Origin: Diplonema japonicum
Taxonomy: Eukaryota > Protista > Euglenozoa: Diplonemea
Direction: 5' to 3'
DNA length: 64,000 bases
NCBI GenBank assembly: GCA_964019335.1
Contig: OZ025695.1
Coordinates: 186,001-250,000 of the forward strand
Part shown: positions 1-64,000 of the stretch, piece by piece
Position numbering within the stretch: position 1 is the first letter of the stretch
Layout: each line of letters begins with the position of its first letter
Made by a program: the position numbers and the translations under genes
Notes under the pieces: generated by a model
The model's input: the letters and a program-made list of their open reading frames with translations, nothing else
Databases searched by the model: none
What the model was told of the DNA's origin: nothing

Positions 1-240
1 TACGTAAGGAGGGGGGATGAGCGAGAAATAAAAAAAAAAAAAGAGGGGGAGAAAAAAAAGAAGAAGAAAAAAAACCGTCACCCTCCTGCTCCCCTTCCCC
101 CTCCGCGCGATCTTGCAAAGGATTGATAGAAGAGGTACAGGGAGGCGAGGGGGGGGAAAAAAAAATGGTGGGAAGTTTAGAAAAAAAAGAGAGAAAAAAA
201 AAGAAAAATTTGTGTTTTTTTTCTTTTTTTTCCCCTCCCC

Positions 241-3200
241 CTAGAAGCAGTTCTTCCAGGGTTTGTAGCAAATACTATCGTCTCGATCCCCTTTGCACAT
301 TTTGACCTTCATGTTATATGTGTTGCCGCCATTCCTCCATTTGCTCTTTCTGGAATACTCAACCTGGCCCACCCACTTCCCGTTGGCGTGGTAGTAGGTC
401 GGGTAGTCATGGCACTCACTGTAGAACTGACACTCCTCGTTGAGGGCACCCTCGAAAACAGCAGCTACCTGAGGGATCACCTCGACTGCGTTCATTTGAA
501 CTGCAGCTAGGTTGTGGGTGTGCGCATAGCCAGCCAGCCACAGCATGTAGGTTACCGCTGCGTCTTTGACCTGCTGCTCTGTCTTCCCATTCTTGGTCTC
601 GATGCGGCTGTAGCACTCCCAGTTGGTGAAGCAGTCAGTGTCATCAAATATCACGCCATCGCACCCAGCCGCGGCTGCTGCGTCCACCCTCGGTCCCACC
701 GCTGCCTGCACGCCCTGTAAATCCGTCACGTCGATCCACTCTGAGCTCCACCCGTCTATGGGCCCCAGCGCCACAGCATCCCACGCTGCCTGGTTGTCCA
801 TCACATCCTGCGCCCCGTACGACATCATCCCAGCGGAGAACTTGCACAGCACGATCTTATCTTGTGCTTTGTATGCTGCGATGTCCCCTGCAGGCAGGGT
901 GGCAGGCACTACCACGATCTTCTGCCCAGTAGGATCATCGCTGCCACCCGAGTAGAAACCAAAGGCAAGGTTTGCCCACCCGTACTCAGGGAGCAAGGCT
1001 GTGATTGAGCCAGATGGCGGTTGGGGTGTCGGCTGAGGAGTGGGCACAGGAGTAGGTTCGGGTGTAGGCACGGGCGTGGGTTCAGGAGTCGGTACAGGAG
1101 TAGGCCCGGGAGTAGGCACAGGCGTGGGTTCGGGAGTCGGTGCAGGTGTAGGCTCGGGAGTGGGCACAGGGGTAGGTTCGGGAGTAGGCACGGGCGTGGG
1201 TTCGGGAGTCGGTGCAGGAGTAGGTTCGGGAGTCGGCACAGGAGTAGGTTCGGGAGTAGGCACAGGGGTAGGTTCGGGAGTAGGCACAGGGGTAGGCACA
1301 GGAGTAGGTTCGGGAGTCGGCACAGGGGTAGGTTCGGGAGTAGGCACAGGAGTAGGTTCGGGAGTAGGCACAGGGGTAGGTTCGGGAGTAGGCACAGTAG
1401 TAGGTTCGGGTGTGGGCACAGGCGTGGGCGCGGGAGTAGGCACAGGTGTAGGGTTCTGCCCCCATGGCACGACCACGTCGTCGTCAAAGGTGTCAATCCA
1501 GTTGCCGTTTTGGCAGAGCCCGTTGTTGTTGCTACCGTCGCAGTACTTGGTGGCCATTTTGTAAGTATCGTGGCCTTCTTCCCAATTACTATTGTCACTA
1601 TACTCAATGTTTCCGACCCACTTCCCTTGCTGGTGGAAGTAGTTGAGGTAGTTGCTGCACTCGTCGTAGTACTGGCACTGCTCGTTGACGGCACCATCGT
1701 AGAGGTGCGACATAGTGGGGATCAGGTCGATTGCGTTCTTCATGACAATGGAGAGACCAAGGCCGTGGGCGTAGTTGATTTGCCATTCATTGTAAGCAAT
1801 CTGCGCGGTCTTGACCTGCGCCTTGGTGTACCCGCTGATCTGATTGTAACAGGCACTGTTGTCGTAGCAGTCGATGTTGTCCGGCTCTATCCCGTGGCAT
1901 CCCTTTGCCTGTGCGGTATCGAAGCGTGGTGCCATGAGGGCACTCACGGCGGATAGTTTCGTGACGTCGATCCATTCCTCGTCCCAGTTGGACATGCTGC
2001 CCACTGCGATTGCCTTCCATGCGTCCCTGTTTGCATTCGCATCTCCTCTCCACGGCTCAACAGAACCCACGCTGATGTAGCACAGCACAATGTGCCCCGC
2101 GTCCCTCACGGCACGAATCTCGCTCTCGTCTTCCTCCCAGTCCATCACCACGATCTTGCGGTTCGCAATGGTGTCCTTTCCCCCATTGTTCCAGCCCCAT
2201 GCCATGTTGGCCCACCCGTAAGTGGGGAGGAGCGGTGGCCATGACACCGAGGGGATGACTGTCAAAGCAAACAATTCGTGGTGCCTGAGGACCGGGTCCC
2301 ACGAGATTTGCGTGCCCAACTGGATGCTGTACAAGGGGTCGTCGTTGGCAGGGTCCGTGATGATCAAGGTGACAAGGTGCACGCCAGTGGCGGACGGTGC
2401 TGTCATTGTGATGCTTGCGGTGCCAGTTGTACCAGGCGCGACAGTCATGAGTTGGAACGAGTTATCTTCAAACACAGTACCGCCGACCTTCACCTTGACG
2501 GAGAAGTCGCGGGTCAGCTTCCCCCAGCCAACGTTCTCAATGTCTAGAGTGACTGTTGTCGTAGCCGAAGGTGCCATGGGTGCCGAGTCGTATTCCACAC
2601 GCGACAGATGGAACCGGTACCCAAGGTTCTTCTGGATTGTAGAAAGGCAACCCTCATTGCTCCACCCATCGATGACGTCCCCCCAGTAGTGGATGTTCAG
2701 GTAATCGTAGTGCAAGGCTTCCATTTCGTGAGTGGCCTCGGCGCATGAGAACCTCGACCCTGCAGATGTGGACCAACATGTCTCGCCGCCCATGGCGATG
2801 GAGAGTGAGACGTCTTTGGCGTAGTTCCAAAGCTCTTGCGAGTTTGCGTAGCCGTGGGTTATGCCCCCATACCCTTGGGAAAAGGTGTACTTGTCGATTT
2901 CGTCAGCTGGGGTGTTGGAATTATTGGAGGCGAGGAAGCAATCGTTGTGCATCCCGATCTCGTCGATGTCGGCTTCTAACTTAAAAGCAGGGCGTCTTGC
3001 CAACACAGGAATGTCGGTGTGGAAGGCGTTCCGGAGGTAGGTGATGAGGGCGATGCGGTTGGCCTGCACCTCCAGCTGGTCGTTGGTGATATGACCGTCG
3101 TTATTTGCGTCAATATATATCCCATAGGCGTGCCACTCCCCCCATGGCCCGAGGACGCCTGCTTCGATGAACGCAACGGCTTCGGGCATTGTGTTGACGA

Positions 3201-3600
3201 TGGCAGCGATCTTTGTGATGTGCCCTTGAGCAAGGCTTGTAGAGGCTGGGTAGTAGTGCCCGCATGCATTTTTGTGTCCGGTCTTGCTGTAGACAATCCT
3301 CAAGAGCACACGCTTACCAATGCTTTTCACATTCGTCAAAGATGTTTGAACCTGAGCTTCCACAGGGCTTATGTCTACCGTGTTGCAGTAAGGCCCCAGA
3401 TCCACAAGGTACCTTACTATCGCGTGCTCCTTGCCCCTTGCCACAAACTGGGCGGGGGTGATGGCTAACGGTTCAGTGTCCGCGACGTAAAACCCCCTTA
3501 AAGGGTTCCCCGAGAGTGTGTCATCTGACTGCGCCGGGTTCAGCACCGTCCCCTGAACTGTGTACACTGCACAGACTAGGATCCCTGCAAGAACCCTCAT
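241..3600 (-). CDS. Secreted multi-domain glycoside hydrolase: DUF4874/DUF4832-like module, Ig-like domain, GH114, Pro/Thr linker, second GH114
   Basis: Signal peptide [17 protein letters not shown] from ATG 3600 (the ORF extension upstream is homopolymer-rich). [32 protein letters not shown] and KNLGYRF are typical of DUF4874/4832. GH114 motifs are [36 protein letters not shown]; the second copy has [11 protein letters not shown] and GALNEEC. Confidence 0.85.
1021..1455 (-). repeat. Coding 24-nt minisatellite encoding a (PTPEPTPV)n linker, about 17 units
   Basis: Tandem ggttcgggagtaggcacaggagta-like units separate the two GH114 domains. Confidence 0.95.
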
Positions 3601-4060
3601 GTTAGAGAAAAAACAAACAAAAGCTTTTTTTTTTTTTGTTTTGTTTCGTGGAGTTGCTTTACACCAGAAAGAAAGGGGAAAACAAAAAGCATGATACATC
3701 AGAAAGAATGGAGTGTTTTCAACACTTACAGGAGTGGGGAAAAGAATAGAACAATGCCTGGCGCACAAGCATTTCTCAGGTTGCTTCCCTTCCGCACTGA
3801 AGGACGCATGGTTGCAGGTAGAACCGAGCAGCGTGTCGGGTAAAAAAAAAGGAGATAAGGGGCTCTCTGATCTGGGCTTTTTTTCTTTTTTTTTTTTTTG
3901 TGCCATTCGCGTCAATAAGACAGAGCGGATCTAAAAAGAACCGAACAAACACACAGCCCATTCCCCTCTTTAAAGAAGAAAAAAGCAGCTCAATACTTTT
4001 TTTTCTCTATCCCCCCCCTAGTCCCTCCCTTCTTTCCCCCCCCTTTTTTTCCCCCTCCAT

Positions 4061-5062
4061 TCACATCCAAATCACCGTTTGCAAGTCCCTCGCATGCTGC
4101 ACGAATTTTTTCTTGTTGCACCTATTGTTAACAAAAAAAAATCTTTTTTTTTTTTTCTTCTAAAAAAAAAAAATATCATACGATTCCGCACTCGTCATCG
4201 CCACAAATTCAGTGAGGCTCATCTCCCCTTCAGGGGTGGAAATTGAAGGGTTCTCCGCCGTTCCCATCACAGAACACTCATCAAGATTGAACGTCAGTGG
4301 CCCGTGTCGTCTGGTGACAGAAGGGATCTGGACGGGGAGCTCGTCCGAAAGATATTCAGAAGAAACCTGCAAAAGCTGTTCTCGTTCATCGGCACTGCCT
4401 TGGGTGTAGGCTGAAGCTGATGGCACATCGGGTATGACGGCTGTCTGGGTCTGGGCCTGGACAAGGTTGCTGACAACAGGCGATGCAGTCACCTTTCTCT
4501 CAATGATCGCAAAAGCACTTGCAAGAGTGTAGTCTTGCCGGAGCGTAGCCGGAAGGTACGTTTTGATAGAGTTGACAAATTTCTTCCTTTCAGCATCACC
4601 GGAGACAGCAAGGGAGAAGAGGAGTCGTCGTATCTCGGTTACACCCTTTGCGCTCTCCCCACCTATGTTGAGCATGACAGATTCGTCACCGTTGCTGCTA
4701 ATGAGTAGTTTCAGCTCTATGTCCTGGATTTTGAGTTTCTTTTCGACTTTCTCGGACGATAACGTTGATGTTTTTTCTGTTTTTGGTGGGGTCTGCACCA
4801 CTTCCTCCTCGACTAGTTGTTTCGCGGCCTCCTCGAAGACGAGGTCCTCTTGGCTCTTCGTTGCCTCTGCTATGGTCTGCGTGTACCGCACGAATTGCTT
4901 CAAATCCCGAAACTGCTGGTTCTTCGTCTTGCATGTCACCTCCATCACCCCTTCCTTCTCCAACGCCCTGTATTTCGGAGTCTCCACTGTGACAACCCAC
5001 CCCTCCGCTATTTTCCGCCCCAACTGTGCCGGGCACCGTAAAAACCTGCGCGTCGATAGCAT
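4061..5062 (-). CDS. Hypothetical protein, probable mitochondrial presequence, 2 exons (5062-4182, 4121-4061)
   Basis: Starts MLSTRRFLR after a poly(A) leader. The ORF-track end YDIFFF* reads into a GTATGA...AATAG intron; splicing gives ...SAES-CNKKKFVQHARDLQTVIWM*. Confidence 0.7.
4122..4181 (-). other. 60-nt GT-AG intron with U12/A13 hairpin
   Basis: GTATGATA-T12-AGAAG-A13-GA-T9-GTTAACAATAG; restores an open terminal exon. Confidence 0.65.
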
Positions 5063-5288
5063 GGTTTCCCTTTTTTTTTTTTTTATTGTTTTTCCTTTTT
5101 TTTTTTTTTTTTTTTCTTTTTTTCCCCTTTCCCCCGAATGTAAGAAAAATAATTTTATAAAGGACCACATTTCTTTTTTTTTTTTTTCTTCTTTTTCTTT
5201 TTTTTTTTGTCTCTCGCTTTCGTAAGAAAGGAATATTGAAAGGGAAACCGCTGGGGTTCTCGTTTCGCGGGGAGAAAAAAAAAAGGGA

Positions 5289-5326
<38 letters not shown>

Positions 5327-5327
<1 letters not shown>

Positions 5328-6526
5328 CAACACGGAGGAGTACACCGGTAATACTGAAACACCTCCTCGCAATGCCCTATAAAAGCCTTTCTGAACTCTA
5401 CCCTGTTTTCTATTATCGCACTGAACTCGTTCATTGCCATGTTCCCGACCTCGTCCCAGTGGCACGAAGAAACGAGGTGCGTCCTGACGGCGTCGACAAG
5501 AGGCCGGCAATGCTTTTTCTTAGAAGCGTAAGCGGAGAGAGTCACCTGCAGCTCGGCAAGTGTGATGAAAGGAGGGTCACGTTGAATAAAAGACAGGTAT
5601 ACGGTTTTGAGAAGAGCTTCCTTATCGCCGAAGTGTGTGCGCCAAAGGAAGTGGAAGAGGAGAATGATTGTTGACGTGAACACCACAGCGTCGCAGTCGT
5701 CGCTTTGATCATCTACAGATGGTTTCAGAATGGAAGCGAGTCTGAAGAACTCCCGCAGCGTGCCTTCGTTTTCCCTGATAAAAAACTCAGGAAACATCTT
5801 GGACATCGCGAGGGTGAACTGCACCCTGGACATCACTTCGCTTCCAGACGTTTGAAACACCTCTCGAATCTGCGCGTAATTCACAAGATTGCACATTCTT
5901 AAAAAGCTTTTCGGCAGTTCCTTAACCTGCAAGCACACAAACACCAATTTCGATGTTATCGCTGAGCTGTGACAGATGTCAGGCGGTATTGATGCTGAGG
6001 ACGAGGGTGTGCAAGAAGATCTGTTCCGTTGTTCAAAGGTGCTGAGTTGTGTGGTGACCAGCCTTGGGAGGTGTTTGCTCTGCGTCGGTGCGGTTAGCGG
6101 TCTTCCCGTCTTCACTGCTGTAAGAAACTTCTGGTTATTATTGGGAAGTCTTTGCTTCGCGAATCTCAGCATCCTCCCTGACTTCCCAGTTGACTCCTTT
6201 ATGTAATACACCGTGGTCTTCAATCCGGCAACAGGAGCCTTGTCCAACAACTCCTTGACGCCTACAGGGCATGTCTCTGCGAGTATGTTGAGCTGCGGTA
6301 CAACGCCGACCCTCTTCGGACCGATCCTTGCCTTTCCTGTTGCCCTTAGAAAATTTTGCGGCTCGAACAGTCTTTCGCTGTGGTGTTCCAGGTAGTCCCG
6401 GAACGCCAGGTCGAGGAATTTTGTTTTGTTAGCGGCCCCTCTCGTTGTTTTCTTCGGTTCGAAAAGTCTGCTCTCTTTTTGCTGTTTGCGGCATATCTCA
6501 AGGTCGGCTGCTAACTTGCCTTGCAT
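5327..6526 (-). CDS. Hypothetical protein with degenerate EF-hand-like C-terminal region
   Basis: Long ORF from MQGKLAAD; C-terminal helix-loop-helix remnants (FITLAELQ, MAMNEFSAII). Confidence 0.65.
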
Positions 6527-6745
6527 TACAGGGGGGGGTGGGTGTATCTGGTGGTTTTTTCTTTTCTTTATTTCTGTACTCAAAGGCAAAGAAGAAGGGG
6601 AAAAAAAAGGGTAAAGACTTTTTTTTTTTTTTTTATAGAAAAAAGAAAGAAAAAAAAACGTTGTTGCTGTTTTTTTTTTTTCTTCTTCTTTTTTTTTTTC
6701 TTCTTTCGGTTTTTATGTTTCTTGTTCATTGTTTTCTTTTGTTTC

Positions 6746-6776
<31 letters not shown>

Positions 6777-6908
6777 CTCGTTCATAATCTCGAATACCGG
6801 GAAAGAAAAAAGGAAGAAAATGGGAAAAAAAAAACCCCCCCGCGAGTGTGCAAAAGCACCGCACAGGCGTATGGGGGCTGTCCCAAAGCGCAGCTCCGAG
6901 TTTCGGTC

Positions 6909-6961
<53 letters not shown>

Positions 6962-7005
6962 ACACTTACCACCCGTATAAAGCTGCCATAACCCCTCCCC
7001 CCTCC

Positions 7006-8730
7006 CTAATCCACGAACTTTCTAACAACATCCTCCACCTTCGCGGCAAGACGGTCAGCATTCTCCTGAGTGTCAGCCTCAGCGTACACACGGACAATGG
7101 GCTCAGTACCAGAGGGCCGCACAAACGAGCGGGAAGAAGAATGGAACTCAGCCACAACAGCATCAATAGCCGCCTGCATGCCTTCAGGCTCAGTTGCCTT
7201 CGTCTGGTCCCACGTGTTCTTCACCCTGGAAGGGTTGGGGACCTGAACCTTGGTCATTCTGCTAGGCGCATCGACGTACAGCGAAGCCCAGTCTTGAATA
7301 GACCATCCAAGGTTGGCCAGTGCTGCTTCGCACAGCAACATGTCAAGCATGGCATCTCCACAGACAGGGGACACAAGACTGCTCACGGCAATGAGCTTTG
7401 AAGCAGCCTCTGAACCCTCTGACTGAAGCTTCTCGAGGAAGCCAGTTGAGAACACAACAGTCCCGTGGCCGTTGGCTTCAAAGTACACACCGATATCGAA
7501 CTGAACAGCTTTGTGGTGAAGATGTTTCACCCCAGTAGGAGTCATCACAACCTCCGTGCCCAACGTGTCGCGCATGTAAGCTGTGGATGCTCCGTTGGCG
7601 TAGGCTGTTTGAATGATTGCCATCGTTGGTTTCAAGGACAGCTCATCGACGTATTTTTTAATGAGTTTCGCGTAGAGAACCGCAATGCGATCGCCGTCGA
7701 GAAGGTGGAACTGCGGCGGCGTACCCTTGTAGTAGAAGTACACCAAACGGTCAGCATCGCCGTCAAACGCGGCAACGTGGTCTGTCTCCACGAAGTTCTC
7801 ACCGTTGACATTTGTAGGCGAACGCTTCTCCTTCTGAACAAAGTCCCCACCACAGAGATGGTTCAGCTTCTCATGCTCAACCACATCACCGTTCACAAGC
7901 GTGTACAAATCTTTATCGGGCAGGCTTTCCGCAAGATCTTTCATACCAAGGAAGCCAACTCCATTGGAACAGTCAATGGTGATCTTGGGTGTTGTTTTAC
8001 CTTCGTCGACAAGAGATTTAAAAGCGCTCACTGCGATGTCCTTGTAATCTGACACATCGAAAACTTTACCAGTAACGTGCGTTTTCCACACGAAAAAGTG
8101 AAGCTGCGGTGTGGTGACGACACCGTAGTCGTGGTAGACACCTCCTGCAGCGGTGATGCCGGATTTTAAAGAAGTTGATAGCGATGGACCGGTGAGGCGG
8201 GTGTCCATACCGATGTAAACAGTGGGCGGTGTTGACGGCTGTTCGATTTGAAACTTTGAAATGATGCTTTCGAGCTTTGCGGGGAGGTCCTGGGTCGGGG
8301 TGTTGGCAACGTCTTCCGCGATCGGTTCCCATGTGGCGTCAAGCATTGCGCCATTGAAGTCAACTAGTTTCATTCCGTTGTCTTCATGTTGATTATGCGA
8401 CGCGCTTAGCATTACTCCGACAGAACCTTGTTTCAATATCGCCCTGCATACCATCAACATTCCCATTCTGTAGGCAGCGGGTTCGAGCCTGTCTCCTTTT
8501 GTCCTGAACCCTGCTGTTCCATATGAGAATTTCCATTCTCCCAAGGGGTGTGCCGTTGCTGGAAACGCTTCTTTATTCACCTGCATGCGTGCGGGGTTCA
8601 TTTCTTCGTAGCCCCCTTCACCGCCCTGGAAAATGAACTCTGTCACCCCATACCCTCCCATTGGAAGCAACAGCGCTGCGGTTGACAGCAATACAACCAA
8701 ACTGTCCCAAGCAACGCCTTGAGACTGCAT
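7006..8730 (-). CDS. PGM3: Phosphoacetylglucosamine mutase
   Basis: FSYGTAGFR, catalytic SASHN, metal-binding DGDADR, sugar-binding FEANGHG and phosphate-binding RPSGTE. The start codon is uncertain. Confidence 0.95.
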   Translation of the reverse strand: MQSQGVAWDSLVVLLSTAALLLPMGGYGVTEFIFQGGEGGYEEMNPARMQVNKEAFPATAHPLGEWKFSYGTAGFRTKGDRLEPAAYRMGMLMVCRAILKQGSVGVMLSASHNQHEDNGMKLVDFNGAMLDATWEPIAEDVANTPTQDLPAKLESIISKFQIEQPSTPPTVYIGMDTRLTGPSLSTSLKSGITAAGGVYHDYGVVTTPQLHFFVWKTHVTGKVFDVSDYKDIAVSAFKSLVDEGKTTPKITIDCSNGVGFLGMKDLAESLPDKDLYTLVNGDVVEHEKLNHLCGGDFVQKEKRSPTNVNGENFVETDHVAAFDGDADRLVYFYYKGTPPQFHLLDGDRIAVLYAKLIKKYVDELSLKPTMAIIQTAYANGASTAYMRDTLGTEVVMTPTGVKHLHHKAVQFDIGVYFEANGHGTVVFSTGFLEKLQSEGSEAASKLIAVSSLVSPVCGDAMLDMLLCEAALANLGWSIQDWASLYVDAPSRMTKVQVPNPSRVKNTWDQTKATEPEGMQAAIDAVVAEFHSSSRSFVRPSGTEPIVRVYAEADTQENADRLAAKVEDVVRKFVD

Positions 8731-9086
8731 TGAAATGGGAGGAGCACAAGGAGGAGAGGAAAACGAAAAGGGGAGGGACGGATGGTCAGAGTAAGAAGAA
8801 CAATCTTTTTTTTTTTTTTTTTTTTGATCATTTTTGTATTGTTAGTTTAAAAAAGGTGGTGCATGTGCAGAAATCAAAAAAAAAAAAAAAAAAAAAAACT
8901 GAAAAAGTAAAAGAAGAGGGAAGGGTATGGGAGGGGTGGTTTTTTTTTTTTTTTTTTTTTTTTCTTTTTTTTTTTTACTTGCTTTTTAAATATGGTTAGG
9001 CCCGCCACGTGGTGAAACGGGAAAATAAAAAAAAGCGCCAAACAAAAAAAAAAAGAAAAGGCAGCTGTAAAGAAGAAGAAGAAAAA

Positions 9087-12000
9087 TCACTCTGAAAACA
9101 TTTTAAGTGCTAAAACCTGTGAGGTAGTCAGTCGCTTCGCGTAGTCGCGCTGCAAGCACGCATCCAAGACCTCTGCCAAGCTGCCGCTCAGCGTAGGAGG
9201 CCTTGCAGGTGTGGCTTCGGAAACCACGATGTGATGAAGAAGCGCCCTGAAATTGTCTTTGAAACCTAACTCGGACCAGGCCATTCTCCTTGCATGAAGC
9301 TCAAGCATAGTGCACCCAAAGGCCCACACATCCATCCCCTTTGTCAAACCAATCTTCCCAAGGGACTCAGGAGACATATACGCAGGCGTTCCTTGAATAC
9401 CAGTGCTTAAATCGTCGATTTTCTGTAAAAAAAAAAAAAAAAAGAGAGAGAGAGAGAGAGGGTCATTTCATCATCATACCCTGGAACACCCAAAATCTGA
9501 TATCTTGCAGCACCCGTCCTTCCCGTCAAAGAGTATGTTTGAAGGTTTGATGTCGCTATGTATGACGTTTCTGTGATTTTTTTTTTTTTTTTTTTTTTTG
9601 CTTCCCCTTCGGGAAAAAAAAAAAAAAAAAACATACTGGGAATGAAGGTACTGAAGCCCACCAAGAACCTGCCTACCCCAACGAGCGATTAGTGTATCGG
9701 GCACGCTTCTCTCGGCACCGAAGGTCTTGGGAACCTGCATGGAAAGGGAACTGTCCATGTGCTCCATAACTATCAAAACATGACCAGCCTCCTTCACACA
9801 CCCGTAGAAGCCCACCACGTAAGGATGGCATAGACTCGACATCAAATTGGACTCTTTAAGAACTTCTTCCAGGAGCGGCTGGTTTTCCGGTGCGGGGAGT
9901 GCCTTAACGGCAACGACAACTGACGTGTTCAGACACATTGCTTTGAACACTCTACCATATGAACCCTGACCGAGAAGGTTGGGGGCGGAAGTATCCAGAT
10001 GGATATCTGCCTCGCCCACTGTAAGGCTGACTACAGTAGGAAGGTCTATTTGACTGGAATGTTTCGGGATATGGGAAGGCGAGCCAGTTCCTTCCATTGT
10101 CATTGATATCGTGACCGACACGCTGGACGTCATTCCTGTCTCGAAGCTTCCCAAGGTCAGCATCCCCTCGTCCTCGTCATCGCCCAGGAGTTCGGGGTCG
10201 AACCCTTCAGCAGGAAACTTAACCTTACAAAACTTTTTGATATTCTTCCCTTTCAGTGTAATCGTTTCCCCGTTGTACTTAAACGGAGACCGCACCTCGT
10301 ACAAGCTTAATCCGGATTCAAGGAGGGTTTGTAGTAAGGTGCAACCTTCGTCGAGAGGGTTGCCTGATAAGTCTATCATCCCGAGATCGGGGGATTTCAA
10401 AACGTGTGAAAAGTGCAGTAAACCTTCAGGCGTTATCTTACAGTCTGAAAGGTTGATAGAATGCGCGTATCTATGGTGTTTTACAATGAACTCTGCCACG
10501 ATCTCGCAGAGATCAGGTTGCGACAGGTCCATGTTCGCGAAGTTGAGGTCCGTGCAGGAGGCGTACTTATTGTCGAGAAATGGGAAGAAATGGAAAGGGT
10601 TCTTGGTGATCCGGTCCCTGTCGGCCTTGTTCAAGATCTTGACCCGGTGCCCCGCAAGGGTGGCGTTCAGGTATATCTTCAACTCGGGCCTCTGAACGAG
10701 CATTTCGGTGACTTTCAACAACGTGCCGATTCGCAGCTTCACGTTCTCCATCTTCAAAGCCGTCAACTGTCGCACCACACTGTGGCTCAACAGTTCCCTC
10801 GCTGCATCGGGCGTGAACTCGACCTCCCCGCTGTGCTGCAATGGTGTGGGCCGGATATTCAAAATCTTCAATGAAGGGTGTCCTTCCACCGCGTTCAACA
10901 GCTGCACCACCATCCCGGACCTCATGAAATTCCCAGCGATCGATAAATTGTATAATTCTTCGCATTTTCGCAATGCCTGCCCGAGGGGCGTCACCACTGA
11001 CGGTTTGACGCATGATATTTCCTCGATGTACAAAACCTTGAGCGAGGGTGTGTTTTCAAGGACCTTACAGAGCTTTCCGATGGGATCGGATGATGTTGTC
11101 TCCTTCCAGTGATTCCGGCTGATGTACAGGCGTGAAATGTTTTTCCCCTTAACGGCTTCGGCGAGGTTATCCAGAAATTTCTCAGGGATCTTTGCCCCCG
11201 TCAGCGACAACACCGTCAGATGTTCTGATGTAGAGACCAGACGGAGGAACCCCTTTGGGTTCTCACTCATTTTGTTGTAGTTCAGATTCAGGTTTTCAAT
11301 CTGAACAAGGTCTTCGCAAAACGCGTTGATCTGCTCCTCCTTCATCATGTTCTTGCTTGCGTTGACTTTTTGAAGCGTTTTACATGCTGCAGATGCTGCC
11401 TTGGCCCATTCAGTGTTTTCTTTAGGACAGCATCGTGACAGGTCGATCGATGTCAGGCTTTCCAACGACGAAATAGCATGCAGAAGTGGAATTGCGACAA
11501 TTTGCCGCGAGATGTCGAGATGGGTCAAGGTCTTTGAGAGAGATGGGCCGGTCTTCGTGAAGAACTCCAAGAGGTCATCCTGATGGAGGTTGTTGTCGCC
11601 GATGGAAAGCACGGAGAGGGAAAGGAGAGATGTTTGTATGGCAGATGAGAGGAATGCAAGCTCTGTGTTGCTTAGTGAAACGGAAGACATATGTAGAGAT
11701 GTGATGCTTGAAGCCGTTTTGACCATTCTGAACACGACACCAGAACCGGGTATGCCGGAAAATGTCACACTTTTCATGTTTTTAATTCGGAAAATAGATG
11801 CGAAAAGAGGAGGGAACTGCTTCGGGACAACAGCGTTTGCCAAGGAGAGGTGTGTTATTCCAGTGGCGTCGACAGCTGCCACCAGATCTTTCAGGCCGTC
11901 TCCGGTGAACTCGTTTCCCCCCGCGAGCACCTTTTCCAGCCTGCAAATTGATTTTACCTTCCCGACCATCTTCGCCATGCCTCTCCCAGTCCAATTGTTC

Positions 12001-12152
12001 ATCGACATATCCAAGATGCAGTGCCCGGCCGTCCTTGTGTCTGTGTCAATATCCTGGACCATGTCTAATATTTCCCCTTCATCATATTCGCAGGCGGAGA
12101 ACGCGATAACTTTCTCATCATCGTCAACTGCCAGGCTTCCGGTGGCAGACAT
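9087..12152 (-). CDS. RNI-like leucine-rich-repeat protein with C-terminal Ser/Thr kinase (MAP3K-like), 3 exons (12152-9637, 9570-9480, 9422-9087)
   Basis: LxxLxLxxN repeats; GQGSYG and VAVK. Splicing gives YLHSQ-NVIHSDIKPSN and DFGCSR-KIDDLSTGIQGTPAYMSPE, followed by DVWAFG. Confidence 0.9.
9423..9479 (-). other. 57-nt GT-AG intron, conventional pyrimidine-rich
   Basis: GTATGATG...(CT)n-Tn-ACAG; joins DFG to the activation loop. Confidence 0.92.
9571..9636 (-). other. 66-nt GT-AG intron with U18/A23 hairpin
   Basis: GTATG-T18-CCCGAAGGGGAAGC-A23-TCACAG; removal restores kinase subdomain VI spacing. Confidence 0.9.
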
Positions 12153-12599
12153 TCGTTTTGTCGAGGGGGCCCCCTCTCCTCCTCCTCTTCCCCCCCTTTT
12201 TTTTGTTTTGTTTTTTTTTAAGGCAGAAGTTACAAAAAAAAAATGAATGACTTTTCTTTTGAAAAATGAAAAAAAGAAAACGAGGTTAGGTATTTTGTGT
12301 TTCCTTTTTTTTTTTCCCTGATAAAAAAAATGGCACGGGGGCTGTAACTGAAAGCAGAAGAAGAAAGAGAAAACTAGAAAAAAAAAAGGGGGTAGGAAAA
12401 AGCACAGGAAAAAGAAAAAAAAAAGAAAAAGAGACCTTTTTAAAAAAAGGGGGGGGGGCGAAATAATATCTTTTTACACGATCTCTTTCCCCCCCCCCAC
12501 CTTTTTTTCTTTTATAGTTTCCATTTCTATTTTTTTTTTCTTTTCCCGCTGTTTGTTCCTCGTTGATGACAAAAAAAAAAAAAAAAACGTAAAAATAAA

Positions 12600-13976
12600 T
12601 CACAGAGTGAACATCCTCAATGTAGCATCGTCTGAACCAGAAACAACCCACCCGTCTTCATGAGTCGCAAGGCACAGGGCGGTATTGCTGTGGCCTGTCC
12701 AGACGTGGGGTGGTTTGGTGGACATGGCACGTCCTTCATATCTCTTGATTTCGCCTTGGGTGTCCGCAGAGTAGAGGTGTTCACCCGCCCATTTGAGGGA
12801 AACGAACCCAGCCTCCTGCTTGATCTTGTCTCGGACGGTGTTGGACTCAGCGTTCCACATGGACAGGGTGCCGTCCCCGGCAGAACAGGTCGCGAAGTAC
12901 GGGAGGATAGGGCTCACCGCAATGCTCTCCACCGCCATCGTGTGCTCCATCAACACCACGCTGTTCACCTTCTTCTTCGCAATGCCTAGGATCGCCACGC
13001 TCCCGCTTTCATAACCCGCGATCACAACGTCAGCGTTCTTCGGGTGCCCCGCAACCGCTGTCACCCCACAGTCCGGCAGCATGTGCATACCCTTCGCCCT
13101 GATGTCGAAGTGCGCAAGCATCTCAGATGTCTTCGGTGAGAACACCTTCACCGCCTGGTCCTCCGATCCTGTTGCGAGAAGCTTGTTGTCGCTCACCAGA
13201 GCACCGCACGTTACCTGTTTTTTTTTTTTTTTTTTTTTTTTAGAAACACACCTCGGATGCGTGTCCTGCGAACACCTGGAGTACGACGCCCTTGTCGCTC
13301 CACATGACAGACTGCGAGTCAGCGCTCCCCGCAAACAGAACCCTTCCCTTAGGGTGCCAGAATAGGTACGTCACTGCGTCGCCCAGGTCTTCTAATGTGC
13401 TTATGAGGGACCCGTCGGTGGGGTTCCACAGCATAACACGGCCGTCCATGCCGCCGGTGGCGAGGATGGAGCCATCGAAGGAGAAGGCAACGCAGATGAC
13501 AGTGTCGGTGTGGCCTGTTAGCTCGAACAGGGGTTCGACATCTGTAGGTCCGGGGTTCGAGGGGTCCACCTTCCACAGGAACGCCTTGTCGTCCTCACCG
13601 CCGGACGCAACCAAAGGCAAGCTGGGATGCAGCGCCACGGCGTGCACCGCCTCAGTGTGCTTTTTCAGTACCGCCGCCGCCATGTCGGGGACGCCTTCTT
13701 CTTCCTCTTCTTCCATGTTCGCGTCGTCGCCCTCCACATCGTCGTCGTCACTCACAGGTGTTTCTTCACCGCCTTCATGCGCAATTTGAACCTAAAAATG
13801 AAAATTGAAAAAAGAAATTAAGGAAAACAAACGGGACGTACCATTCCTTGTTCCTCCAGCTCCTTCAGTGTCTCCATGTCGAGGACCTCCTCCATGTCGC
13901 TCGCCTCGGACTGGCTGTCCACGTCCATGCCCTCCTCGTCCTTGGGGATCTCGGGGGTCGGGTCGGCACCAGACAT
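12600..13976 (-). CDS. SQT1: WD40 protein, SQT1/AAMP-like ribosome assembly factor, 3 exons (13976-13842, 13791-13252, 13214-12600)
   Basis: Acidic N-terminus; SGGEDDKAFLW, GHTDTV, ATGGMDG, WHPKGRVLFAGS; spliced junction FAGHASE-VTCG. Confidence 0.85.
13215..13251 (-). other. 37-nt poly(A) GT-AG intron
   Basis: GTGTGTTTCT-A24-CAG; repairs a frameshift inside a WD repeat. Confidence 0.92.
13792..13841 (-). other. 50-nt GT-AG intron, conventional pyrimidine-rich
   Basis: GTACGT...TTTTTAG; joins the ATG 13976 exon in phase 0. Confidence 0.85.
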
Positions 13977-14101
13977 TTTTTTTCTCTTCTTTTTTGATGT
14001 GTAATGCGCTGCCTTAAGGGAGATAGGACGACCTGTCTGGTGGGGGGGGGGGGGGAAAAAAACGTAAACTTCCCTCCCCTGCTGGAAAGCGGGGAAGGGT
14101 T

Positions 14102-15517
14102 CTAACGGGCGGCGATGCGGAGCATGAACATGCCGAAAGCGTCGAGTGTGAGCTCCCCTGCAGGGGTGGCGTGTGCGTCGACGAATTCATTGAGACGTTT
14201 ATCGAGTGGGACTCCAAAGCGCTCCAGACAGCCGTCCATGAGCATTATCTCAGACCTGCTCAGCACGCCGTCGTGATCCACATCCAGGTCGGAGAAGAGC
14301 TTTTCGATCATCTTTTCGCTCAGAATTTCCGCTGCTGTGTTGTACTCATGCCAACCTTCGATCGTCTCAACGACCTTCCGCCGTACCTCTTCGATGCCCA
14401 CAACCTCCTCCTTCATCTCAACAAGGTCCTCCTGCGTCTCTTCAGGCAGCACTCCGTTCAGTTCCTTCAACGCAGTAATACTCCGTTCATTGTGCCGCTC
14501 CCAATTATCCATTGTTTCGCTGAAACCGCGAATGTTGTTTTGAATCGGTAGCATCTCCCCGACCTGTCTCAGGTACGCGGTTGCTGCAAGCGTCCATTGG
14601 TAAAGCACGTCAAGCGCAGGGGAGGCTGCCTTCATAACGGAGGTGAGTGTGATGGTGTCAACGAGATCAAAGAGCAACGCGCACCTGTCACGAGAGTACA
14701 CGATGGTGTTGGCGTTGAGAAGCGCGAAAGAAAAAGCGGCACACGACGGTTGGAAAACCGTGGAGAGGATGGTGTCCCACGAAGGGGAGTCGTTGAAGGT
14801 CGGCGCTGTGATGAGGTACGCCGCAGCGCATACTTTTTCGACCACAGGCAGCGGGTCAGTGGCCATAACTGCGTCAAAGTCAGTACAGTGATGAAGTGAC
14901 TTGGCTTGTGTTTTACGGTTTTCTATGCATTCGTCGAGAAGTCGCTTATCCTTTACTAGAGTGGCATGGGCTGCCAGGTACTCCTCTTCCAGGACGTCTT
15001 TCAGCATTTCAGTGTGGCGGACAACCTGTATAAGAGTCTTTTGTTTTGCCTTCAACACCCTTTGCCACAGTTCCGAACAGTCCCTCTCCAGTACGCCTTC
15101 TATTATGCCAGAGAAGGCGCTTAATAAAGGTAGGTTCAGGCTTTTCATAGTGCCTGAATCGACGTAGCCGTAATATTGCTCGTTGTAGGGTATGGGCCAC
15201 GGGTTGCTCAGGATTTCGAATAGTTTTTCTTGTCGGGTGTGTGTGAGGGAGTGCAAGGAGACGGTTCGGCTTGCTTTTAGAAGGTGTCTGCTGCTGCTGT
15301 ACAGCGCTTGGAGCGTGGTCTCCGACAGGCTGTTCATATTTGTCAGCGGGAGGCTCAAAAAGGTTCCCAGGACTTCCATCACGTTCGTGTACAAATCAGG
15401 AAGATCGGAAAACCGCAGCCTGTGTACTATAACCGACACGTTCACAGGCGGCGGGTCGGGAGCCTCGGGCAGCAGTCCCGCGATCTCCCTGCGAGCATCT
15501 TCATCGTCAATGTCCAT
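14102..15517 (-). CDS. Protein with dynein-stalk/microtubule-binding-domain-like region and C-terminal EF-hand
   Basis: DPLPVVEKVCAAAYLI, PSWD and KAASPALDVLYQWTLAATAY flanked by coiled coils; EF loop DVDHDGVLSRSE. Confidence 0.65.
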   Translation of the reverse strand: MDIDDEDARREIAGLLPEAPDPPPVNVSVIVHRLRFSDLPDLYTNVMEVLGTFLSLPLTNMNSLSETTLQALYSSSRHLLKASRTVSLHSLTHTRQEKLFEILSNPWPIPYNEQYYGYVDSGTMKSLNLPLLSAFSGIIEGVLERDCSELWQRVLKAKQKTLIQVVRHTEMLKDVLEEEYLAAHATLVKDKRLLDECIENRKTQAKSLHHCTDFDAVMATDPLPVVEKVCAAAYLITAPTFNDSPSWDTILSTVFQPSCAAFSFALLNANTIVYSRDRCALLFDLVDTITLTSVMKAASPALDVLYQWTLAATAYLRQVGEMLPIQNNIRGFSETMDNWERHNERSITALKELNGVLPEETQEDLVEMKEEVVGIEEVRRKVVETIEGWHEYNTAAEILSEKMIEKLFSDLDVDHDGVLSRSEIMLMDGCLERFGVPLDKRLNEFVDAHATPAGELTLDAFGMFMLRIAAR

Positions 15518-15731
15518 TTTCTTTTTTTTTTTTTTTTTTTTTTCCGTCTTGTCTCTGTGTACTTTTTTTTTTTTCCAGGAAAAAAAAAAAAAAAAAAAAG
15601 GAGAAAAAAAAAAAAAAAAAAAAAAAGCAGTGATTTCACGTCACGTGCTTTCCTTTTTTTGTTTCTCTTTTTTCTTTTTCTGACACTGTTTTGAAGAGAA
15701 AACGAAAAAAAAAAAAAAACCACCCCCCACC

Positions 15732-16448
15732 CTAGAACAATTCCTTTTGGCCCGGTGCGCGGACGAACAACTCGTTGCTTTCTTTTACGATCTGGTTCGC
15801 CTCGTCACCTATGATCCCACGAACCTCACTGTCGTGTAGCTGTTGCTTCCGAAGATCCGACATGATTCTGAAGTACTCTGCTGGGGCATCGTTGCTTTTG
15901 GGTGCCACGTCATCTGCCGCCATCCTCTCCTCGTACTTTTGCCTGGCCAGGGAAGATCCAGGAACAGGGATATTGTCCCCGTAATGGGAAATCAGACCTT
16001 TTTGGTCAATTTTCTTCCAGCTGACCACCTGCTCCTCATACGTGGGAGCAAAAGCTTTCAAATAGTACTCCCCCGTGTAGTCCACCACCCTTTGAATGAA
16101 CGTGAAGTTCCTGCTCCCAAGCATCACGATGGCGAAGATAGGGATCAACAGGTAAAAGATAATTTTCCCAATTTCCAATGGTGCGTACGCCCCGTCTGCG
16201 CGAAGCCAGTCAGGGAGGCTTTTGTAGTATTCCGGTTCCAAAGGGTTGTCGAGCTCTGTCTTAATCCCCGTTCTTTTTCTGAATTCTGATTGCATTCGCA
16301 GTTTCTGTGCCGGCCCCGCCGACGCTCTGAAGTCCTGCTTTTTCTCCTCCTTTTCCCCTTTGAAAAATCTCGTCACCCTGTCTTTCAACGACTGTCTTTG
16401 GATCTTCAATCCCAGCGTCGCCCTGATCTTTCTACCTATCACTGACAT
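15732..16448 (-). CDS. Hypothetical single-pass membrane protein
   Basis: 238-aa ORF with one hydrophobic segment (IIFYLLIPIFAIVMLG) and a basic N-terminus. Confidence 0.7.
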   Translation of the reverse strand: MSVIGRKIRATLGLKIQRQSLKDRVTRFFKGEKEEKKQDFRASAGPAQKLRMQSEFRKRTGIKTELDNPLEPEYYKSLPDWLRADGAYAPLEIGKIIFYLLIPIFAIVMLGSRNFTFIQRVVDYTGEYYLKAFAPTYEEQVVSWKKIDQKGLISHYGDNIPVPGSSLARQKYEERMAADDVAPKSNDAPAEYFRIMSDLRKQQLHDSEVRGIIGDEANQIVKESNELFVRAPGQKELF

Positions 16449-16642
16449 TTTCTTTTTTTTTTTTTAAAGCCTCCTGTCCGAAAATAATGCAAAACTAAAA
16501 AAAAGGGGGGGGGTAACTAAAAAATAAAAAAAAAGTACGTAAACAGGGACCCAGAGAGGTGCATGCCATATAAAATTCCATTTTTTTTTTTTTAAATTCT
16601 TTTCCTTCTGTTCTTGTTTCACACTATTTCGCGAGGGTCATC

Positions 16643-17713
16643 TCAGATAAGCTCTTTGGGCCACTCAAAACATTTCCCGATCTCGGCACAGTGCTCTTTC
16701 GACACGTACCAGTCGTCCATGTGCTCCCCAAAGAACCTAGAGTAGCCTCGAGAAGTGAGGATGTCATAGATTTGCTGCCGTTTGCCGGGTACAGCATTGT
16801 GCTCCACAGCAACGACCTTGGCGAGGGGAGGGGTGTTCTTGAGGACTAAGACCTCAGCACCTTCAACATCTAGAATCCATATGTCGGGGATCACATCAGA
16901 GTGCCCGGTAGCATGCCTGATGAGATGGTGAAGAGGCACGCAGGTTGCTGTTACATTAGCGCCACTGTCCACATCTTCTGATTCCTTGCTGAATTTTCGG
17001 ATGTTTCTCACGTGGTCCATGGAGATAGTGTCGGCCAACCCCCCCAGGGCGCCGTGCATGAGAAATGTGGCGGAGTGGACTCCATCGTAAATCGGCAAGC
17101 AAGATTGAGACGCCCATGCGTTTCTGTTTAAAGTCTTCAACCTGGCAAACAGCCCCGGGTTCGGTTCCACCAACAGCCCCTTCCAGTTCTTCTTGCTCTC
17201 CAACCATATCGTGTGGCTTTCCCTGCACCCGTCGTGCCCGCCCGATTCGATAAAAAACCCGTTTTCCTTCCTCCCGAACAGCTCCCATATGAACTGGTGC
17301 ATCGTGCCTTCTTTTTTAAACAGCGCGCGGGATTGAACAAGCTCCTCTGCGTCTTTCAGGGTGAAGCTCGATTTTAAAATCCGGAATTTTTTCTTGCTCT
17401 TTCGTCTCTTGCCATTTGCGTAGTACGCTGGGGGCAGTTCGCCGTCTTGCGCATATACGCAAGGTGGGTCAAGTGAATATGCGCTGCCTCCGCCAGATGG
17501 GGGAATGAGAGTTACATTAGACGGTATTGCCGCCTTTGTGCTTAGAAACTGCGCGAACATAGCAGTGGGCGGTTTTTCCTTTCCCGTCTCGACGGACGAG
17601 TCGGCTGCTGTTGTTTTCACAGCGCCCTTTGGATCCTTTTGTGAAAACTCCATGTAGGCGATGACGGCTGTCACGAACAGAAGTGCTGTTATCACGGTCC
17701 CTTTGGTTGTCAT
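16643..17713 (-). CDS. FkbM-family (Methyltransf_21, Star-like) methyltransferase, type II membrane
   Basis: N-terminal TM segment; GFFIESGGHDG, WKGLLVEPNP, LDVEGAE, VEHN. Confidence 0.88.
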   Translation of the reverse strand: MTTKGTVITALLFVTAVIAYMEFSQKDPKGAVKTTAADSSVETGKEKPPTAMFAQFLSTKAAIPSNVTLIPPSGGGSAYSLDPPCVYAQDGELPPAYYANGKRRKSKKKFRILKSSFTLKDAEELVQSRALFKKEGTMHQFIWELFGRKENGFFIESGGHDGCRESHTIWLESKKNWKGLLVEPNPGLFARLKTLNRNAWASQSCLPIYDGVHSATFLMHGALGGLADTISMDHVRNIRKFSKESEDVDSGANVTATCVPLHHLIRHATGHSDVIPDIWILDVEGAEVLVLKNTPPLAKVVAVEHNAVPGKRQQIYDILTSRGYSRFFGEHMDDWYVSKEHCAEIGKCFEWPKELI

Positions 17714-18008
17714 CTTTTTTTTTTTTTTCCTCGTCCCCCTCCTTTTCCACCCACTCCCCCTTTCAATTTTTTTTTTTTAATAGAGGACCGACTCGAAGGT
17801 GCTACGGGTAGACTTTCGTTTTTGGCCAAACGCGGGTGAGGAAAAAACCAAACGATGCAGGACAACCTGAGGAGGAAAGCAAAGTAAAAAAAGAAAAAAA
17901 AAAAAAGGGTACACTTAAAAAAAAAAAAATTCTTTCTTTTCTGAAAAAAAAGAAAAGAAAAAAAAAATCCGGGATTTTTTTTTTTTTTTTAAAAAAATTA
18001 TTTGATCA

Positions 18009-19305
18009 TCACTCAGCCCCCTCTATCATCTGATCCTCGTGATCGAGAGGTGTCCATAAACGGACTTTGAACTCATCCCCCGCCGCGACAAATGGCGCCA
18101 CAGGCGACAACGCGAGCGCACGGATAAAATGAGTCTCCGACACAGCAGAAGTGCTTGGGGTGACGTGCAAAGTGTCTGTCATGTTGCGGTCGATGACAAG
18201 CGGCTTGGATTTCGACGCAAGTATCGCAGTGACGGCCTCTTCGTGAGCCGTGAACCGCGCGATGGCCTTATGCCGGATCTGTTTCGGTCTCCCGAACATG
18301 GACAGGCATTTGTACGTTCGCGTGTCGAATATTCGTATACAGCTGTCCTTCCCCGCGGTAAGGATTTGGTTCCCGGTTTTGCTATACTGCACCGAGGTGA
18401 CCTCCGCACCCGAATGACACATTTCGATGGGCATCACAACCCACTTTGGTTGGGAAGGGTCCCATATTTTCATAGTCCCGTCTGAGGTACCGGACACGAA
18501 CGTCCTTCCGTCCGGAGAAAAATCGAGCGCGTTAACAAACCCTGCTGTTGAGCTGCCATGATCGCTGATGGGATCGGGGGCTCTGAATGCTTTTTCTTGC
18601 CGGATGTCCCAGAGGCGGACCTTTTTTTTTTTTTTTTTTTTTTTTCCCCCGTCATACCACTGGGTGATCGGTTCCTGAAAGAATGTGGAACCCACTAGGG
18701 TGCATAGCCATGGTGTTGACGCTGTGGTCGTCTTTGAAAATTGCAATGGCTCGCTTGGATCTCGGTAGTGTGTAGTTAAACATTCTTATGGCACCGTCCC
18801 TGCTTGCTGAGAAGATCACCGACGCCCTCGGTGAGAAGCCAACATCTTCGATCGACTGTGTTGCTTCACCGTAGACCCTTGTTAAAGCTGTTGAGGACGC
18901 GGACTTTGCTTCTCCTTTGTATGTGAGCATCTTGGACACGAGGAAGAGATGGGTCCCGCCTGTGGCGTCGCCTGCGAGTAGATATTGCCCGTCTTGGGAA
19001 AATTGAAGGGATTTGATGAGGGTGCCGTTCGCCGCGTAGAATCTGTTTATCATCTTTTCGCCTTGTCCGAAGTACGAGTATACTGTGTTCCAGGTGTCTA
19101 GCTTCCGTGCTCCTTCCTGTCCAACGTCGACTTCCATCGATTTCGCCACCATTGTCTCGAGTGTGTTCTCTCCTACCTCCTCAGATGACACTGCTGTCAG
19201 CGTGTCCTCACCTACATTCTGTGCGGTCGACGCGTAGCCGTCGTATTTCATTTGTTTTATAATCATGCGATACAGGTCGCGTTTGTCGCCCGTGGACGCC
19301 ATCAT
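18009..19305 (-). CDS. CSTF1: Cleavage stimulation factor 50 kDa subunit (WD40), 2 exons (19305-18658, 18620-18009)
   Basis: Dimerisation motif LYRMIIKQMKYDGY; WD repeats; spliced junction SGTDHPV-VRLWDI; GNQILTAGKDS. Confidence 0.88.
18621..18657 (-). other. 37-nt poly(A) GT-AG intron
   Basis: GTATGAC-G5-A24-G; no pyrimidine after position 7. Confidence 0.92.
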
Positions 19306-19589
19306 TTATTTATTCCTTTTTTTTTTTTCTCCTTTTCTAAAGGGTTAAACACCAATACGGGTGGTATGTAAAAGAATAACAAGGAATATACTAAAGAAGA
19401 GAGAGGGGGGGGGGGGGGGGGGGCAATCGAGTCAGAAAACGCATGCTAATTATTTTCGTTGTTTTTTTCTTTCTATTTGTCCGCACTTTTTATAAAAACC
19501 CCCCCTCTTTTTGTTTCTAATTGAGACAGTGTGTGTGTCAGGGGGGGGAGGGGGAAATGGGGAGAAGATAATACAAAAACAAAATCATA

Positions 19590-19623
<34 letters not shown>

Positions 19624-19685
19624 TTCCCATTCTCATTTCCACCCCCTTCTCTCGTTTCCTTTTCGTTCACAGTCGTTGTTGTCTT

Positions 19686-22600
19686 TTATACGTCTTGTTC
19701 GGCGTTTGCTTGCGACAAGCTGACGAACGTGCTGGCCTTTGACGCCCTCGAAGGTTTCTTGCTGGACCACAAATCAGAGATGGAAACTACGGTGGAGGCA
19801 GGTGAATCCGCAGGGGAGGCAGCAGAAGCCGCAGAAGAAGGGCTGAGTACATTATGCTTCGGCCTGTGCACAGCCCAATGCCCTGTTGGGTGTTTAGCTG
19901 TCACAGGAAACTGGGTGTGCGTGAGCTCAGCCTCAGTCGTCAAAAAGGCAGGCTCTTTGTGCATGACTGCGGACTTGACTCTCTCAGGCGGGAAGATCAC
20001 AGGTGTGGAAGGAACTACAAAGTCTTGAACGACCTCTTTCTTTTGCAAATAACGACCGCCCAGCGATTCCAGCAAAATTTCCCTCACAGTGTCGTCCAAT
20101 AGGGGATTGTCGACTGTCTTTTTAACTGTCTCGAACAGGTCCTTACTCCTCGCCTCTGTCTGACTTAAGCATGCCTCCAGCTGTGCACGCACTGCGGTGC
20201 TGATCACACCACCAAACTCAAGCAACACCCGCCGTACAGCAACTTTGGGTAAGTGTACTTTTTTTTTTTTTTTTTGACATACGTTGTACTGGAGTCGACG
20301 ACGTCAGCGACAGTTCCTCGACCTTCCCCAACTGTTCCTTCAGCTCCTTGACCTCTTTTCTCGCGTTGATGGCTTCAAGCTCAAGGCGTTCGATTTCAGA
20401 TTGAAGCTTCTCGGTCGCTTCCCCAAGCCAGCCCTGCGTCGTGGTCGACTCCCCTGCAGGGGAGTTCTCCGTCATCCCAAGCGATTTTTCTAAAAGCGGC
20501 ATTTCGAGATCTTTGGTTGGCTCGGGAGCGTCAGGTTCTGGTGAGCCTGGCATGTCCCGTTGAGAGCGGATCAATATACCGTCGTTGTTGAGGACGAAGA
20601 TCTCGTAGAGTAGAGGGAGGGAGCGCTCCCCAGGTGAGAATGTCAAGAGGCTCGATAGTGTGAGGGTCCTCTCGTTCCGCGGCCCGCGGAGCTTTCGAAT
20701 GACGGCGTTCCACAACCTCTTGGGAAGGCGCAGCTCGCTCGGCGGAAGGTCCCTCACAATGTCTATCACGTTGCGGACGTTGTTCGTGAGGTTTGCTGCG
20801 ATGACAATGTCCTCCAACGTGAAGGACACGTCCCACTCACTCGCCGAATCACCCGTCCCAAAAATATGCCTTAGAAACGCCAGCTTCGCGGTCATGCAGT
20901 AAAACGGCAACGGCACGAAGAACAGCAAACACCCTATCCCCGACACCGCCAACCCCGTCCTTGCCATGATGTGCCGCATCTGCTGCATGGACGACCGCTG
21001 GTTGGAATACTTCCTGAAGGCGTGCATCCACTCCTGAGGGAACCACCCTATAGGAATGGTTCGGAACAAGTGCGCACCAAGCACTTCATCGGGCAGCATA
21101 GCGCTCATCCCTATCAAGCCTACTTTGTATGCGGAGTACAGCAAATGAGCCCCGACAGCCATCAGCAAGAACAGTTCGGCCCATAACATGCATAAGATAG
21201 AGAGGTTTAAGTTAATCGAAGGGTTGCGGTCAGGCCGCTTCTGCCAAGCTAGAATAATACTGATCGTGTTCAGGGAAGCTGCGCCGATCTTGATCCAGAA
21301 CGAGGTCATCCTGTCCCACGTGACGTGCTCCCCCAAAGGGTACAAGGGTTCGATGTCAATTGAAGCTCTGTTCTTTCCTCGGAACTGTTCGAATGTCGAC
21401 CGCAGTTGGTCGCGCCACCCATCAGGGACCAACGCCACGCCGCAAGGGCACTGCGGCAGCCTACGGAGACGTCGTTCAGTTCCAAAAGTGTCGACCCACG
21501 ACTTGGTCTCCGTCACCTTTGGTATGAAGAATAGCTTCCTCCTGCACTCCACACACATTGTCCTACCCGTCTGCTCGTATTTTTTCTTCCCTTTTACCGT
21601 GCTTTGTTCTTCCAACGCTGCACTGGCACGCAGCGTCACAACCAACGTCCCCAGCTTTCCCTTGTTCCGTCTCATCAACGCGATGTCGCCGGAGTTGCCA
21701 GGGCGTGCGGTCAGTTTCAATGGAAGCTCCTTGCTTTTCGATATAAGCTGGGTTATCTCAGTGGGCTTCAAGGAGACCTGAGCATAACCGAGGAAGTCAT
21801 GCTCGCCAAGACGGTCATCGTCGTAGACCACAAAGCGGAGACTGATAGACGTGTCGGGTGTGAGGTCCAGTTTGAAACGCTCGTTCCACACGGGGTTGAG
21901 GTTCTTGGGAAGGGCAGCGGTGCGCATCTTGTCCTTGGTGGGCACGACGCCCACAGCCTCAAACACGACGTAAGGGTCGCTTGTCCCAATGGCGTCGGCA
22001 GCGATGAGATCTTTCGCGCAGTTGATGGCAACCTCTATCGAGGCAGGCGTGCTCGAGATCAACCCCAGCTCTTGGATGAGCATCGCGAACTCGGTTCTGT
22101 CGATCACACCGTCACCGTTCTCGTCCAGCTTCTTCAACAGGTTCTCGAACGACTCCAGATCGTTCACGCTGAGCCTGTTCTGCAGTTCCTTGTTCGTCCT
22201 GAAGTACCCTTCGATTTCCTTTGCGGACAGCACACCGTCGCCATCGATGTCGATGAGGTTGTACACCTTGTCCCATTCTGCCGCGATGGCCTGTTCAGCG
22301 GTGTCCTCTTGCTGCCCGCTGCCAGGCCCGCCCATGGCGACGACGCGGTTGCGTTGATACTCGAATTCGAACACGCGGAAGTCCTCTTCCTCTTCCTTGT
22401 CACCGCAGAAGACTGTTGAAAAGTACGCCCCATCGACACCGAAGTGCCAATGGAAACGGACGTCAGTGACATGCCGTAGCTTCCCGTCTGTGTCGGAGTC
22501 GTTGTAGAACTGCTGTATCTCTGTCTTGAGTTTCGAGTCGAAATCTTCGTTCCTCCTGCACCTCCCCGAGGCGCCGCATGAGCAGTACTTCCGTTCCATG

Positions 22601-23019
22601 TGGTGTGCGAATGTTGACTTTTCCAAATCGTGTCCTTTGTGGCAAGAGTTTGCGCACACAGAACAGCATCCCATCTCGGAGATCCCATAGCACGTCCTGC
22701 ACCGCCACCACTCCTGGTCGATGTTCCTTGTCAACGTTGCACCGAACGTGCACTTCTTCTTCTGCACAAGTGTTCTGAGAAGGTGCTTGATGCGAAGGTC
22801 TTCCGTGGCGTTGAACCTGTTAGTCGCAAACCGTATCATGAATAGCCCCACCACGGTCACCAGCAAGGACGCCCCCAACGCGATAAAAAGCGCTGCTTCC
22901 CAATCGAACTCGCAGTGCACCGCCAAAAACTCCGGAAAAGACCCCCATGAGAACCGACAGTCAGGAGCCGGTACCACAGGCGGGGCGGCAGGGACAGCCT
23001 CCGGAGTGGTGTTGGACAT
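19686..23019 (-). CDS. Multi-pass membrane protein with UBR-box zinc finger, 2 EF-hands, C2 domain and coiled coil, 2 exons
   Basis: UBR box CTF...WWRCRTC...CCSVCANSCHKGH...YCSCG; EF loops DIDGDGVLSAKE and DENGDGVIDRTE; C2 motifs GTSDPYV, LNPVWNE, VYDDD, DFLG. An intron near 20243-20282 joins ORF 19686..20228. Confidence 0.82.
20243..20282 (-). other. 40-nt A-rich GT-AG intron (alternative in-frame 25-nt form 20258-20282)
   Basis: GTATGTC-A17-GTACACTTACCCAAAG; joins PVQ-LAVRRVLLEFGG. Confidence 0.8.
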
Positions 23020-23183
23020 GTGCCCACCCTGCACCGCCTGGTAGTGGATGGACAGCCATAACAACAGTTAAACAAAAAAAAAAAATAAAAGCTCACTATG
23101 ATAGGGGGGGGACTGTTTATAAACTCACCCATAAAAGAAAAAGAGATATCACAGGTATTCACAAGCCTTCTGTAAAGGAGACC

Positions 23184-25802
23184 CTACCAGTCGAGGTCGT
23201 AGATGGAGGGCACCAGTTTTTGCCGCTGCGTACTAAAGTACGAGGACGAGTCGACGGTACCCGGCATGTGCTTCGGTAGCCCTGTGAAGGACTTGGGCTT
23301 CCGTGGAGTGCCAATAGGAAGCGGCTGGAGCTTGGTGGGCTTCTCGTTGTACCAATCGGGCTCTTGGATGGGGTCAGTGAAGGAAGCGCTTGCGAGAAGG
23401 GAAATATCCCTCTGAAGCGTGGGTGTGAGATAGTGAAGAAGCGGTGGAGGTGTCTTGGCGCTGCTGTTCACAGCGGGCGGTTCCTTGAGCTCTTCGAGCA
23501 GAGTTTGGATGGTGGAATCGACGAATGCTCGGTTGGTCTCAAGTAACCGCGCTTTAGATATAAGGTCATGCCCACAGGTCTCTTGCAACACTACCTTGTC
23601 AACCTGCTGTGCGCTGAGCTTCTCCTCCAACCCTGCGACCTTGTTGCGCAGGTGCATGACATCCTTCGCCTTCTCGTTGAACTGTTCTTGCAGTATTTTG
23701 AAGTGGATGTTATCATGGATAGACAGACATGCTTCTTTTAAATTCTTCACCTCCGTCTTGCACGCTGTCAGCTGCTTGCGTGCCTCCAAATGTGCGGCGT
23801 TCTCTTCAATGAACTGCGTCTCCCAATCCCCCGACCGGGACACCGCGCGCTCTGCCGTGTACAGGCTTTTCTCTTTGCTCGCTGTCATTTCTTGCAGTTT
23901 TTTTTTTAACGTATCTATTTCAATTCCATGCGCTGCCCTCAGTTCTTTCATCTCCTTGGCCCATTCGATCCTTCCCGCTGCTAGTTTCGACCTTTCCGAG
24001 TCCACTTGCCGCGCCCTCTCTTCGATGTCTTTCTCCAACAACTCCACTCGTGTCTTGAACCCTTCTTGCAGCACTTGGTTCTGCACTGACACGTCGATGT
24101 ATCTTTTATGTTTTTCTTGTGCTGTCTCTGTCGCACTGGTGAGGCTCCTCCGGAGGCCTACGGTCTCTGCCTTCAGTGCCTCGTTCTCGACAAGGCAATT
24201 CTTGAGCTCTTCTTCAAACTCCTGGATCTTCAGCGTTTTTTCGTGAATGCACACATCTGCTTCCCGTGTTACGTGTGCCACGGTCACCACTTGGTGTTTG
24301 TCCGCCTTCGAAAGAGACTCGGAAGCTGCGTCGCATTGTAGCTTGAGACGGTCTCTGTCGGCTTTGAGCGTCGCCAGTGCCTCGCGAAGGGAAGCTTCCG
24401 TGTACCGCGACTCAAGCTGTTGTTTAAAAGTGCTTTGTTTGAGGGCTTTGTTCTCGTGGGAGAGGGTGAGCTCGGTTTCTTTGGCCTGTTTTTCAGAGAA
24501 GACGCGCGCCTTGCGCTCTCGAAGGTGCGCCTCGTCTGCAGCGGCGGCGAGATCGGCGAGACGCTGTTTTTGCACAGCATAGTCTTGCTCCAAGTCGGAC
24601 AGGGACTTTGCCTTCATTTTGAGCTCTTTCGTGGTGGACTCCAGAAGGTTGAGAAGACAGAGGTTCTCGTCTTTAGATATCTGTAGCTCGCATGAGATGG
24701 CGGCTGAATTGGCGTTTAAAACGATACGTTCGTCGAGAGATGTGGAGGTGGCCTGCGCGAGCTTTTCATGAAGGGTGTGCAGGGCTTCCGCAGCGTCTTC
24801 AAGACGCAGGTGGCAAACCTCGTTCCTTTGAAGAAGGTCTTGGTTCTCACGTAGGATAGCTTCCGTGTCGCGCACACGGTGCATCTCCGTCTCGAAGATG
24901 CCGAGCGACGCGTCGTACTTGTCGTTCTTCCGCTTCATCCTTTGCATCTCTTCACGAAGGTACGCCAGCAACACAACGTTCTTTGCGTAGTCGTGAACCG
25001 CCATTTCTCGCAGTGCAGTGCCGTCGATGTCGGCTTCGATTACAAGATCGTTGATAATGCTCTGCAGGGTCGTGGCGCGGGTTTGAACGGCGGCTTCTGG
25101 TGGGATGAAGTTGGGTGTTTCTTCATCTGTGCTGGGGAATGGCTCGCGTACCCACATGACGCTGTCGACCATCCTCTCGACAGGGCTTGTCAGGAACGGC
25201 AACGTGTGCACAAAAACAGCCTCTTGTATGGGGCCGAACACCTTCGCCTCGTGAAGCATCATACACGCTATACAAGCAATCGCAGCACCCGTCTTCACCC
25301 CAGCGAAGCGGACAGGAAGGACCGGGCTCTTTGACGCCAAGGGTGCCAGGCAACGAGACAGCTCAACGCTGTGTTCGTAAATATTCGACAAACAGTGTAT
25401 TTCTCTCCCCTCGTACGTGAAGGAGCTGAGATCTTCTGTGTTGTTCAAACAGACGTCCGCCACATAGACAAAAGAGTACTCCATTGTCTTTTCGAGCAGA
25501 GCCCACGATGGCTTAGTTACGCCTGGTACCTTGCTTTCAAGTACTACTTTGAGCAGTGTTTCCACACCGCGTCCTTCTTTGATGACGCATTTTCCAATGC
25601 CGCTTGTTGCGTCTGCGTACTTCGCGGCCGTGTCGGGGTTTACCCACTCGCTCCCTTCGACGAAGTGCATTCCTGATATTCGGTGTACGTCATCTTTTGT
25701 TTTGCAGTCTTTCAAAAGTTCAGCATCGGCGTCGATTGTACCGAGCTTGTCGCAGGTGGGCAGCCTTGAGCACACAAGGGCTGTCACGAGGAGGTCCGTC
25801 AT
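23184..25802 (-). CDS. Long coiled-coil protein, hypothetical
   Basis: ORF from MTDLLVTAL after an A-rich leader; extensive E/K/L heptads. Confidence 0.75.
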   Translation of the reverse strand: MTDLLVTALVCSRLPTCDKLGTIDADAELLKDCKTKDDVHRISGMHFVEGSEWVNPDTAAKYADATSGIGKCVIKEGRGVETLLKVVLESKVPGVTKPSWALLEKTMEYSFVYVADVCLNNTEDLSSFTYEGREIHCLSNIYEHSVELSRCLAPLASKSPVLPVRFAGVKTGAAIACIACMMLHEAKVFGPIQEAVFVHTLPFLTSPVERMVDSVMWVREPFPSTDEETPNFIPPEAAVQTRATTLQSIINDLVIEADIDGTALREMAVHDYAKNVVLLAYLREEMQRMKRKNDKYDASLGIFETEMHRVRDTEAILRENQDLLQRNEVCHLRLEDAAEALHTLHEKLAQATSTSLDERIVLNANSAAISCELQISKDENLCLLNLLESTTKELKMKAKSLSDLEQDYAVQKQRLADLAAAADEAHLRERKARVFSEKQAKETELTLSHENKALKQSTFKQQLESRYTEASLREALATLKADRDRLKLQCDAASESLSKADKHQVVTVAHVTREADVCIHEKTLKIQEFEEELKNCLVENEALKAETVGLRRSLTSATETAQEKHKRYIDVSVQNQVLQEGFKTRVELLEKDIEERARQVDSERSKLAAGRIEWAKEMKELRAAHGIEIDTLKKKLQEMTASKEKSLYTAERAVSRSGDWETQFIEENAAHLEARKQLTACKTEVKNLKEACLSIHDNIHFKILQEQFNEKAKDVMHLRNKVAGLEEKLSAQQVDKVVLQETCGHDLISKARLLETNRAFVDSTIQTLLEELKEPPAVNSSAKTPPPLLHYLTPTLQRDISLLASASFTDPIQEPDWYNEKPTKLQPLPIGTPRKPKSFTGLPKHMPGTVDSSSYFSTQRQKLVPSIYDLDW

Positions 25803-25863
25803 ATTTCTTTTTTTTTTCTTTCTGTCATGATGCACGTACACACCAACTTTTTTTTGTTCTCGA

Positions 25864-25901
<38 letters not shown>

Positions 25902-25953
25902 AAAAAAAGAAAAAAAGAAAAAAAAATGGAAAAACTCAAACCCAACGTTCTTT

Positions 25954-27390
25954 CTAAAAATAGTCTTCGACAAGGTTTGCTGTAAGTTCTTTCGTATTCG
26001 GAGCTGAAAAGTTTAGTTCGTCGTACATGTACGGCCAGCGTTTGGTGTGCGGGCAGCACAGCTGGGCGTTCTGTAGGGTGAGCGTCGGCCCCGACGGGCA
26101 TCGCTCCGGCAGGTTCAAGGCCTTTTGAACGTGTTGGCTGTCGTTCCACCACACCGCGTGGAACCCTTGGCACTGCTGCGCGTACTTCTCGATGTCAACA
26201 CACTGCCAGGGTTTGTGGCACTCCCCAGTGAAGTGGTTCATGAGTACCCTGTCAGGAGACACATCCTTACACCCCTTCCTCATTGACATATTGTTCAACA
26301 AGCACCTGGGCAGCAACGCAGCTCGTTTCACACCGGCTCTGAACATGTAGTAGAAGGGAAGCAAGCCTTGCTGTTGGAAACCCCCGTAGTTGGAGCCCAC
26401 CCCCGACCCCCATCCGTGCCCGGGTCGCCAGGAGCCGGATTTGATTATCGAGAGTATTGCATGGTAGTCTGCTTCTGAATCTTCTGAAAGTTTTATGACT
26501 TGGAACCCCCCGTTGAGAGGCTCGCTGCCTATCCCATCGTAGGCGCCAAGCGTGAAACCAAGCGTCGCGGATTCTGGCAACCATTCGGTGAAAATGCTGG
26601 ACAAGCTTGTTCTGATGTTGATGTCTAGGTCCAATAGGATCACATGGGTGTATGGCGCACCAGGAAGACGGGAAGGGTACCTCCAGGCTTCCAGTTTAGC
26701 GAGTTCCCAGACACCGGCACCGCCGTAGATCGCCCTGCAGGTTTCGTCGCAGAAATTTGTTTTGTTCGCAGGGGGCACCTTGAAGAGCGCGTCGGCAAAT
26801 TCTGTTTTCCGGATTTCGTGATGTGCGACTGGGAGGGGCATCGGGTGTACTTTCCATCCGATTTTCTCGATTTTTTCCTTGTATGGGGTCCGAGCGGTCC
26901 TTTCGCCCATTATCAACACAGGGGTCCAGTTTTTGTGATACCTTTTCACGTTGAAGGACATCACGGCGAGGGCATCGAAGTACCCATGCTCGAGCTTAAC
27001 CTCCTTCTCAGCAGGTGGGTCGGAAATCATTGTCACGACCGCAACTGAGCGGGGTGGCGCTTCCATAGATGAACCCGTGGCAAAAAGATCCGGGTAGTGT
27101 TGCTTACCTTCGCCCCTGGACACCCATTGAACAAGTTTTTTAACACGGGAAATGTCATCTTCTGTCCACCCTTCTGTGTTAGGGCCTGTTGCGTTATTTC
27201 TTCTCTCTACTTTCTTAGAGGGGGTCGGTGTTGGTGCTGGTGTTGGTGCTGGTGTTGGTGCTGGTGTTGGTGTTTGTGTTGGTGCATTCGCCACCACTTC
27301 CCCATTCATCACAGAACTTGCCGCAGCTAGCAACCCCAAGAATGACGTTCCCGCTGCCAGTATGATCATCTTTACTCTCCACGAGTACAT
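25954..27390 (-). CDS. GT8-like (glycogenin-like) glycosyltransferase, type II membrane
   Basis: TM segment plus (PTPA)n stem; KLEAW, DxD in LLDLD, LNGGFQVI, QGLL, HFTGECHKPW. Confidence 0.82.
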   Translation of the reverse strand: MYSWRVKMIILAAGTSFLGLLAAASSVMNGEVVANAPTQTPTPAPTPAPTPAPTPTPSKKVERRNNATGPNTEGWTEDDISRVKKLVQWVSRGEGKQHYPDLFATGSSMEAPPRSVAVVTMISDPPAEKEVKLEHGYFDALAVMSFNVKRYHKNWTPVLIMGERTARTPYKEKIEKIGWKVHPMPLPVAHHEIRKTEFADALFKVPPANKTNFCDETCRAIYGGAGVWELAKLEAWRYPSRLPGAPYTHVILLDLDINIRTSLSSIFTEWLPESATLGFTLGAYDGIGSEPLNGGFQVIKLSEDSEADYHAILSIIKSGSWRPGHGWGSGVGSNYGGFQQQGLLPFYYMFRAGVKRAALLPRCLLNNMSMRKGCKDVSPDRVLMNHFTGECHKPWQCVDIEKYAQQCQGFHAVWWNDSQHVQKALNLPERCPSGPTLTLQNAQLCCPHTKRWPYMYDELNFSAPNTKELTANLVEDYF

Positions 27391-28509
27391 TCCTTCTTTT
27401 CTCCCTCCCCACCCGCTTTTCTTTTTTTCATTTTTTTTTAATTGTTTTCAGAAGGGGAAAAAAAAGATGTGCTGGGGAGGGGGGAGAGGTGTGAAAAAGA
27501 GAAAAAACTCAGGTAAGAGCATGGTGGGGAGGAGTAGACACAAAAAAAAAAAAAAAAAAAAAAAGAAAGAAAGAAAGAAAGAAAAATGGTAGATTTGAGT
27601 AGTGAGAGTAACAATAATAAGATGGGGAGCGGTAGTTTTTTTTTTTTTTTTGTTTTGTTTTTTTTTGTTTTTTTTGTTTCCCCCCCCCCCTCGTTTTTTT
27701 TCTTTTTCTTTTTTTTTTCTTGTTCGTTCCCCTCTCCCCCCGAATACAAGGAATTTCTCTTCCCCCCCCCCCCCTTCCTCCCCCTCGGCGTCTTTTCTTT
27801 CCCTTCATATTTCGTAGATTTTCATTTTGGCTGGACCCCCCCCCCCCCTTCCCTTTATTTCCATCTACTTCGTTGTCACTACACTCAGAACAGGCCTAAG
27901 GACCTTGTACTTTTACTTTGTTTCTCTTTTTCTTGCCCTGTTTTCCTCTGGAAACATTTTTTTTGATGAACAGAAAACACTTGTTATTGTAGTCATCAAA
28001 AGAAAAAAAGAAACCGGCAGCCTTATGTGTTGCAGATAATATCTTTTTTAGGAAAAAAAAAAAAGGTTTGCAAACCATTGCGCGCAAACAAAGAACAATT
28101 CGTCTATTCTTTTTTTTTGGTGGGGCAGCAGAGAGAAAAAAAGGGCTAAAGAAAGAGACGGAAAAAAAGAAAAAGGAGGTGTTCGTTTAAGATGGGCACG
28201 TGCACAACCAAAAAAAATGAGATAGAAAAAAAAGGGGAGAGGGAATGTTCATGCAATCTTAAGTGTATAGCTGTAAAAAAAAAGAACTTTTTACAGAGGG
28301 GGGGGGAAAGAAAGAATGAAAAAAAACCCCTATCTTTTTTTTTTTCTTTCACTCCCTTTTCCCCTCACTCCCTACTCGCGGAAATGGGGAGGGGAAAAAA
28401 AAAGGGAGGGGAGGGGAAAAAAAAGAGGAAAAAAAAAAGGCAAGCACATGTAAAAAGCTTTTTTTTTTTTTTTTTTTTTTTTTTTGCTTTTCTCCGGAGC
28501 AAAAACGAG

Positions 28510-28549
<40 letters not shown>

Positions 28550-28681
28550 TAAAACGGATCATACGAAGGAAGGATGGGCAGTGGTGGATGCGAAACACAC
28601 TTTTTTTTCTTTCTTCTTTTTTTTTTTTCTTTCTTTCTTTTTCTTCACACTTTTTTTTTTTTTTTCCTTCTTTTTTTTTTT

Positions 28682-29544
28682 TTAGTTCCTGCTTTCCAGC
28701 ACCCATTTCCAAATTTCTTCCGCCTGTGTCTCGGTGAAAAGGTACATTTCGGCGAATTCCTGCAAATCTTCTTGCTCCCAATCCTGGAGCTGTTCAACAG
28801 ACATTTCAGCTAGTTTTAATTTTTCGATAAAGATTTGCACCACATCCGACCCAGTGCTCGCCGCCGGTGGTAGCTGCTTACCTGCCAGCGTTTTGTTCTG
28901 ATGTTGAACTGGTAGGTTAAGGGTGTTGCTGGCATCCATCCGGGTAGGCTCATCAAACGTGGCTTGCCCTTCTGGCTCAAGAGAGTCACCAAGGGTCATC
29001 GAAACGCCTTGACCGCCCTAAGATTTTTTTTTTCTCTTTTTTTCATCTTCCAATACCTGGAAGAAGGCTGGTAGATCCCCTTTCCCCGCCCCAGGGAACC
29101 CCGCCTGCTGCCTCGGCTTCTCAAGCCTCACCCCTGTTGACGTTGCCGCCGGCATCGGCTCCGCCCTCTTCTTCGCGGGGCTCTTTGTTCCCACGTTCTG
29201 CATCCCTACATTCGCATCTGAAGTGGAAAAAGAGGGGGAAACATAAATTTGGGAGGGAGAAGGCACTCAACATACCCATCCATTTGAATTCACCTGGCTG
29301 GTCCTGAGCTGGTGTGGGCCAATTCGGTTGGGCCTATTTGGAGTGTTTTTTTTTTTTTTTTTTTTCCCTCCCATTTGTTGTCACCTTGTCCTTTTCCTTC
29401 TTCACATGAGCCTGTGCCTGTGCCTGAGCCTGGGCTTGTGCTTGGGCCTGAGCTTGTGCTTGGGCTTGAACTTGAGCCTGCTGCTGGAGTTGTGCTTGAG
29501 CCTGAGCTTGAGCTTGAGCCTGTGACTTTTTTTTTTCTCTTACC

Positions 29545-29583
<39 letters not shown>

Positions 29584-30997
29584 GCTTGCTGTTGGAGCTG
29601 TGCCTGGAGCTGTTGCTGCTGAACGACACCAGCAAGGCCACCGGGGTGCTGGGCCTGCTGGAGCTGGAGCTGAAGTGCTTGCTGTGTTAAGGATTTCTTT
29701 TTTTTTTTTTCTAAAGGAAACCTGTTGTTCCAAGGAGAGGCCGTAGAGGCCGGTGGTGTCCAGCCCAGACCCATCCATGGGGATGAAATTGTAGGGAAGC
29801 CCACCCGCATTAGGGAGCCCTAGCCCCAAGGGGTTCAGGTTGTTCTGGAGAGCTTGACTGCTCTTCAACTGAACCGCTCGCTTCTCAATGTGTTCCGCAG
29901 CCCCTGGCTGTCCCGCGATTTCTTGGAGTAGCCTTTTTTTTTTTTTTTTTTTTTTTTTTCCCATACTGAACCAACGCCTCCTTTGGTGCCCCTTGCACGG
30001 CATATAAGCTTTGCGCGCTCAGAGCCATCGGTTGCTTCTTTTGTGATGGCATGGCAACACCCTTTTGCATCTTCTTATCCTTGTCTTGTCCCTTGATTTT
30101 TTTTTTAACGTGAGAAAGAGAAAAAAAAAAAAGCGACATCGTCCGAGCGTGTGTGAGGGGGAAAGATTTTTTTTTTTTTAAATTCCACCTCCTCCTGGAG
30201 ATAAGGGAACCAAGAAAAAAAAAAAAAAACAAGAAAAAGGTTCTTTTTTTTTTCTTTTTTTTTTTTTTTCCTGCCTCTTTTTTTTTTTTTTTTTTTTTTT
30301 TTGGTCCCGTTGAATCGTATAAAATATGGTAGTCCTGTGTAAACAGATTTTAGAAAAAAAGGGGAACAAAAAAAAAAAAAAAAAAAAAAAGAAAAACGAT
30401 TTTTTTTTTTTTTTCTACCGCCCTTTTTCAGCCGGCATCCTTTCGTATCTCGTGTGCACTTGTGCTTTTTCTTTTTTTTTTTTTATTTATTTATTTATTT
30501 ATTTTGTTTTTTGTTTTGTGGGGGGGGACATGGGTACAACACATTGGGAAAAAGGGAATTTTTATTGGTTCTAATTTATATAAGTGTTACAGCGCCAATA
30601 CCTAACCAGGGAGTCTGCGAGGGTGTCCCCCTAGCTCCACCGAACACCAACAATGCTTGCAGCCGGACATCTTGGCGCACAACTTCGTCACGCCCCCCAA
30701 GCACCTAGGCATCTCGTAAACAGACTCTACATTTTCCTTCAGTCCTCCTCCCCTCACGCTAAAGTAAAAGTGCTAGATAGGCTAAATAAACAAATCCCTA
30801 AAATCTGGTAAACCTTAACATTAGTGAAGAATAGCCGTAATAATAATAATAAAAAAAAAAAATTTTTTTTTATTATTATTATTATTATATAGGACATAAG
30901 TATATGAAACGAAAAGGAGGGAAAAGAAAGACAAAGAAAAAAAATAAATAGAATGGAATAAAAAAAAAAACACGCCCGGACGAAATAGGGGGTGGGG

Positions 30998-31047
<50 letters not shown>

Positions 31048-31314
31048 ACACACCTGCTGTATGACCTCTTGTACGCTAGGCATGGCCTGGCCCGGGGTGT
31101 ATTGTTGAAGAGAGTTCACGATGGACGCGACTGTCTCCGGGGTCTGGCTTTTAAGCTGTTGCTGTAGTTGGAGCACTGGGCACTCTAATATGTGTGTCGG
31201 TCGGTGCTCACTTTGACAATTAACAGAGCAATACGCCGCCTTGTAGCAGGGGCACGGCATGTGGTGCCCATTCTGCTTTACAGTCCCGCAGTATGAACAC
31301 TGAGCTGGATTCAT
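28682..31314 (-). CDS. MYND zinc-finger, Gln/Ala-rich protein of about 460 aa; exons 31314-31054, 30091-29967, 29932-29722, 29681-29580, 29519-29385, 29333-29276, 29217-29057, 29017-28682
   Basis: MYND motif CSYC...CPCYKAAYCSVNCQSEHRPTHILEC. Six short GT-AG introns each restore the frame without stops. The phase-0 link between the MYND exon and exon 2 is inferred. Confidence 0.72.
29018..29056 (-). other. 39-nt A-rich intron
   Basis: GTATTGGAAGATG-A7-GAG-A10-TCTTAG; retention gives an in-frame stop. Confidence 0.8.
29218..29275 (-). other. 58-nt intron, conventional pyrimidine-rich
   Basis: GTATGTTG...CCACTTCAG; phase 1. Confidence 0.8.
29334..29384 (-). other. 51-nt poly(A) intron
   Basis: GTGACAACAAATGGGAGGG-A20-CACTCCAAATAG; phase 0. 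Confidence 0.72.
29385..29519 (-). repeat. Coding (Ala-Gln)n low-complexity repeat exon
   Basis: GCTCAA/GCACAG hexamer repeats encode AQAQAQ. Confidence 0.85.
29520..29579 (-). other. 60-nt intron with U30/A10 hairpin and atypical GTTTT donor
   Basis: G-T30-AAAGGGTAAGAG-A10-GTCACAG; joins QQQAQ-AQAQ. Confidence 0.75.
29682..29721 (-). other. 40-nt A-rich intron (alternative in-frame 25-nt form)
   Basis: GTTTCCTTTAG-A13-GAAATCCTTAACACAG; joins LEQQ-QALQ. Confidence 0.75.
29933..29966 (-). other. 34-nt poly(A) intron
   Basis: GTATGGG-A26-G; joins ALVQ-LLQEIA. Confidence 0.85.
30092..31053 (-). other. Probable 962-nt intron, possibly containing alternative or micro exons
   Basis: CAG|GTGTGT donor and ATCAAG| acceptor, both phase 0. 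Confidence 0.55.
30602..30758 (-). ncRNA. Candidate structured intronic RNA or stop-containing alternative exon
   Basis: Complex-sequence island within homopolymers; five nested complementary segments; flanked by TTTAG| and |GTATTGG. Confidence 0.3.
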
Positions 31315-31323
31315 TTTTTTCTT

Positions 31324-31360
<37 letters not shown>

Positions 31361-31523
31361 TCCCGAGAAGAGAATAATATCAATACGACCAACAAAGGAA
31401 GAAAAAAAAATAGGGAAAAAAAAAAAAAAAAAAAAAAAAGAGACATTTAAGGGTACCTGCGGTATGTGGCAGGACGCCTAAAAAAAAAAAAAGGTAGAGG
31501 GGAATGGGGAAATGGGAGGAAAC

Positions 31524-31564
<41 letters not shown>

Positions 31565-32360
31565 TTTTTTGTTTGAAAAACCATATTCACACAAACTGAT
31601 GATCGAGGGACTACACGAGAGGGGACACCAAGTATAAAAAGTCCCCCTGACAAAAATAAGTATACCCTCTTGCCTATGTTCTTTTTTTCAACAACTAGAG
31701 AAAACAACTGGAATCCGCTAAGTGCAATAAGAAGATTTTCTTTGGTAAGAAAATGTACACCCGTGCGCGAATTATTTATTTATTATGTACTATGAAGCTG
31801 TGGGGGGAGGGGGGGTAGGGGGATTTTTCTTTCCTCTTCCTTTCTTTTTTTTTTTCTTTCTCTCGTATCCCCTTATTACTTCTACCTCTTGTTTTTCCCC
31901 CTCTGGCTTTTTTTTTTTTTTTTCTTCCCCCTTTTTTTTTTCCCGTTCTTCTTTTCTTCTTCAACCCCTTCCCTTTTTCTTTCCCTTTCAGGAAACATAA
32001 GGAGGAGGGATGTGTAAAAAGAAATGAAGAGGAAAGAAAAAAAAAGAGGGGGGGAAAAAAAAAGAGGGAAACAAAGAGTAGGGAACACATCAAGGGCAAG
32101 TTTATGTATATAGGAAGTTTTTTGTTCCGCGGTGTGTGCATTTTCCCCCCCCTTTTTCGGTAAAATCCCGCTCGTGCGCACAAACAAATGAAGCGCCTTT
32201 TGTTAAATGTTTTTCTTAAAAACCTTTTTCTCTAGTTTTTTTTCTTTTTTTTTCTTTTTTTTTTTTTTGTCTCAAGAATGTAGTAGACATCGCAAGAAGA
32301 AGCGAGCAATTCTTCCGGTCCACGGTTTCCTCCCGTCCGGACAAGCTAGAAGAAAAAGAT

Positions 32361-32401
<41 letters not shown>

Positions 32402-32984
32402 CTGCACACTTGGAAGAAAAAAAAAAGAAAAAAAAAAAGAAAATACAGCAACTTCGTTTTGTCGTCAGGGATAACCCATGTTCTAGGTAAATTCAATAGT
32501 TTGGTGTTTTTTTTTTTTTTTTTCTTCTCGTTTTTTTTTTTTTCTTCACCAAAGAAGAAGTACAAAAAAAGAAAAGAAAATAAAAAAAATAAAGAAAGAA
32601 AGGTGGTGAGTGAGTAGGAGCAACTGAAAAAAAAAAGTTTTTTTTTTTTTTTTTGCTCCTTTCTATCAAAAGCTAAAATGAAGAATAACTTTTAACCGTG
32701 CTAAAGATGCAAATTAGATAATTTAACAAAAAAAAAACCCGCACCTACCGGCCAAAATGACCTTTACCTCAGGGGTAGCCCCTCCCCCCCCCCCCCCCCC
32801 CCTGGTGAATGAATAAAAAAGGGGGTTTCTTCTTTCTTTTGTTTCTTTTTCTTTTTTTGTTGATGATTTCGAATTTTTCACTATACGGCAAATTTGAAAC
32901 GATGAACCCCCCCCCCCCCCCCCATACCCTTTCTCACATTTTCTTTTCTTGACATCACCCACTATTTAAAGCTGGTAATTGTCA

Positions 32985-33017
<33 letters not shown>

Positions 33018-33476
33018 CGCAAAGGAGAGAAAGAAAAAAAAAAGACCAGGAGATTACATCTTTGTTTCTTTTTTTTTTTTAAAAAACGAAAGGGAACTCA
33101 CCAACAACTTGGCACGCCACAAAAAAAAAAAAAGGCCAAACACGCCCAAGAGGGCGTGCCAACAGGCAGCGTGCCGTGTCTGCACACCCTACGCTTCTAC
33201 GGCATGGATGGTTTTTCTTTATTTTATTCTTCTCCTTTTTTTTTTTTTTTTTCTCCTTTCTTTTCTCGTCTCTTTACAGGATTTATTTTTTCTTCCGTTT
33301 AAAGTGTTATATCACTCCAGGAGTACGGGAAAAACAGGGGTGGCACCTCCGCTCCCTTACTTCTCCTTTGTGTGGTGTGTGTGTGTGTGTTTTCTTTCTT
33401 TTTTTTTTCTTTTTTCCCTCTCTCTTTTTTTTTTTTTGTATTGTTTGCTTGTCCTCCCCCCCCCCCCCCCCCCCAA

Positions 33477-35921
33477 TCAATCCTTCAAATCGTCGATGTG
33501 AACAATGCTCTCAGCAGGTTTTTCAAAGAGCTTCTCGATAAATGTTTTTTTCGACTCCCCGGTCGCGCCGGTTCTGAAGGAGAGGGAAGACGAAGCTGTG
33601 GGTGAAGACGAGAGCTCGGCCTTGGGCCACAAGGGGTTAGGGTGCTGAGATGATATGGGCGATAAAGAATTCCTTATCCGCCGCTCCTTCTCAAGCTCCG
33701 TTTTGGTGTGAGCCAACTGCTGGCGAAGCTCGTCCTCAGTGGCTGTAACAGACCGAGAGCGCGCGGCGTCACGGAGTGCTGCTGCAGCCAGTTCCAAGTT
33801 TTGAGCAGCGATCAGATCAGGGGACTGCGGCCTCTCCTGCAGCTCTCCCCTTGCAAAGCTTGGATTCTTCTGCCTTCCAGCACTCAACAAAGGCTCAACA
33901 AGCCCAGATGACTGGCTCCCCACCAACGGGTCGGGCATCGACCAGTCATTTTTCTTCATCTGCCTGTCTTGCAAAAGGCTTCCAAGCCCAGTTGGAAACG
34001 CATGTTCCTTAGACAGCCTTTTAGTAGGGCTTCCGAAATGCAATGGACTGCCTGGTCCCAGCGACGCTCCGTCCCAACGGTCGCCCATCTGAAACCCTCC
34101 CGTTATGATGTCAAGCGACCGTCCTTTTCCAAAGAATCCGTGAATCAAGGATTTGATTATAGGAGAACGCATGTACCTGCAGGACTCCCGTTCCGTGAGA
34201 ACAGTGATGCATGTGTGGATGATGGATATTCTGTTGGCGATTGACTTCCAAGCCTTTGTCGCCTTCATGTGTTGTGAGGTGGTGTCGGGTATGGCGAACA
34301 AACGCGAGTTATCGCCAAGCTGTATTGTTGTGAATGAAGAGGGTACCATGCACACGGCCTTCACGACGGGGATGCCGTGGCCGGTGGGGGATGACGGTTC
34401 GGACTCGCAAGACTTCGCCGTACCATGCAGCAGAACGTAGATAGTCCCACGCTTCAAAACGATCTCTTCGCTTGTTTCTGATATGATGGACCCGCCATTG
34501 CACAGTTCGGCTAGGTCTTTTCTGTTAAACTTTTGGAAGTCACCCGTTTGCGCCAACACCTTTTGCGAAGCATCAACACCTGCTGTGTACCACATCGCAT
34601 TCAGCATGACAGGGTACTGCCTTGCAATCGTCATCAGCTCACTATGCGGTATGGACAGAACAGTTAAGTCTGTGTCTGCAGTTGCTGTGTTATGTTGTGT
34701 CTCAAGAGACCCGTCGTTGAGGGCGTGGAATAAACCCACAGTATGCCCTGGGCCTAGATAGTATTGGGTCCCCATTACGTTCTCCTTTCCGACACCTGTT
34801 AGGATGATGACGGTGTTGCCCGGTTCGCAGATGATGCTTCCTTTTCCTACAGTTTTGTTCTCTGATCTCGTGAGGAGCTTTCGGAGGGCAGATTCGTCCT
34901 TTGATGCCCATGGTACTTGTTGTAGGACCTCAGATGCGTCTGGTGGGTTCATCTGTTTTGTGGTGTCGCGTTTTAAAACCTCCATGTTCTTTTCAATCTG
35001 CTCGATGAGGATCGTCCCGTCACCGGGTTCCAACCTCCCACCGGAGATCTCCTTTTCCACCGCGTCTCTTGAACGGTTCAACACGACACGGGAGGCCTGT
35101 TTTGTTTTGATAGCCACTGCAACCTTTGGACGCTGTACTTCATGCTCGCCCAGCAACGCCAAACCTTCAGAACGTTCTTGTTTGCAATGGTCTCTAATAC
35201 GGTTCACTGTTTCTTGGGGAAGGTTGAAGCTCCCTATCTTTCGGTGGATGGCCTCGTGGGACTGAATGTACGCCGTGGTGATCTCGAACGCAACAAGCCA
35301 TCGCTTCGCCTCCAAATTACCTTCAAGCGAGCTTTTCAGCCCATAGCACGGGACCACGAACGCCTGGATGCGGTCCACGAAAGATGGTTTGAAGAGGTCG
35401 TGGAGCATAGTGGTGTGGAGGAGGGCGGAGGACTTTTTGAACTTCTCAGATTGAATCTGCGCTTTGTTCGCGTCGCGCACCACCTGAGACTTCTCGAGCA
35501 GCCATCTTGTCGATGAGGCCTGAAGCGTTCCCTGGTGGTTCAGATGCCACAGCTCTGCAATGAACACCTTAAAGTACGCGTCCCTTCCCATTGTGAACGA
35601 GTCGGTCATGCTATCGCCGTCACACCCACCATACGGGTCCTCCGCTCGCTCTACCGTGAAGTGCCTCACTTGCGACCAGTTTGCCATTGCCATCACGCTC
35701 TCCGAAGCCAGCTCGTGGATTGTCCTTTCCTGTTCCTTCACTGCGACTTCGTGGGCGTCGCTCATCGCTTTCTTCCGAGTTGTCGGGATGTCCGCCAAAC
35801 CCAGCCGCTTCACCAAGTACCCCGTTGAGATCCCGTTTACGACCAGCGTCAGGATCACAATGCCGCTTCCGAAAAAGATGAAGTGAGGTCCTAGATGCGG
35901 GTGGCTGGAAAAAAAAAATTG

Positions 35922-35954
<33 letters not shown>

Positions 35955-36056
35955 CCCTCACATACCTGCAGGCAATGTCTTGGTCGTTCTCAACTATCAG
36001 AACCAACGCCAACCCCACTGCTCCACGGAGGCCACCCCATGTCACCAGTGCGCTGT

Positions 36057-36106
<50 letters not shown>

Positions 36107-37359
36107 CTTTCATACCCATTATTCATATCCAGTTTGTACCGGAACTTTCTCAAGATGGGGCTCAACACCAGCAAAACAACCGCGCGAACCGCATTTATGA
36201 TGAGGTACATGAGGAGGAGCCAGCCGTAGTCGGAAGCAGAGATGTCCGAGAAGGCCTTCTTGGAGACAATAAGCCCGGCCAGCGAGAAGATAACGGTGTT
36301 GGCCATGAAAACAAGAATGCCCCAGAATCCATGGAGCATGTGCTCAACCTCGGGAGAGAAACACTGACGATGCATAGAAAGGTAAAGACCGAGTAAGACA
36401 AGCGCGAGGACACCAGAGATATGAAGAACACCCTCTGCGACGAAAAAAGTGATGTACGCGGCAGCTACCGACAGCGTGACCTCGATGTAAGGGTCGTTGA
36501 AAACCCGTGAAAGAAGCCCCTCCAAAATAACAGCCACAATGACACCCAAGATAGGCCCCCCGATGGAAATCCGGAACAGCTCCCATACAATCTCACCCGC
36601 GCTTTTATCAAGAACACCGCTGGGAACAGCGTCCTTTAGAATCGTGAAAATTACAATGGCGGTTCCATCATTGAAAAGCGACTCGCCTTCAATCAATGTC
36701 GACACCTCTGCACTACAGCCCAACTCCTTTAACAGAGCCACGACCGCCACTGGATCCGTTGCCGAAAGAATAGCACCAAGGAGTAAACATGTCACCCATG
36801 ACCATCCATACGGGTCGGAAGCTGGTAGAATAAGTTTTGCAAGGCTTGCCGTACACCCTGACGCAATGACGATCCCCGGCCCTGCCAGAAGAATGCAATG
36901 CGGGGCAACCTTTTTGAACACATGCCCGTCTATAGAAAACGCGGATTCGAAGATCAAGATGGGCAGGAAAATGTAGAAGATAAGATGCGGGTCGATGTCC
37001 GCGAGCTCCGTTCCGTTGTCCAAAAAGTTGTCGTTCTCCTCCCCGATCGTGGACAGGAACCCGTACAGCAGCCCTACTAGAAACACCAAAATTGTGTAAG
37101 GCACCCTTGCAACCACAGTACCCTCCTTTGCGGCCCATCGGAGCAACGCCCCGATCCCAATAGCACTTGCAAGCGCCATCACACTGTATGGCGGCTTCAG
37201 AGAGTCGGCATGGTACGTGTGGGACTTGTCCTGACACGCGTCAATGGTAAGGCACACATCGTTCACCCTTGCGCAGAAATATATGTGTGTTGCGGTGTCT
37301 AAAGGTGTCACTGTCGCCGTGGGCAACAGTGTTAGAGTGGAAGTTGCGTTGATACTCAT
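33477..37359 (-). CDS. SOS1/NHX7-like Na+/H+ antiporter with cytosolic cNMP-binding-like domains, 3 exons (37359-36116, 36052-35966, 35904-33477)
   Basis: FLPILIFESAF, SATDPVAVVALLKELG, IEGESLFNDG; spliced junctions NNG-ALVTWGGLRGAVGLAL and DIACS-HPHLGPHFIFFGSGIVILTLVVNG. Confidence 0.92.
35905..35965 (-). other. 61-nt intron, A-tracts followed by a short U-tract
   Basis: GTATGTGAGGG-A20-GAG-A10-CAA-T10-CCAG; repairs a frameshift. Confidence 0.9.
36053..36115 (-). other. 63-nt poly(A) intron
   Basis: GTATGAAAGGGGT-A44-CCACAG; removes a poly-Lys insert just before the TM helix WGGLRGAV. Confidence 0.88.
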
Positions 37360-37470
37360 ATTCTCTTTCTACACATATTCTGTGGGGAGGGGGTAACTAA
37401 AGGTGGGGAAAGGAATACAAAAAAAAAAAGAAAGACACACTATGGGTCAGAAGGGTGGGGAGAAAAAAAA

Positions 37471-37501
<31 letters not shown>

Positions 37502-37513
37502 CCTTCTTTCTTT

Positions 37514-37999
37514 TCAAACACGCTTGAACTCGAAGGCTAGCTCCTGGATGCTGACCTCGCACGCTGCCTGGTCGTCATAGTCGAACCACGCACCGTCGTC
37601 GAACTCGATATCTTCGAATTTTGTTTTTTCCTCCGCGCCGTACGCAATGAACTCGGACGCTGACTGGTCGATGTTCCACCCCTTAGGTTCCAGGTCTCTG
37701 CACTCCAGTTCGCACACGGGTGCGAATGTCCCTGCCTGGTCGGCTGTGTACACGAAATCTTTGTCGAACTTCTCGATCTTGATGGTGCCGTGTCGCTTGT
37801 CCCCCACCTTCACACACACGTGGCATGTCCCTCTTGAGTTGGGGATGCCCAGCTCCTCCTCTTGTGTCACCCACAAGTTGGGGAACTCCTCCCCGCCGCT
37901 GGGGTGCTCGCACGCCAGGTTGAACCTGAAGTCTGTCCCGAATGTCAATTTCTCGACTCCTTCCATCTGCGCCTTGAACCTCACCTGATACCTCGGCAT
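37514..37999 (-). CDS. CZIB: DUF866 / CZIB (C1orf123)-like protein
   Basis: 161 aa; FKAQMEGV, IPNSRGT, LECRDLEP, WFDYDD and VSIQELAFEF match the family pattern. Confidence 0.82.
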   Translation of the reverse strand: MPRYQVRFKAQMEGVEKLTFGTDFRFNLACEHPSGGEEFPNLWVTQEEELGIPNSRGTCHVCVKVGDKRHGTIKIEKFDKDFVYTADQAGTFAPVCELECRDLEPKGWNIDQSASEFIAYGAEEKTKFEDIEFDDGAWFDYDDQAACEVSIQELAFEFKRV

Positions 38000-38316
38000 T
38001 TTGTTTGTGCAGGTTATCTGTGAATTTATTTTCTATTTTTTTTGTTTTCAAAAACGAAAAGAAAGGGGGGGGAAAGGACCGAAAAAGAAAAAAAAAGAAG
38101 AAACCGCTGGGAAACATGGTGAAGGGGCGCGAGGGTTACAAAAAAAAAGAAGAAGAAGAAAAAAAAGAGGGGTAGGAGTTGGGTGGGGAAAATGGGAAAC
38201 AGTGGAGGATTGGGGAAACAATCTTTTTTCTTTCCTTTTTTTTTTTTTTTTCTCTCTTTTTTTTTTTTTTTTTTTTTTTTCTCTTTTTTTTTTTTTTTTT
38301 GCTTTTTGTTTTCGTT

Positions 38317-39543
38317 TTATATCATATTCGTGTCCCTCTGTGGATACCTTGACACACCCCCTTCTAGTCTGTACGCGAAGTCCCTCAAGTCGTGCGAGGC
38401 AAAGGAAAGGTATGGAGTCCCGTTCAGGTGGTAGCAGAGTTTAACAGCGTCACGGACCCAAGCGACGATGAAGCCGCCTTTAACACTCTTGAGAGGGTTG
38501 GCAGGGGTAACAGAAACGTCTCCCGAGTGCAGGACCTTGCAGGTGAAGGTTTGGTTAAGAGAGGCAATGCTAACCTGGCCTTGCAGGATGACGTCGAAAC
38601 CATCGGCCATGAGACTGTCTATGATCATAAAACTGCGGAGGGAAGCCCAGTTCCCACTCCACACAGCCCATTTGCATGTGTCCAGCTGGATGGAACCACC
38701 GTTGCCGACACCTATGTACCCGTCGCCGACAGAGCTGTACTCGTCCACTTGTGAAGTAACGAAGTGGAGGAGCCCTTCGCATGCGTCGGCTTCTGAAGCC
38801 TTCATGTTCCCTAGTGCAGTTTGTCTCAATGAAGGGGACGATGGTGCAGGGGGGTACACCACCTGCGGCTGCGGTGGAGGCTGGTGGTGGTGGTGGTGTG
38901 CTTGTCGGTAACGCGTGCCTTGTGAGCAACCTCCGCACAAACCCCAGTCGCACGTCCCGCACCACTTGAACCCTCCTTGTGTCATCTCGTCTACTGTGCC
39001 CCTGTTGTTGCAACCCCCATCGCAGGAAACTTCCATTTTGCGGTATTTTCTCAACTCCGGTGGGATTGGTTTCAACTGGTCACCACAGTGGATGCAAAAC
39101 GGCGGGGATGCTTGTGGTGTGTGTGTTCGAGACACTGGAGCTGGTGGAACTGAAACCTGAGCCGGAGGAGGTGGTGATGCGGCAATGGGAGTCCTCGGTG
39201 CCGCAGGAGGTGGTGGCGGCGATGTAGCTGGCGGTGGAGAAACCTCCTCAGTCTCCATCATATAGAAGTCCTCGAAACTTTCTCCAAAATAAAACATGAA
39301 CTCGGCCCTCAGCGCGCTCCAATCGCAGAACCCTCCGGGAGGGTGTAGAGCGCCGTACCTCAAAAACTCAAGAATATATCGAAAATACACCCCATCTCTG
39401 TCTATGAACACACGCCCCGTGTCGTCCTTCCCATGATTCCCAGTGTTCGCTGCCACATCGTAAAGGTACCCAGGCCGGGACCTTAGGGTATCTGCCGTGG
39501 TGTCGAAGGTGACACCCCCGACATTCAATCTGATAACGCTCAT
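38317..39543 (-). CDS. KCTD-type BTB/POZ protein with Pro-rich linker and Cys-rich (ZZ-like) finger
   Basis: IRLNVGGVTFDTT, FIDRDGVYFRYILEFLR, LRAEFMFY; CDGGC...CGTCDWGLCGGC. May extend 5' to ATG 39744 through an intron. Confidence 0.85.
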   Translation of the reverse strand: MSVIRLNVGGVTFDTTADTLRSRPGYLYDVAANTGNHGKDDTGRVFIDRDGVYFRYILEFLRYGALHPPGGFCDWSALRAEFMFYFGESFEDFYMMETEEVSPPPATSPPPPPAAPRTPIAASPPPPAQVSVPPAPVSRTHTPQASPPFCIHCGDQLKPIPPELRKYRKMEVSCDGGCNNRGTVDEMTQGGFKWCGTCDWGLCGGCSQGTRYRQAHHHHHQPPPQPQVVYPPAPSSPSLRQTALGNMKASEADACEGLLHFVTSQVDEYSSVGDGYIGVGNGGSIQLDTCKWAVWSGNWASLRSFMIIDSLMADGFDVILQGQVSIASLNQTFTCKVLHSGDVSVTPANPLKSVKGGFIVAWVRDAVKLCYHLNGTPYLSFASHDLRDFAYRLEGGVSRYPQRDTNMI

Positions 39544-39561
39544 ACTAAAGCGACCATGATA

Positions 39562-39615
39562 CTTGTTCTTTTTTTTTTTTTTTTCTCCTTTTTTTTTTTT
39601 TTTTTTTATTATTAC
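39562..39615 (-). other. Probable 54-nt poly(A) intron (5'UTR or coding)
   Basis: GTAATAAT-An-GGAG-An-GAACAAG; in frame with the upstream ATG at 39744. Confidence 0.45.
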
Positions 39616-40019
39616 CAACGATTCTAAAGCTACAGTTTTCTGTACTTTATTGGTATCGACCGTGTCAATAAAGGAACCAGGTAGAACGGCCGTATCCAAG
39701 AGACACTTGACCCTCGAGAAAATCCGACAAGGCGCATCCGCCATTTTACGGAGAGTTCAGCTGTTGAAAGAAAGACCCAGCCTATGACGGGTTTACGTAA
39801 AGGGACAAAATGAGGCGAAAGCTATCAATGTCTTAAAGGTTATCCTGAGACCTTCTCGCGACGGCGACATCTCCAAGGAGGCAGACCTTGTGGAAGGTTA
39901 CACCTTTTTTTTTATTATTCCTAGCTTTTTTTTTTTTTCCCCCGCAAAAAAAGGAAAAGAAGAAGAAGAAAAAACACACTCCGCTCAAAACCTCTTTTCT
40001 TTTTTTAAAAAGAAAAAAT

Positions 40020-41093
40020 CTAATCGGTGCAAGCCCACATAGGTGGCTGTTTCGGTTCCCACTCGAATGCCTCTGGGAATCCACTGTACTCAGCCGCTCT
40101 CTGTTTGTTATACATGAAGAACAAGTGCGGTGACCACCAGTTCAAAAACATAGGTCCAATTTCCATCGGTGGTTTTTGAGCCCCCGCCATATGAGAAAAC
40201 TTCACGATCCACTCATTGGATGAGGCAGGAGAGTTGTCCACAAGATTGTAAATACCGGGGCTTGCGGTGGTGTTGGTGACGGCTTTGCAAACGGCCTCGG
40301 CTGCATCATCCACGTGGATGAAGGACCACACACCGGTACCAGGCGCGCAAATTCTGAGCTGACCGTTCTCAGCGTCTTTACGCATCTCCCCGCCTTTTCC
40401 GAAAGTCGTTCCGGGGCCATAGAGATATCCTAATCGAAGGATTACTGAGTCGCCGTACTTGTACGAACCATGCAACCGCTCAGACCGGTAGCATGCCATG
40501 TTGAATCCCCTCAGTAAAGGGACAGAAGAATCGACGTTGGGTAGCTCTAGAGGGGAGCTTTGAGGGTTCACCGAAGGGATCATGTGACGAGTCTCTACCT
40601 TATAGTCTGAATATTGTCCGGGGAATTCCTCCTTGATCCCGATCGCCTCCGTGCTTTTGACGTCTAAACTGGTTTTTTCATTATCGACCTTGGTCATCGA
40701 CATCCCCGTGGTGCAAAAATAGGCAGAGGTGGAGATCATTCTTGTAGGTCGGATCTTCTCGGCTGCCTTGACGATGCCTTTAGTGGCGTGAAGGATGAGA
40801 TCATTGTGGTCATCGAGGATGTGCGTTCCTTTCCACGCTCCAGGAAGCCTCTCGGGCATCTTTGACACCATGTTAACCACTATTTCCGGTCCTACCTTTT
40901 CAAACACGCGTTCTACGTCGTCCTTCGACCTGACGTCAAGTTGCATTGGGGTCGCTCCTGCCTTTGTGATGTCCTCGAAGCCTCTCCCGGACATCCCTGT
41001 TCCTACCACTTTGAATCTGCTCTTCGCAAGCTTTTCAACCACCCTCCGTCCGAGGACGCCCGTCCCGCCCAACACAAGAACCTTTCCTGACAT
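40020..41093 (-). CDS. NAD-dependent epimerase/dehydratase (extended or atypical SDR)
   Basis: VLVLGGTGVLG, ILRLGYLYGPG, WSFIHVDDAAEAV, GIYNLVD. Confidence 0.9.
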   Translation of the reverse strand: MSGKVLVLGGTGVLGRRVVEKLAKSRFKVVGTGMSGRGFEDITKAGATPMQLDVRSKDDVERVFEKVGPEIVVNMVSKMPERLPGAWKGTHILDDHNDLILHATKGIVKAAEKIRPTRMISTSAYFCTTGMSMTKVDNEKTSLDVKSTEAIGIKEEFPGQYSDYKVETRHMIPSVNPQSSPLELPNVDSSVPLLRGFNMACYRSERLHGSYKYGDSVILRLGYLYGPGTTFGKGGEMRKDAENGQLRICAPGTGVWSFIHVDDAAEAVCKAVTNTTASPGIYNLVDNSPASSNEWIVKFSHMAGAQKPPMEIGPMFLNWWSPHLFFMYNKQRAAEYSGFPEAFEWEPKQPPMWACTD

Positions 41094-41404
41094 TGATTCG
41101 AAATATTTTTTTTTCTTTTTTTTACTGTTGTTTGCGCTTTTATATATCCCTGGGGAGAGTGGTTTGCAAACTTTCCAAAAACAACATCTAATAAAGAAGG
41201 GAAGGGGGGGGGGGGGGGGGTAGGTGTTAATGTCTAACAGTTAAGATCTAATGGGGGGGGGTCTATAAAAAAAAGGGTCGGTGATTGTTTGTGCAGAACC
41301 GTTTTCGCCCACAGTAAGGATATACGGACAAGTTGCCTCTTTAAAAACAAGAAGAAGAAGAAAAAAAAAAAACACCTTTTTAAAAAAACAGACTGAGCAG
41401 AAAA

Positions 41405-42709
41405 TCACATATTACGAAAAAGCAAGTCGTCCATCGGCAGCGGGATATCCAGATTCGACGGTATTTTCAAGCACGCAATCTTATCGAGCAACACCGGGAT
41501 GGAAGGGCGGGTGGAAGCCGAGAGAAAGCAAGGTGCCAAGATGGGGTCCCACAGCGTTGAAGGGCAGGCCGGCGGGCAGGTGAAGAGAGGCGTACCACTG
41601 GTGGCTTTTTCAAGGATCTCATCCTGAACCGCCTTCTGCGTGGTGCCCTTGAAAGCCTGCTCGTTGCAGTAGGTGACCAACTCCCACAAGACAACACCAA
41701 AGCTCCACACATCGTTCTCTTTACTAAAGGTTCGACTGTTCACTGACTCGGGGCTTGTGAACTCAAGCAAAGGAGGTGCTCTAGTAAGCCCGTATCTACG
41801 CACCCACACACCAGTGCTAGCAGTGATGTATGGGGTGGGCTGGATAACAATCTGCAAGCTTGACAAATCTCTATGGGTTATGCCGTGTTCGTGAAGCGTC
41901 TTCAGCCCCTCAGCGATCTTCCTTGCAACCACCACAACCTCTGCTGCAGAGAAGCCGTTCCCGCTTTTGAACCTTCTCTTCGTGTACTGCTGCAGCGTGA
42001 CAGAACCGTCGCATCTCTCGGCCACCGCGTACAACCCAAGGGGAGAGTACGCCCCGCCGACGAATTTCAAAAGGTTCCGCGCGTCCTCCGCAACGCTTTT
42101 CAAATGCCTCAACATCTCAAGATGCACCCCGCTGTGGCCGTAATCAGTACCATTGTGAAGCAGAAGCAGCTCGACAGGACGGCCTTCATAAGTTGCTTCA
42201 ATAAGAATATCTGCCGATGCCTTCGCCTTCCCAGGCTTGATCACTTTCTTATTCTCAAAGAGATGGTACTGAATGTGTGTAGGATCCCCGTCTGGGGACG
42301 GTTGGGGGATGGGTGACAGATCTGGCTCGAGTTCAATGGCAGGGGTTGCAGGGAGCTGTTTTGATTGCGTCCTGAGATGGGTTAAGTCCGCAATTATCGT
42401 GGATTTCAAGGCAGCAAGCTGGTTCTGCAGCATCGCTACCTGATCACGAAGAACGTCACAATTCGGACAGTCATCATAGCCCATGTGCTCGGTATCACTG
42501 CACATTGACGAGGACATCATGCTGACGTCAAAGGAGGCTCCTAAAGACAAAGCAGGCTTGCCCCCAGGTCCATGGCATGCAGACGGGACACGCTTCCTCG
42601 GAACAGGCGTCTTTGGCTTCATCGCCATGCTCCTTTCTTCCGCACACTCCGCCTCATGTCCCACGAACGACAACACACTATCGTGCACTTCTTCTTGTAC
42701 ACTTTCCAT
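41405..42709 (-). CDS. Tyrosine-kinase-like pseudokinase with N-terminal coiled coil
   Basis: HRDLSSLQI, FTSPE, NDVWSFGVVLWELVTY, CPPACP and RPS are present. There is no Gly loop, VAIK or DFG. Confidence 0.78.
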   Translation of the reverse strand: MESVQEEVHDSVLSFVGHEAECAEERSMAMKPKTPVPRKRVPSACHGPGGKPALSLGASFDVSMMSSSMCSDTEHMGYDDCPNCDVLRDQVAMLQNQLAALKSTIIADLTHLRTQSKQLPATPAIELEPDLSPIPQPSPDGDPTHIQYHLFENKKVIKPGKAKASADILIEATYEGRPVELLLLHNGTDYGHSGVHLEMLRHLKSVAEDARNLLKFVGGAYSPLGLYAVAERCDGSVTLQQYTKRRFKSGNGFSAAEVVVVARKIAEGLKTLHEHGITHRDLSSLQIVIQPTPYITASTGVWVRRYGLTRAPPLLEFTSPESVNSRTFSKENDVWSFGVVLWELVTYCNEQAFKGTTQKAVQDEILEKATSGTPLFTCPPACPSTLWDPILAPCFLSASTRPSIPVLLDKIACLKIPSNLDIPLPMDDLLFRNM

Positions 42710-43259
42710 TTTCCTCCTGTGCAGTGTGTGAAGGGGGGTGTTCAAACAAAAAACGAAATAAAGAAGAAAACAAAAATAAATTTAAAAATAAAAAAAGGGA
42801 GGGTGTTATCATATTCCTCCTCGTCCCCGTCTCCCACTTGGTATTGTCTACCACTTAACAAGCAAGAAAGGTGAAGCAGCAAGTAGCACCTTGTGGGGAC
42901 AGCTCTGATCTTTTTTTTTTCCCTAAGTTCTTTTCTTTTTTTTATTTTTTTTCCCGTTCGTTTCACCCTCCTTGGGAGGGGGGCCTCTTGCATGGTGACG
43001 AAGACGCTTTTACGGGTTTGCAGGAAGAAGAAACAGAGATCCTGTCTGGAGCCGATCCTCCTTTTCCATGAATGGGGTTTCAGGAGGTGGCAGCACCAGG
43101 CAGGGGGGAGGGGAGGGATTATGTAAAAAAAATTCACTATGATAGGAAACGAAGTGGTTAGCAACGGCCCACCAAAAAAAGAAAATACTATTATCACAAG
43201 CACACGAAAGAACGGCTAAAATCTGTTCTGTTACAACACAAGAGCCTGGATGGCTCTTA

Positions 43260-44369
43260 TCACAGGCACGGCCTTTCACAGTCGGCAGGGCGGGTGAAGA
43301 GGCTCGCGGGCTGGGAAGCAGGCTTCCAGGTGGGCACAAGGAAGTCCCACTGCTTGACTTCGCCGTTGATGTGCTCCATGAAACGCACAGGTGTGCGGAA
43401 GTCGTTGGCCAGCGCGTAGTAGTGGTTGTCATACATACCCTTCTTGAACCACTCATCCACCTGGTACCCATTCACAGTGCTGCGGCCCACGTACGACCCA
43501 CCGCCATTCTGAAGCCAGTCGGACTTCACTGCACCTGCCTGCGCCAGTTTGTGACAGCACGTAGTCTCCGACTGGATGTACATGTGCCCATCGGAGGAGT
43601 AGATCACAGTGCAAGGCTTCCCGTCCTTCACGATCCCCCTGCAGGTGGAGTCTTTCTGCCCTTCAAGGTTCTCCCAACGCGATGCCTTCTGATCGTCATC
43701 ATAGAAGTACTTCATCTGCCAGTGCGGGCCCCTGTCGGTGACATTCACAAGAACAGAGAACGCCTTCGTCTGGTTGTTCCCTCCCCATCGGGGGGCTCCT
43801 GTGTCGTTCGTGGCGGTCACATGGTGCTCAGGCTCCAAGATGGGACCATAATGGCAGTCCGTGCACGAGATCCTGCTGTTGTATGTCTCATCATGGGTGT
43901 CAATGGGGCCACTGGCAGGCATCAGGGGAAGGACAACACCGGTCGCCTTCAGGTTGCCCCTCGCCTCAGTGGGGATGTGGTGAGCCCATGCCATCAAGGC
44001 CTGAGCACACAAACCATCCCTCGTCATGTTGTATGCAGCACTACCCTTCTCCTCCCTCACATGGGCGAGGTCAATGTGGTTCCTCTTGTCGCTCTTCTTC
44101 TCATAAATGGAAGCCAGACTGCTGTCACGGTACATCAGGATCTTGCTGGTGACATCGGTGAGCTGCTCGTGGGTGAACTGCTCACAGTTGGCCACCCTGT
44201 GTCCACCCTTGACCATGTAGTCGTTGATGGAGGTGAACACTTCAGGCTTCGTCTTCGCAAGTAGACCGGAAGTCGTCCTGGGCTTCGACATCGTGGCCCT
44301 TGTGAGGTCGGATGTGCCGAGCGAAGAGGCGCAGTGCAGGGCTGCGAGAAGGAGTGTTCCGCGGAGCAT
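43260..44369 (-). CDS. Secreted CxxCH-domain plus ependymin-like-domain protein, copy 1 (type A)
   Basis: Signal peptide MLRGTLLLAALHCASS; RDGLCAQALMAWAHH; CTDCH; DWL...YVGRSTVNGYQVDEW. Confidence 0.8.
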   Translation of the reverse strand: MLRGTLLLAALHCASSLGTSDLTRATMSKPRTTSGLLAKTKPEVFTSINDYMVKGGHRVANCEQFTHEQLTDVTSKILMYRDSSLASIYEKKSDKRNHIDLAHVREEKGSAAYNMTRDGLCAQALMAWAHHIPTEARGNLKATGVVLPLMPASGPIDTHDETYNSRISCTDCHYGPILEPEHHVTATNDTGAPRWGGNNQTKAFSVLVNVTDRGPHWQMKYFYDDDQKASRWENLEGQKDSTCRGIVKDGKPCTVIYSSDGHMYIQSETTCCHKLAQAGAVKSDWLQNGGGSYVGRSTVNGYQVDEWFKKGMYDNHYYALANDFRTPVRFMEHINGEVKQWDFLVPTWKPASQPASLFTRPADCERPCL

Positions 44370-44649
44370 TTTTGATGCAGAATGGCCTGTGGTGGTTAAA
44401 GGGTGATAGTAAAAACTAAAAATGAAGGCACAACGCATTTCAAACTACATGCAAGGCTAAAAGAACAAACAATGGGCGTGGAAGCGAGGCGTGGGTCACA
44501 CACCAAGTCGAGCAAGGGATGACTTAAGTGCAGAACACGGGACTCGTCAAGCTGGAGCCAATAAGGCCATCACTAGACAAGGGGGGAAATCAAACACGCG
44601 CAGGAACAGCAAGTTCCCATTCACAACAGTTGGTAGAACGTTCATTTGG

Positions 44650-45207
44650 TTAGTACGTGGAGTTAGTGGATTTTAGCTCGCTGACGCTGTGGCAGGCCGT
44701 GCATGAGGCCTGTGCATTGTACGTCTCATCATGGGTGTCAATGGGGCCACTGGCAGGCATCAGGGGAAGGACAACACCGGTCGCCTTCAGGTTGCCCCTC
44801 GCCTCAGTGGGGATGTGGTGAGCCCATGCCATCAAGGCCTGAGCACACAAACCATCCCTCGTCATGTTGTATGCAGCACTACCCTTCTCGTGCCTATCTT
44901 GAGAGTAAACAATGCGGCCCCTCTTGTCGCTCTTCTTCTCGTAAATGGAAGCCAGGCTGCTGTCACGGTACATCAGGATCTTGCTGGTGACATCGGTGAG
45001 CTGCTCGTGGGTGAACTGCTCACAGTTGGCCACCCTGTGTCCACCCTTGACCATGTAGTCGTTGATGGAGGTGAACACTTCAGGCTTCGTCTTCGCAAGT
45101 AGACCGGAGGTCGCCCTTGGCTTCGACATCGTGGCCCTTGTGAGGTCGGATGTGCTGAGGGAAGAGACGCAGTGCAGGGCTGCGAGAAGGAGTGTTCCGC
45201 GGAGCAT
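44650..45207 (-). CDS. Secreted stand-alone CxxCH-domain protein, copy 2 (type B, 185 aa)
   Basis: Near-identical N-terminal domain; ends 12 residues after CTACH. Confidence 0.75.
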   Translation of the reverse strand: MLRGTLLLAALHCVSSLSTSDLTRATMSKPRATSGLLAKTKPEVFTSINDYMVKGGHRVANCEQFTHEQLTDVTSKILMYRDSSLASIYEKKSDKRGRIVYSQDRHEKGSAAYNMTRDGLCAQALMAWAHHIPTEARGNLKATGVVLPLMPASGPIDTHDETYNAQASCTACHSVSELKSTNSTY

Positions 45208-45631
45208 TGTTACGAAATAGAAATCCCTGTCTTGCATAAGTTGGCAATGTAAGTGTGTGCAGGGCAGCGTTAAAAATAATACGAATAACGCGACTTGAGC
45301 TGAACCCAAGACCAAAACAAAAGCAAAAAGAGAAGAAAAAACGCAGAAAGAAAACAAAAGATAAAAGAAAGCAAGCACCTCTCTGCCTTGCGCGTTTGCA
45401 TCTACTTCGAGAAAGAGTGTGGAATAACATGCATCAGCACAAGGGAAAGAGCTACGCCATTTGTCTAATGTCAGTCGCTCCTTTTCCATGAATGGGGTTT
45501 CAGGAGTGTAGCGACACCAAACAGAGGGGAAGGGGTCATGTTGAAAATACAATTTTCTAATCATCAAACACACGAAAGAACAAAGAAAAAACTGTTCTGT
45601 TCACAACATATCAAAATCATATCGCCTCTCA

Positions 45632-46741
45632 TCACGGGCAGGGCTTGTCGCAGTTGGGAGGAGCCGTGAAGAGGCTCGCGGGCTGAGGACCAGGCTTCCA
45701 GGTGGGCACAACAAAGTCCCATTTCTTAACTTCACCATTGATGTGCTCCATGAAACGCACAGGTGTGCGGAAGTCGTTGGCCAGCGCGTAGTAGTGGTTG
45801 TCATAGTTTCCTTGCTTGAACCACTCATCCACCTGGTACCCATTCACAGTGCTGCGGCCCACGTACGACCCACCGCCATTCTGAAGCCAGTCGGACTTCA
45901 CTGCACCTGCCTGCTTCTTTTTGTGACAGCAGATTGTCTCCGACTGGATGTACATGTGCCCATCGGAGGAGTAGATCACAGTGCAAGGCTTCCCGTCCTT
46001 CACGATCCCCCTGCAGGTGGAGTCTTTCTGCCCTTCAAGGTTCTCCCAACGCGATGCCTTCTGATCGTCATCATAGTAGTACTTCATCTGCCAGTGCGGG
46101 CCCCTGTCGGTGAAGTTCACAAGAACAGAGAACGCTTTTGTCTGGTTGTTCCCTCCCCATCGGGGGGCTCCTGTGTCGTTCGTGGCGGTCACATGGTCGG
46201 CATCAAGATCTCCGTTGTAATGGCAGTCCGTGCACGAGATCCTGCTGTTGTATGTCCCATCATGGGTGTCAATGGGGCCACTGGCAGGCATCAGGGGAAG
46301 GACAACACCGGTCGCCTTCAGGTTGCCCCTCGCCTCAGTGGGGATGTGGTGAGCCCATGCCATCAAGGCCTGAGCACACAAACCATCCCTCGTCATGTTG
46401 TATGCAGCACTACCCTTCTCCTCCCTCACATGGGCGAGGTCAATGTGGTTCCTCTTGTCGCTCTTCTTCTCGTAAATGGAAGCCAGGCTGCTGTCACGGT
46501 ACATCAGGATCTTGCTGGTGACATCGGTGAGCTGCTCGTGGGTGAACTGCTCACAGTTGGCCACCCTGTGTCCACCCTTGACCATGTAGTCGTTGATGGA
46601 GGTGAACACTTCAGGCTTCGTCTTCGCAAGTAGACCGGAAGTCGTCCTGGGCTTCGACATCGTGGCCCTTGTGAGGTCGGATGTGCCGAGCGAAGAGGCG
46701 CAGTGCAGGGCTGCGAGAAGGAGTGTTCCACGGAGCATCAT
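45632..46741 (-). CDS. Secreted CxxCH-domain plus ependymin-like-domain protein, copy 3 (type A)
   Basis: Near-identical to copy 1. Confidence 0.8.
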   Translation of the reverse strand: MMLRGTLLLAALHCASSLGTSDLTRATMSKPRTTSGLLAKTKPEVFTSINDYMVKGGHRVANCEQFTHEQLTDVTSKILMYRDSSLASIYEKKSDKRNHIDLAHVREEKGSAAYNMTRDGLCAQALMAWAHHIPTEARGNLKATGVVLPLMPASGPIDTHDGTYNSRISCTDCHYNGDLDADHVTATNDTGAPRWGGNNQTKAFSVLVNFTDRGPHWQMKYYYDDDQKASRWENLEGQKDSTCRGIVKDGKPCTVIYSSDGHMYIQSETICCHKKKQAGAVKSDWLQNGGGSYVGRSTVNGYQVDEWFKQGNYDNHYYALANDFRTPVRFMEHINGEVKKWDFVVPTWKPGPQPASLFTAPPNCDKPCP

Positions 46742-46983
46742 TCTTGTTTTTAAACCTAAGTGTTCGTTAACACGTTATATCAGTTCCATAACGTTATTTC
46801 TTATTGAGATAATAAAATACCCGGTATCAAAAAGAAGAAGAAAAAAAAAAACGTAATTCGTTACTGCACATGGTAGGGGCGTGCAGCCTATGAAAATAGA
46901 AAGGTGTGAGGACACGGCACTCGTGTAGAGACAACGGCTCTTCTTCTTACTTGGGGAGCTGTGGCTTGCTTTTTTGGAAAAAA

Positions 46984-48102
46984 TCACTGACAGCTCATAT
47001 CACAGTTAGGAGGTGGTGCAAAGAGGCTCTGCGGTTGGGGACCAGGCTTCCAGGTGGGTACTATGAAGTCCCATTGCTTTACCTTCCCGCTCTTGTGCTC
47101 CATGTAACGCACAGGTGTGCGGAAGTCGTTGGCCAGCGCGTAGTAGTGGTTGTCATAGTTTCCTTGCTTGAACCACTCATCCACCTGGTACCCATTCACA
47201 GTGCTGCGGCCCACGTACGACCCACCGCCATTCTGAAGCCAGTCGGACTTCACTGCACCATACGACCCTTTGTTCTTGATGCAGCACGTTGTGGCAGACT
47301 GCACATACACATAGCCATTGGTGGCAAAGATTACAGTGCAAGGCTTCAGGATTGGTGCAGCCTGTTTACACACCTCATCATTCTGCCCCTCCATGTGCTC
47401 GTAGCGGGACGCTTTCAAATCGTCATCATAGTAGTACTTGAACTGCCATATCGGGTGCGCGGGGGAGTCAGCCACGTCAGTCATGTTGACCAGTACTGAG
47501 AACTGAGTCGTCTGGTTGTTCCCTCCCCATCGGGGGACTCCTGTGTCGTTCGTGGCGGTCACGCGGTCTGATAGAGAGTAATGGCAGTCCGTACATGATG
47601 CCCTGCTGTTGTATGTCTCATCATGGGTGTCAATGGGGCCACTGGCAGGCATCAGGGGAAGGACAACACCGGTCGCCTTCAGGTTGCCCCTCGCCTCAGT
47701 GGGGATGTGGTGAGCCCATGCCATCAAGGCCTGAGCACACAAACCATCCCTCGTCATGTTGTATGCAGCACTACCCTTCTCCTCCCTCACATGGGCGAGG
47801 TCAATGTGGTTCCTCTTGTCGCTCTTCTTCTCGTAAATGGAAGCCAGGCTGCTGTCACGGTACATCAGGATCTTGCTGGTGACATCGGTGAGCTGCTCGT
47901 GGGTGAACTGCTCACAGTTGGCCACCCTGTGTCCACCCTTGACCATGTAGTCGTTGATGGAGGTGAACACTTCAGGCTTCGTCTTCGCAAGTAGACCGGA
48001 GGTCGCCCTTGGCTTCGACATCGTGGCCCTTGTGAGGTCGGATGTGCTGAGGGAAGAGGCGCAGTGCAGGGCTGCGAGAAGGAGTGTTCCGCGGAGCATC
48101 AT
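46984..48102 (-). CDS. Secreted CxxCH-domain plus ependymin-like-domain protein, copy 4 (type B)
   Basis: Same N-terminal domain; C-terminal domain partly diverged. Confidence 0.8.
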   Translation of the reverse strand: MMLRGTLLLAALHCASSLSTSDLTRATMSKPRATSGLLAKTKPEVFTSINDYMVKGGHRVANCEQFTHEQLTDVTSKILMYRDSSLASIYEKKSDKRNHIDLAHVREEKGSAAYNMTRDGLCAQALMAWAHHIPTEARGNLKATGVVLPLMPASGPIDTHDETYNSRASCTDCHYSLSDRVTATNDTGVPRWGGNNQTTQFSVLVNMTDVADSPAHPIWQFKYYYDDDLKASRYEHMEGQNDEVCKQAAPILKPCTVIFATNGYVYVQSATTCCIKNKGSYGAVKSDWLQNGGGSYVGRSTVNGYQVDEWFKQGNYDNHYYALANDFRTPVRYMEHKSGKVKQWDFIVPTWKPGPQPQSLFAPPPNCDMSCQ

Positions 48103-48404
48103 TGTTCCCTGTGGTGATGTGCAAGAAGCCGGGGGTCAAGAGGTAGACAGGTGCCGCACTTAATCTCATTCCTCAAACTCTAGTATTGCATGGTCGGGGT
48201 ACTGCACTAACTTTAGATTCGTAACAGAGCCCTGGTGGTGTGCCTGTAAAGAAATGTGCCGAAATATACAACCCATACCTGAGCAGCTTGCTCCCGCAAC
48301 CAGTCCGCGTAAGTATCGGGTGCTCGAAGGTATGAGAGATCAACGGCAGAGAACAGTACCTATTATTTACACGTAATGAAATAAAAATAAAAATTGCGGT
48401 GCCC

Positions 48405-49250
48405 TTAACATACCGGAAGCTGCTGATGTGCAAGGACACGGGGAAAGATTCTCGGGACCAATGGGGCGATACATTGGAGTTCTGTGGAGTCCTTCCAGGC
48501 TTTGCTGACAAGCTGCCATGTGGAAGAGGATGCCATGAAGACGCCGGAGGGTGTCGATGAAGTAGTGTGGACGAGCGTCAGGAGGGACACAGGAGAAGGT
48601 GGTTTGGAAAGAGTGATGGGGGTCCCGAGAAAACTGAACGGGAGGTCCTTTGAGAGGAGGTTGTGGCTGGCAACGGAGTGAAGAAAGGAGAAGCTATCGG
48701 GAGAGATAGAAGTAACCCCTTCGTCGATGATGATGACGGCATCGAGAGGGTGCTTGAATGAGGTGAACAGGTTGGTGGTAGCCTGACGTATCATTTGCTG
48801 AGGAGGAGCTTTTTTCACAACGTCGATAACAACGCTATCGCTCCGGTCTGCTGAATTTATCTTGCACGCTAAGAGGGAAATGTCGTCCGTTACCGCGTGA
48901 AGCACAAACAATCCCTTCGGCACCATGGACAGGACAGGCGAGGTGCATAACACCACCACAGCCACTCGGTATCTCATCAATTGATCCTTCGCTCTCTGCG
49001 CCGCTTCCTCCATCTCTTGCATTCGCGTGGCCAGTTCCCATACATCCTTCTCCGCCTCGAAGCTATACTTCGCCAGCCCCTTTTCCTTCACACGAATGTC
49101 TTCCTTAATCAAATGCAGCTCCTGCTCGCACACACCATAGCTTGTCACGTAGTAGACCCATATAAAGCCCCACAGCAGCAATAGCACCGAGACCAACCAC
49201 GTTGCCGTCTGCGACCAGCTTCGATACGGTCTGCCTTTTGCAGCCGTCAT
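48405..49250 (-). CDS. Type II membrane protein, degenerate GT13 (GnT-I/MGAT1)-like
   Basis: TM segment plus coiled stem. VAVVVLC, AVIIIDEGVTSISPDSFSFL, WQLVSKAW and CIAPLVPR echo GT13 motifs. Confidence 0.5.
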   Translation of the reverse strand: MTAAKGRPYRSWSQTATWLVSVLLLLWGFIWVYYVTSYGVCEQELHLIKEDIRVKEKGLAKYSFEAEKDVWELATRMQEMEEAAQRAKDQLMRYRVAVVVLCTSPVLSMVPKGLFVLHAVTDDISLLACKINSADRSDSVVIDVVKKAPPQQMIRQATTNLFTSFKHPLDAVIIIDEGVTSISPDSFSFLHSVASHNLLSKDLPFSFLGTPITLSKPPSPVSLLTLVHTTSSTPSGVFMASSSTWQLVSKAWKDSTELQCIAPLVPRIFPRVLAHQQLPVC

Positions 49251-49395
49251 GGTGTCCTAGAGGTGCTATGCGCTCAAGTAACGCTTAAAATCTCGTTTAC
49301 TAGACTTCTAAAGCAGTATGGAGGAGGGTTTTTTCTTGAGGGGGGGGGGGGGGGGGGGGGGATGCTTGTTATACTACCCTTTTTTTATCTCTATT

Positions 49396-52300
49396 CTAAT
49401 TCATGACATCTGCACCAGTAAAGCCGATACCTTGCTCTATGAACGTGCTTCGCAGCCATGCATGGTACTCATATCGGGTGCCTCTGTCCATCTCCGCACA
49501 CTTCCCCAGAACGTCGTCGATGGTCAACGTGTCTTGTGGTCTCGATAGTCGCTTCAGAGCAGCTTCAAGCAGAATGAACTCCCTTGAGGTGAGCTCTGGT
49601 GTTTTTTTCAAGCTTTTCTGTTCCATCGTCGTCAAGGACCTCCGTTTGCTGAGCATCGTGGCGTACCCCTTTGATGCATCTCCTGTAGGGGAGTTTGTGT
49701 TCACAGCTTCACTGGTCCTCCGCCGTGCTACACCAAGCGCCTTCTTAAACTCTGACTTTCGTACTTCTCTATCAGGTGCACCACCTAAGGACTGGATGTA
49801 CTGCGTGGCCAGGTACCCTACACCACAAGGCAACAGAAGCCTTCTCAGCTGATCGGTGGTTAAAGTCTCCCCGGGCACCCGTAGTAGGATGACCTGTGCG
49901 GACCCGTAGTACTTCATCAGAGCGTCCCTTACCGTCACTTGCATCCCATGGTAGTTCACTATTCCGCCCCTCTTCACCTTGATATTTTCGCTTTCCTGCG
50001 ACGGGCTCGCACTCCGCAACCCCCTCACAAACCTCTCGTAACCCTTCATTGTGTTCTCGTCACTCTTGTCAAGAGGCTTCCTTATCTCCCTTGGCGACCT
50101 CGACCGAGGTCTCAGTGGCAGCTCCTTGATGCTCGGCGCTGTGGTGTATGTCACCTTCTCTATCGCTTTTGGCACGAAAACCGGAATGGGCCCTGTCGCT
50201 GCTGGAGTTTCCTCCTTTGCTTCTGGCCTGCTGACCTGCTTTGCCTTCTTCGCAACAGGCTTCTTGGGAGCCTTCCGTTTGAGAAGCTGAGCGGGAAGCG
50301 GCGGCGGCTGTGAGGCGGGTGACATGATGGGGTGCATGGGGGACGGATAAGATGAGGCAGGAGATGGGGTACTATGAGGAATGGGTGAAGGCGAGGGAGA
50401 TGGTGTCCTTTCAACAGACTCAAACGACGGCACTGACTTGACAGGAGTTCTGCGTGGCGGTGTAGGCGTGCGGGTACGGATGGGGCTGACCATAGGTGCC
50501 ATAGGGGGTGGCACTGACTCCGGCTCAGGATCAAGTACTGTGGCAGGGGGTGTAACAGGAGCAGTGTCAGGGACAAATTCAGGTTCCTGCGTGGACAACA
50601 CTGCAGGAATAGGAACGGGATCTGGCACACGAGGAGCTGCGACAGGTGCACGTGTTAGAGCTGAAACAGTATCAGGTACTACGTTAAGCTCCTCATCGAG
50701 CAATGGGGTAAGCACAGGGCCTGTCGATGGCTCGCGAACCGGCACAGGCAGAGCGTCTCGAGCTGGGAGTGCAGGGACGGAATCTGCAACAGGTGTTGGT
50801 ACGTGGGTGCGGTCAACACGAGCTGGCATGTTGACATTCGCTATGAAAGGGTGCGGGGAGAGAACGATGGGGTCAGTCTGCGTCCACACGGTGTCTGTCA
50901 AGACAGGGGACAGTACCTCCGCCCGTTGCGTGATAGGCACAGGCCGTGCCTGTTCGGCACTGTGTTTCTTTTTTAACACCCATGTCCGTTCCCGTTCGAC
51001 CGCAACCTCGTTCTCCAAGTGCGAACGCTCCTCTGTGGCTGTCTCCACTATCTTCGCCTTCTCGTCCATCCACTCGTTGTAGTCGTGGCGGTTCCTTTCC
51101 TCCAAGGCCATGAGCTGCTTTTCTTTTTCTTGCATCAGCTGCGTCAGCTTATTTTCATTCTGCCTTGACTCGTTCAGCATGCCCTCCCAGTTGGGCTGTA
51201 CTGCGGTCTGCACCCCGCTGTTCACCATCACAACCGCTGTTGTCTGCGCGGACTTGGTGGCAGTCGGCTTCTTCGAAGAGAGCCTCTCGACGGTTTCCTT
51301 TAACTCTTCGATCTCAGCTGCGCGTGTAGAACTCTCTCTCAGCAGCTCACCACGTGACTCTGCATCGGATGCCGCCGCGAGGGCTGCTTGCTTCTCGAGC
51401 TCTGTCCTCTCGGACAACGCTAACGTAAGTTCTGCAGTCAGTTGGTTGCACCGCTGTTCAGTTTCAGAAGCCCCCGCTTGCGCAGTTTCAGCGTCTAGCT
51501 TCAGCATCTCGATCACCTTGTCCGCAGCTTCCGATCGGGACATCTCAGCGTCTGTTTTGGAGTCCAGCAAAGACTGCACCGTTGCCTGATGTGCGCGCTG
51601 CTGGTTTGCCAGAAGCCTCCGCACTGACTCCTTATCGGATGCCTCGCGTTGCACGGCCTCTTGCAGACCCGCGATCCTTCTCTCAGCTGCGTCGAGCTTG
51701 ATCTCCATCGCTTGCGTTTTCATCTGTTCCTTCTGCAGCTCTGTCTGGTACTGACCGACTTTGTCCTGCACTTGGGCATCTTTCATGCGTGTGTCCTTGT
51801 TGACGCTGAGGCTTTGGAGGAGGTTCACCTCGTTCTTCGTCGATGTCAGGTCTCGCCTAAGCAGTGTGTTCTGCCTCTCGAGCCCGTCCACCTCGGCGTT
51901 CATTCCGTTTATCTCCTTCTTGAGCCCCTCCTTGTCTGCCTCGAGCTCTTTAATCTGCGCGATGTATGCTTCGTCGTCCGCTTTGATTAGATCACCGTAG
52001 TATGCATCGTTGCTTGTGCTGAGCATGTTCATGACGGACGCTTCTGCTTTAAGTGACGAGACCTCCTTCTGTCGCTTGTGCACCGTCTGCTGCAGGGTCT
52101 GTACCTCCAGCATGGACGCCTCGTGCCGCTGCTGGAGTTCTTTGATCTTCGAGACAGACTCCTCCAACTGCCTCCTCACAGCATTGGTGTTCTCAGCTTC
52201 CTGCCTCGCTTTCAACTCAGCCTTTTTAATCATCTCCATCACACACCTCTTCTCTTCAGCGTGCCCTGAGTCCTTCTTCAGCAACACATCCCTCTCAGCT

Positions 52301-54072
52301 GCTAGAGACACTAGCACATCATGCAGCTGTTTGTAGGTAGGATCGTTCTGTGCGATATCCAAGATCACCGTCCTGGCAGGTGCCTCCGCAGCACCGGACT
52401 GGAACCTCGTCATCATTGAGATCTCTGCACTCAGTTTAATCACGGTGTCCTCGGTTTTGCTGAGGTCCTGTTTGAGCTGCTCTATGTTCTTCTCGTACAC
52501 CTCGACTTGCATACTTTCCTTCAGCTCGTACACGTCCTCCAAAGCTTCTATCCGTTTGAAGATGGCATCTGTAGATGGCCCCTTCATGGCCTTGTTCGGT
52601 GTGGTCGAACCGCCTAGGAGCAGTAGCCCAAGGTAGTTGTCAGAGTCCTTCAAGAGGTACTCTATCTGACGTTGAGCATCTGACCAGTCCCGCGTGCTGC
52701 GCTTGTGGACAATCCGTTCCATTGAACGCAACCGCTGGACAGCGCTCTGGATCTTGTCTGTGGTGGTGGTGAGGGTTGCAGGCAACCTGGTAGGCGTGAC
52801 TGCGGTAGTTTCCTGCGACCCGAGAACCAAAGTGGCCAAAACGTTGGTATCTAGCCCCGAGTCCGACAGCATCAGGTCGTCGTCGTGAGTCATCTCACTC
52901 AATTCGTCCAGTTCGCTGGGCTCACGTGGGTACGGCAGTTCTCGTATTACCTCGACCTGCTTCCTCTTGAACCCCCCTCCCACGTACATGGGCGCCGAAC
53001 ACATCAGTACTAAGACAGAGCTCACAACAGCGCTCACGGCTACATCCGAAGCAGCAAGCAGCGATTTCGGAACTTCTGTCGAAATCTTAGTGGGGGAGAG
53101 ACCTTCTCCTACCTTGCTGAAACCGACGAACCCTTGCTCCAAAGCCCTCTCCAGTGTCTCAGTCTCTCCTGTTGTGTCTTCTATGTCCGTGAAGCTCTCG
53201 TTCGGCAGCTGGAGCGGCTTTGCGACAATAGGCGTGGCGGCCTCCGACCCATGTATCGTCGACATGGGAGACAGGGAGGGAATAGTCAGCCCTGGCGTGA
53301 CTGCCTCCTGTTGTGCAGGAGATGACGAGATAGATGTAAGACTCGAGTCGTTGTCGGAGTGCTTTGGGCTCTCGACAGGTCTGGGGGCGGGTGGAACTGG
53401 TTTTTCAGGTGGGGTGCTTAACATAGCAGGTTTGCCAGTTGGATCTCCAGAAGTGACTGTGAAGCTTGAGCAGGAAGATGAGATGTCAGTGCCGTCATCG
53501 GCTGAGGACTGTGAGGGCTTGATATCGGACTCAAGACTGGGCTTTGCTTTTTCTGGTTCTTCTTTCACTGTTTTCTTTGGTTCTTCCCTTACCGGTTTAG
53601 ACTCTTCCTCCTCCGTGTCGCTGGTTGTGAAGCTAGAGCCAGAGGTGCTGGGAGACATCGGCGGGGGCTGCTGCTTGGGCTTAGTTTCAGTCGCTGCTGT
53701 CGTTGGTGCACCTGTTTGCCATCCTGCTGAGTCCCCGGGCCCTGTGTTCCATCCTTCTGACGAAGAAGGCTGTATGCCCCATGTTGTTGCAGGTTGTTCC
53801 GTCATCCAGGCGGCAGGCGCTCCAAACCCGGAGTCATCCGTTGGGGGGGCAGATGTAGATGCGGGGGCTGGGGTCTGTGCCGGTACTGCGGGCTTCACCA
53901 CACTGTCTTGCTTCCGAGGAACAGAGACATCATTCTCGTCCCCGTCGGTCAGAGACGACAACGTTGATGAAGAGGACGACAACGACGACCCTGACGAGCT
54001 GCGCGACAGTGCCTGCGCCTGCGTCTTGCCTTGCCGGTATGCATTGCTCCCGGAGCTACTGTCCGTAGACAT
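49396..54072 (-). CDS. Large Ser/Pro-rich coiled-coil protein (1558 aa), hypothetical cytoskeletal
   Basis: Uninterrupted ORF; Ser-rich N-terminus, central heptads, Pro-rich segment. Confidence 0.85.
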   Translation of the reverse strand: MSTDSSSGSNAYRQGKTQAQALSRSSSGSSLSSSSSTLSSLTDGDENDVSVPRKQDSVVKPAVPAQTPAPASTSAPPTDDSGFGAPAAWMTEQPATTWGIQPSSSEGWNTGPGDSAGWQTGAPTTAATETKPKQQPPPMSPSTSGSSFTTSDTEEEESKPVREEPKKTVKEEPEKAKPSLESDIKPSQSSADDGTDISSSCSSFTVTSGDPTGKPAMLSTPPEKPVPPAPRPVESPKHSDNDSSLTSISSSPAQQEAVTPGLTIPSLSPMSTIHGSEAATPIVAKPLQLPNESFTDIEDTTGETETLERALEQGFVGFSKVGEGLSPTKISTEVPKSLLAASDVAVSAVVSSVLVLMCSAPMYVGGGFKRKQVEVIRELPYPREPSELDELSEMTHDDDLMLSDSGLDTNVLATLVLGSQETTAVTPTRLPATLTTTTDKIQSAVQRLRSMERIVHKRSTRDWSDAQRQIEYLLKDSDNYLGLLLLGGSTTPNKAMKGPSTDAIFKRIEALEDVYELKESMQVEVYEKNIEQLKQDLSKTEDTVIKLSAEISMMTRFQSGAAEAPARTVILDIAQNDPTYKQLHDVLVSLAAERDVLLKKDSGHAEEKRCVMEMIKKAELKARQEAENTNAVRRQLEESVSKIKELQQRHEASMLEVQTLQQTVHKRQKEVSSLKAEASVMNMLSTSNDAYYGDLIKADDEAYIAQIKELEADKEGLKKEINGMNAEVDGLERQNTLLRRDLTSTKNEVNLLQSLSVNKDTRMKDAQVQDKVGQYQTELQKEQMKTQAMEIKLDAAERRIAGLQEAVQREASDKESVRRLLANQQRAHQATVQSLLDSKTDAEMSRSEAADKVIEMLKLDAETAQAGASETEQRCNQLTAELTLALSERTELEKQAALAAASDAESRGELLRESSTRAAEIEELKETVERLSSKKPTATKSAQTTAVVMVNSGVQTAVQPNWEGMLNESRQNENKLTQLMQEKEKQLMALEERNRHDYNEWMDEKAKIVETATEERSHLENEVAVERERTWVLKKKHSAEQARPVPITQRAEVLSPVLTDTVWTQTDPIVLSPHPFIANVNMPARVDRTHVPTPVADSVPALPARDALPVPVREPSTGPVLTPLLDEELNVVPDTVSALTRAPVAAPRVPDPVPIPAVLSTQEPEFVPDTAPVTPPATVLDPEPESVPPPMAPMVSPIRTRTPTPPRRTPVKSVPSFESVERTPSPSPSPIPHSTPSPASSYPSPMHPIMSPASQPPPLPAQLLKRKAPKKPVAKKAKQVSRPEAKEETPAATGPIPVFVPKAIEKVTYTTAPSIKELPLRPRSRSPREIRKPLDKSDENTMKGYERFVRGLRSASPSQESENIKVKRGGIVNYHGMQVTVRDALMKYYGSAQVILLRVPGETLTTDQLRRLLLPCGVGYLATQYIQSLGGAPDREVRKSEFKKALGVARRRTSEAVNTNSPTGDASKGYATMLSKRRSLTTMEQKSLKKTPELTSREFILLEAALKRLSRPQDTLTIDDVLGKCAEMDRGTRYEYHAWLRSTFIEQGIGFTGADVMN

Positions 54073-54385
54073 CCAACCCCTGTGGATGGCTAGAGAGGCG
54101 AAGAACCAAAGAATGCAATCAAGGTTATGAAAAAAAAAAAAAAAATAAATAAATAAATAAAAAGGTGTAAGAGAAAGAAAGGATTAAAACTTCTGTTAAA
54201 AAGAATTCCGGGGGTCGAGCATATGGTGAAAAGTCACACCCTGAGTACCCAACGGCGGAGGCATCAACATCAACCCAAAGAACGTGGCCTCCTGATAAGG
54301 GGAACAACGCCACCTTGAGGAAGGAGCAGAAGAAGTACCATGCTGTAGACGTCGCATGGCAATCGGGGTTATAAAAAAAAAGACC

Positions 54386-57307
54386 TCAGGAGAACGTGAC
54401 GGAGCTCCTCCGGCCAGCAGAACCCCGCCGCTTCGTGTTCGGGGGAAAGACCCAGTCCTTTCTGAAGGAAAGGGCCCCGTCACACGGCACCGGGTCCCAC
54501 GCTGCGTGGAACGCAAAGGTTACAGTGTCCGTATCCGATGGGGTGTATGTGAAACCCATTGCAGAAGGCGTATCAGCAAGTACGTTTTTGGCCTCTTGAA
54601 GAGTGACACAGAGCTCGAAGAGAATACGTGAAGAGCTCAGCGTGACGTCTTCACATTGCTGGGAGATGACACAGGCGGGGACCGCTGCTTTGTAAGGGCA
54701 GTCGATCCAGCCCCCATTCTCGAATAACTGCCATGTGGTGATGTACTGAGGCAGGATCCCGTCGTGCACGCTCTTCGACTGCATGAGATAGTTGTCCTCA
54801 CCCTCGCAGAGCACCCACCTCCCGAACGCGCTCGAGAACAGCGAGACGTTTCCGCTGTTCCACTTTGTCGTTCCTTTCTCCTGCATGTGCACCACCCAGT
54901 TTTTCTCCACGCACCCTAAGATTAGCCTCTCGGGGATGATCAGTACTTCAATGTCACGCCAGTGTGCTTTCTTCGTCTGCGTCTCGCCCTCCAGCATCAC
55001 ATGGACGTAGTCGACATCAGGCTGCAAGTCCACCATTGTCAGTAATGTATGTTTCTTTCTTAATCTCAGTGGTTCTGAGTACGGACGGTTCTCAGTGCAA
55101 GGGATCCAGCCTTGCTCTCGGGCCTTCCCGTCATCGGAGTCCCACGACGCAGGTGTCACAATCGGGATGTCCTCAGGCACGTCGCATTGGATCTGTGGCA
55201 GCGGCATTGTGCTCCTTTTACCCACCTTCACAGCTTTTGTGAAGCGCAACCCAAACCGCACAGTGTCGGCTGCCATCTGGATGCTACGTCGCTGCGCCGT
55301 GCCAGAGGGGCGCCATGGGGCACGCTTCCCTTCCCTGTCGCTTTTGTCGCTGCAGACAGAGGAGCGTTTATCACTGGTATTGCAAGAAAATGCTCGGAGA
55401 CTGTCTAACCTAACGTACTGTGCTTGTTCTTGCTGCAACGCTCTGTATGCAGTCTTGAAAGAATCTAGCACGGTAAGGACATTGTCCTCAAAGCTCTCGT
55501 GGACTGCCTTGGTCGGCATCTGCCCTGAGTCGGAATTCCGCTTCAAAACTCTATTTGTAATCGCCTGCAGGCTTGAAATGATCTTGTTCCTCTTCGCAAT
55601 CTTCTCGGCGCCCGATTTGTCCTCACGACGCAGCAGTACCTCTTGCAACGCGAACTCTTCTACGGCTGCTTGCAGCACTGTTTGCGTCTGTTTGGCTATC
55701 TTCTCCGCCGCAGCACCGTTGCTCTTCAGTATCATGTACAGAGCCTGTTTCATCTCCTCGGTTGCCTTGTAAGGGTTCCCGTTGAAGCCACCCGATTTCG
55801 CGTTCAGCTTCATCTTCTCCCACAGGTCGTTGAACTTGAAGCTGCTGTTTCGCATCGTCTCGTTGAGGTTTTCGACCACGTTGCTCACTACGTGCTGCGT
55901 TGTGCGGAAGAGACGGGAGTCTGGTTCAAACAGCGATTTTGACACTTCCACAGATATGGATGTGTCAGGTACTTCGTACAGGAGGAAGGGCTTAGACGCC
56001 TTGCGGTACATAGAGGGCATGCTGGCGTGGAGTTTCGTGTTTTTCTGTAGAGTCGGCACAGTTGCCTTCACCGCGTCGTTGTCGTACAGCCCCATCATGC
56101 TCTGTTCCATGATGCTCAGGATATGCCGCAGTTTTCTCCGCGTGACGCGCAGTGTGCTCACCTTCAACATGAGTTTCTGCGTCTTGTGAACACCGCTCTT
56201 CGCCTTGTCGACCACTAACGCAGCAATGGAGCCCCTCACTCTGTTCGACATGTGCTGAAGCCGTGTCTCCAGCTCGGTTGTCTGCTTCACATAGTACGCT
56301 TCCATTCCTTTGAAAGCTTTCTCGGCCGTCTCTAGCTGTCTTGTCTTGTTCCTGCACTCGATGATGAGATCTTGCACCCTGTCCGTCAGCCGTCGCTTCT
56401 CTGTCACAATAGTTTCCCTCTCTGCAGCTAGCTCACGCTCCCTGTCTTGCACTTCCTCCAACGACAGTGTTGTGTTCTCAAGCTTGGACTGCAGATCTGT
56501 CACCTTGGTTGTGAGCTCTGTCTTCAAAGTCTGCAGCTCTGTTGAAGCGTGCAAGCAGCTCATCTCATTCTCGGACGCTTTGGCTTGCGTCGCTTTACAG
56601 TATTCCAGCAAGCGGTCGTTTGTCTGCAACTGCATCATGTATTTATCGTGGATGGCCTGCTGCTTCCTCTGTGCTTCTTGCTGAAAGGTAATGAGATCCA
56701 TTCGCAGTTTGGAGTTGACCGAGTGCGCCTCTTCCAAATCCTGCGCCTGATGTTGCGTGAGGTCCTCTCTGATTTCTAAGACGCGTGCTTTGGTGTCCTC
56801 GATGGTGGCAGCAAGTAGCTCGGTCCGGCACTCCACCTCACCGAGGGGCGTGTGATCGAGGTTAGCTGCTAACTGCAAGGTGTGGAGCTTGTTTGTGGGT
56901 TTCGGCGGCTCGGCTTCCTTTGGCTTTGCTGCGTGTCTCCCGACACGTTCCTGCATTCTCCAACCGGGAAGCTTTGTCATGGTCGATGCCGCTGTAGCTG
57001 GTCTGCTTTTGAGGACTGGCGGTGCGTCGTCGAGTTCTGTCGCTTTGTGGAGGTGGATCTTCTTCCACCTATCGGTCTTCAGGGTGTTCAGGATGCCCAC
57101 GGCCTCTGTCACCTCCGGCTCCACGCATCTCGTTACGAAGGTCCCCATTACATTCCTGATGAGTTCTTGCCGCACTTTCGTTTTGCAGTGCGGAGAAATC
57201 AGCGGCGACACGCCCTTTCCCAGTAGAGTCGACGTCAGTGTCTTCACTTGACTGGTCTTCTTCCTCTCACCATCTCGCAGTGTGCTCGAGAATGACGTCA
57301 CTTCCAT
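54386..57307 (-). CDS. Coiled-coil protein with globular C-terminal domain, hypothetical
   Basis: Start MEVTSFSS lies just after a TTACAG acceptor. The longer ORF-track start overlaps the upstream gene. Confidence 0.8.
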   Translation of the reverse strand: MEVTSFSSTLRDGERKKTSQVKTLTSTLLGKGVSPLISPHCKTKVRQELIRNVMGTFVTRCVEPEVTEAVGILNTLKTDRWKKIHLHKATELDDAPPVLKSRPATAASTMTKLPGWRMQERVGRHAAKPKEAEPPKPTNKLHTLQLAANLDHTPLGEVECRTELLAATIEDTKARVLEIREDLTQHQAQDLEEAHSVNSKLRMDLITFQQEAQRKQQAIHDKYMMQLQTNDRLLEYCKATQAKASENEMSCLHASTELQTLKTELTTKVTDLQSKLENTTLSLEEVQDRERELAAERETIVTEKRRLTDRVQDLIIECRNKTRQLETAEKAFKGMEAYYVKQTTELETRLQHMSNRVRGSIAALVVDKAKSGVHKTQKLMLKVSTLRVTRRKLRHILSIMEQSMMGLYDNDAVKATVPTLQKNTKLHASMPSMYRKASKPFLLYEVPDTSISVEVSKSLFEPDSRLFRTTQHVVSNVVENLNETMRNSSFKFNDLWEKMKLNAKSGGFNGNPYKATEEMKQALYMILKSNGAAAEKIAKQTQTVLQAAVEEFALQEVLLRREDKSGAEKIAKRNKIISSLQAITNRVLKRNSDSGQMPTKAVHESFEDNVLTVLDSFKTAYRALQQEQAQYVRLDSLRAFSCNTSDKRSSVCSDKSDREGKRAPWRPSGTAQRRSIQMAADTVRFGLRFTKAVKVGKRSTMPLPQIQCDVPEDIPIVTPASWDSDDGKAREQGWIPCTENRPYSEPLRLRKKHTLLTMVDLQPDVDYVHVMLEGETQTKKAHWRDIEVLIIPERLILGCVEKNWVVHMQEKGTTKWNSGNVSLFSSAFGRWVLCEGEDNYLMQSKSVHDGILPQYITTWQLFENGGWIDCPYKAAVPACVISQQCEDVTLSSSRILFELCVTLQEAKNVLADTPSAMGFTYTPSDTDTVTFAFHAAWDPVPCDGALSFRKDWVFPPNTKRRGSAGRRSSVTFS

Positions 57308-57384
57308 CCTGTCATCCTGTAATGTGTAAGCAGGACCAGGCTCGGTTACGGAATACAATACAAGAAATAAATGAATAGACAAAA

Positions 57385-58344
57385 CTACATAACCTCCATC
57401 CCTGCCATCAAAGGCTTCGGAGGTGCTTGGCGATACTCGCCTTTGAAGACGATGGTGTTGTTCGGCGTGCTGCCGCTCCACAGACGGATCTCGTGGAGCA
57501 GCGCCCGGTGTGCGGGGGTCATGACTTCCTGGAGAGAGGTCCAGATAAAGGATGCGAGATTTTCGGTGGTGGGGACGTTGAGGCGGAAATAAGGGACATC
57601 GGTGTCCAAATGCTTATGGTCGAGGGTGTCGATGACAGAGCGGCGAAGGTAGGTGGAGAGACAAGAAGGAGAGATCACATGCCCGGTGGTGGGGTTCACC
57701 GAACCACGTATGACCAGTTCAAGTGTGAATGTGTGCCCGTGGATACCAGTGTCCTTCCCGTAAAGAACCGCATTCTCATCATTAGAAAGGGAAGGCGCGC
57801 AGAGCTTACGAACAGCGGAGAACTCTTGACGAGTTACAACATCGACAACGGGCACTGCAATAGGAGCCTGCTGTGTTCTGGGAACTGAGTACGACTCCAC
57901 TGCAGGCATGGATGGGGAATGCCGTGGAGAGCTTGTCGCAGACATTCTTTCTTGTTTTTCAGGCAACGCTTGATGCAAGAGCTCATCGGTGACTCCCGAT
58001 TTCTCCAAGACCTTGATATACTGGTCGTGGGGATCGATCTCTGCAGCTTTTTCTAACAGAATAGTTGCTTCTCCGTACTGCCCAAGGAGGCGTAAGGCTA
58101 ACGCTGCCTTCACGTACCCCTTTGACCACTCAGGGCGAATTTCGATGCAACGCCTTGCGTCGGACAAGGCGAGGTCGCCCTTTCTCAGGTTCAGGTAAGA
58201 TGCGCTTCTGTTCGATAGGAGGTGTGTGTCCTCCCCTTTGATCTCCATTGCTTTGCTGTACGCCTCCACCGCATCCCAGAATCGGCCCCCTTGGTAGTGC
58301 CGGTTTCCGTCGCCACACAGTATCTTGGCCGTTTCAGAGTCCAT
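57385..58344 (-). CDS. TPR (STI1/SGT-type) fused to a 6-pyruvoyl-tetrahydropterin synthase-like domain, catalytically degenerate
   Basis: Three TPRs (GNRHY, AVEAYSKAM, LSNRSASY, PEWSKGY); PTPS motifs DEN..LYGK, HGH, LDHKHLDTDVPYF, TTENLA, NNTIVFKGE. Confidence 0.88.
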   Translation of the reverse strand: MDSETAKILCGDGNRHYQGGRFWDAVEAYSKAMEIKGEDTHLLSNRSASYLNLRKGDLALSDARRCIEIRPEWSKGYVKAALALRLLGQYGEATILLEKAAEIDPHDQYIKVLEKSGVTDELLHQALPEKQERMSATSSPRHSPSMPAVESYSVPRTQQAPIAVPVVDVVTRQEFSAVRKLCAPSLSNDENAVLYGKDTGIHGHTFTLELVIRGSVNPTTGHVISPSCLSTYLRRSVIDTLDHKHLDTDVPYFRLNVPTTENLASFIWTSLQEVMTPAHRALLHEIRLWSGSTPNNTIVFKGEYRQAPPKPLMAGMEVM

Positions 58345-58599
58345 TTTTTTTTTTTTTTTTGTACTGCAAAAAAAAAAAAAAAAAGATTTTTTGAAAGTGA
58401 GGGGGGGAAAAAAACGGATAGGAAAAAAAAGGGGGGGGGGGCAGTGAGGCGGATGGATTGTACTTTTCTTCCTGATAAACTTTTTTTTCTTTTAATCCCA
58501 TGTTTCTTTCTTTTTTTTACCCCTTCTTTTTTCTCCAACAAAACAAATGAAATAATAATAAAAAAATCCCCTATTTTCTTTTTTTTTCTTTTTTTTTCA

Positions 58600-58961
58600 T
58601 CATATCTCCTTCACCCCGGTGAAGGTATTACAACCAGGGAAGGGGTTCCCTTTCGAAAGGACCACTGTTTGGTGCTGGCGAGAAATGTAACCCTAAAAAA
58701 AAAATTGTTGCCAAAAAAAAAACTTTTTTTGATACCTTAATCTGCCCATTTGCGATGAGGCACACGAGGGCACATTCGATCTCGTCAGGGCTGATCGTCT
58801 TACCGTTGTTGGCTGTCTCATAGGCAGCTGTGAGCTGGGCCATCTTGACCCTAGAGGAGAAGGTGGCGTCGCCAGGCTTAAGAGAAACAAGGCAGTAATG
58901 GACGCGCCTTGTGAGGTTCAAGAAGCACATCATTCTCGCACGATGCAGGATCACATAAATT

Positions 58962-59006
<45 letters not shown>

Positions 59007-60162
59007 CCAGCATACCAATTTTGCAAAGAAAGACGCGTTATCCTCGATCGCCTTATCGAACTGGTGTGTGTTCCCCACCTGGATCGCCTCCACAAGCGGT
59101 TGGAAGATGGCCGTCAAACCATATTCGGCAAGCAGCTCGGACGACGGGAATTTCCCCTTTTTTTTTTTTTTTTTTTTTTTTTCCTTCCCAAAAAAAAAAA
59201 AAATAATAATAATAATAATAATAATAACATACCTGCACCAATTTCACCGTGACAAGGAAAACCAGGATGCGGATCTGGTTTTTTCTGTACGAGGTGTGGC
59301 ACAGCTTGAAGGCGGCTTTCAGATCCTCCTCAGCTTCGTTAAACCGCTGTTCCAACATGCTGACCCTGCCGGAGTAGAACAAATGGGTAACACGCTGCCC
59401 CTGCGTCGTCAGGTCGAGCGGCGACTTCGTCCCATCTTTGCTGCTCTTCTCGATCTCACGCGACAGCATTTGCATGGAAGGCTTGATGACACCCATATTG
59501 TTTGTGTGGAAAGCGGCTTTGCTGAGGTTGTTGCACAGCGTGACCATTCCACGTTTCTTTGAGTCAGCGATGTTCGGCGTGCGATCCGAGCCGAGCTTTG
59601 AAAGAGAAGTTTGCAACGCCGATGTAACCTCATCCATACGTTTTCCTCTCTTCCCTTCCTGCTGTTCGTACAAGTATGCTATCCGTCTGGTTCTGTTGAG
59701 GATGGGGCCTAGCATTTCGACCATCCAGGAAGGCTTTTCGCAGTTGTCTGACGAGCAGTCGCCGAGGTATTGATTCAGATTCTTGACGGCGGTAAGCATG
59801 AGGTTGTGCGCTTTTGCGATGTCGTGATTGGACTCAACGACGCCTTGTGTGAAGCATCCTACCAAAGCTGCGATTTTCTTGTGTGGGCCGATGCACCAAG
59901 GGGATAGTTTTCCCGCCAGCTCTTCCGCGCTTCCAGCACCGGATTCTTTCCAGAGCTTCTCTGCGGTGCCGTTGACATTGTTGAAGAGCTGCACGAACGG
60001 TGTTGGGTCCAGTGCTTCCAGACCCATTTGCAGCGTGCTCATCACCCCCCTCGCCTGAACCCCCGAGTACATCCCTCCTATATTCCCCCTTCCCGTCATA
60101 CCATCCCCTTGGCCGTTACCTTTCCCTCCCTTCCGTTTTTTCGCCTTTCCTCCACCAAACAT
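58600..60162 (-). CDS. PCID2: PCI domain-containing protein 2 (Thp1/Csn12-like, TREX-2), 4 exons (60162-59233, 59156-59016, 58963-58736, 58692-58600)
   Basis: SKKRG, QRVTHLFYSGR, KNQIRILVFLV; spliced junctions LVQ-GKFPS, FAKL-GIYVIL and DEIEC..LI..GQIK-GYISRQHQTVVLSKGNPFP. Confidence 0.9.
58693..58735 (-). other. 43-nt intron with a U-rich 3' end
   Basis: GTATC-A7-G-T10-GGCAACAA-T10-AG. Confidence 0.9.
58964..59015 (-). other. 52-nt poly(A) intron
   Basis: GTATGCTGG-A42-G. Confidence 0.92.
59157..59232 (-). other. 76-nt intron with U14/A25 hairpin
   Basis: GTATG-(TTA)8-T14-GGGAAGG-A25-G. Confidence 0.92.
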
Positions 60163-60971
60163 TTTTTTTTTTTTTTCTAAGGGGACCACCTTTTTTTTTT
60201 TTGTTGGGATTAAGCAACGAAGGAAATAGAAAAAGAATACTTGAATTTTCTGTGTTCTAGGAAAGGGGAGGGGGGGGGGGGGGGGGGTCAATTTATAGTA
60301 TGGGGTGTTATTGAAAATCTAGGGAGGGGTTTTCTTTTTTTCTTCTTTCAAAAAAAAAAAGGAAGGGGGAGGGGGCTTATCACACAATCAAAAAAAAATG
60401 GAGAACCATAAACAACATGAACTAACTTGTGAATCAGCTGCCCACCCCCATAGGGCCTAACCGGTTGGTCGACGCAGCGAGGCATCGGTGGGGGAGGAGG
60501 GGGGTGCGCTTACAAACGCTACCTTAGTTTGCAGCCAACGAGTTTCATATTCTTTTTTTTTTTTTTTTTTTTTCTGCTTTTTGCTTCCTCTCCTTCCCTC
60601 ATTTCTTGAAAAAAGAGGAGCCCAATTACTGAAAAAAAAAAAAAAAAAAAAAAAAAACTCTTTTTTTTTTTTTTTTTTTTTTTTTGCATCATCCCTTTTC
60701 TCTCTTTTCCCATTTTACAGGTGGTAAAAACGACCTGTGTTCCACAAAAAAAAAAAAAAAAGGAGTTCTATGTTTCCTTCTATTTGTCAGCATGTCGTGT
60801 AGAAGACTTCCTGCATTTTCATTTTTTTTTTCTTTTTTTTTCTTCCCGATCTTTCCCGCAATACCTTTTCGTTCTCAAGGCTTCTAAACGCTCTTCACGG
60901 TCTCGCTGCAAACTTTCAATCGGATCTTTTTTGGATTTCCCCCCACCCCCCTACCCCCCTTTTTTTTTCTT

Positions 60972-63900
60972 TTACATACCAACGCCAGCGCTTTGTAGAA
61001 CCTCGTAATCACGGTGCAGGCGTCTCTGATAGGATTCTTCAAGAGATTTTTGCCGCTGGGTTAGGATGGAGGGGACGCCTCGCTCAGCAGTGAGATCAGG
61101 TGCCAGGAGGACGTTCGGCGGGTTGCTGTAGTAATCATTATCGACCAACCACTGCTTGTTCCGCATTGTCCGTTCCTGTTTTGATCTGTTATCGTAATCT
61201 CTCGCCAGGTAGTGCTCTCGGTTGTGGTCCCAATCGTCTTGAGCAGCGAAACGCTGGCAGGCGACTTTGAAGTGCCGGGCTCGGTCCCCTTCTGTTGCTT
61301 GTTTTTGCTTTTCCTTCTTTTCCAGCTCCTTGAGGAATTTCTCCTGAGCACGCTTCTCGACTTCTACGGTGAGAACTCTTTGCCGGGTCTCGCAAGCTTG
61401 CTTCTTCCTTCGTTCTTCTTCTTTCTTGTTACGTTCCTCTTCCCGGTGTTTTCTCGTGTCATGTAGCTTTGTATCGTAAGCATTCCGTTGTTCTTCTTTC
61501 CGTTTCTTATACTTCTCCTTAAGCATCGACGCAGATAAGGCTTCAATTTCTTTCTCGAAATCGACAGGTCCGCCCGTGCATATGCGTTTCCTCTCGTCTC
61601 GTGATTTCTTTTTCTGCCACACTGCTTCCTTCGCTTCTCCTTTAAGCCTTTCTGCGTCTAGTGTTGCGATTGCTTGGTTCTGCTTTTCCAACAAGGCGTC
61701 GATCCGGTATTCCTCCTTCGCCCGCTCTTCTTCTATAAATTTCATCAGAAGCATTTTTCTACAATAAACGCCCCGTATCCTCGCCGCCACGATCGCGTTC
61801 GCCTTCCCTTTCTTTGTCGCAAGCTCCGCTTCCTTTATTCTGGTTGCCTCTTCCATCGCTTGTTGTCTTTGTTCTTCCAGTGCCTTGTCTTTTTCTGCCT
61901 GTACCGCTTGTTGTTTCAACTCCTCTTCGAGTCTCACTTTATGTTTCTTGACGAACAGCCAGAAGCAATCATGTCTTGGAGATCTACCTCTCGACACCTT
62001 CTGGATGACCCGGATGTATCGGTCTACTGCTCTTTCTTTTTCAACGTTGAGTTTGATGAAGGCGACCTGGCGGAGGAATACCTTGGTGTTCCCCATCTGT
62101 CCGGAGGACTTGTCGATCCCAACGGCGTCGAGGATCTTTTGACACAGCGACTTGGTTTGGGAAGAGTCTTCGTCCTTGGTTCTGTTCAGACCTTCGGACC
62201 CCAAGAGCGCGCAATATCTGTCGCAGAACAACGCGTGCTTGAAACGGATCGGATACCCTGCCTTGCGGACTCTCACGGTCTCGATAACCCCTGCGCTTCG
62301 AAGCTGGCTCATAACTTGCGCAGGGTCCCACATAAGAGGTTTTTTTGCAGGGTGTGGCTTCACGCATCGAATCCAATGCGGGTTGGTGCTGTTCACAAGC
62401 GCGATCAGCTCCTTGACCTGATCCTTGAAGAACCCGCTGACGGTGATTTGAGCTGTCGGACGGGACTTGTCAGGGGGAGGCGGGAGGAGGCATTTGATAA
62501 GAGTGTCGGAGCTGCCCCGGATCAACAGTTTCATTTCGTCCTTCAAGGGCTCCTTGTTCTTTTCAAGCCAGGACGTGACATCGTAGATCACACCGCCCGC
62601 ATAATGTCGGATGATGAATGAGTTGGGGTGCTTTCGTTGAACCTCCCCACGGGGCTGACCGTAGAATTCATGGCCAGGCTTGGCACCCTTGCCCTGTCCG
62701 GGTCCGAATGTGTCGTGCAGTTTGGAGAGAAGTTGTATGTCAGATCCTTTTGGAAGGGCGCATTCTTCGTCAAGCATTGAAAAGACGGATTTCTTGCCGG
62801 AAAGGAGGTCGAGGCAGGCTTGGTTATCAGCGAAGGTGACGTCGGTGGTGTCGATGCCCTCTCGTTGGCATTCTTTCATATCCTCGACGAAGATGTAGGA
62901 GTTGTAGTGGGATTGAAGCGCTTCATTCGCAAGGTTGATGCAAAGCTGCTCAAAAGAGTTCTGCTCGAAGCATTCGAACCCAAAGATGTCCAGCAAACCC
63001 AACCAATTCGCAGTGTTCTCCGTGTTGTCAGTTGTGAGATTAATCTTGTCGACAAGCCACTGAAACAAAGTATCATACATCACCTTCGACACACTGTCCC
63101 TCACGTCAGTTGATTTCGACTTCGGGTACGTTTTGGTCATAACACTCCCTCCTACTGTTGTCGACGCCGAAGTGAGTTCCTTTAACATTACTTGATGGTC
63201 TACGCAGAACTGTTCGCAGCTTGATTTCAACAATTCTGTGTTTTTCTCGTCTAAAAACGAAGCTTGGTTGTTTTGCGCGTCTATCTTCTCCTCGAACTCG
63301 ATGTTCTGATACAATAAAATACCAGCCACGGTCTTCCACACGGATGTTTTTTCCTCCTCAGTCATTCCTATGTTGTCCATCGAGGAGAGACACGCTGCTT
63401 GATCCTCGTTGTCGTCAACACCGTCAATCGTCAAACACTTCCCAGCATTGCATGATACGTAAGCATCGCTTGTTTCCAAGTTGTACTTGGTGCGGTCGGG
63501 GTGCGCGCAGATTTGGTAGAACACGTGGTATATTCGCTCGGACGTCGCCGCCGTAATGATACGCGACTTCTCCAACAGGTATTTCGTGGTGTGGGCTCCG
63601 ATGAGGAACCCGTCCGTGCTGAACTGTATCTTCATGAACTTCCCGAAACGGGAGGAGTTGTCGTTCCGCACTGTTTTCGCATTCCCGAAAGACTCCAATA
63701 TAGGTGATGCAGCTTGAACTTTAACACCAACCTGGTTGGTGGCGTCCTTTACCTCCGAGGTTGCTTTTTGACAGGACACCGCAGTTAGATATTCCACTAC
63801 AATTTTTGCCGCGACTGTCTTCCCCGCACCTGACTCCCCGCTGATGAGGATGGTTTGGTTCTGTCTGTCATTGACAAGCTCGAAGTATGTCTGGTGAGCT

Positions 63901-64000
63901 ACCGACCACACATGGGGAAGCTGGTTCTGTACCACAGGACCCTCTGCCAGATATTTCTCGATCGTCACTTCTGGTTGGTAACAAGGGATCTTCTTGAAAG
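60972..64000 (-). CDS. Myosin heavy chain (5' end beyond the window): motor domain, IQ-like motifs, charged coiled or single-helix tail
   Basis: GESGAGKT, NDNSSRFGKF, LLEKSR, LLDIFGFE, NSFEQLCIN, WIRCVKP, MGNTKVFLR. Confidence 0.97.
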   Translation of the reverse strand, partial: FKKIPCYQPEVTIEKYLAEGPVVQNQLPHVWSVAHQTYFELVNDRQNQTILISGESGAGKTVAAKIVVEYLTAVSCQKATSEVKDATNQVGVKVQAASPILESFGNAKTVRNDNSSRFGKFMKIQFSTDGFLIGAHTTKYLLEKSRIITAATSERIYHVFYQICAHPDRTKYNLETSDAYVSCNAGKCLTIDGVDDNEDQAACLSSMDNIGMTEEEKTSVWKTVAGILLYQNIEFEEKIDAQNNQASFLDEKNTELLKSSCEQFCVDHQVMLKELTSASTTVGGSVMTKTYPKSKSTDVRDSVSKVMYDTLFQWLVDKINLTTDNTENTANWLGLLDIFGFECFEQNSFEQLCINLANEALQSHYNSYIFVEDMKECQREGIDTTDVTFADNQACLDLLSGKKSVFSMLDEECALPKGSDIQLLSKLHDTFGPGQGKGAKPGHEFYGQPRGEVQRKHPNSFIIRHYAGGVIYDVTSWLEKNKEPLKDEMKLLIRGSSDTLIKCLLPPPPDKSRPTAQITVSGFFKDQVKELIALVNSTNPHWIRCVKPHPAKKPLMWDPAQVMSQLRSAGVIETVRVRKAGYPIRFKHALFCDRYCALLGSEGLNRTKDEDSSQTKSLCQKILDAVGIDKSSGQMGNTKVFLRQVAFIKLNVEKERAVDRYIRVIQKVSRGRSPRHDCFWLFVKKHKVRLEEELKQQAVQAEKDKALEEQRQQAMEEATRIKEAELATKKGKANAIVAARIRGVYCRKMLLMKFIEEERAKEEYRIDALLEKQNQAIATLDAERLKGEAKEAVWQKKKSRDERKRICTGGPVDFEKEIEALSASMLKEKYKKRKEEQRNAYDTKLHDTRKHREEERNKKEEERRKKQACETRQRVLTVEVEKRAQEKFLKELEKKEKQKQATEGDRARHFKVACQRFAAQDDWDHNREHYLARDYDNRSKQERTMRNKQWLVDNDYYSNPPNVLLAPDLTAERGVPSILTQRQKSLEESYQRRLHRDYEVLQSAGVGM

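Follow-up and report, generated by a model that had tools for sequence, protein, structure and literature searches.

The poly(A) mini-introns of Diplonema japonicum are genuine, very short spliceosomal introns in which a long A run stands where a pyrimidine tract is expected before the 3' splice site. We analyzed them in a window of 64,000 nucleotides (contig OZ025695.1, positions 186,001 to 250,000), in which an initial annotation had singled out seven GT-AG segments made of little more than a donor and poly(A). The species matches that of two Trinity transcript proteins under accession EP01064_Diplonema_japonicum, P0001 and P0004, with 100% identity over 463 and 1252 aa. The implied novelty did not hold, since poly(A)-tract introns are already known from a 2025 publication on this species: Thakur et al. 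describe a (G)/GTATG donor, a median length of 41 nt, a stretch before the 3' splice site in which A is commoner than any other base, a YTRAY motif in no more than 13.9% of introns, and the presence of U2AF1/2 (PMC12621601).

All seven segments lie on the minus (sense) strand with the letters originally described (GTATGGG-A26-G, for example), and removal of each regains an open frame. For four of them (59157-59232, 58964-59015, 36053-36115, and 18621-18657), removal at exactly the proposed borders is backed at the transcript level, by the two 100%-identical D. japonicum proteins and by an RNA-like contig from a close relative. The remaining three (starting at 13215, 29933, and 29334) are candidates supported by frame or motif. 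Six introns are verified in total, five through D. japonicum transcript proteins and one through the relative's contig.

The EukProt protein P0001 is identical to the exons of a PCID2/Thp1-like gene, which is organized as follows (slashes in protein motifs mark junctions):

60162 to 59233: P0001 residues 1-310
59157 to 59232, minus strand: PCID2/Thp1-like intron 1, 76 nt, GTATG-(TTA)n-T14-GGGAAGG-A25-G; P0001 reads VKLVQ/GKFPSS
59147 to 59016: P0001 residues 314-357
58964 to 59015, minus strand: PCID2 intron 2, 52 nt, GTATGCTGG-A42-G; P0001 reads FFAKL/GIYVIL
58969 to 58736: P0001 residues 356-433
58693 to 58735, minus strand: PCID2 intron 3, conventional, 43 nt, GTATC-A7-G-T10-GGCAACAA-T10-AG; P0001 reads ANGQIK/GYISRQ
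58692 to 58603: P0001 residues 434-463

The first two junctions prove the corresponding A-run introns, the second of which has no pyrimidine in its final 45 nt and a predicted fold of 0 kcal/mol. Likewise, P0004 is 100% identical to the exons of a Na+/H+ exchanger gene, and a gene with Pfam matches to CSTF1_dimer and WD40 contains a further A-run case:

36053 to 36115, minus strand: Na+/H+ exchanger intron, 63 nt, GTATGAAAGGGGT-A44-CCACAG; P0004 reads LDMNNG/ALVTWGG
35905 to 35965, minus strand: Na+/H+ exchanger intron, 61 nt, GTATGTGAGGG-A20-GAG-A10-CAA-T10-CCAG; P0004 reads DIAC/SHPHLG
18621 to 18657, minus strand: CSTF1-like intron, 37 nt, GTATGACGGGGG-A24-G; spliced form in X2 contig record 15

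The intron at 36053-36115 is in frame and free of stops, yet it is spliced; frame alone is therefore no proof of splicing there, and the proof comes from the P0004 junction. In X2 contig record 15, the RNA-like sequence of the close relative, the parts matching 18414-18612 and 18656-19149 are separated by 6 letters, compared with 43 in the window, and the 37 absent letters are exactly 18621-18657.

These cases bear on the possibility that the A runs are assembly or sequencing artefacts or are translated as poly-lysine, which would fit the homopolymer miscounts of long-read assemblies and the open frame of 36053-36115. Contigs of short-read-like DNA runs from two studies (X6 and X7; zero differences) include 18621-18657 and reach ~30 nt into the homopolymer from each side. 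An independent draft assembly gives the same picture (PMC12621601), and lysine runs are absent from the transcript proteins. For the verified cases this explanation is refuted, and overall we regard it as almost certainly wrong.

The candidate introns, and conventional introns of some of the same genes, are as follows:

13215 to 13251, minus strand: WD40-protein candidate intron, 37 nt, GTGTGTTTCT-A24-CAG; frame and WD repeat GHASEV/TCGALV...ATGSEDQAVKVF
13792 to 13841, minus strand: conventional T-rich candidate intron of the same WD40 gene, 50 nt; frame joining, high coding score
29933 to 29966, minus strand: candidate intron of a Q/A-rich gene, 34 nt, GTATGGG-A26-G; frame restoration
29334 to 29384, minus strand: candidate intron, same Q/A-rich gene, 51 nt, GTGACAACAAATGGGAGGG-A20-CACTCCAAATAG; frame restoration
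29218 to 29275, minus strand: conventional pyrimidine-rich candidate intron, same Q/A-rich gene, 58 nt; sequence reading
9571 to 9636, minus strand: LRR-kinase mixed intron, 66 nt, GTATG-T18-CCCGAAGGGGAAGC-A23-TCACAG; removal regains the catalytic loop YLHSQ/NVIHSDIKPSN
9423 to 9479, minus strand: LRR-kinase conventional intron, 57 nt, (CT)n-T17-ACAG; removal joins DFGCSRK/IDDLSTGIQGTPAYMSPE
48244 to 48278, minus strand: conventional candidate intron, 35 nt, GTATGGGTTGTATATTTCGGCACATTTCTTTACAG; frame joining
20243 to 20282, minus strand: A17 candidate intron with two possible in-frame extents, 20258-20282 (25 nt) and 20243-20282 (40 nt); frame joining

Removal of 13215-13251 makes the WD repeat continuous (GHASEV/TCGALVSDNKLLATGSEDQAVKVF); the gene had been labeled SQT1, a name that our searches did not support, as they gave only generic WD40 matches. 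The Q/A-rich gene runs from an ATG at about 30070 to a stop at about 28690, and a search for a homologue of it found none. The conventional kinase intron previously cited as 9423 corresponds to 9423-9479, with the mixed intron at 9571-9636 as a neighbor.

Every listed intron begins with GT and ends with AG, and most have a GTATG donor, whose extended consensus GTATG[T] is able to pair with U1/U6. A-type introns are 34 to 76 nt long, with A at 17 to 20 of the final 20 positions; the A-run lengths given are approximate. The final 20 nt contain no pyrimidine in 59157-59232, 58964-59015, 18621-18657, and 29933-29966, and the pure A-run introns have no YTNAY branch-site motif 10 to 40 nt before the AG and are predicted to be completely unstructured (0 kcal/mol). 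The earlier claim of 3' splice sites lacking a pyrimidine tract is thus borne out, with GT-AG introns leaving the mRNA whose last 20 to 45 nt have neither pyrimidines nor YTNAY. Also upheld is the presence of T-rich introns in genes that contain A-run introns, and mixed T-run/A-run introns occur alongside them. A polypyrimidine tract precedes the AG in 58693-58735 (cDNA verified, in PCID2), 9423-9479 (in the kinase), and 29218-29275, where pyrimidines make up 19 of the final 20 nt.

The association between GTATG and a following A run exceeds chance and is both strand and donor specific. On the plus strand genome-wide, GTATG-N0-12-A15 occurs 493 times versus ~100 for the reversed control, and in 264 kb of oriented sequence the A-run pattern was found at 8 of 183 GTATG on the sense strand, at none of 142 on the antisense strand, and at 5 of 516 donors with permuted letters. 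Equality of A-run frequency in introns and background, proposed initially as a sign of neutral expansion, was not observed: for runs of at least 15 nt, the A:T ratio was 493:249 behind GTATG donors and 100:86 at other positions (odds ratio 1.7, p = 0.002). The first of these ratios is a genome-wide plus-strand count, whereas the background comes from 264 kb of a single contig; when the 264-kb sample is taken by itself, the contrast (21:11 versus 153:138) is not significant (p = 0.19).

Long homopolymers are common outside introns as well. Non-coding DNA genome-wide is rich in long A and T runs; on the sense strand of the 264-kb sample, 174 A-runs and 149 T-runs are at least 12 nt long, and most lie outside introns; and G and C runs extend up to 22 nt. 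A-runs also occur just upstream of start codons, with gene leaders A-rich right up to the ATG. Together, the runs across non-coding DNA and before start codons favor a mutational origin. Intronic A-runs, at 13 to 44 nt, do not differ in length from non-intronic ones. On the initial alternative of functional signal or neutral slippage, the evidence is divided, the A excess behind donors speaking for a signal and the abundance of runs in non-coding DNA for a mutational origin. The ubiquity of the runs, their equal lengths, and the non-significant contrast in the smaller sample would all suit neutral filler: slippage would lengthen non-coding DNA of every kind, the spliceosome would be relaxed enough to accept whatever separates the donor from the AG, and the A excess would stem from mutation or from a transcription-strand bias rather than from splicing. 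However, sense non-coding DNA overall is not A biased (A 28.5%, T 27.8%), the ratio behind donors departs from that elsewhere, and the choice of AG is not indifferent, given that specific in-frame AGs are skipped; this reading therefore seems to us quite unlikely.

The skipped AGs also contradict the proposal that a strong GTATG donor is joined to whichever AG comes first after about 30 nt, as AGs at +30 to +49 are passed over in three introns. Intron 59157-59232, which is verified, has an in-frame AG at +49 directly behind T14, but the AG after A25 is used; in 35905-35965, also verified, A20 is followed by AGs at +32 and +34, but T10CCAG at +61 is used; and in 9571-9636, the kinase catalytic-loop motif is kept only if two in-frame AGs, at +30 and +36, are passed over. 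The transcript proteins represent one isoform only, and minor use of these AGs is possible.

On balance, we consider it probable that these are ordinary U2-type GT-AG introns with an A homopolymer in the space of the branch site and pyrimidine tract, that the branch adenosine comes from this tract and the next AG is used, and that the tracts arose by slippage. The strong GTATG donor would define the intron, and U2 may draw its branch adenosine from the A-tract, the branch-site consensus being degenerate; in mixed introns, whichever A-tract lies closest to the 3' end would supply it. Splicing would then use the first AG that follows the branch point at a suitable spacing, and a uridine tract and the canonical U2AF65-RNA contact would be dispensable. 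The A-tracts themselves presumably stem from a genome-wide tendency of non-coding DNA to grow long homopolymers, and within introns they may be tolerated and mildly favored over T-tracts. A branch point within the A-tract is compatible with all six verified introns and explains the skipped AGs at +49, at +32 and +34, and at +30 and +36.

Divergence of U2 snRNA, suggested previously as something to check, is excluded: the sequence is fully canonical (139 to 141 bits over full length), GUAGUA and its flanks equal the consensus, and at least seven full-length genes carry the consensus branch-binding box. We note that pure A would be a poor pairing partner for this GUAGUA box, a point against a branch site in the tract. 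A U2AF65-like gene (RRM2 plus UHM) has U2AF65 RRM2 and UHM as its best PDB matches, and its RRM2 (RNP2 KLVMSGF, RNP1 KACCVFEF) has lost all three RNA-stacking aromatic residues, a loss that could mean altered, specific recognition rather than none.

This loss is among the observations that would fit the A-tract being a positive 3' splice-site signal that replaces the pyrimidine tract and is bound by a dedicated factor, either a U2AF65 of changed specificity or a poly(A)-binding protein recruiting U2 snRNP. Others are the 1.7-fold A-over-T excess and the rejection of an AG after a T-run in favor of one after an A-run in two introns (59157-59232, verified; 9571-9636, motif supported). Conversely, T-runs are present in about a third of homopolymer introns, conventional introns share the same genes, 35905-35965 bypasses an AG after A20 for T10CCAG, A-run lengths equal those of non-intronic runs, and A-runs are just as typical of gene leaders. 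We thus view a positive signal as possible but doubtful, and its stricter form, a true protein-read element in which oligo(A) is recognized by U2AF65 without the RRM2 uridine-stacking aromatics or by a nuclear poly(A)-binding protein recruiting U2, as unlikely. If true, the latter would mean that this lineage switched the identity of its "polypyrimidine" signal from U/C to A, and where this element precedes a start codon, it could serve as a mark of trans-splice acceptors or leaders.

Over at least 264 kb, the genes of the array all lie on one strand, and at 65 inferred starts a T-rich zone at -100 to -41 precedes the leader. With the relative depletion of T-runs in introns, these features could suggest that A-tracts are selected in cis-introns because U-rich tracts inside genes may be mistaken for spliced-leader trans-splice acceptors. 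Yet T-run or pyrimidine-rich cis-introns are common (one verified, 58693-58735; GTATG with T15 occurs 249 times on one strand), the A-rich leaders imply that A-tracts mark more than cis sites, and trans-splice acceptors could not be mapped here, making this selection scenario very unlikely in our judgment.

Conventional U2-type introns of metazoa, plants, and fission yeast carry a branch site, a polypyrimidine tract, and a YAG acceptor. Like them, the D. japonicum introns begin with GT and end with AG, have a donor complementary to U1, occur together with a canonical U2 snRNA, and are excised precisely; unlike them, they have up to 45 nt without a pyrimidine before the AG, no YTNAY, and often AAG instead of YAG. 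Budding-yeast introns and mammalian "AG-dependent" introns have a weak or dispensable U-tract, and scanning from the branch point selects the first AG that follows; similarly, the tract is dispensable here, the next AG after the branch appears to be used, and AGs upstream of or too near the branch appear to be ignored. Budding yeast makes up for the weak tract with its invariant UACUAAC branch site, whereas no branch consensus is visible in D. japonicum. Ciliates and the chlorarachniophyte nucleomorph have tiny introns (15 to 35 nt, A/T rich, mixed A/T, tightly fixed lengths, no clear tract) that are likewise very short and without a recognizable pyrimidine tract, but those of D. japonicum range from 34 to 76 nt and vary with the length of a pure homopolymer.

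Within the same phylum, the non-conventional introns of euglenids and hemistasiid diplonemids lack GT-AG borders, and base pairing between their ends draws these together (PMC12621601, PMC6221363). The mixed U-run/A-run introns described here can form a comparable donor-acceptor hairpin (predicted at -17.7 kcal/mol, z = -3.2, for 9571-9636), but their ends are GT-AG, and the pure A-run class, at 0 kcal/mol, cannot pair. Compared with the D. japonicum introns of Thakur et al. 2025 (PMC12621601), which have the same donor, short length class, A-dominated final 20 nt, and U2AF1/2, we see no essential difference; that account is made at the logo level, without mechanism, background comparison, skipped AGs, or A-run leaders. 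What the present analysis adds to the published record is AG skipping against a distance rule, the canonical U2 snRNA, homopolymer runs throughout non-coding DNA, A-runs before start codons, and the ~1.7-fold preference for A over T in introns.

Excision of each of the seven A-run segments joins two open, coding-like frames, and all seven were found on the minus strand with the sequences described in the initial annotation, for example, GTATGGG-A26-G, GTATGACGGGGG-A24-G, and GTATGCTGG-A42-G. The list below, which includes two neighboring introns, was curated by hand, since short exons made two automated frame-joining catalogues too noisy to use.

Introns and candidate introns, with the evidence for each (window coordinates; a slash marks a protein junction)
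59157-59232, minus strand: PCID2 intron, 76 nt, ends A25-G; transcript protein P0001
58964-59015, minus strand: PCID2 intron, 52 nt, GTATGCTGG-A42-G; P0001
58693-58735, minus strand: PCID2 intron, conventional and T-rich, 43 nt; P0001
36053-36115, minus strand: exchanger intron, in frame and stop-free yet spliced out; transcript protein P0004, LDMNNG/ALVTWGG
35905-35965, minus strand: neighboring exchanger intron; P0004, DIAC/SHPHLG
18621-18657, minus strand: intron of the CSTF1-like gene; absent from a contig of run X2
13215-13251, minus strand: candidate intron of a WD40 gene; frame and WD repeat
29933-29966, minus strand: candidate intron of a Q/A-rich gene; frame only
29334-29384, minus strand: candidate intron of the same Q/A-rich gene; frame only

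Homology searches with PCID2 exon 1 and with the C-terminal open reading frame (ORF) of the exchanger returned proteins that are 100% identical to the window, P0001 (463 amino acids) and P0004 (1252 amino acids), respectively, and exact look-up identified both as EukProt Trinity transcript proteins of EP01064_Diplonema_japonicum. Exon-by-exon tblastn placed P0001 residues 1-310 at 60162-59233, 314-357 at 59147-59016, 356-433 at 58969-58736, and 434-463 at 58692-58603; the four exon translations equal P0001 in a local check, and the junctions read VKLVQ/GKFPSS, FFAKL/GIYVIL, and ANGQIK/GYISRQ. Therefore, PCID2 has three introns. The transcript sequences P0001 and P0004 also reject the possibility that the segments they span are read through as poly-lysine. 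Among other proteins, a relative from D. ambulator matched at 79%, another (P0003), whose protein ends in VKLVQV, matched at 50% identity, and the nearest named genome protein was from Diplonema papillatum (42% identity). The two 100% matches assign the window to D. japonicum, a diplonemid (Euglenozoa), in keeping with its polycistron-like gene array.

In the CSTF1-like gene, an 852-nt contig of the RNA-like run X2 covers 18414-18612 and 18656-19149, and the gap separating the two parts is 6 letters long, versus 43 in the window. Because 8 letters of exon fall within the masked zone and 2 more are ambiguous with the intron end, it is exactly 18621-18657 that is missing, and depth arithmetic suggests that run X1 lacks it as well. 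Contigs of the DNA runs X6 and X7, which come from two studies and show zero differences, reach into the homopolymer of this intron from either side; the A-run is thus really in the DNA, and an assembly artefact was rejected. Over 13150-19149, X1 and X2 represent two other organisms (A and B), diverged by ~3 to 5% (X2, ~3%), with ORFs alone covered; both are probably transcriptome data from close relatives, and X2 has three extra nucleotides (TGT) behind position 17608.

For the remaining candidates, homology added little. When the WD40 exon 13252-13791 was used in an all-against-all representative search, giant multi-WD40 proteins dominated the matches and the junction at 13215 was not addressed, and PDB searches with both exons beside it gave generic WD40 matches that did not place the junction on a homologue; the name SQT1 given to this gene is therefore unsupported. 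The Q/A-rich gene at 28.7-30.1 kb had zero homologues in the homology search, so its two candidate introns remain frame-only.

Overall, these data confirm the observation of A-run introns in D. japonicum. The phenomenon is already described for the same species by Thakur et al. (RNA 2025; PMC12621601), who analyzed 10,131 introns with RNA-seq support: 98% are GT-AG, the median length is 41 nt, the donor is (G)/GTATG, and YTRAY occurs in just 13.9%. That study offers neither a mechanism nor a background comparison. Since the description is published, the value of the present introns lies in the mechanism.

The proposal that 3' splice sites are chosen without a pyrimidine tract held, but the accompanying rule, by which the acceptor is the earliest AG more than ~30 nt past the donor, did not, as it fails in three introns. 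Each of the three mixes U-runs and A-runs and can be folded into a U·A hairpin enclosing exactly the skipped AGs.

Mixed U-run/A-run introns with a hairpin predicted by folding
59157-59232, minus strand (verified): in-frame AG at +49 (T14-GGGAAG) passed over; AG behind A25 used
35905-35965, minus strand (verified): AGs at +32 and +34, behind A20, passed over; T10CCAG at +61 used
9571-9636, minus strand, LRR-kinase gene: catalytic loop YLHSQ/NVIHSDIKPSN kept only if in-frame AGs at +30 and +36 are skipped

Every case fits a different, inferred arrangement: the branch adenosine would sit in whichever A-tract is closest to the 3' end, with the first AG after it serving as the 3' site. Pure A-run introns are predicted to be unstructured (0 kcal/mol). 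The predicted hairpin is significant in 9571-9636 only (-17.7 kcal/mol, z = -3.2), and hairpins around skipped AGs may be regarded as a lead on 3' site choice.

To compare A-runs with their background, we used the 62.5-Mb assembly (plus strand) and an oriented 264-kb sample. Genome-wide, GTATG is followed within 12 nt by A15 at 493 places and by T15 at 249, with ~100 for reversed-pattern controls. In the oriented sample, an A-run stands behind GTATG in 8 of 183 cases on the sense strand, 0 of 142 on the antisense strand, and 5 of 516 with permuted donors. The association exceeds chance and is strand-specific.

Long homopolymers are a general property of the noncoding DNA here. On the sense strand of the 264-kb sample, runs of at least 12 nt number 174 for A and 149 for T, mostly outside introns; G and C runs extend up to 22 nt. 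Noncoding sense DNA has no A bias (A, 28.5%; T, 27.8%), and runs of at least 15 nt away from donors number 100 A versus 86 T. Against this ratio, the donor-proximal 493:249 is a 1.7-fold A excess (P = 0.002), the former being a sample from one contig and the latter a genome-wide plus-strand count; the contrast inside the 264-kb sample (21:11 versus 153:138) is not significant (P = 0.19). Introns modestly prefer A-runs relative to background. The notion that the A-run is a length filler, which expects longer intronic runs, was dropped, as intronic and other runs showed no significant length difference. Noncoding G/C homopolymers of 17 to 22 nt lie at 49340-49361, 19405-19423, 32784-32802, and 33456-33474, so homopolymer growth reaches beyond A/T. 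The stretch at 30400-33400 is AT-rich (36 to 41% G+C), homopolymer-dense, and without long clean ORFs; within it, 32409-32446 is a candidate T-rich intron, and an ORF at 30757-31446 has a MYND zinc finger.

Of the 174 sense-strand A-runs, 31 are found no more than 60 nt 5' of a long coding ATG, compared with only 4 of the 149 T-runs; 13 of these A-runs are within 10 nt, and some supply the A of the ATG itself. Upstream of 65 inferred starts, T content is highest at -100 to -41 and A content at -40 to -1.

A-runs directly 5' of start codons (also general in the contig sample)
60162-60176, sense strand
15522-15543, sense strand
16453-16465, sense strand
58344-58360, sense strand

These runs, which may represent poly(A) leaders or tracts near trans-splice acceptors, show that poly(A) is not exclusive to introns. 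In two short intergenic segments, 16436-16605 and 13973-14062, all four runs have ~10-fold raised contig depth together with numerous joints and loose ends, suggesting that a dispersed short repeat, or else a low-complexity element, lies between the genes.

The initial annotation had suggested inspecting the splicing machinery for divergence. U2 snRNA is encoded by at least seven full-length genes (139 to 141 bits) on different contigs, and throughout its 5' half, GUAGUA branch-binding box included, it matches the consensus exactly, which excludes divergence of this RNA. One U2 gene and an SRP RNA gene share a strand and are ~0.8 kb apart (L005:1501-1693 and 2468-2772; G000:C12). For a U2AF65-like gene (L001:1516-2664; G000:C19:433063-434211), the best PDB matches are the RRM2 and UHM of human U2AF65: in its RRM2, RNP2 reads KLVMSGF versus human KLFIGGL and RNP1 reads KACCVFEF versus human KGYAFCEY, so that all three canonical RNA-stacking aromatic residues are substituted. 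The RRM2 exon has an A-run before it. A search for the SF1-HH family gave zero matches anywhere, its controls being likewise unmatched.

The window (50% G+C) carries nearly all of its long ORFs on the minus strand, and a further 200 kb of its contig shows the same layout; coding-like ORFs are all on one strand across the 264 kb sampled (G000:C48:1-270000, with the window at 186001-250000). Therefore, at least 264 kb forms one single-stranded gene array, as in the polycistron-like arrays of Euglenozoa. At 244-3930, a 1229-aa ORF without introns has the bacterial-type domains GH114, DUF4832, and DUF4874 and could be a carbohydrate-active enzyme gained by lateral transfer.

Genome annotation is affected in practice: gene finders that have learned introns from pyrimidine tracts will overlook the A-run class or translate it as poly-lysine. 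Handles on the mechanism include the skipped AGs, possibly the folding of mixed U/A introns, an RRM2 without RNA-stacking aromatics, and A-tracts common to gene leaders. In textbook 3' splice-site recognition outside budding yeast, the pyrimidine tract is read by U2AF65; here, a free-living eukaryote with canonical U2 snRNA routinely splices introns that are hardly more than GTATG, A(n), and G, and the introns of D. japonicum thus offer a measure of how far the pyrimidine-tract requirement can relax or be re-specified.
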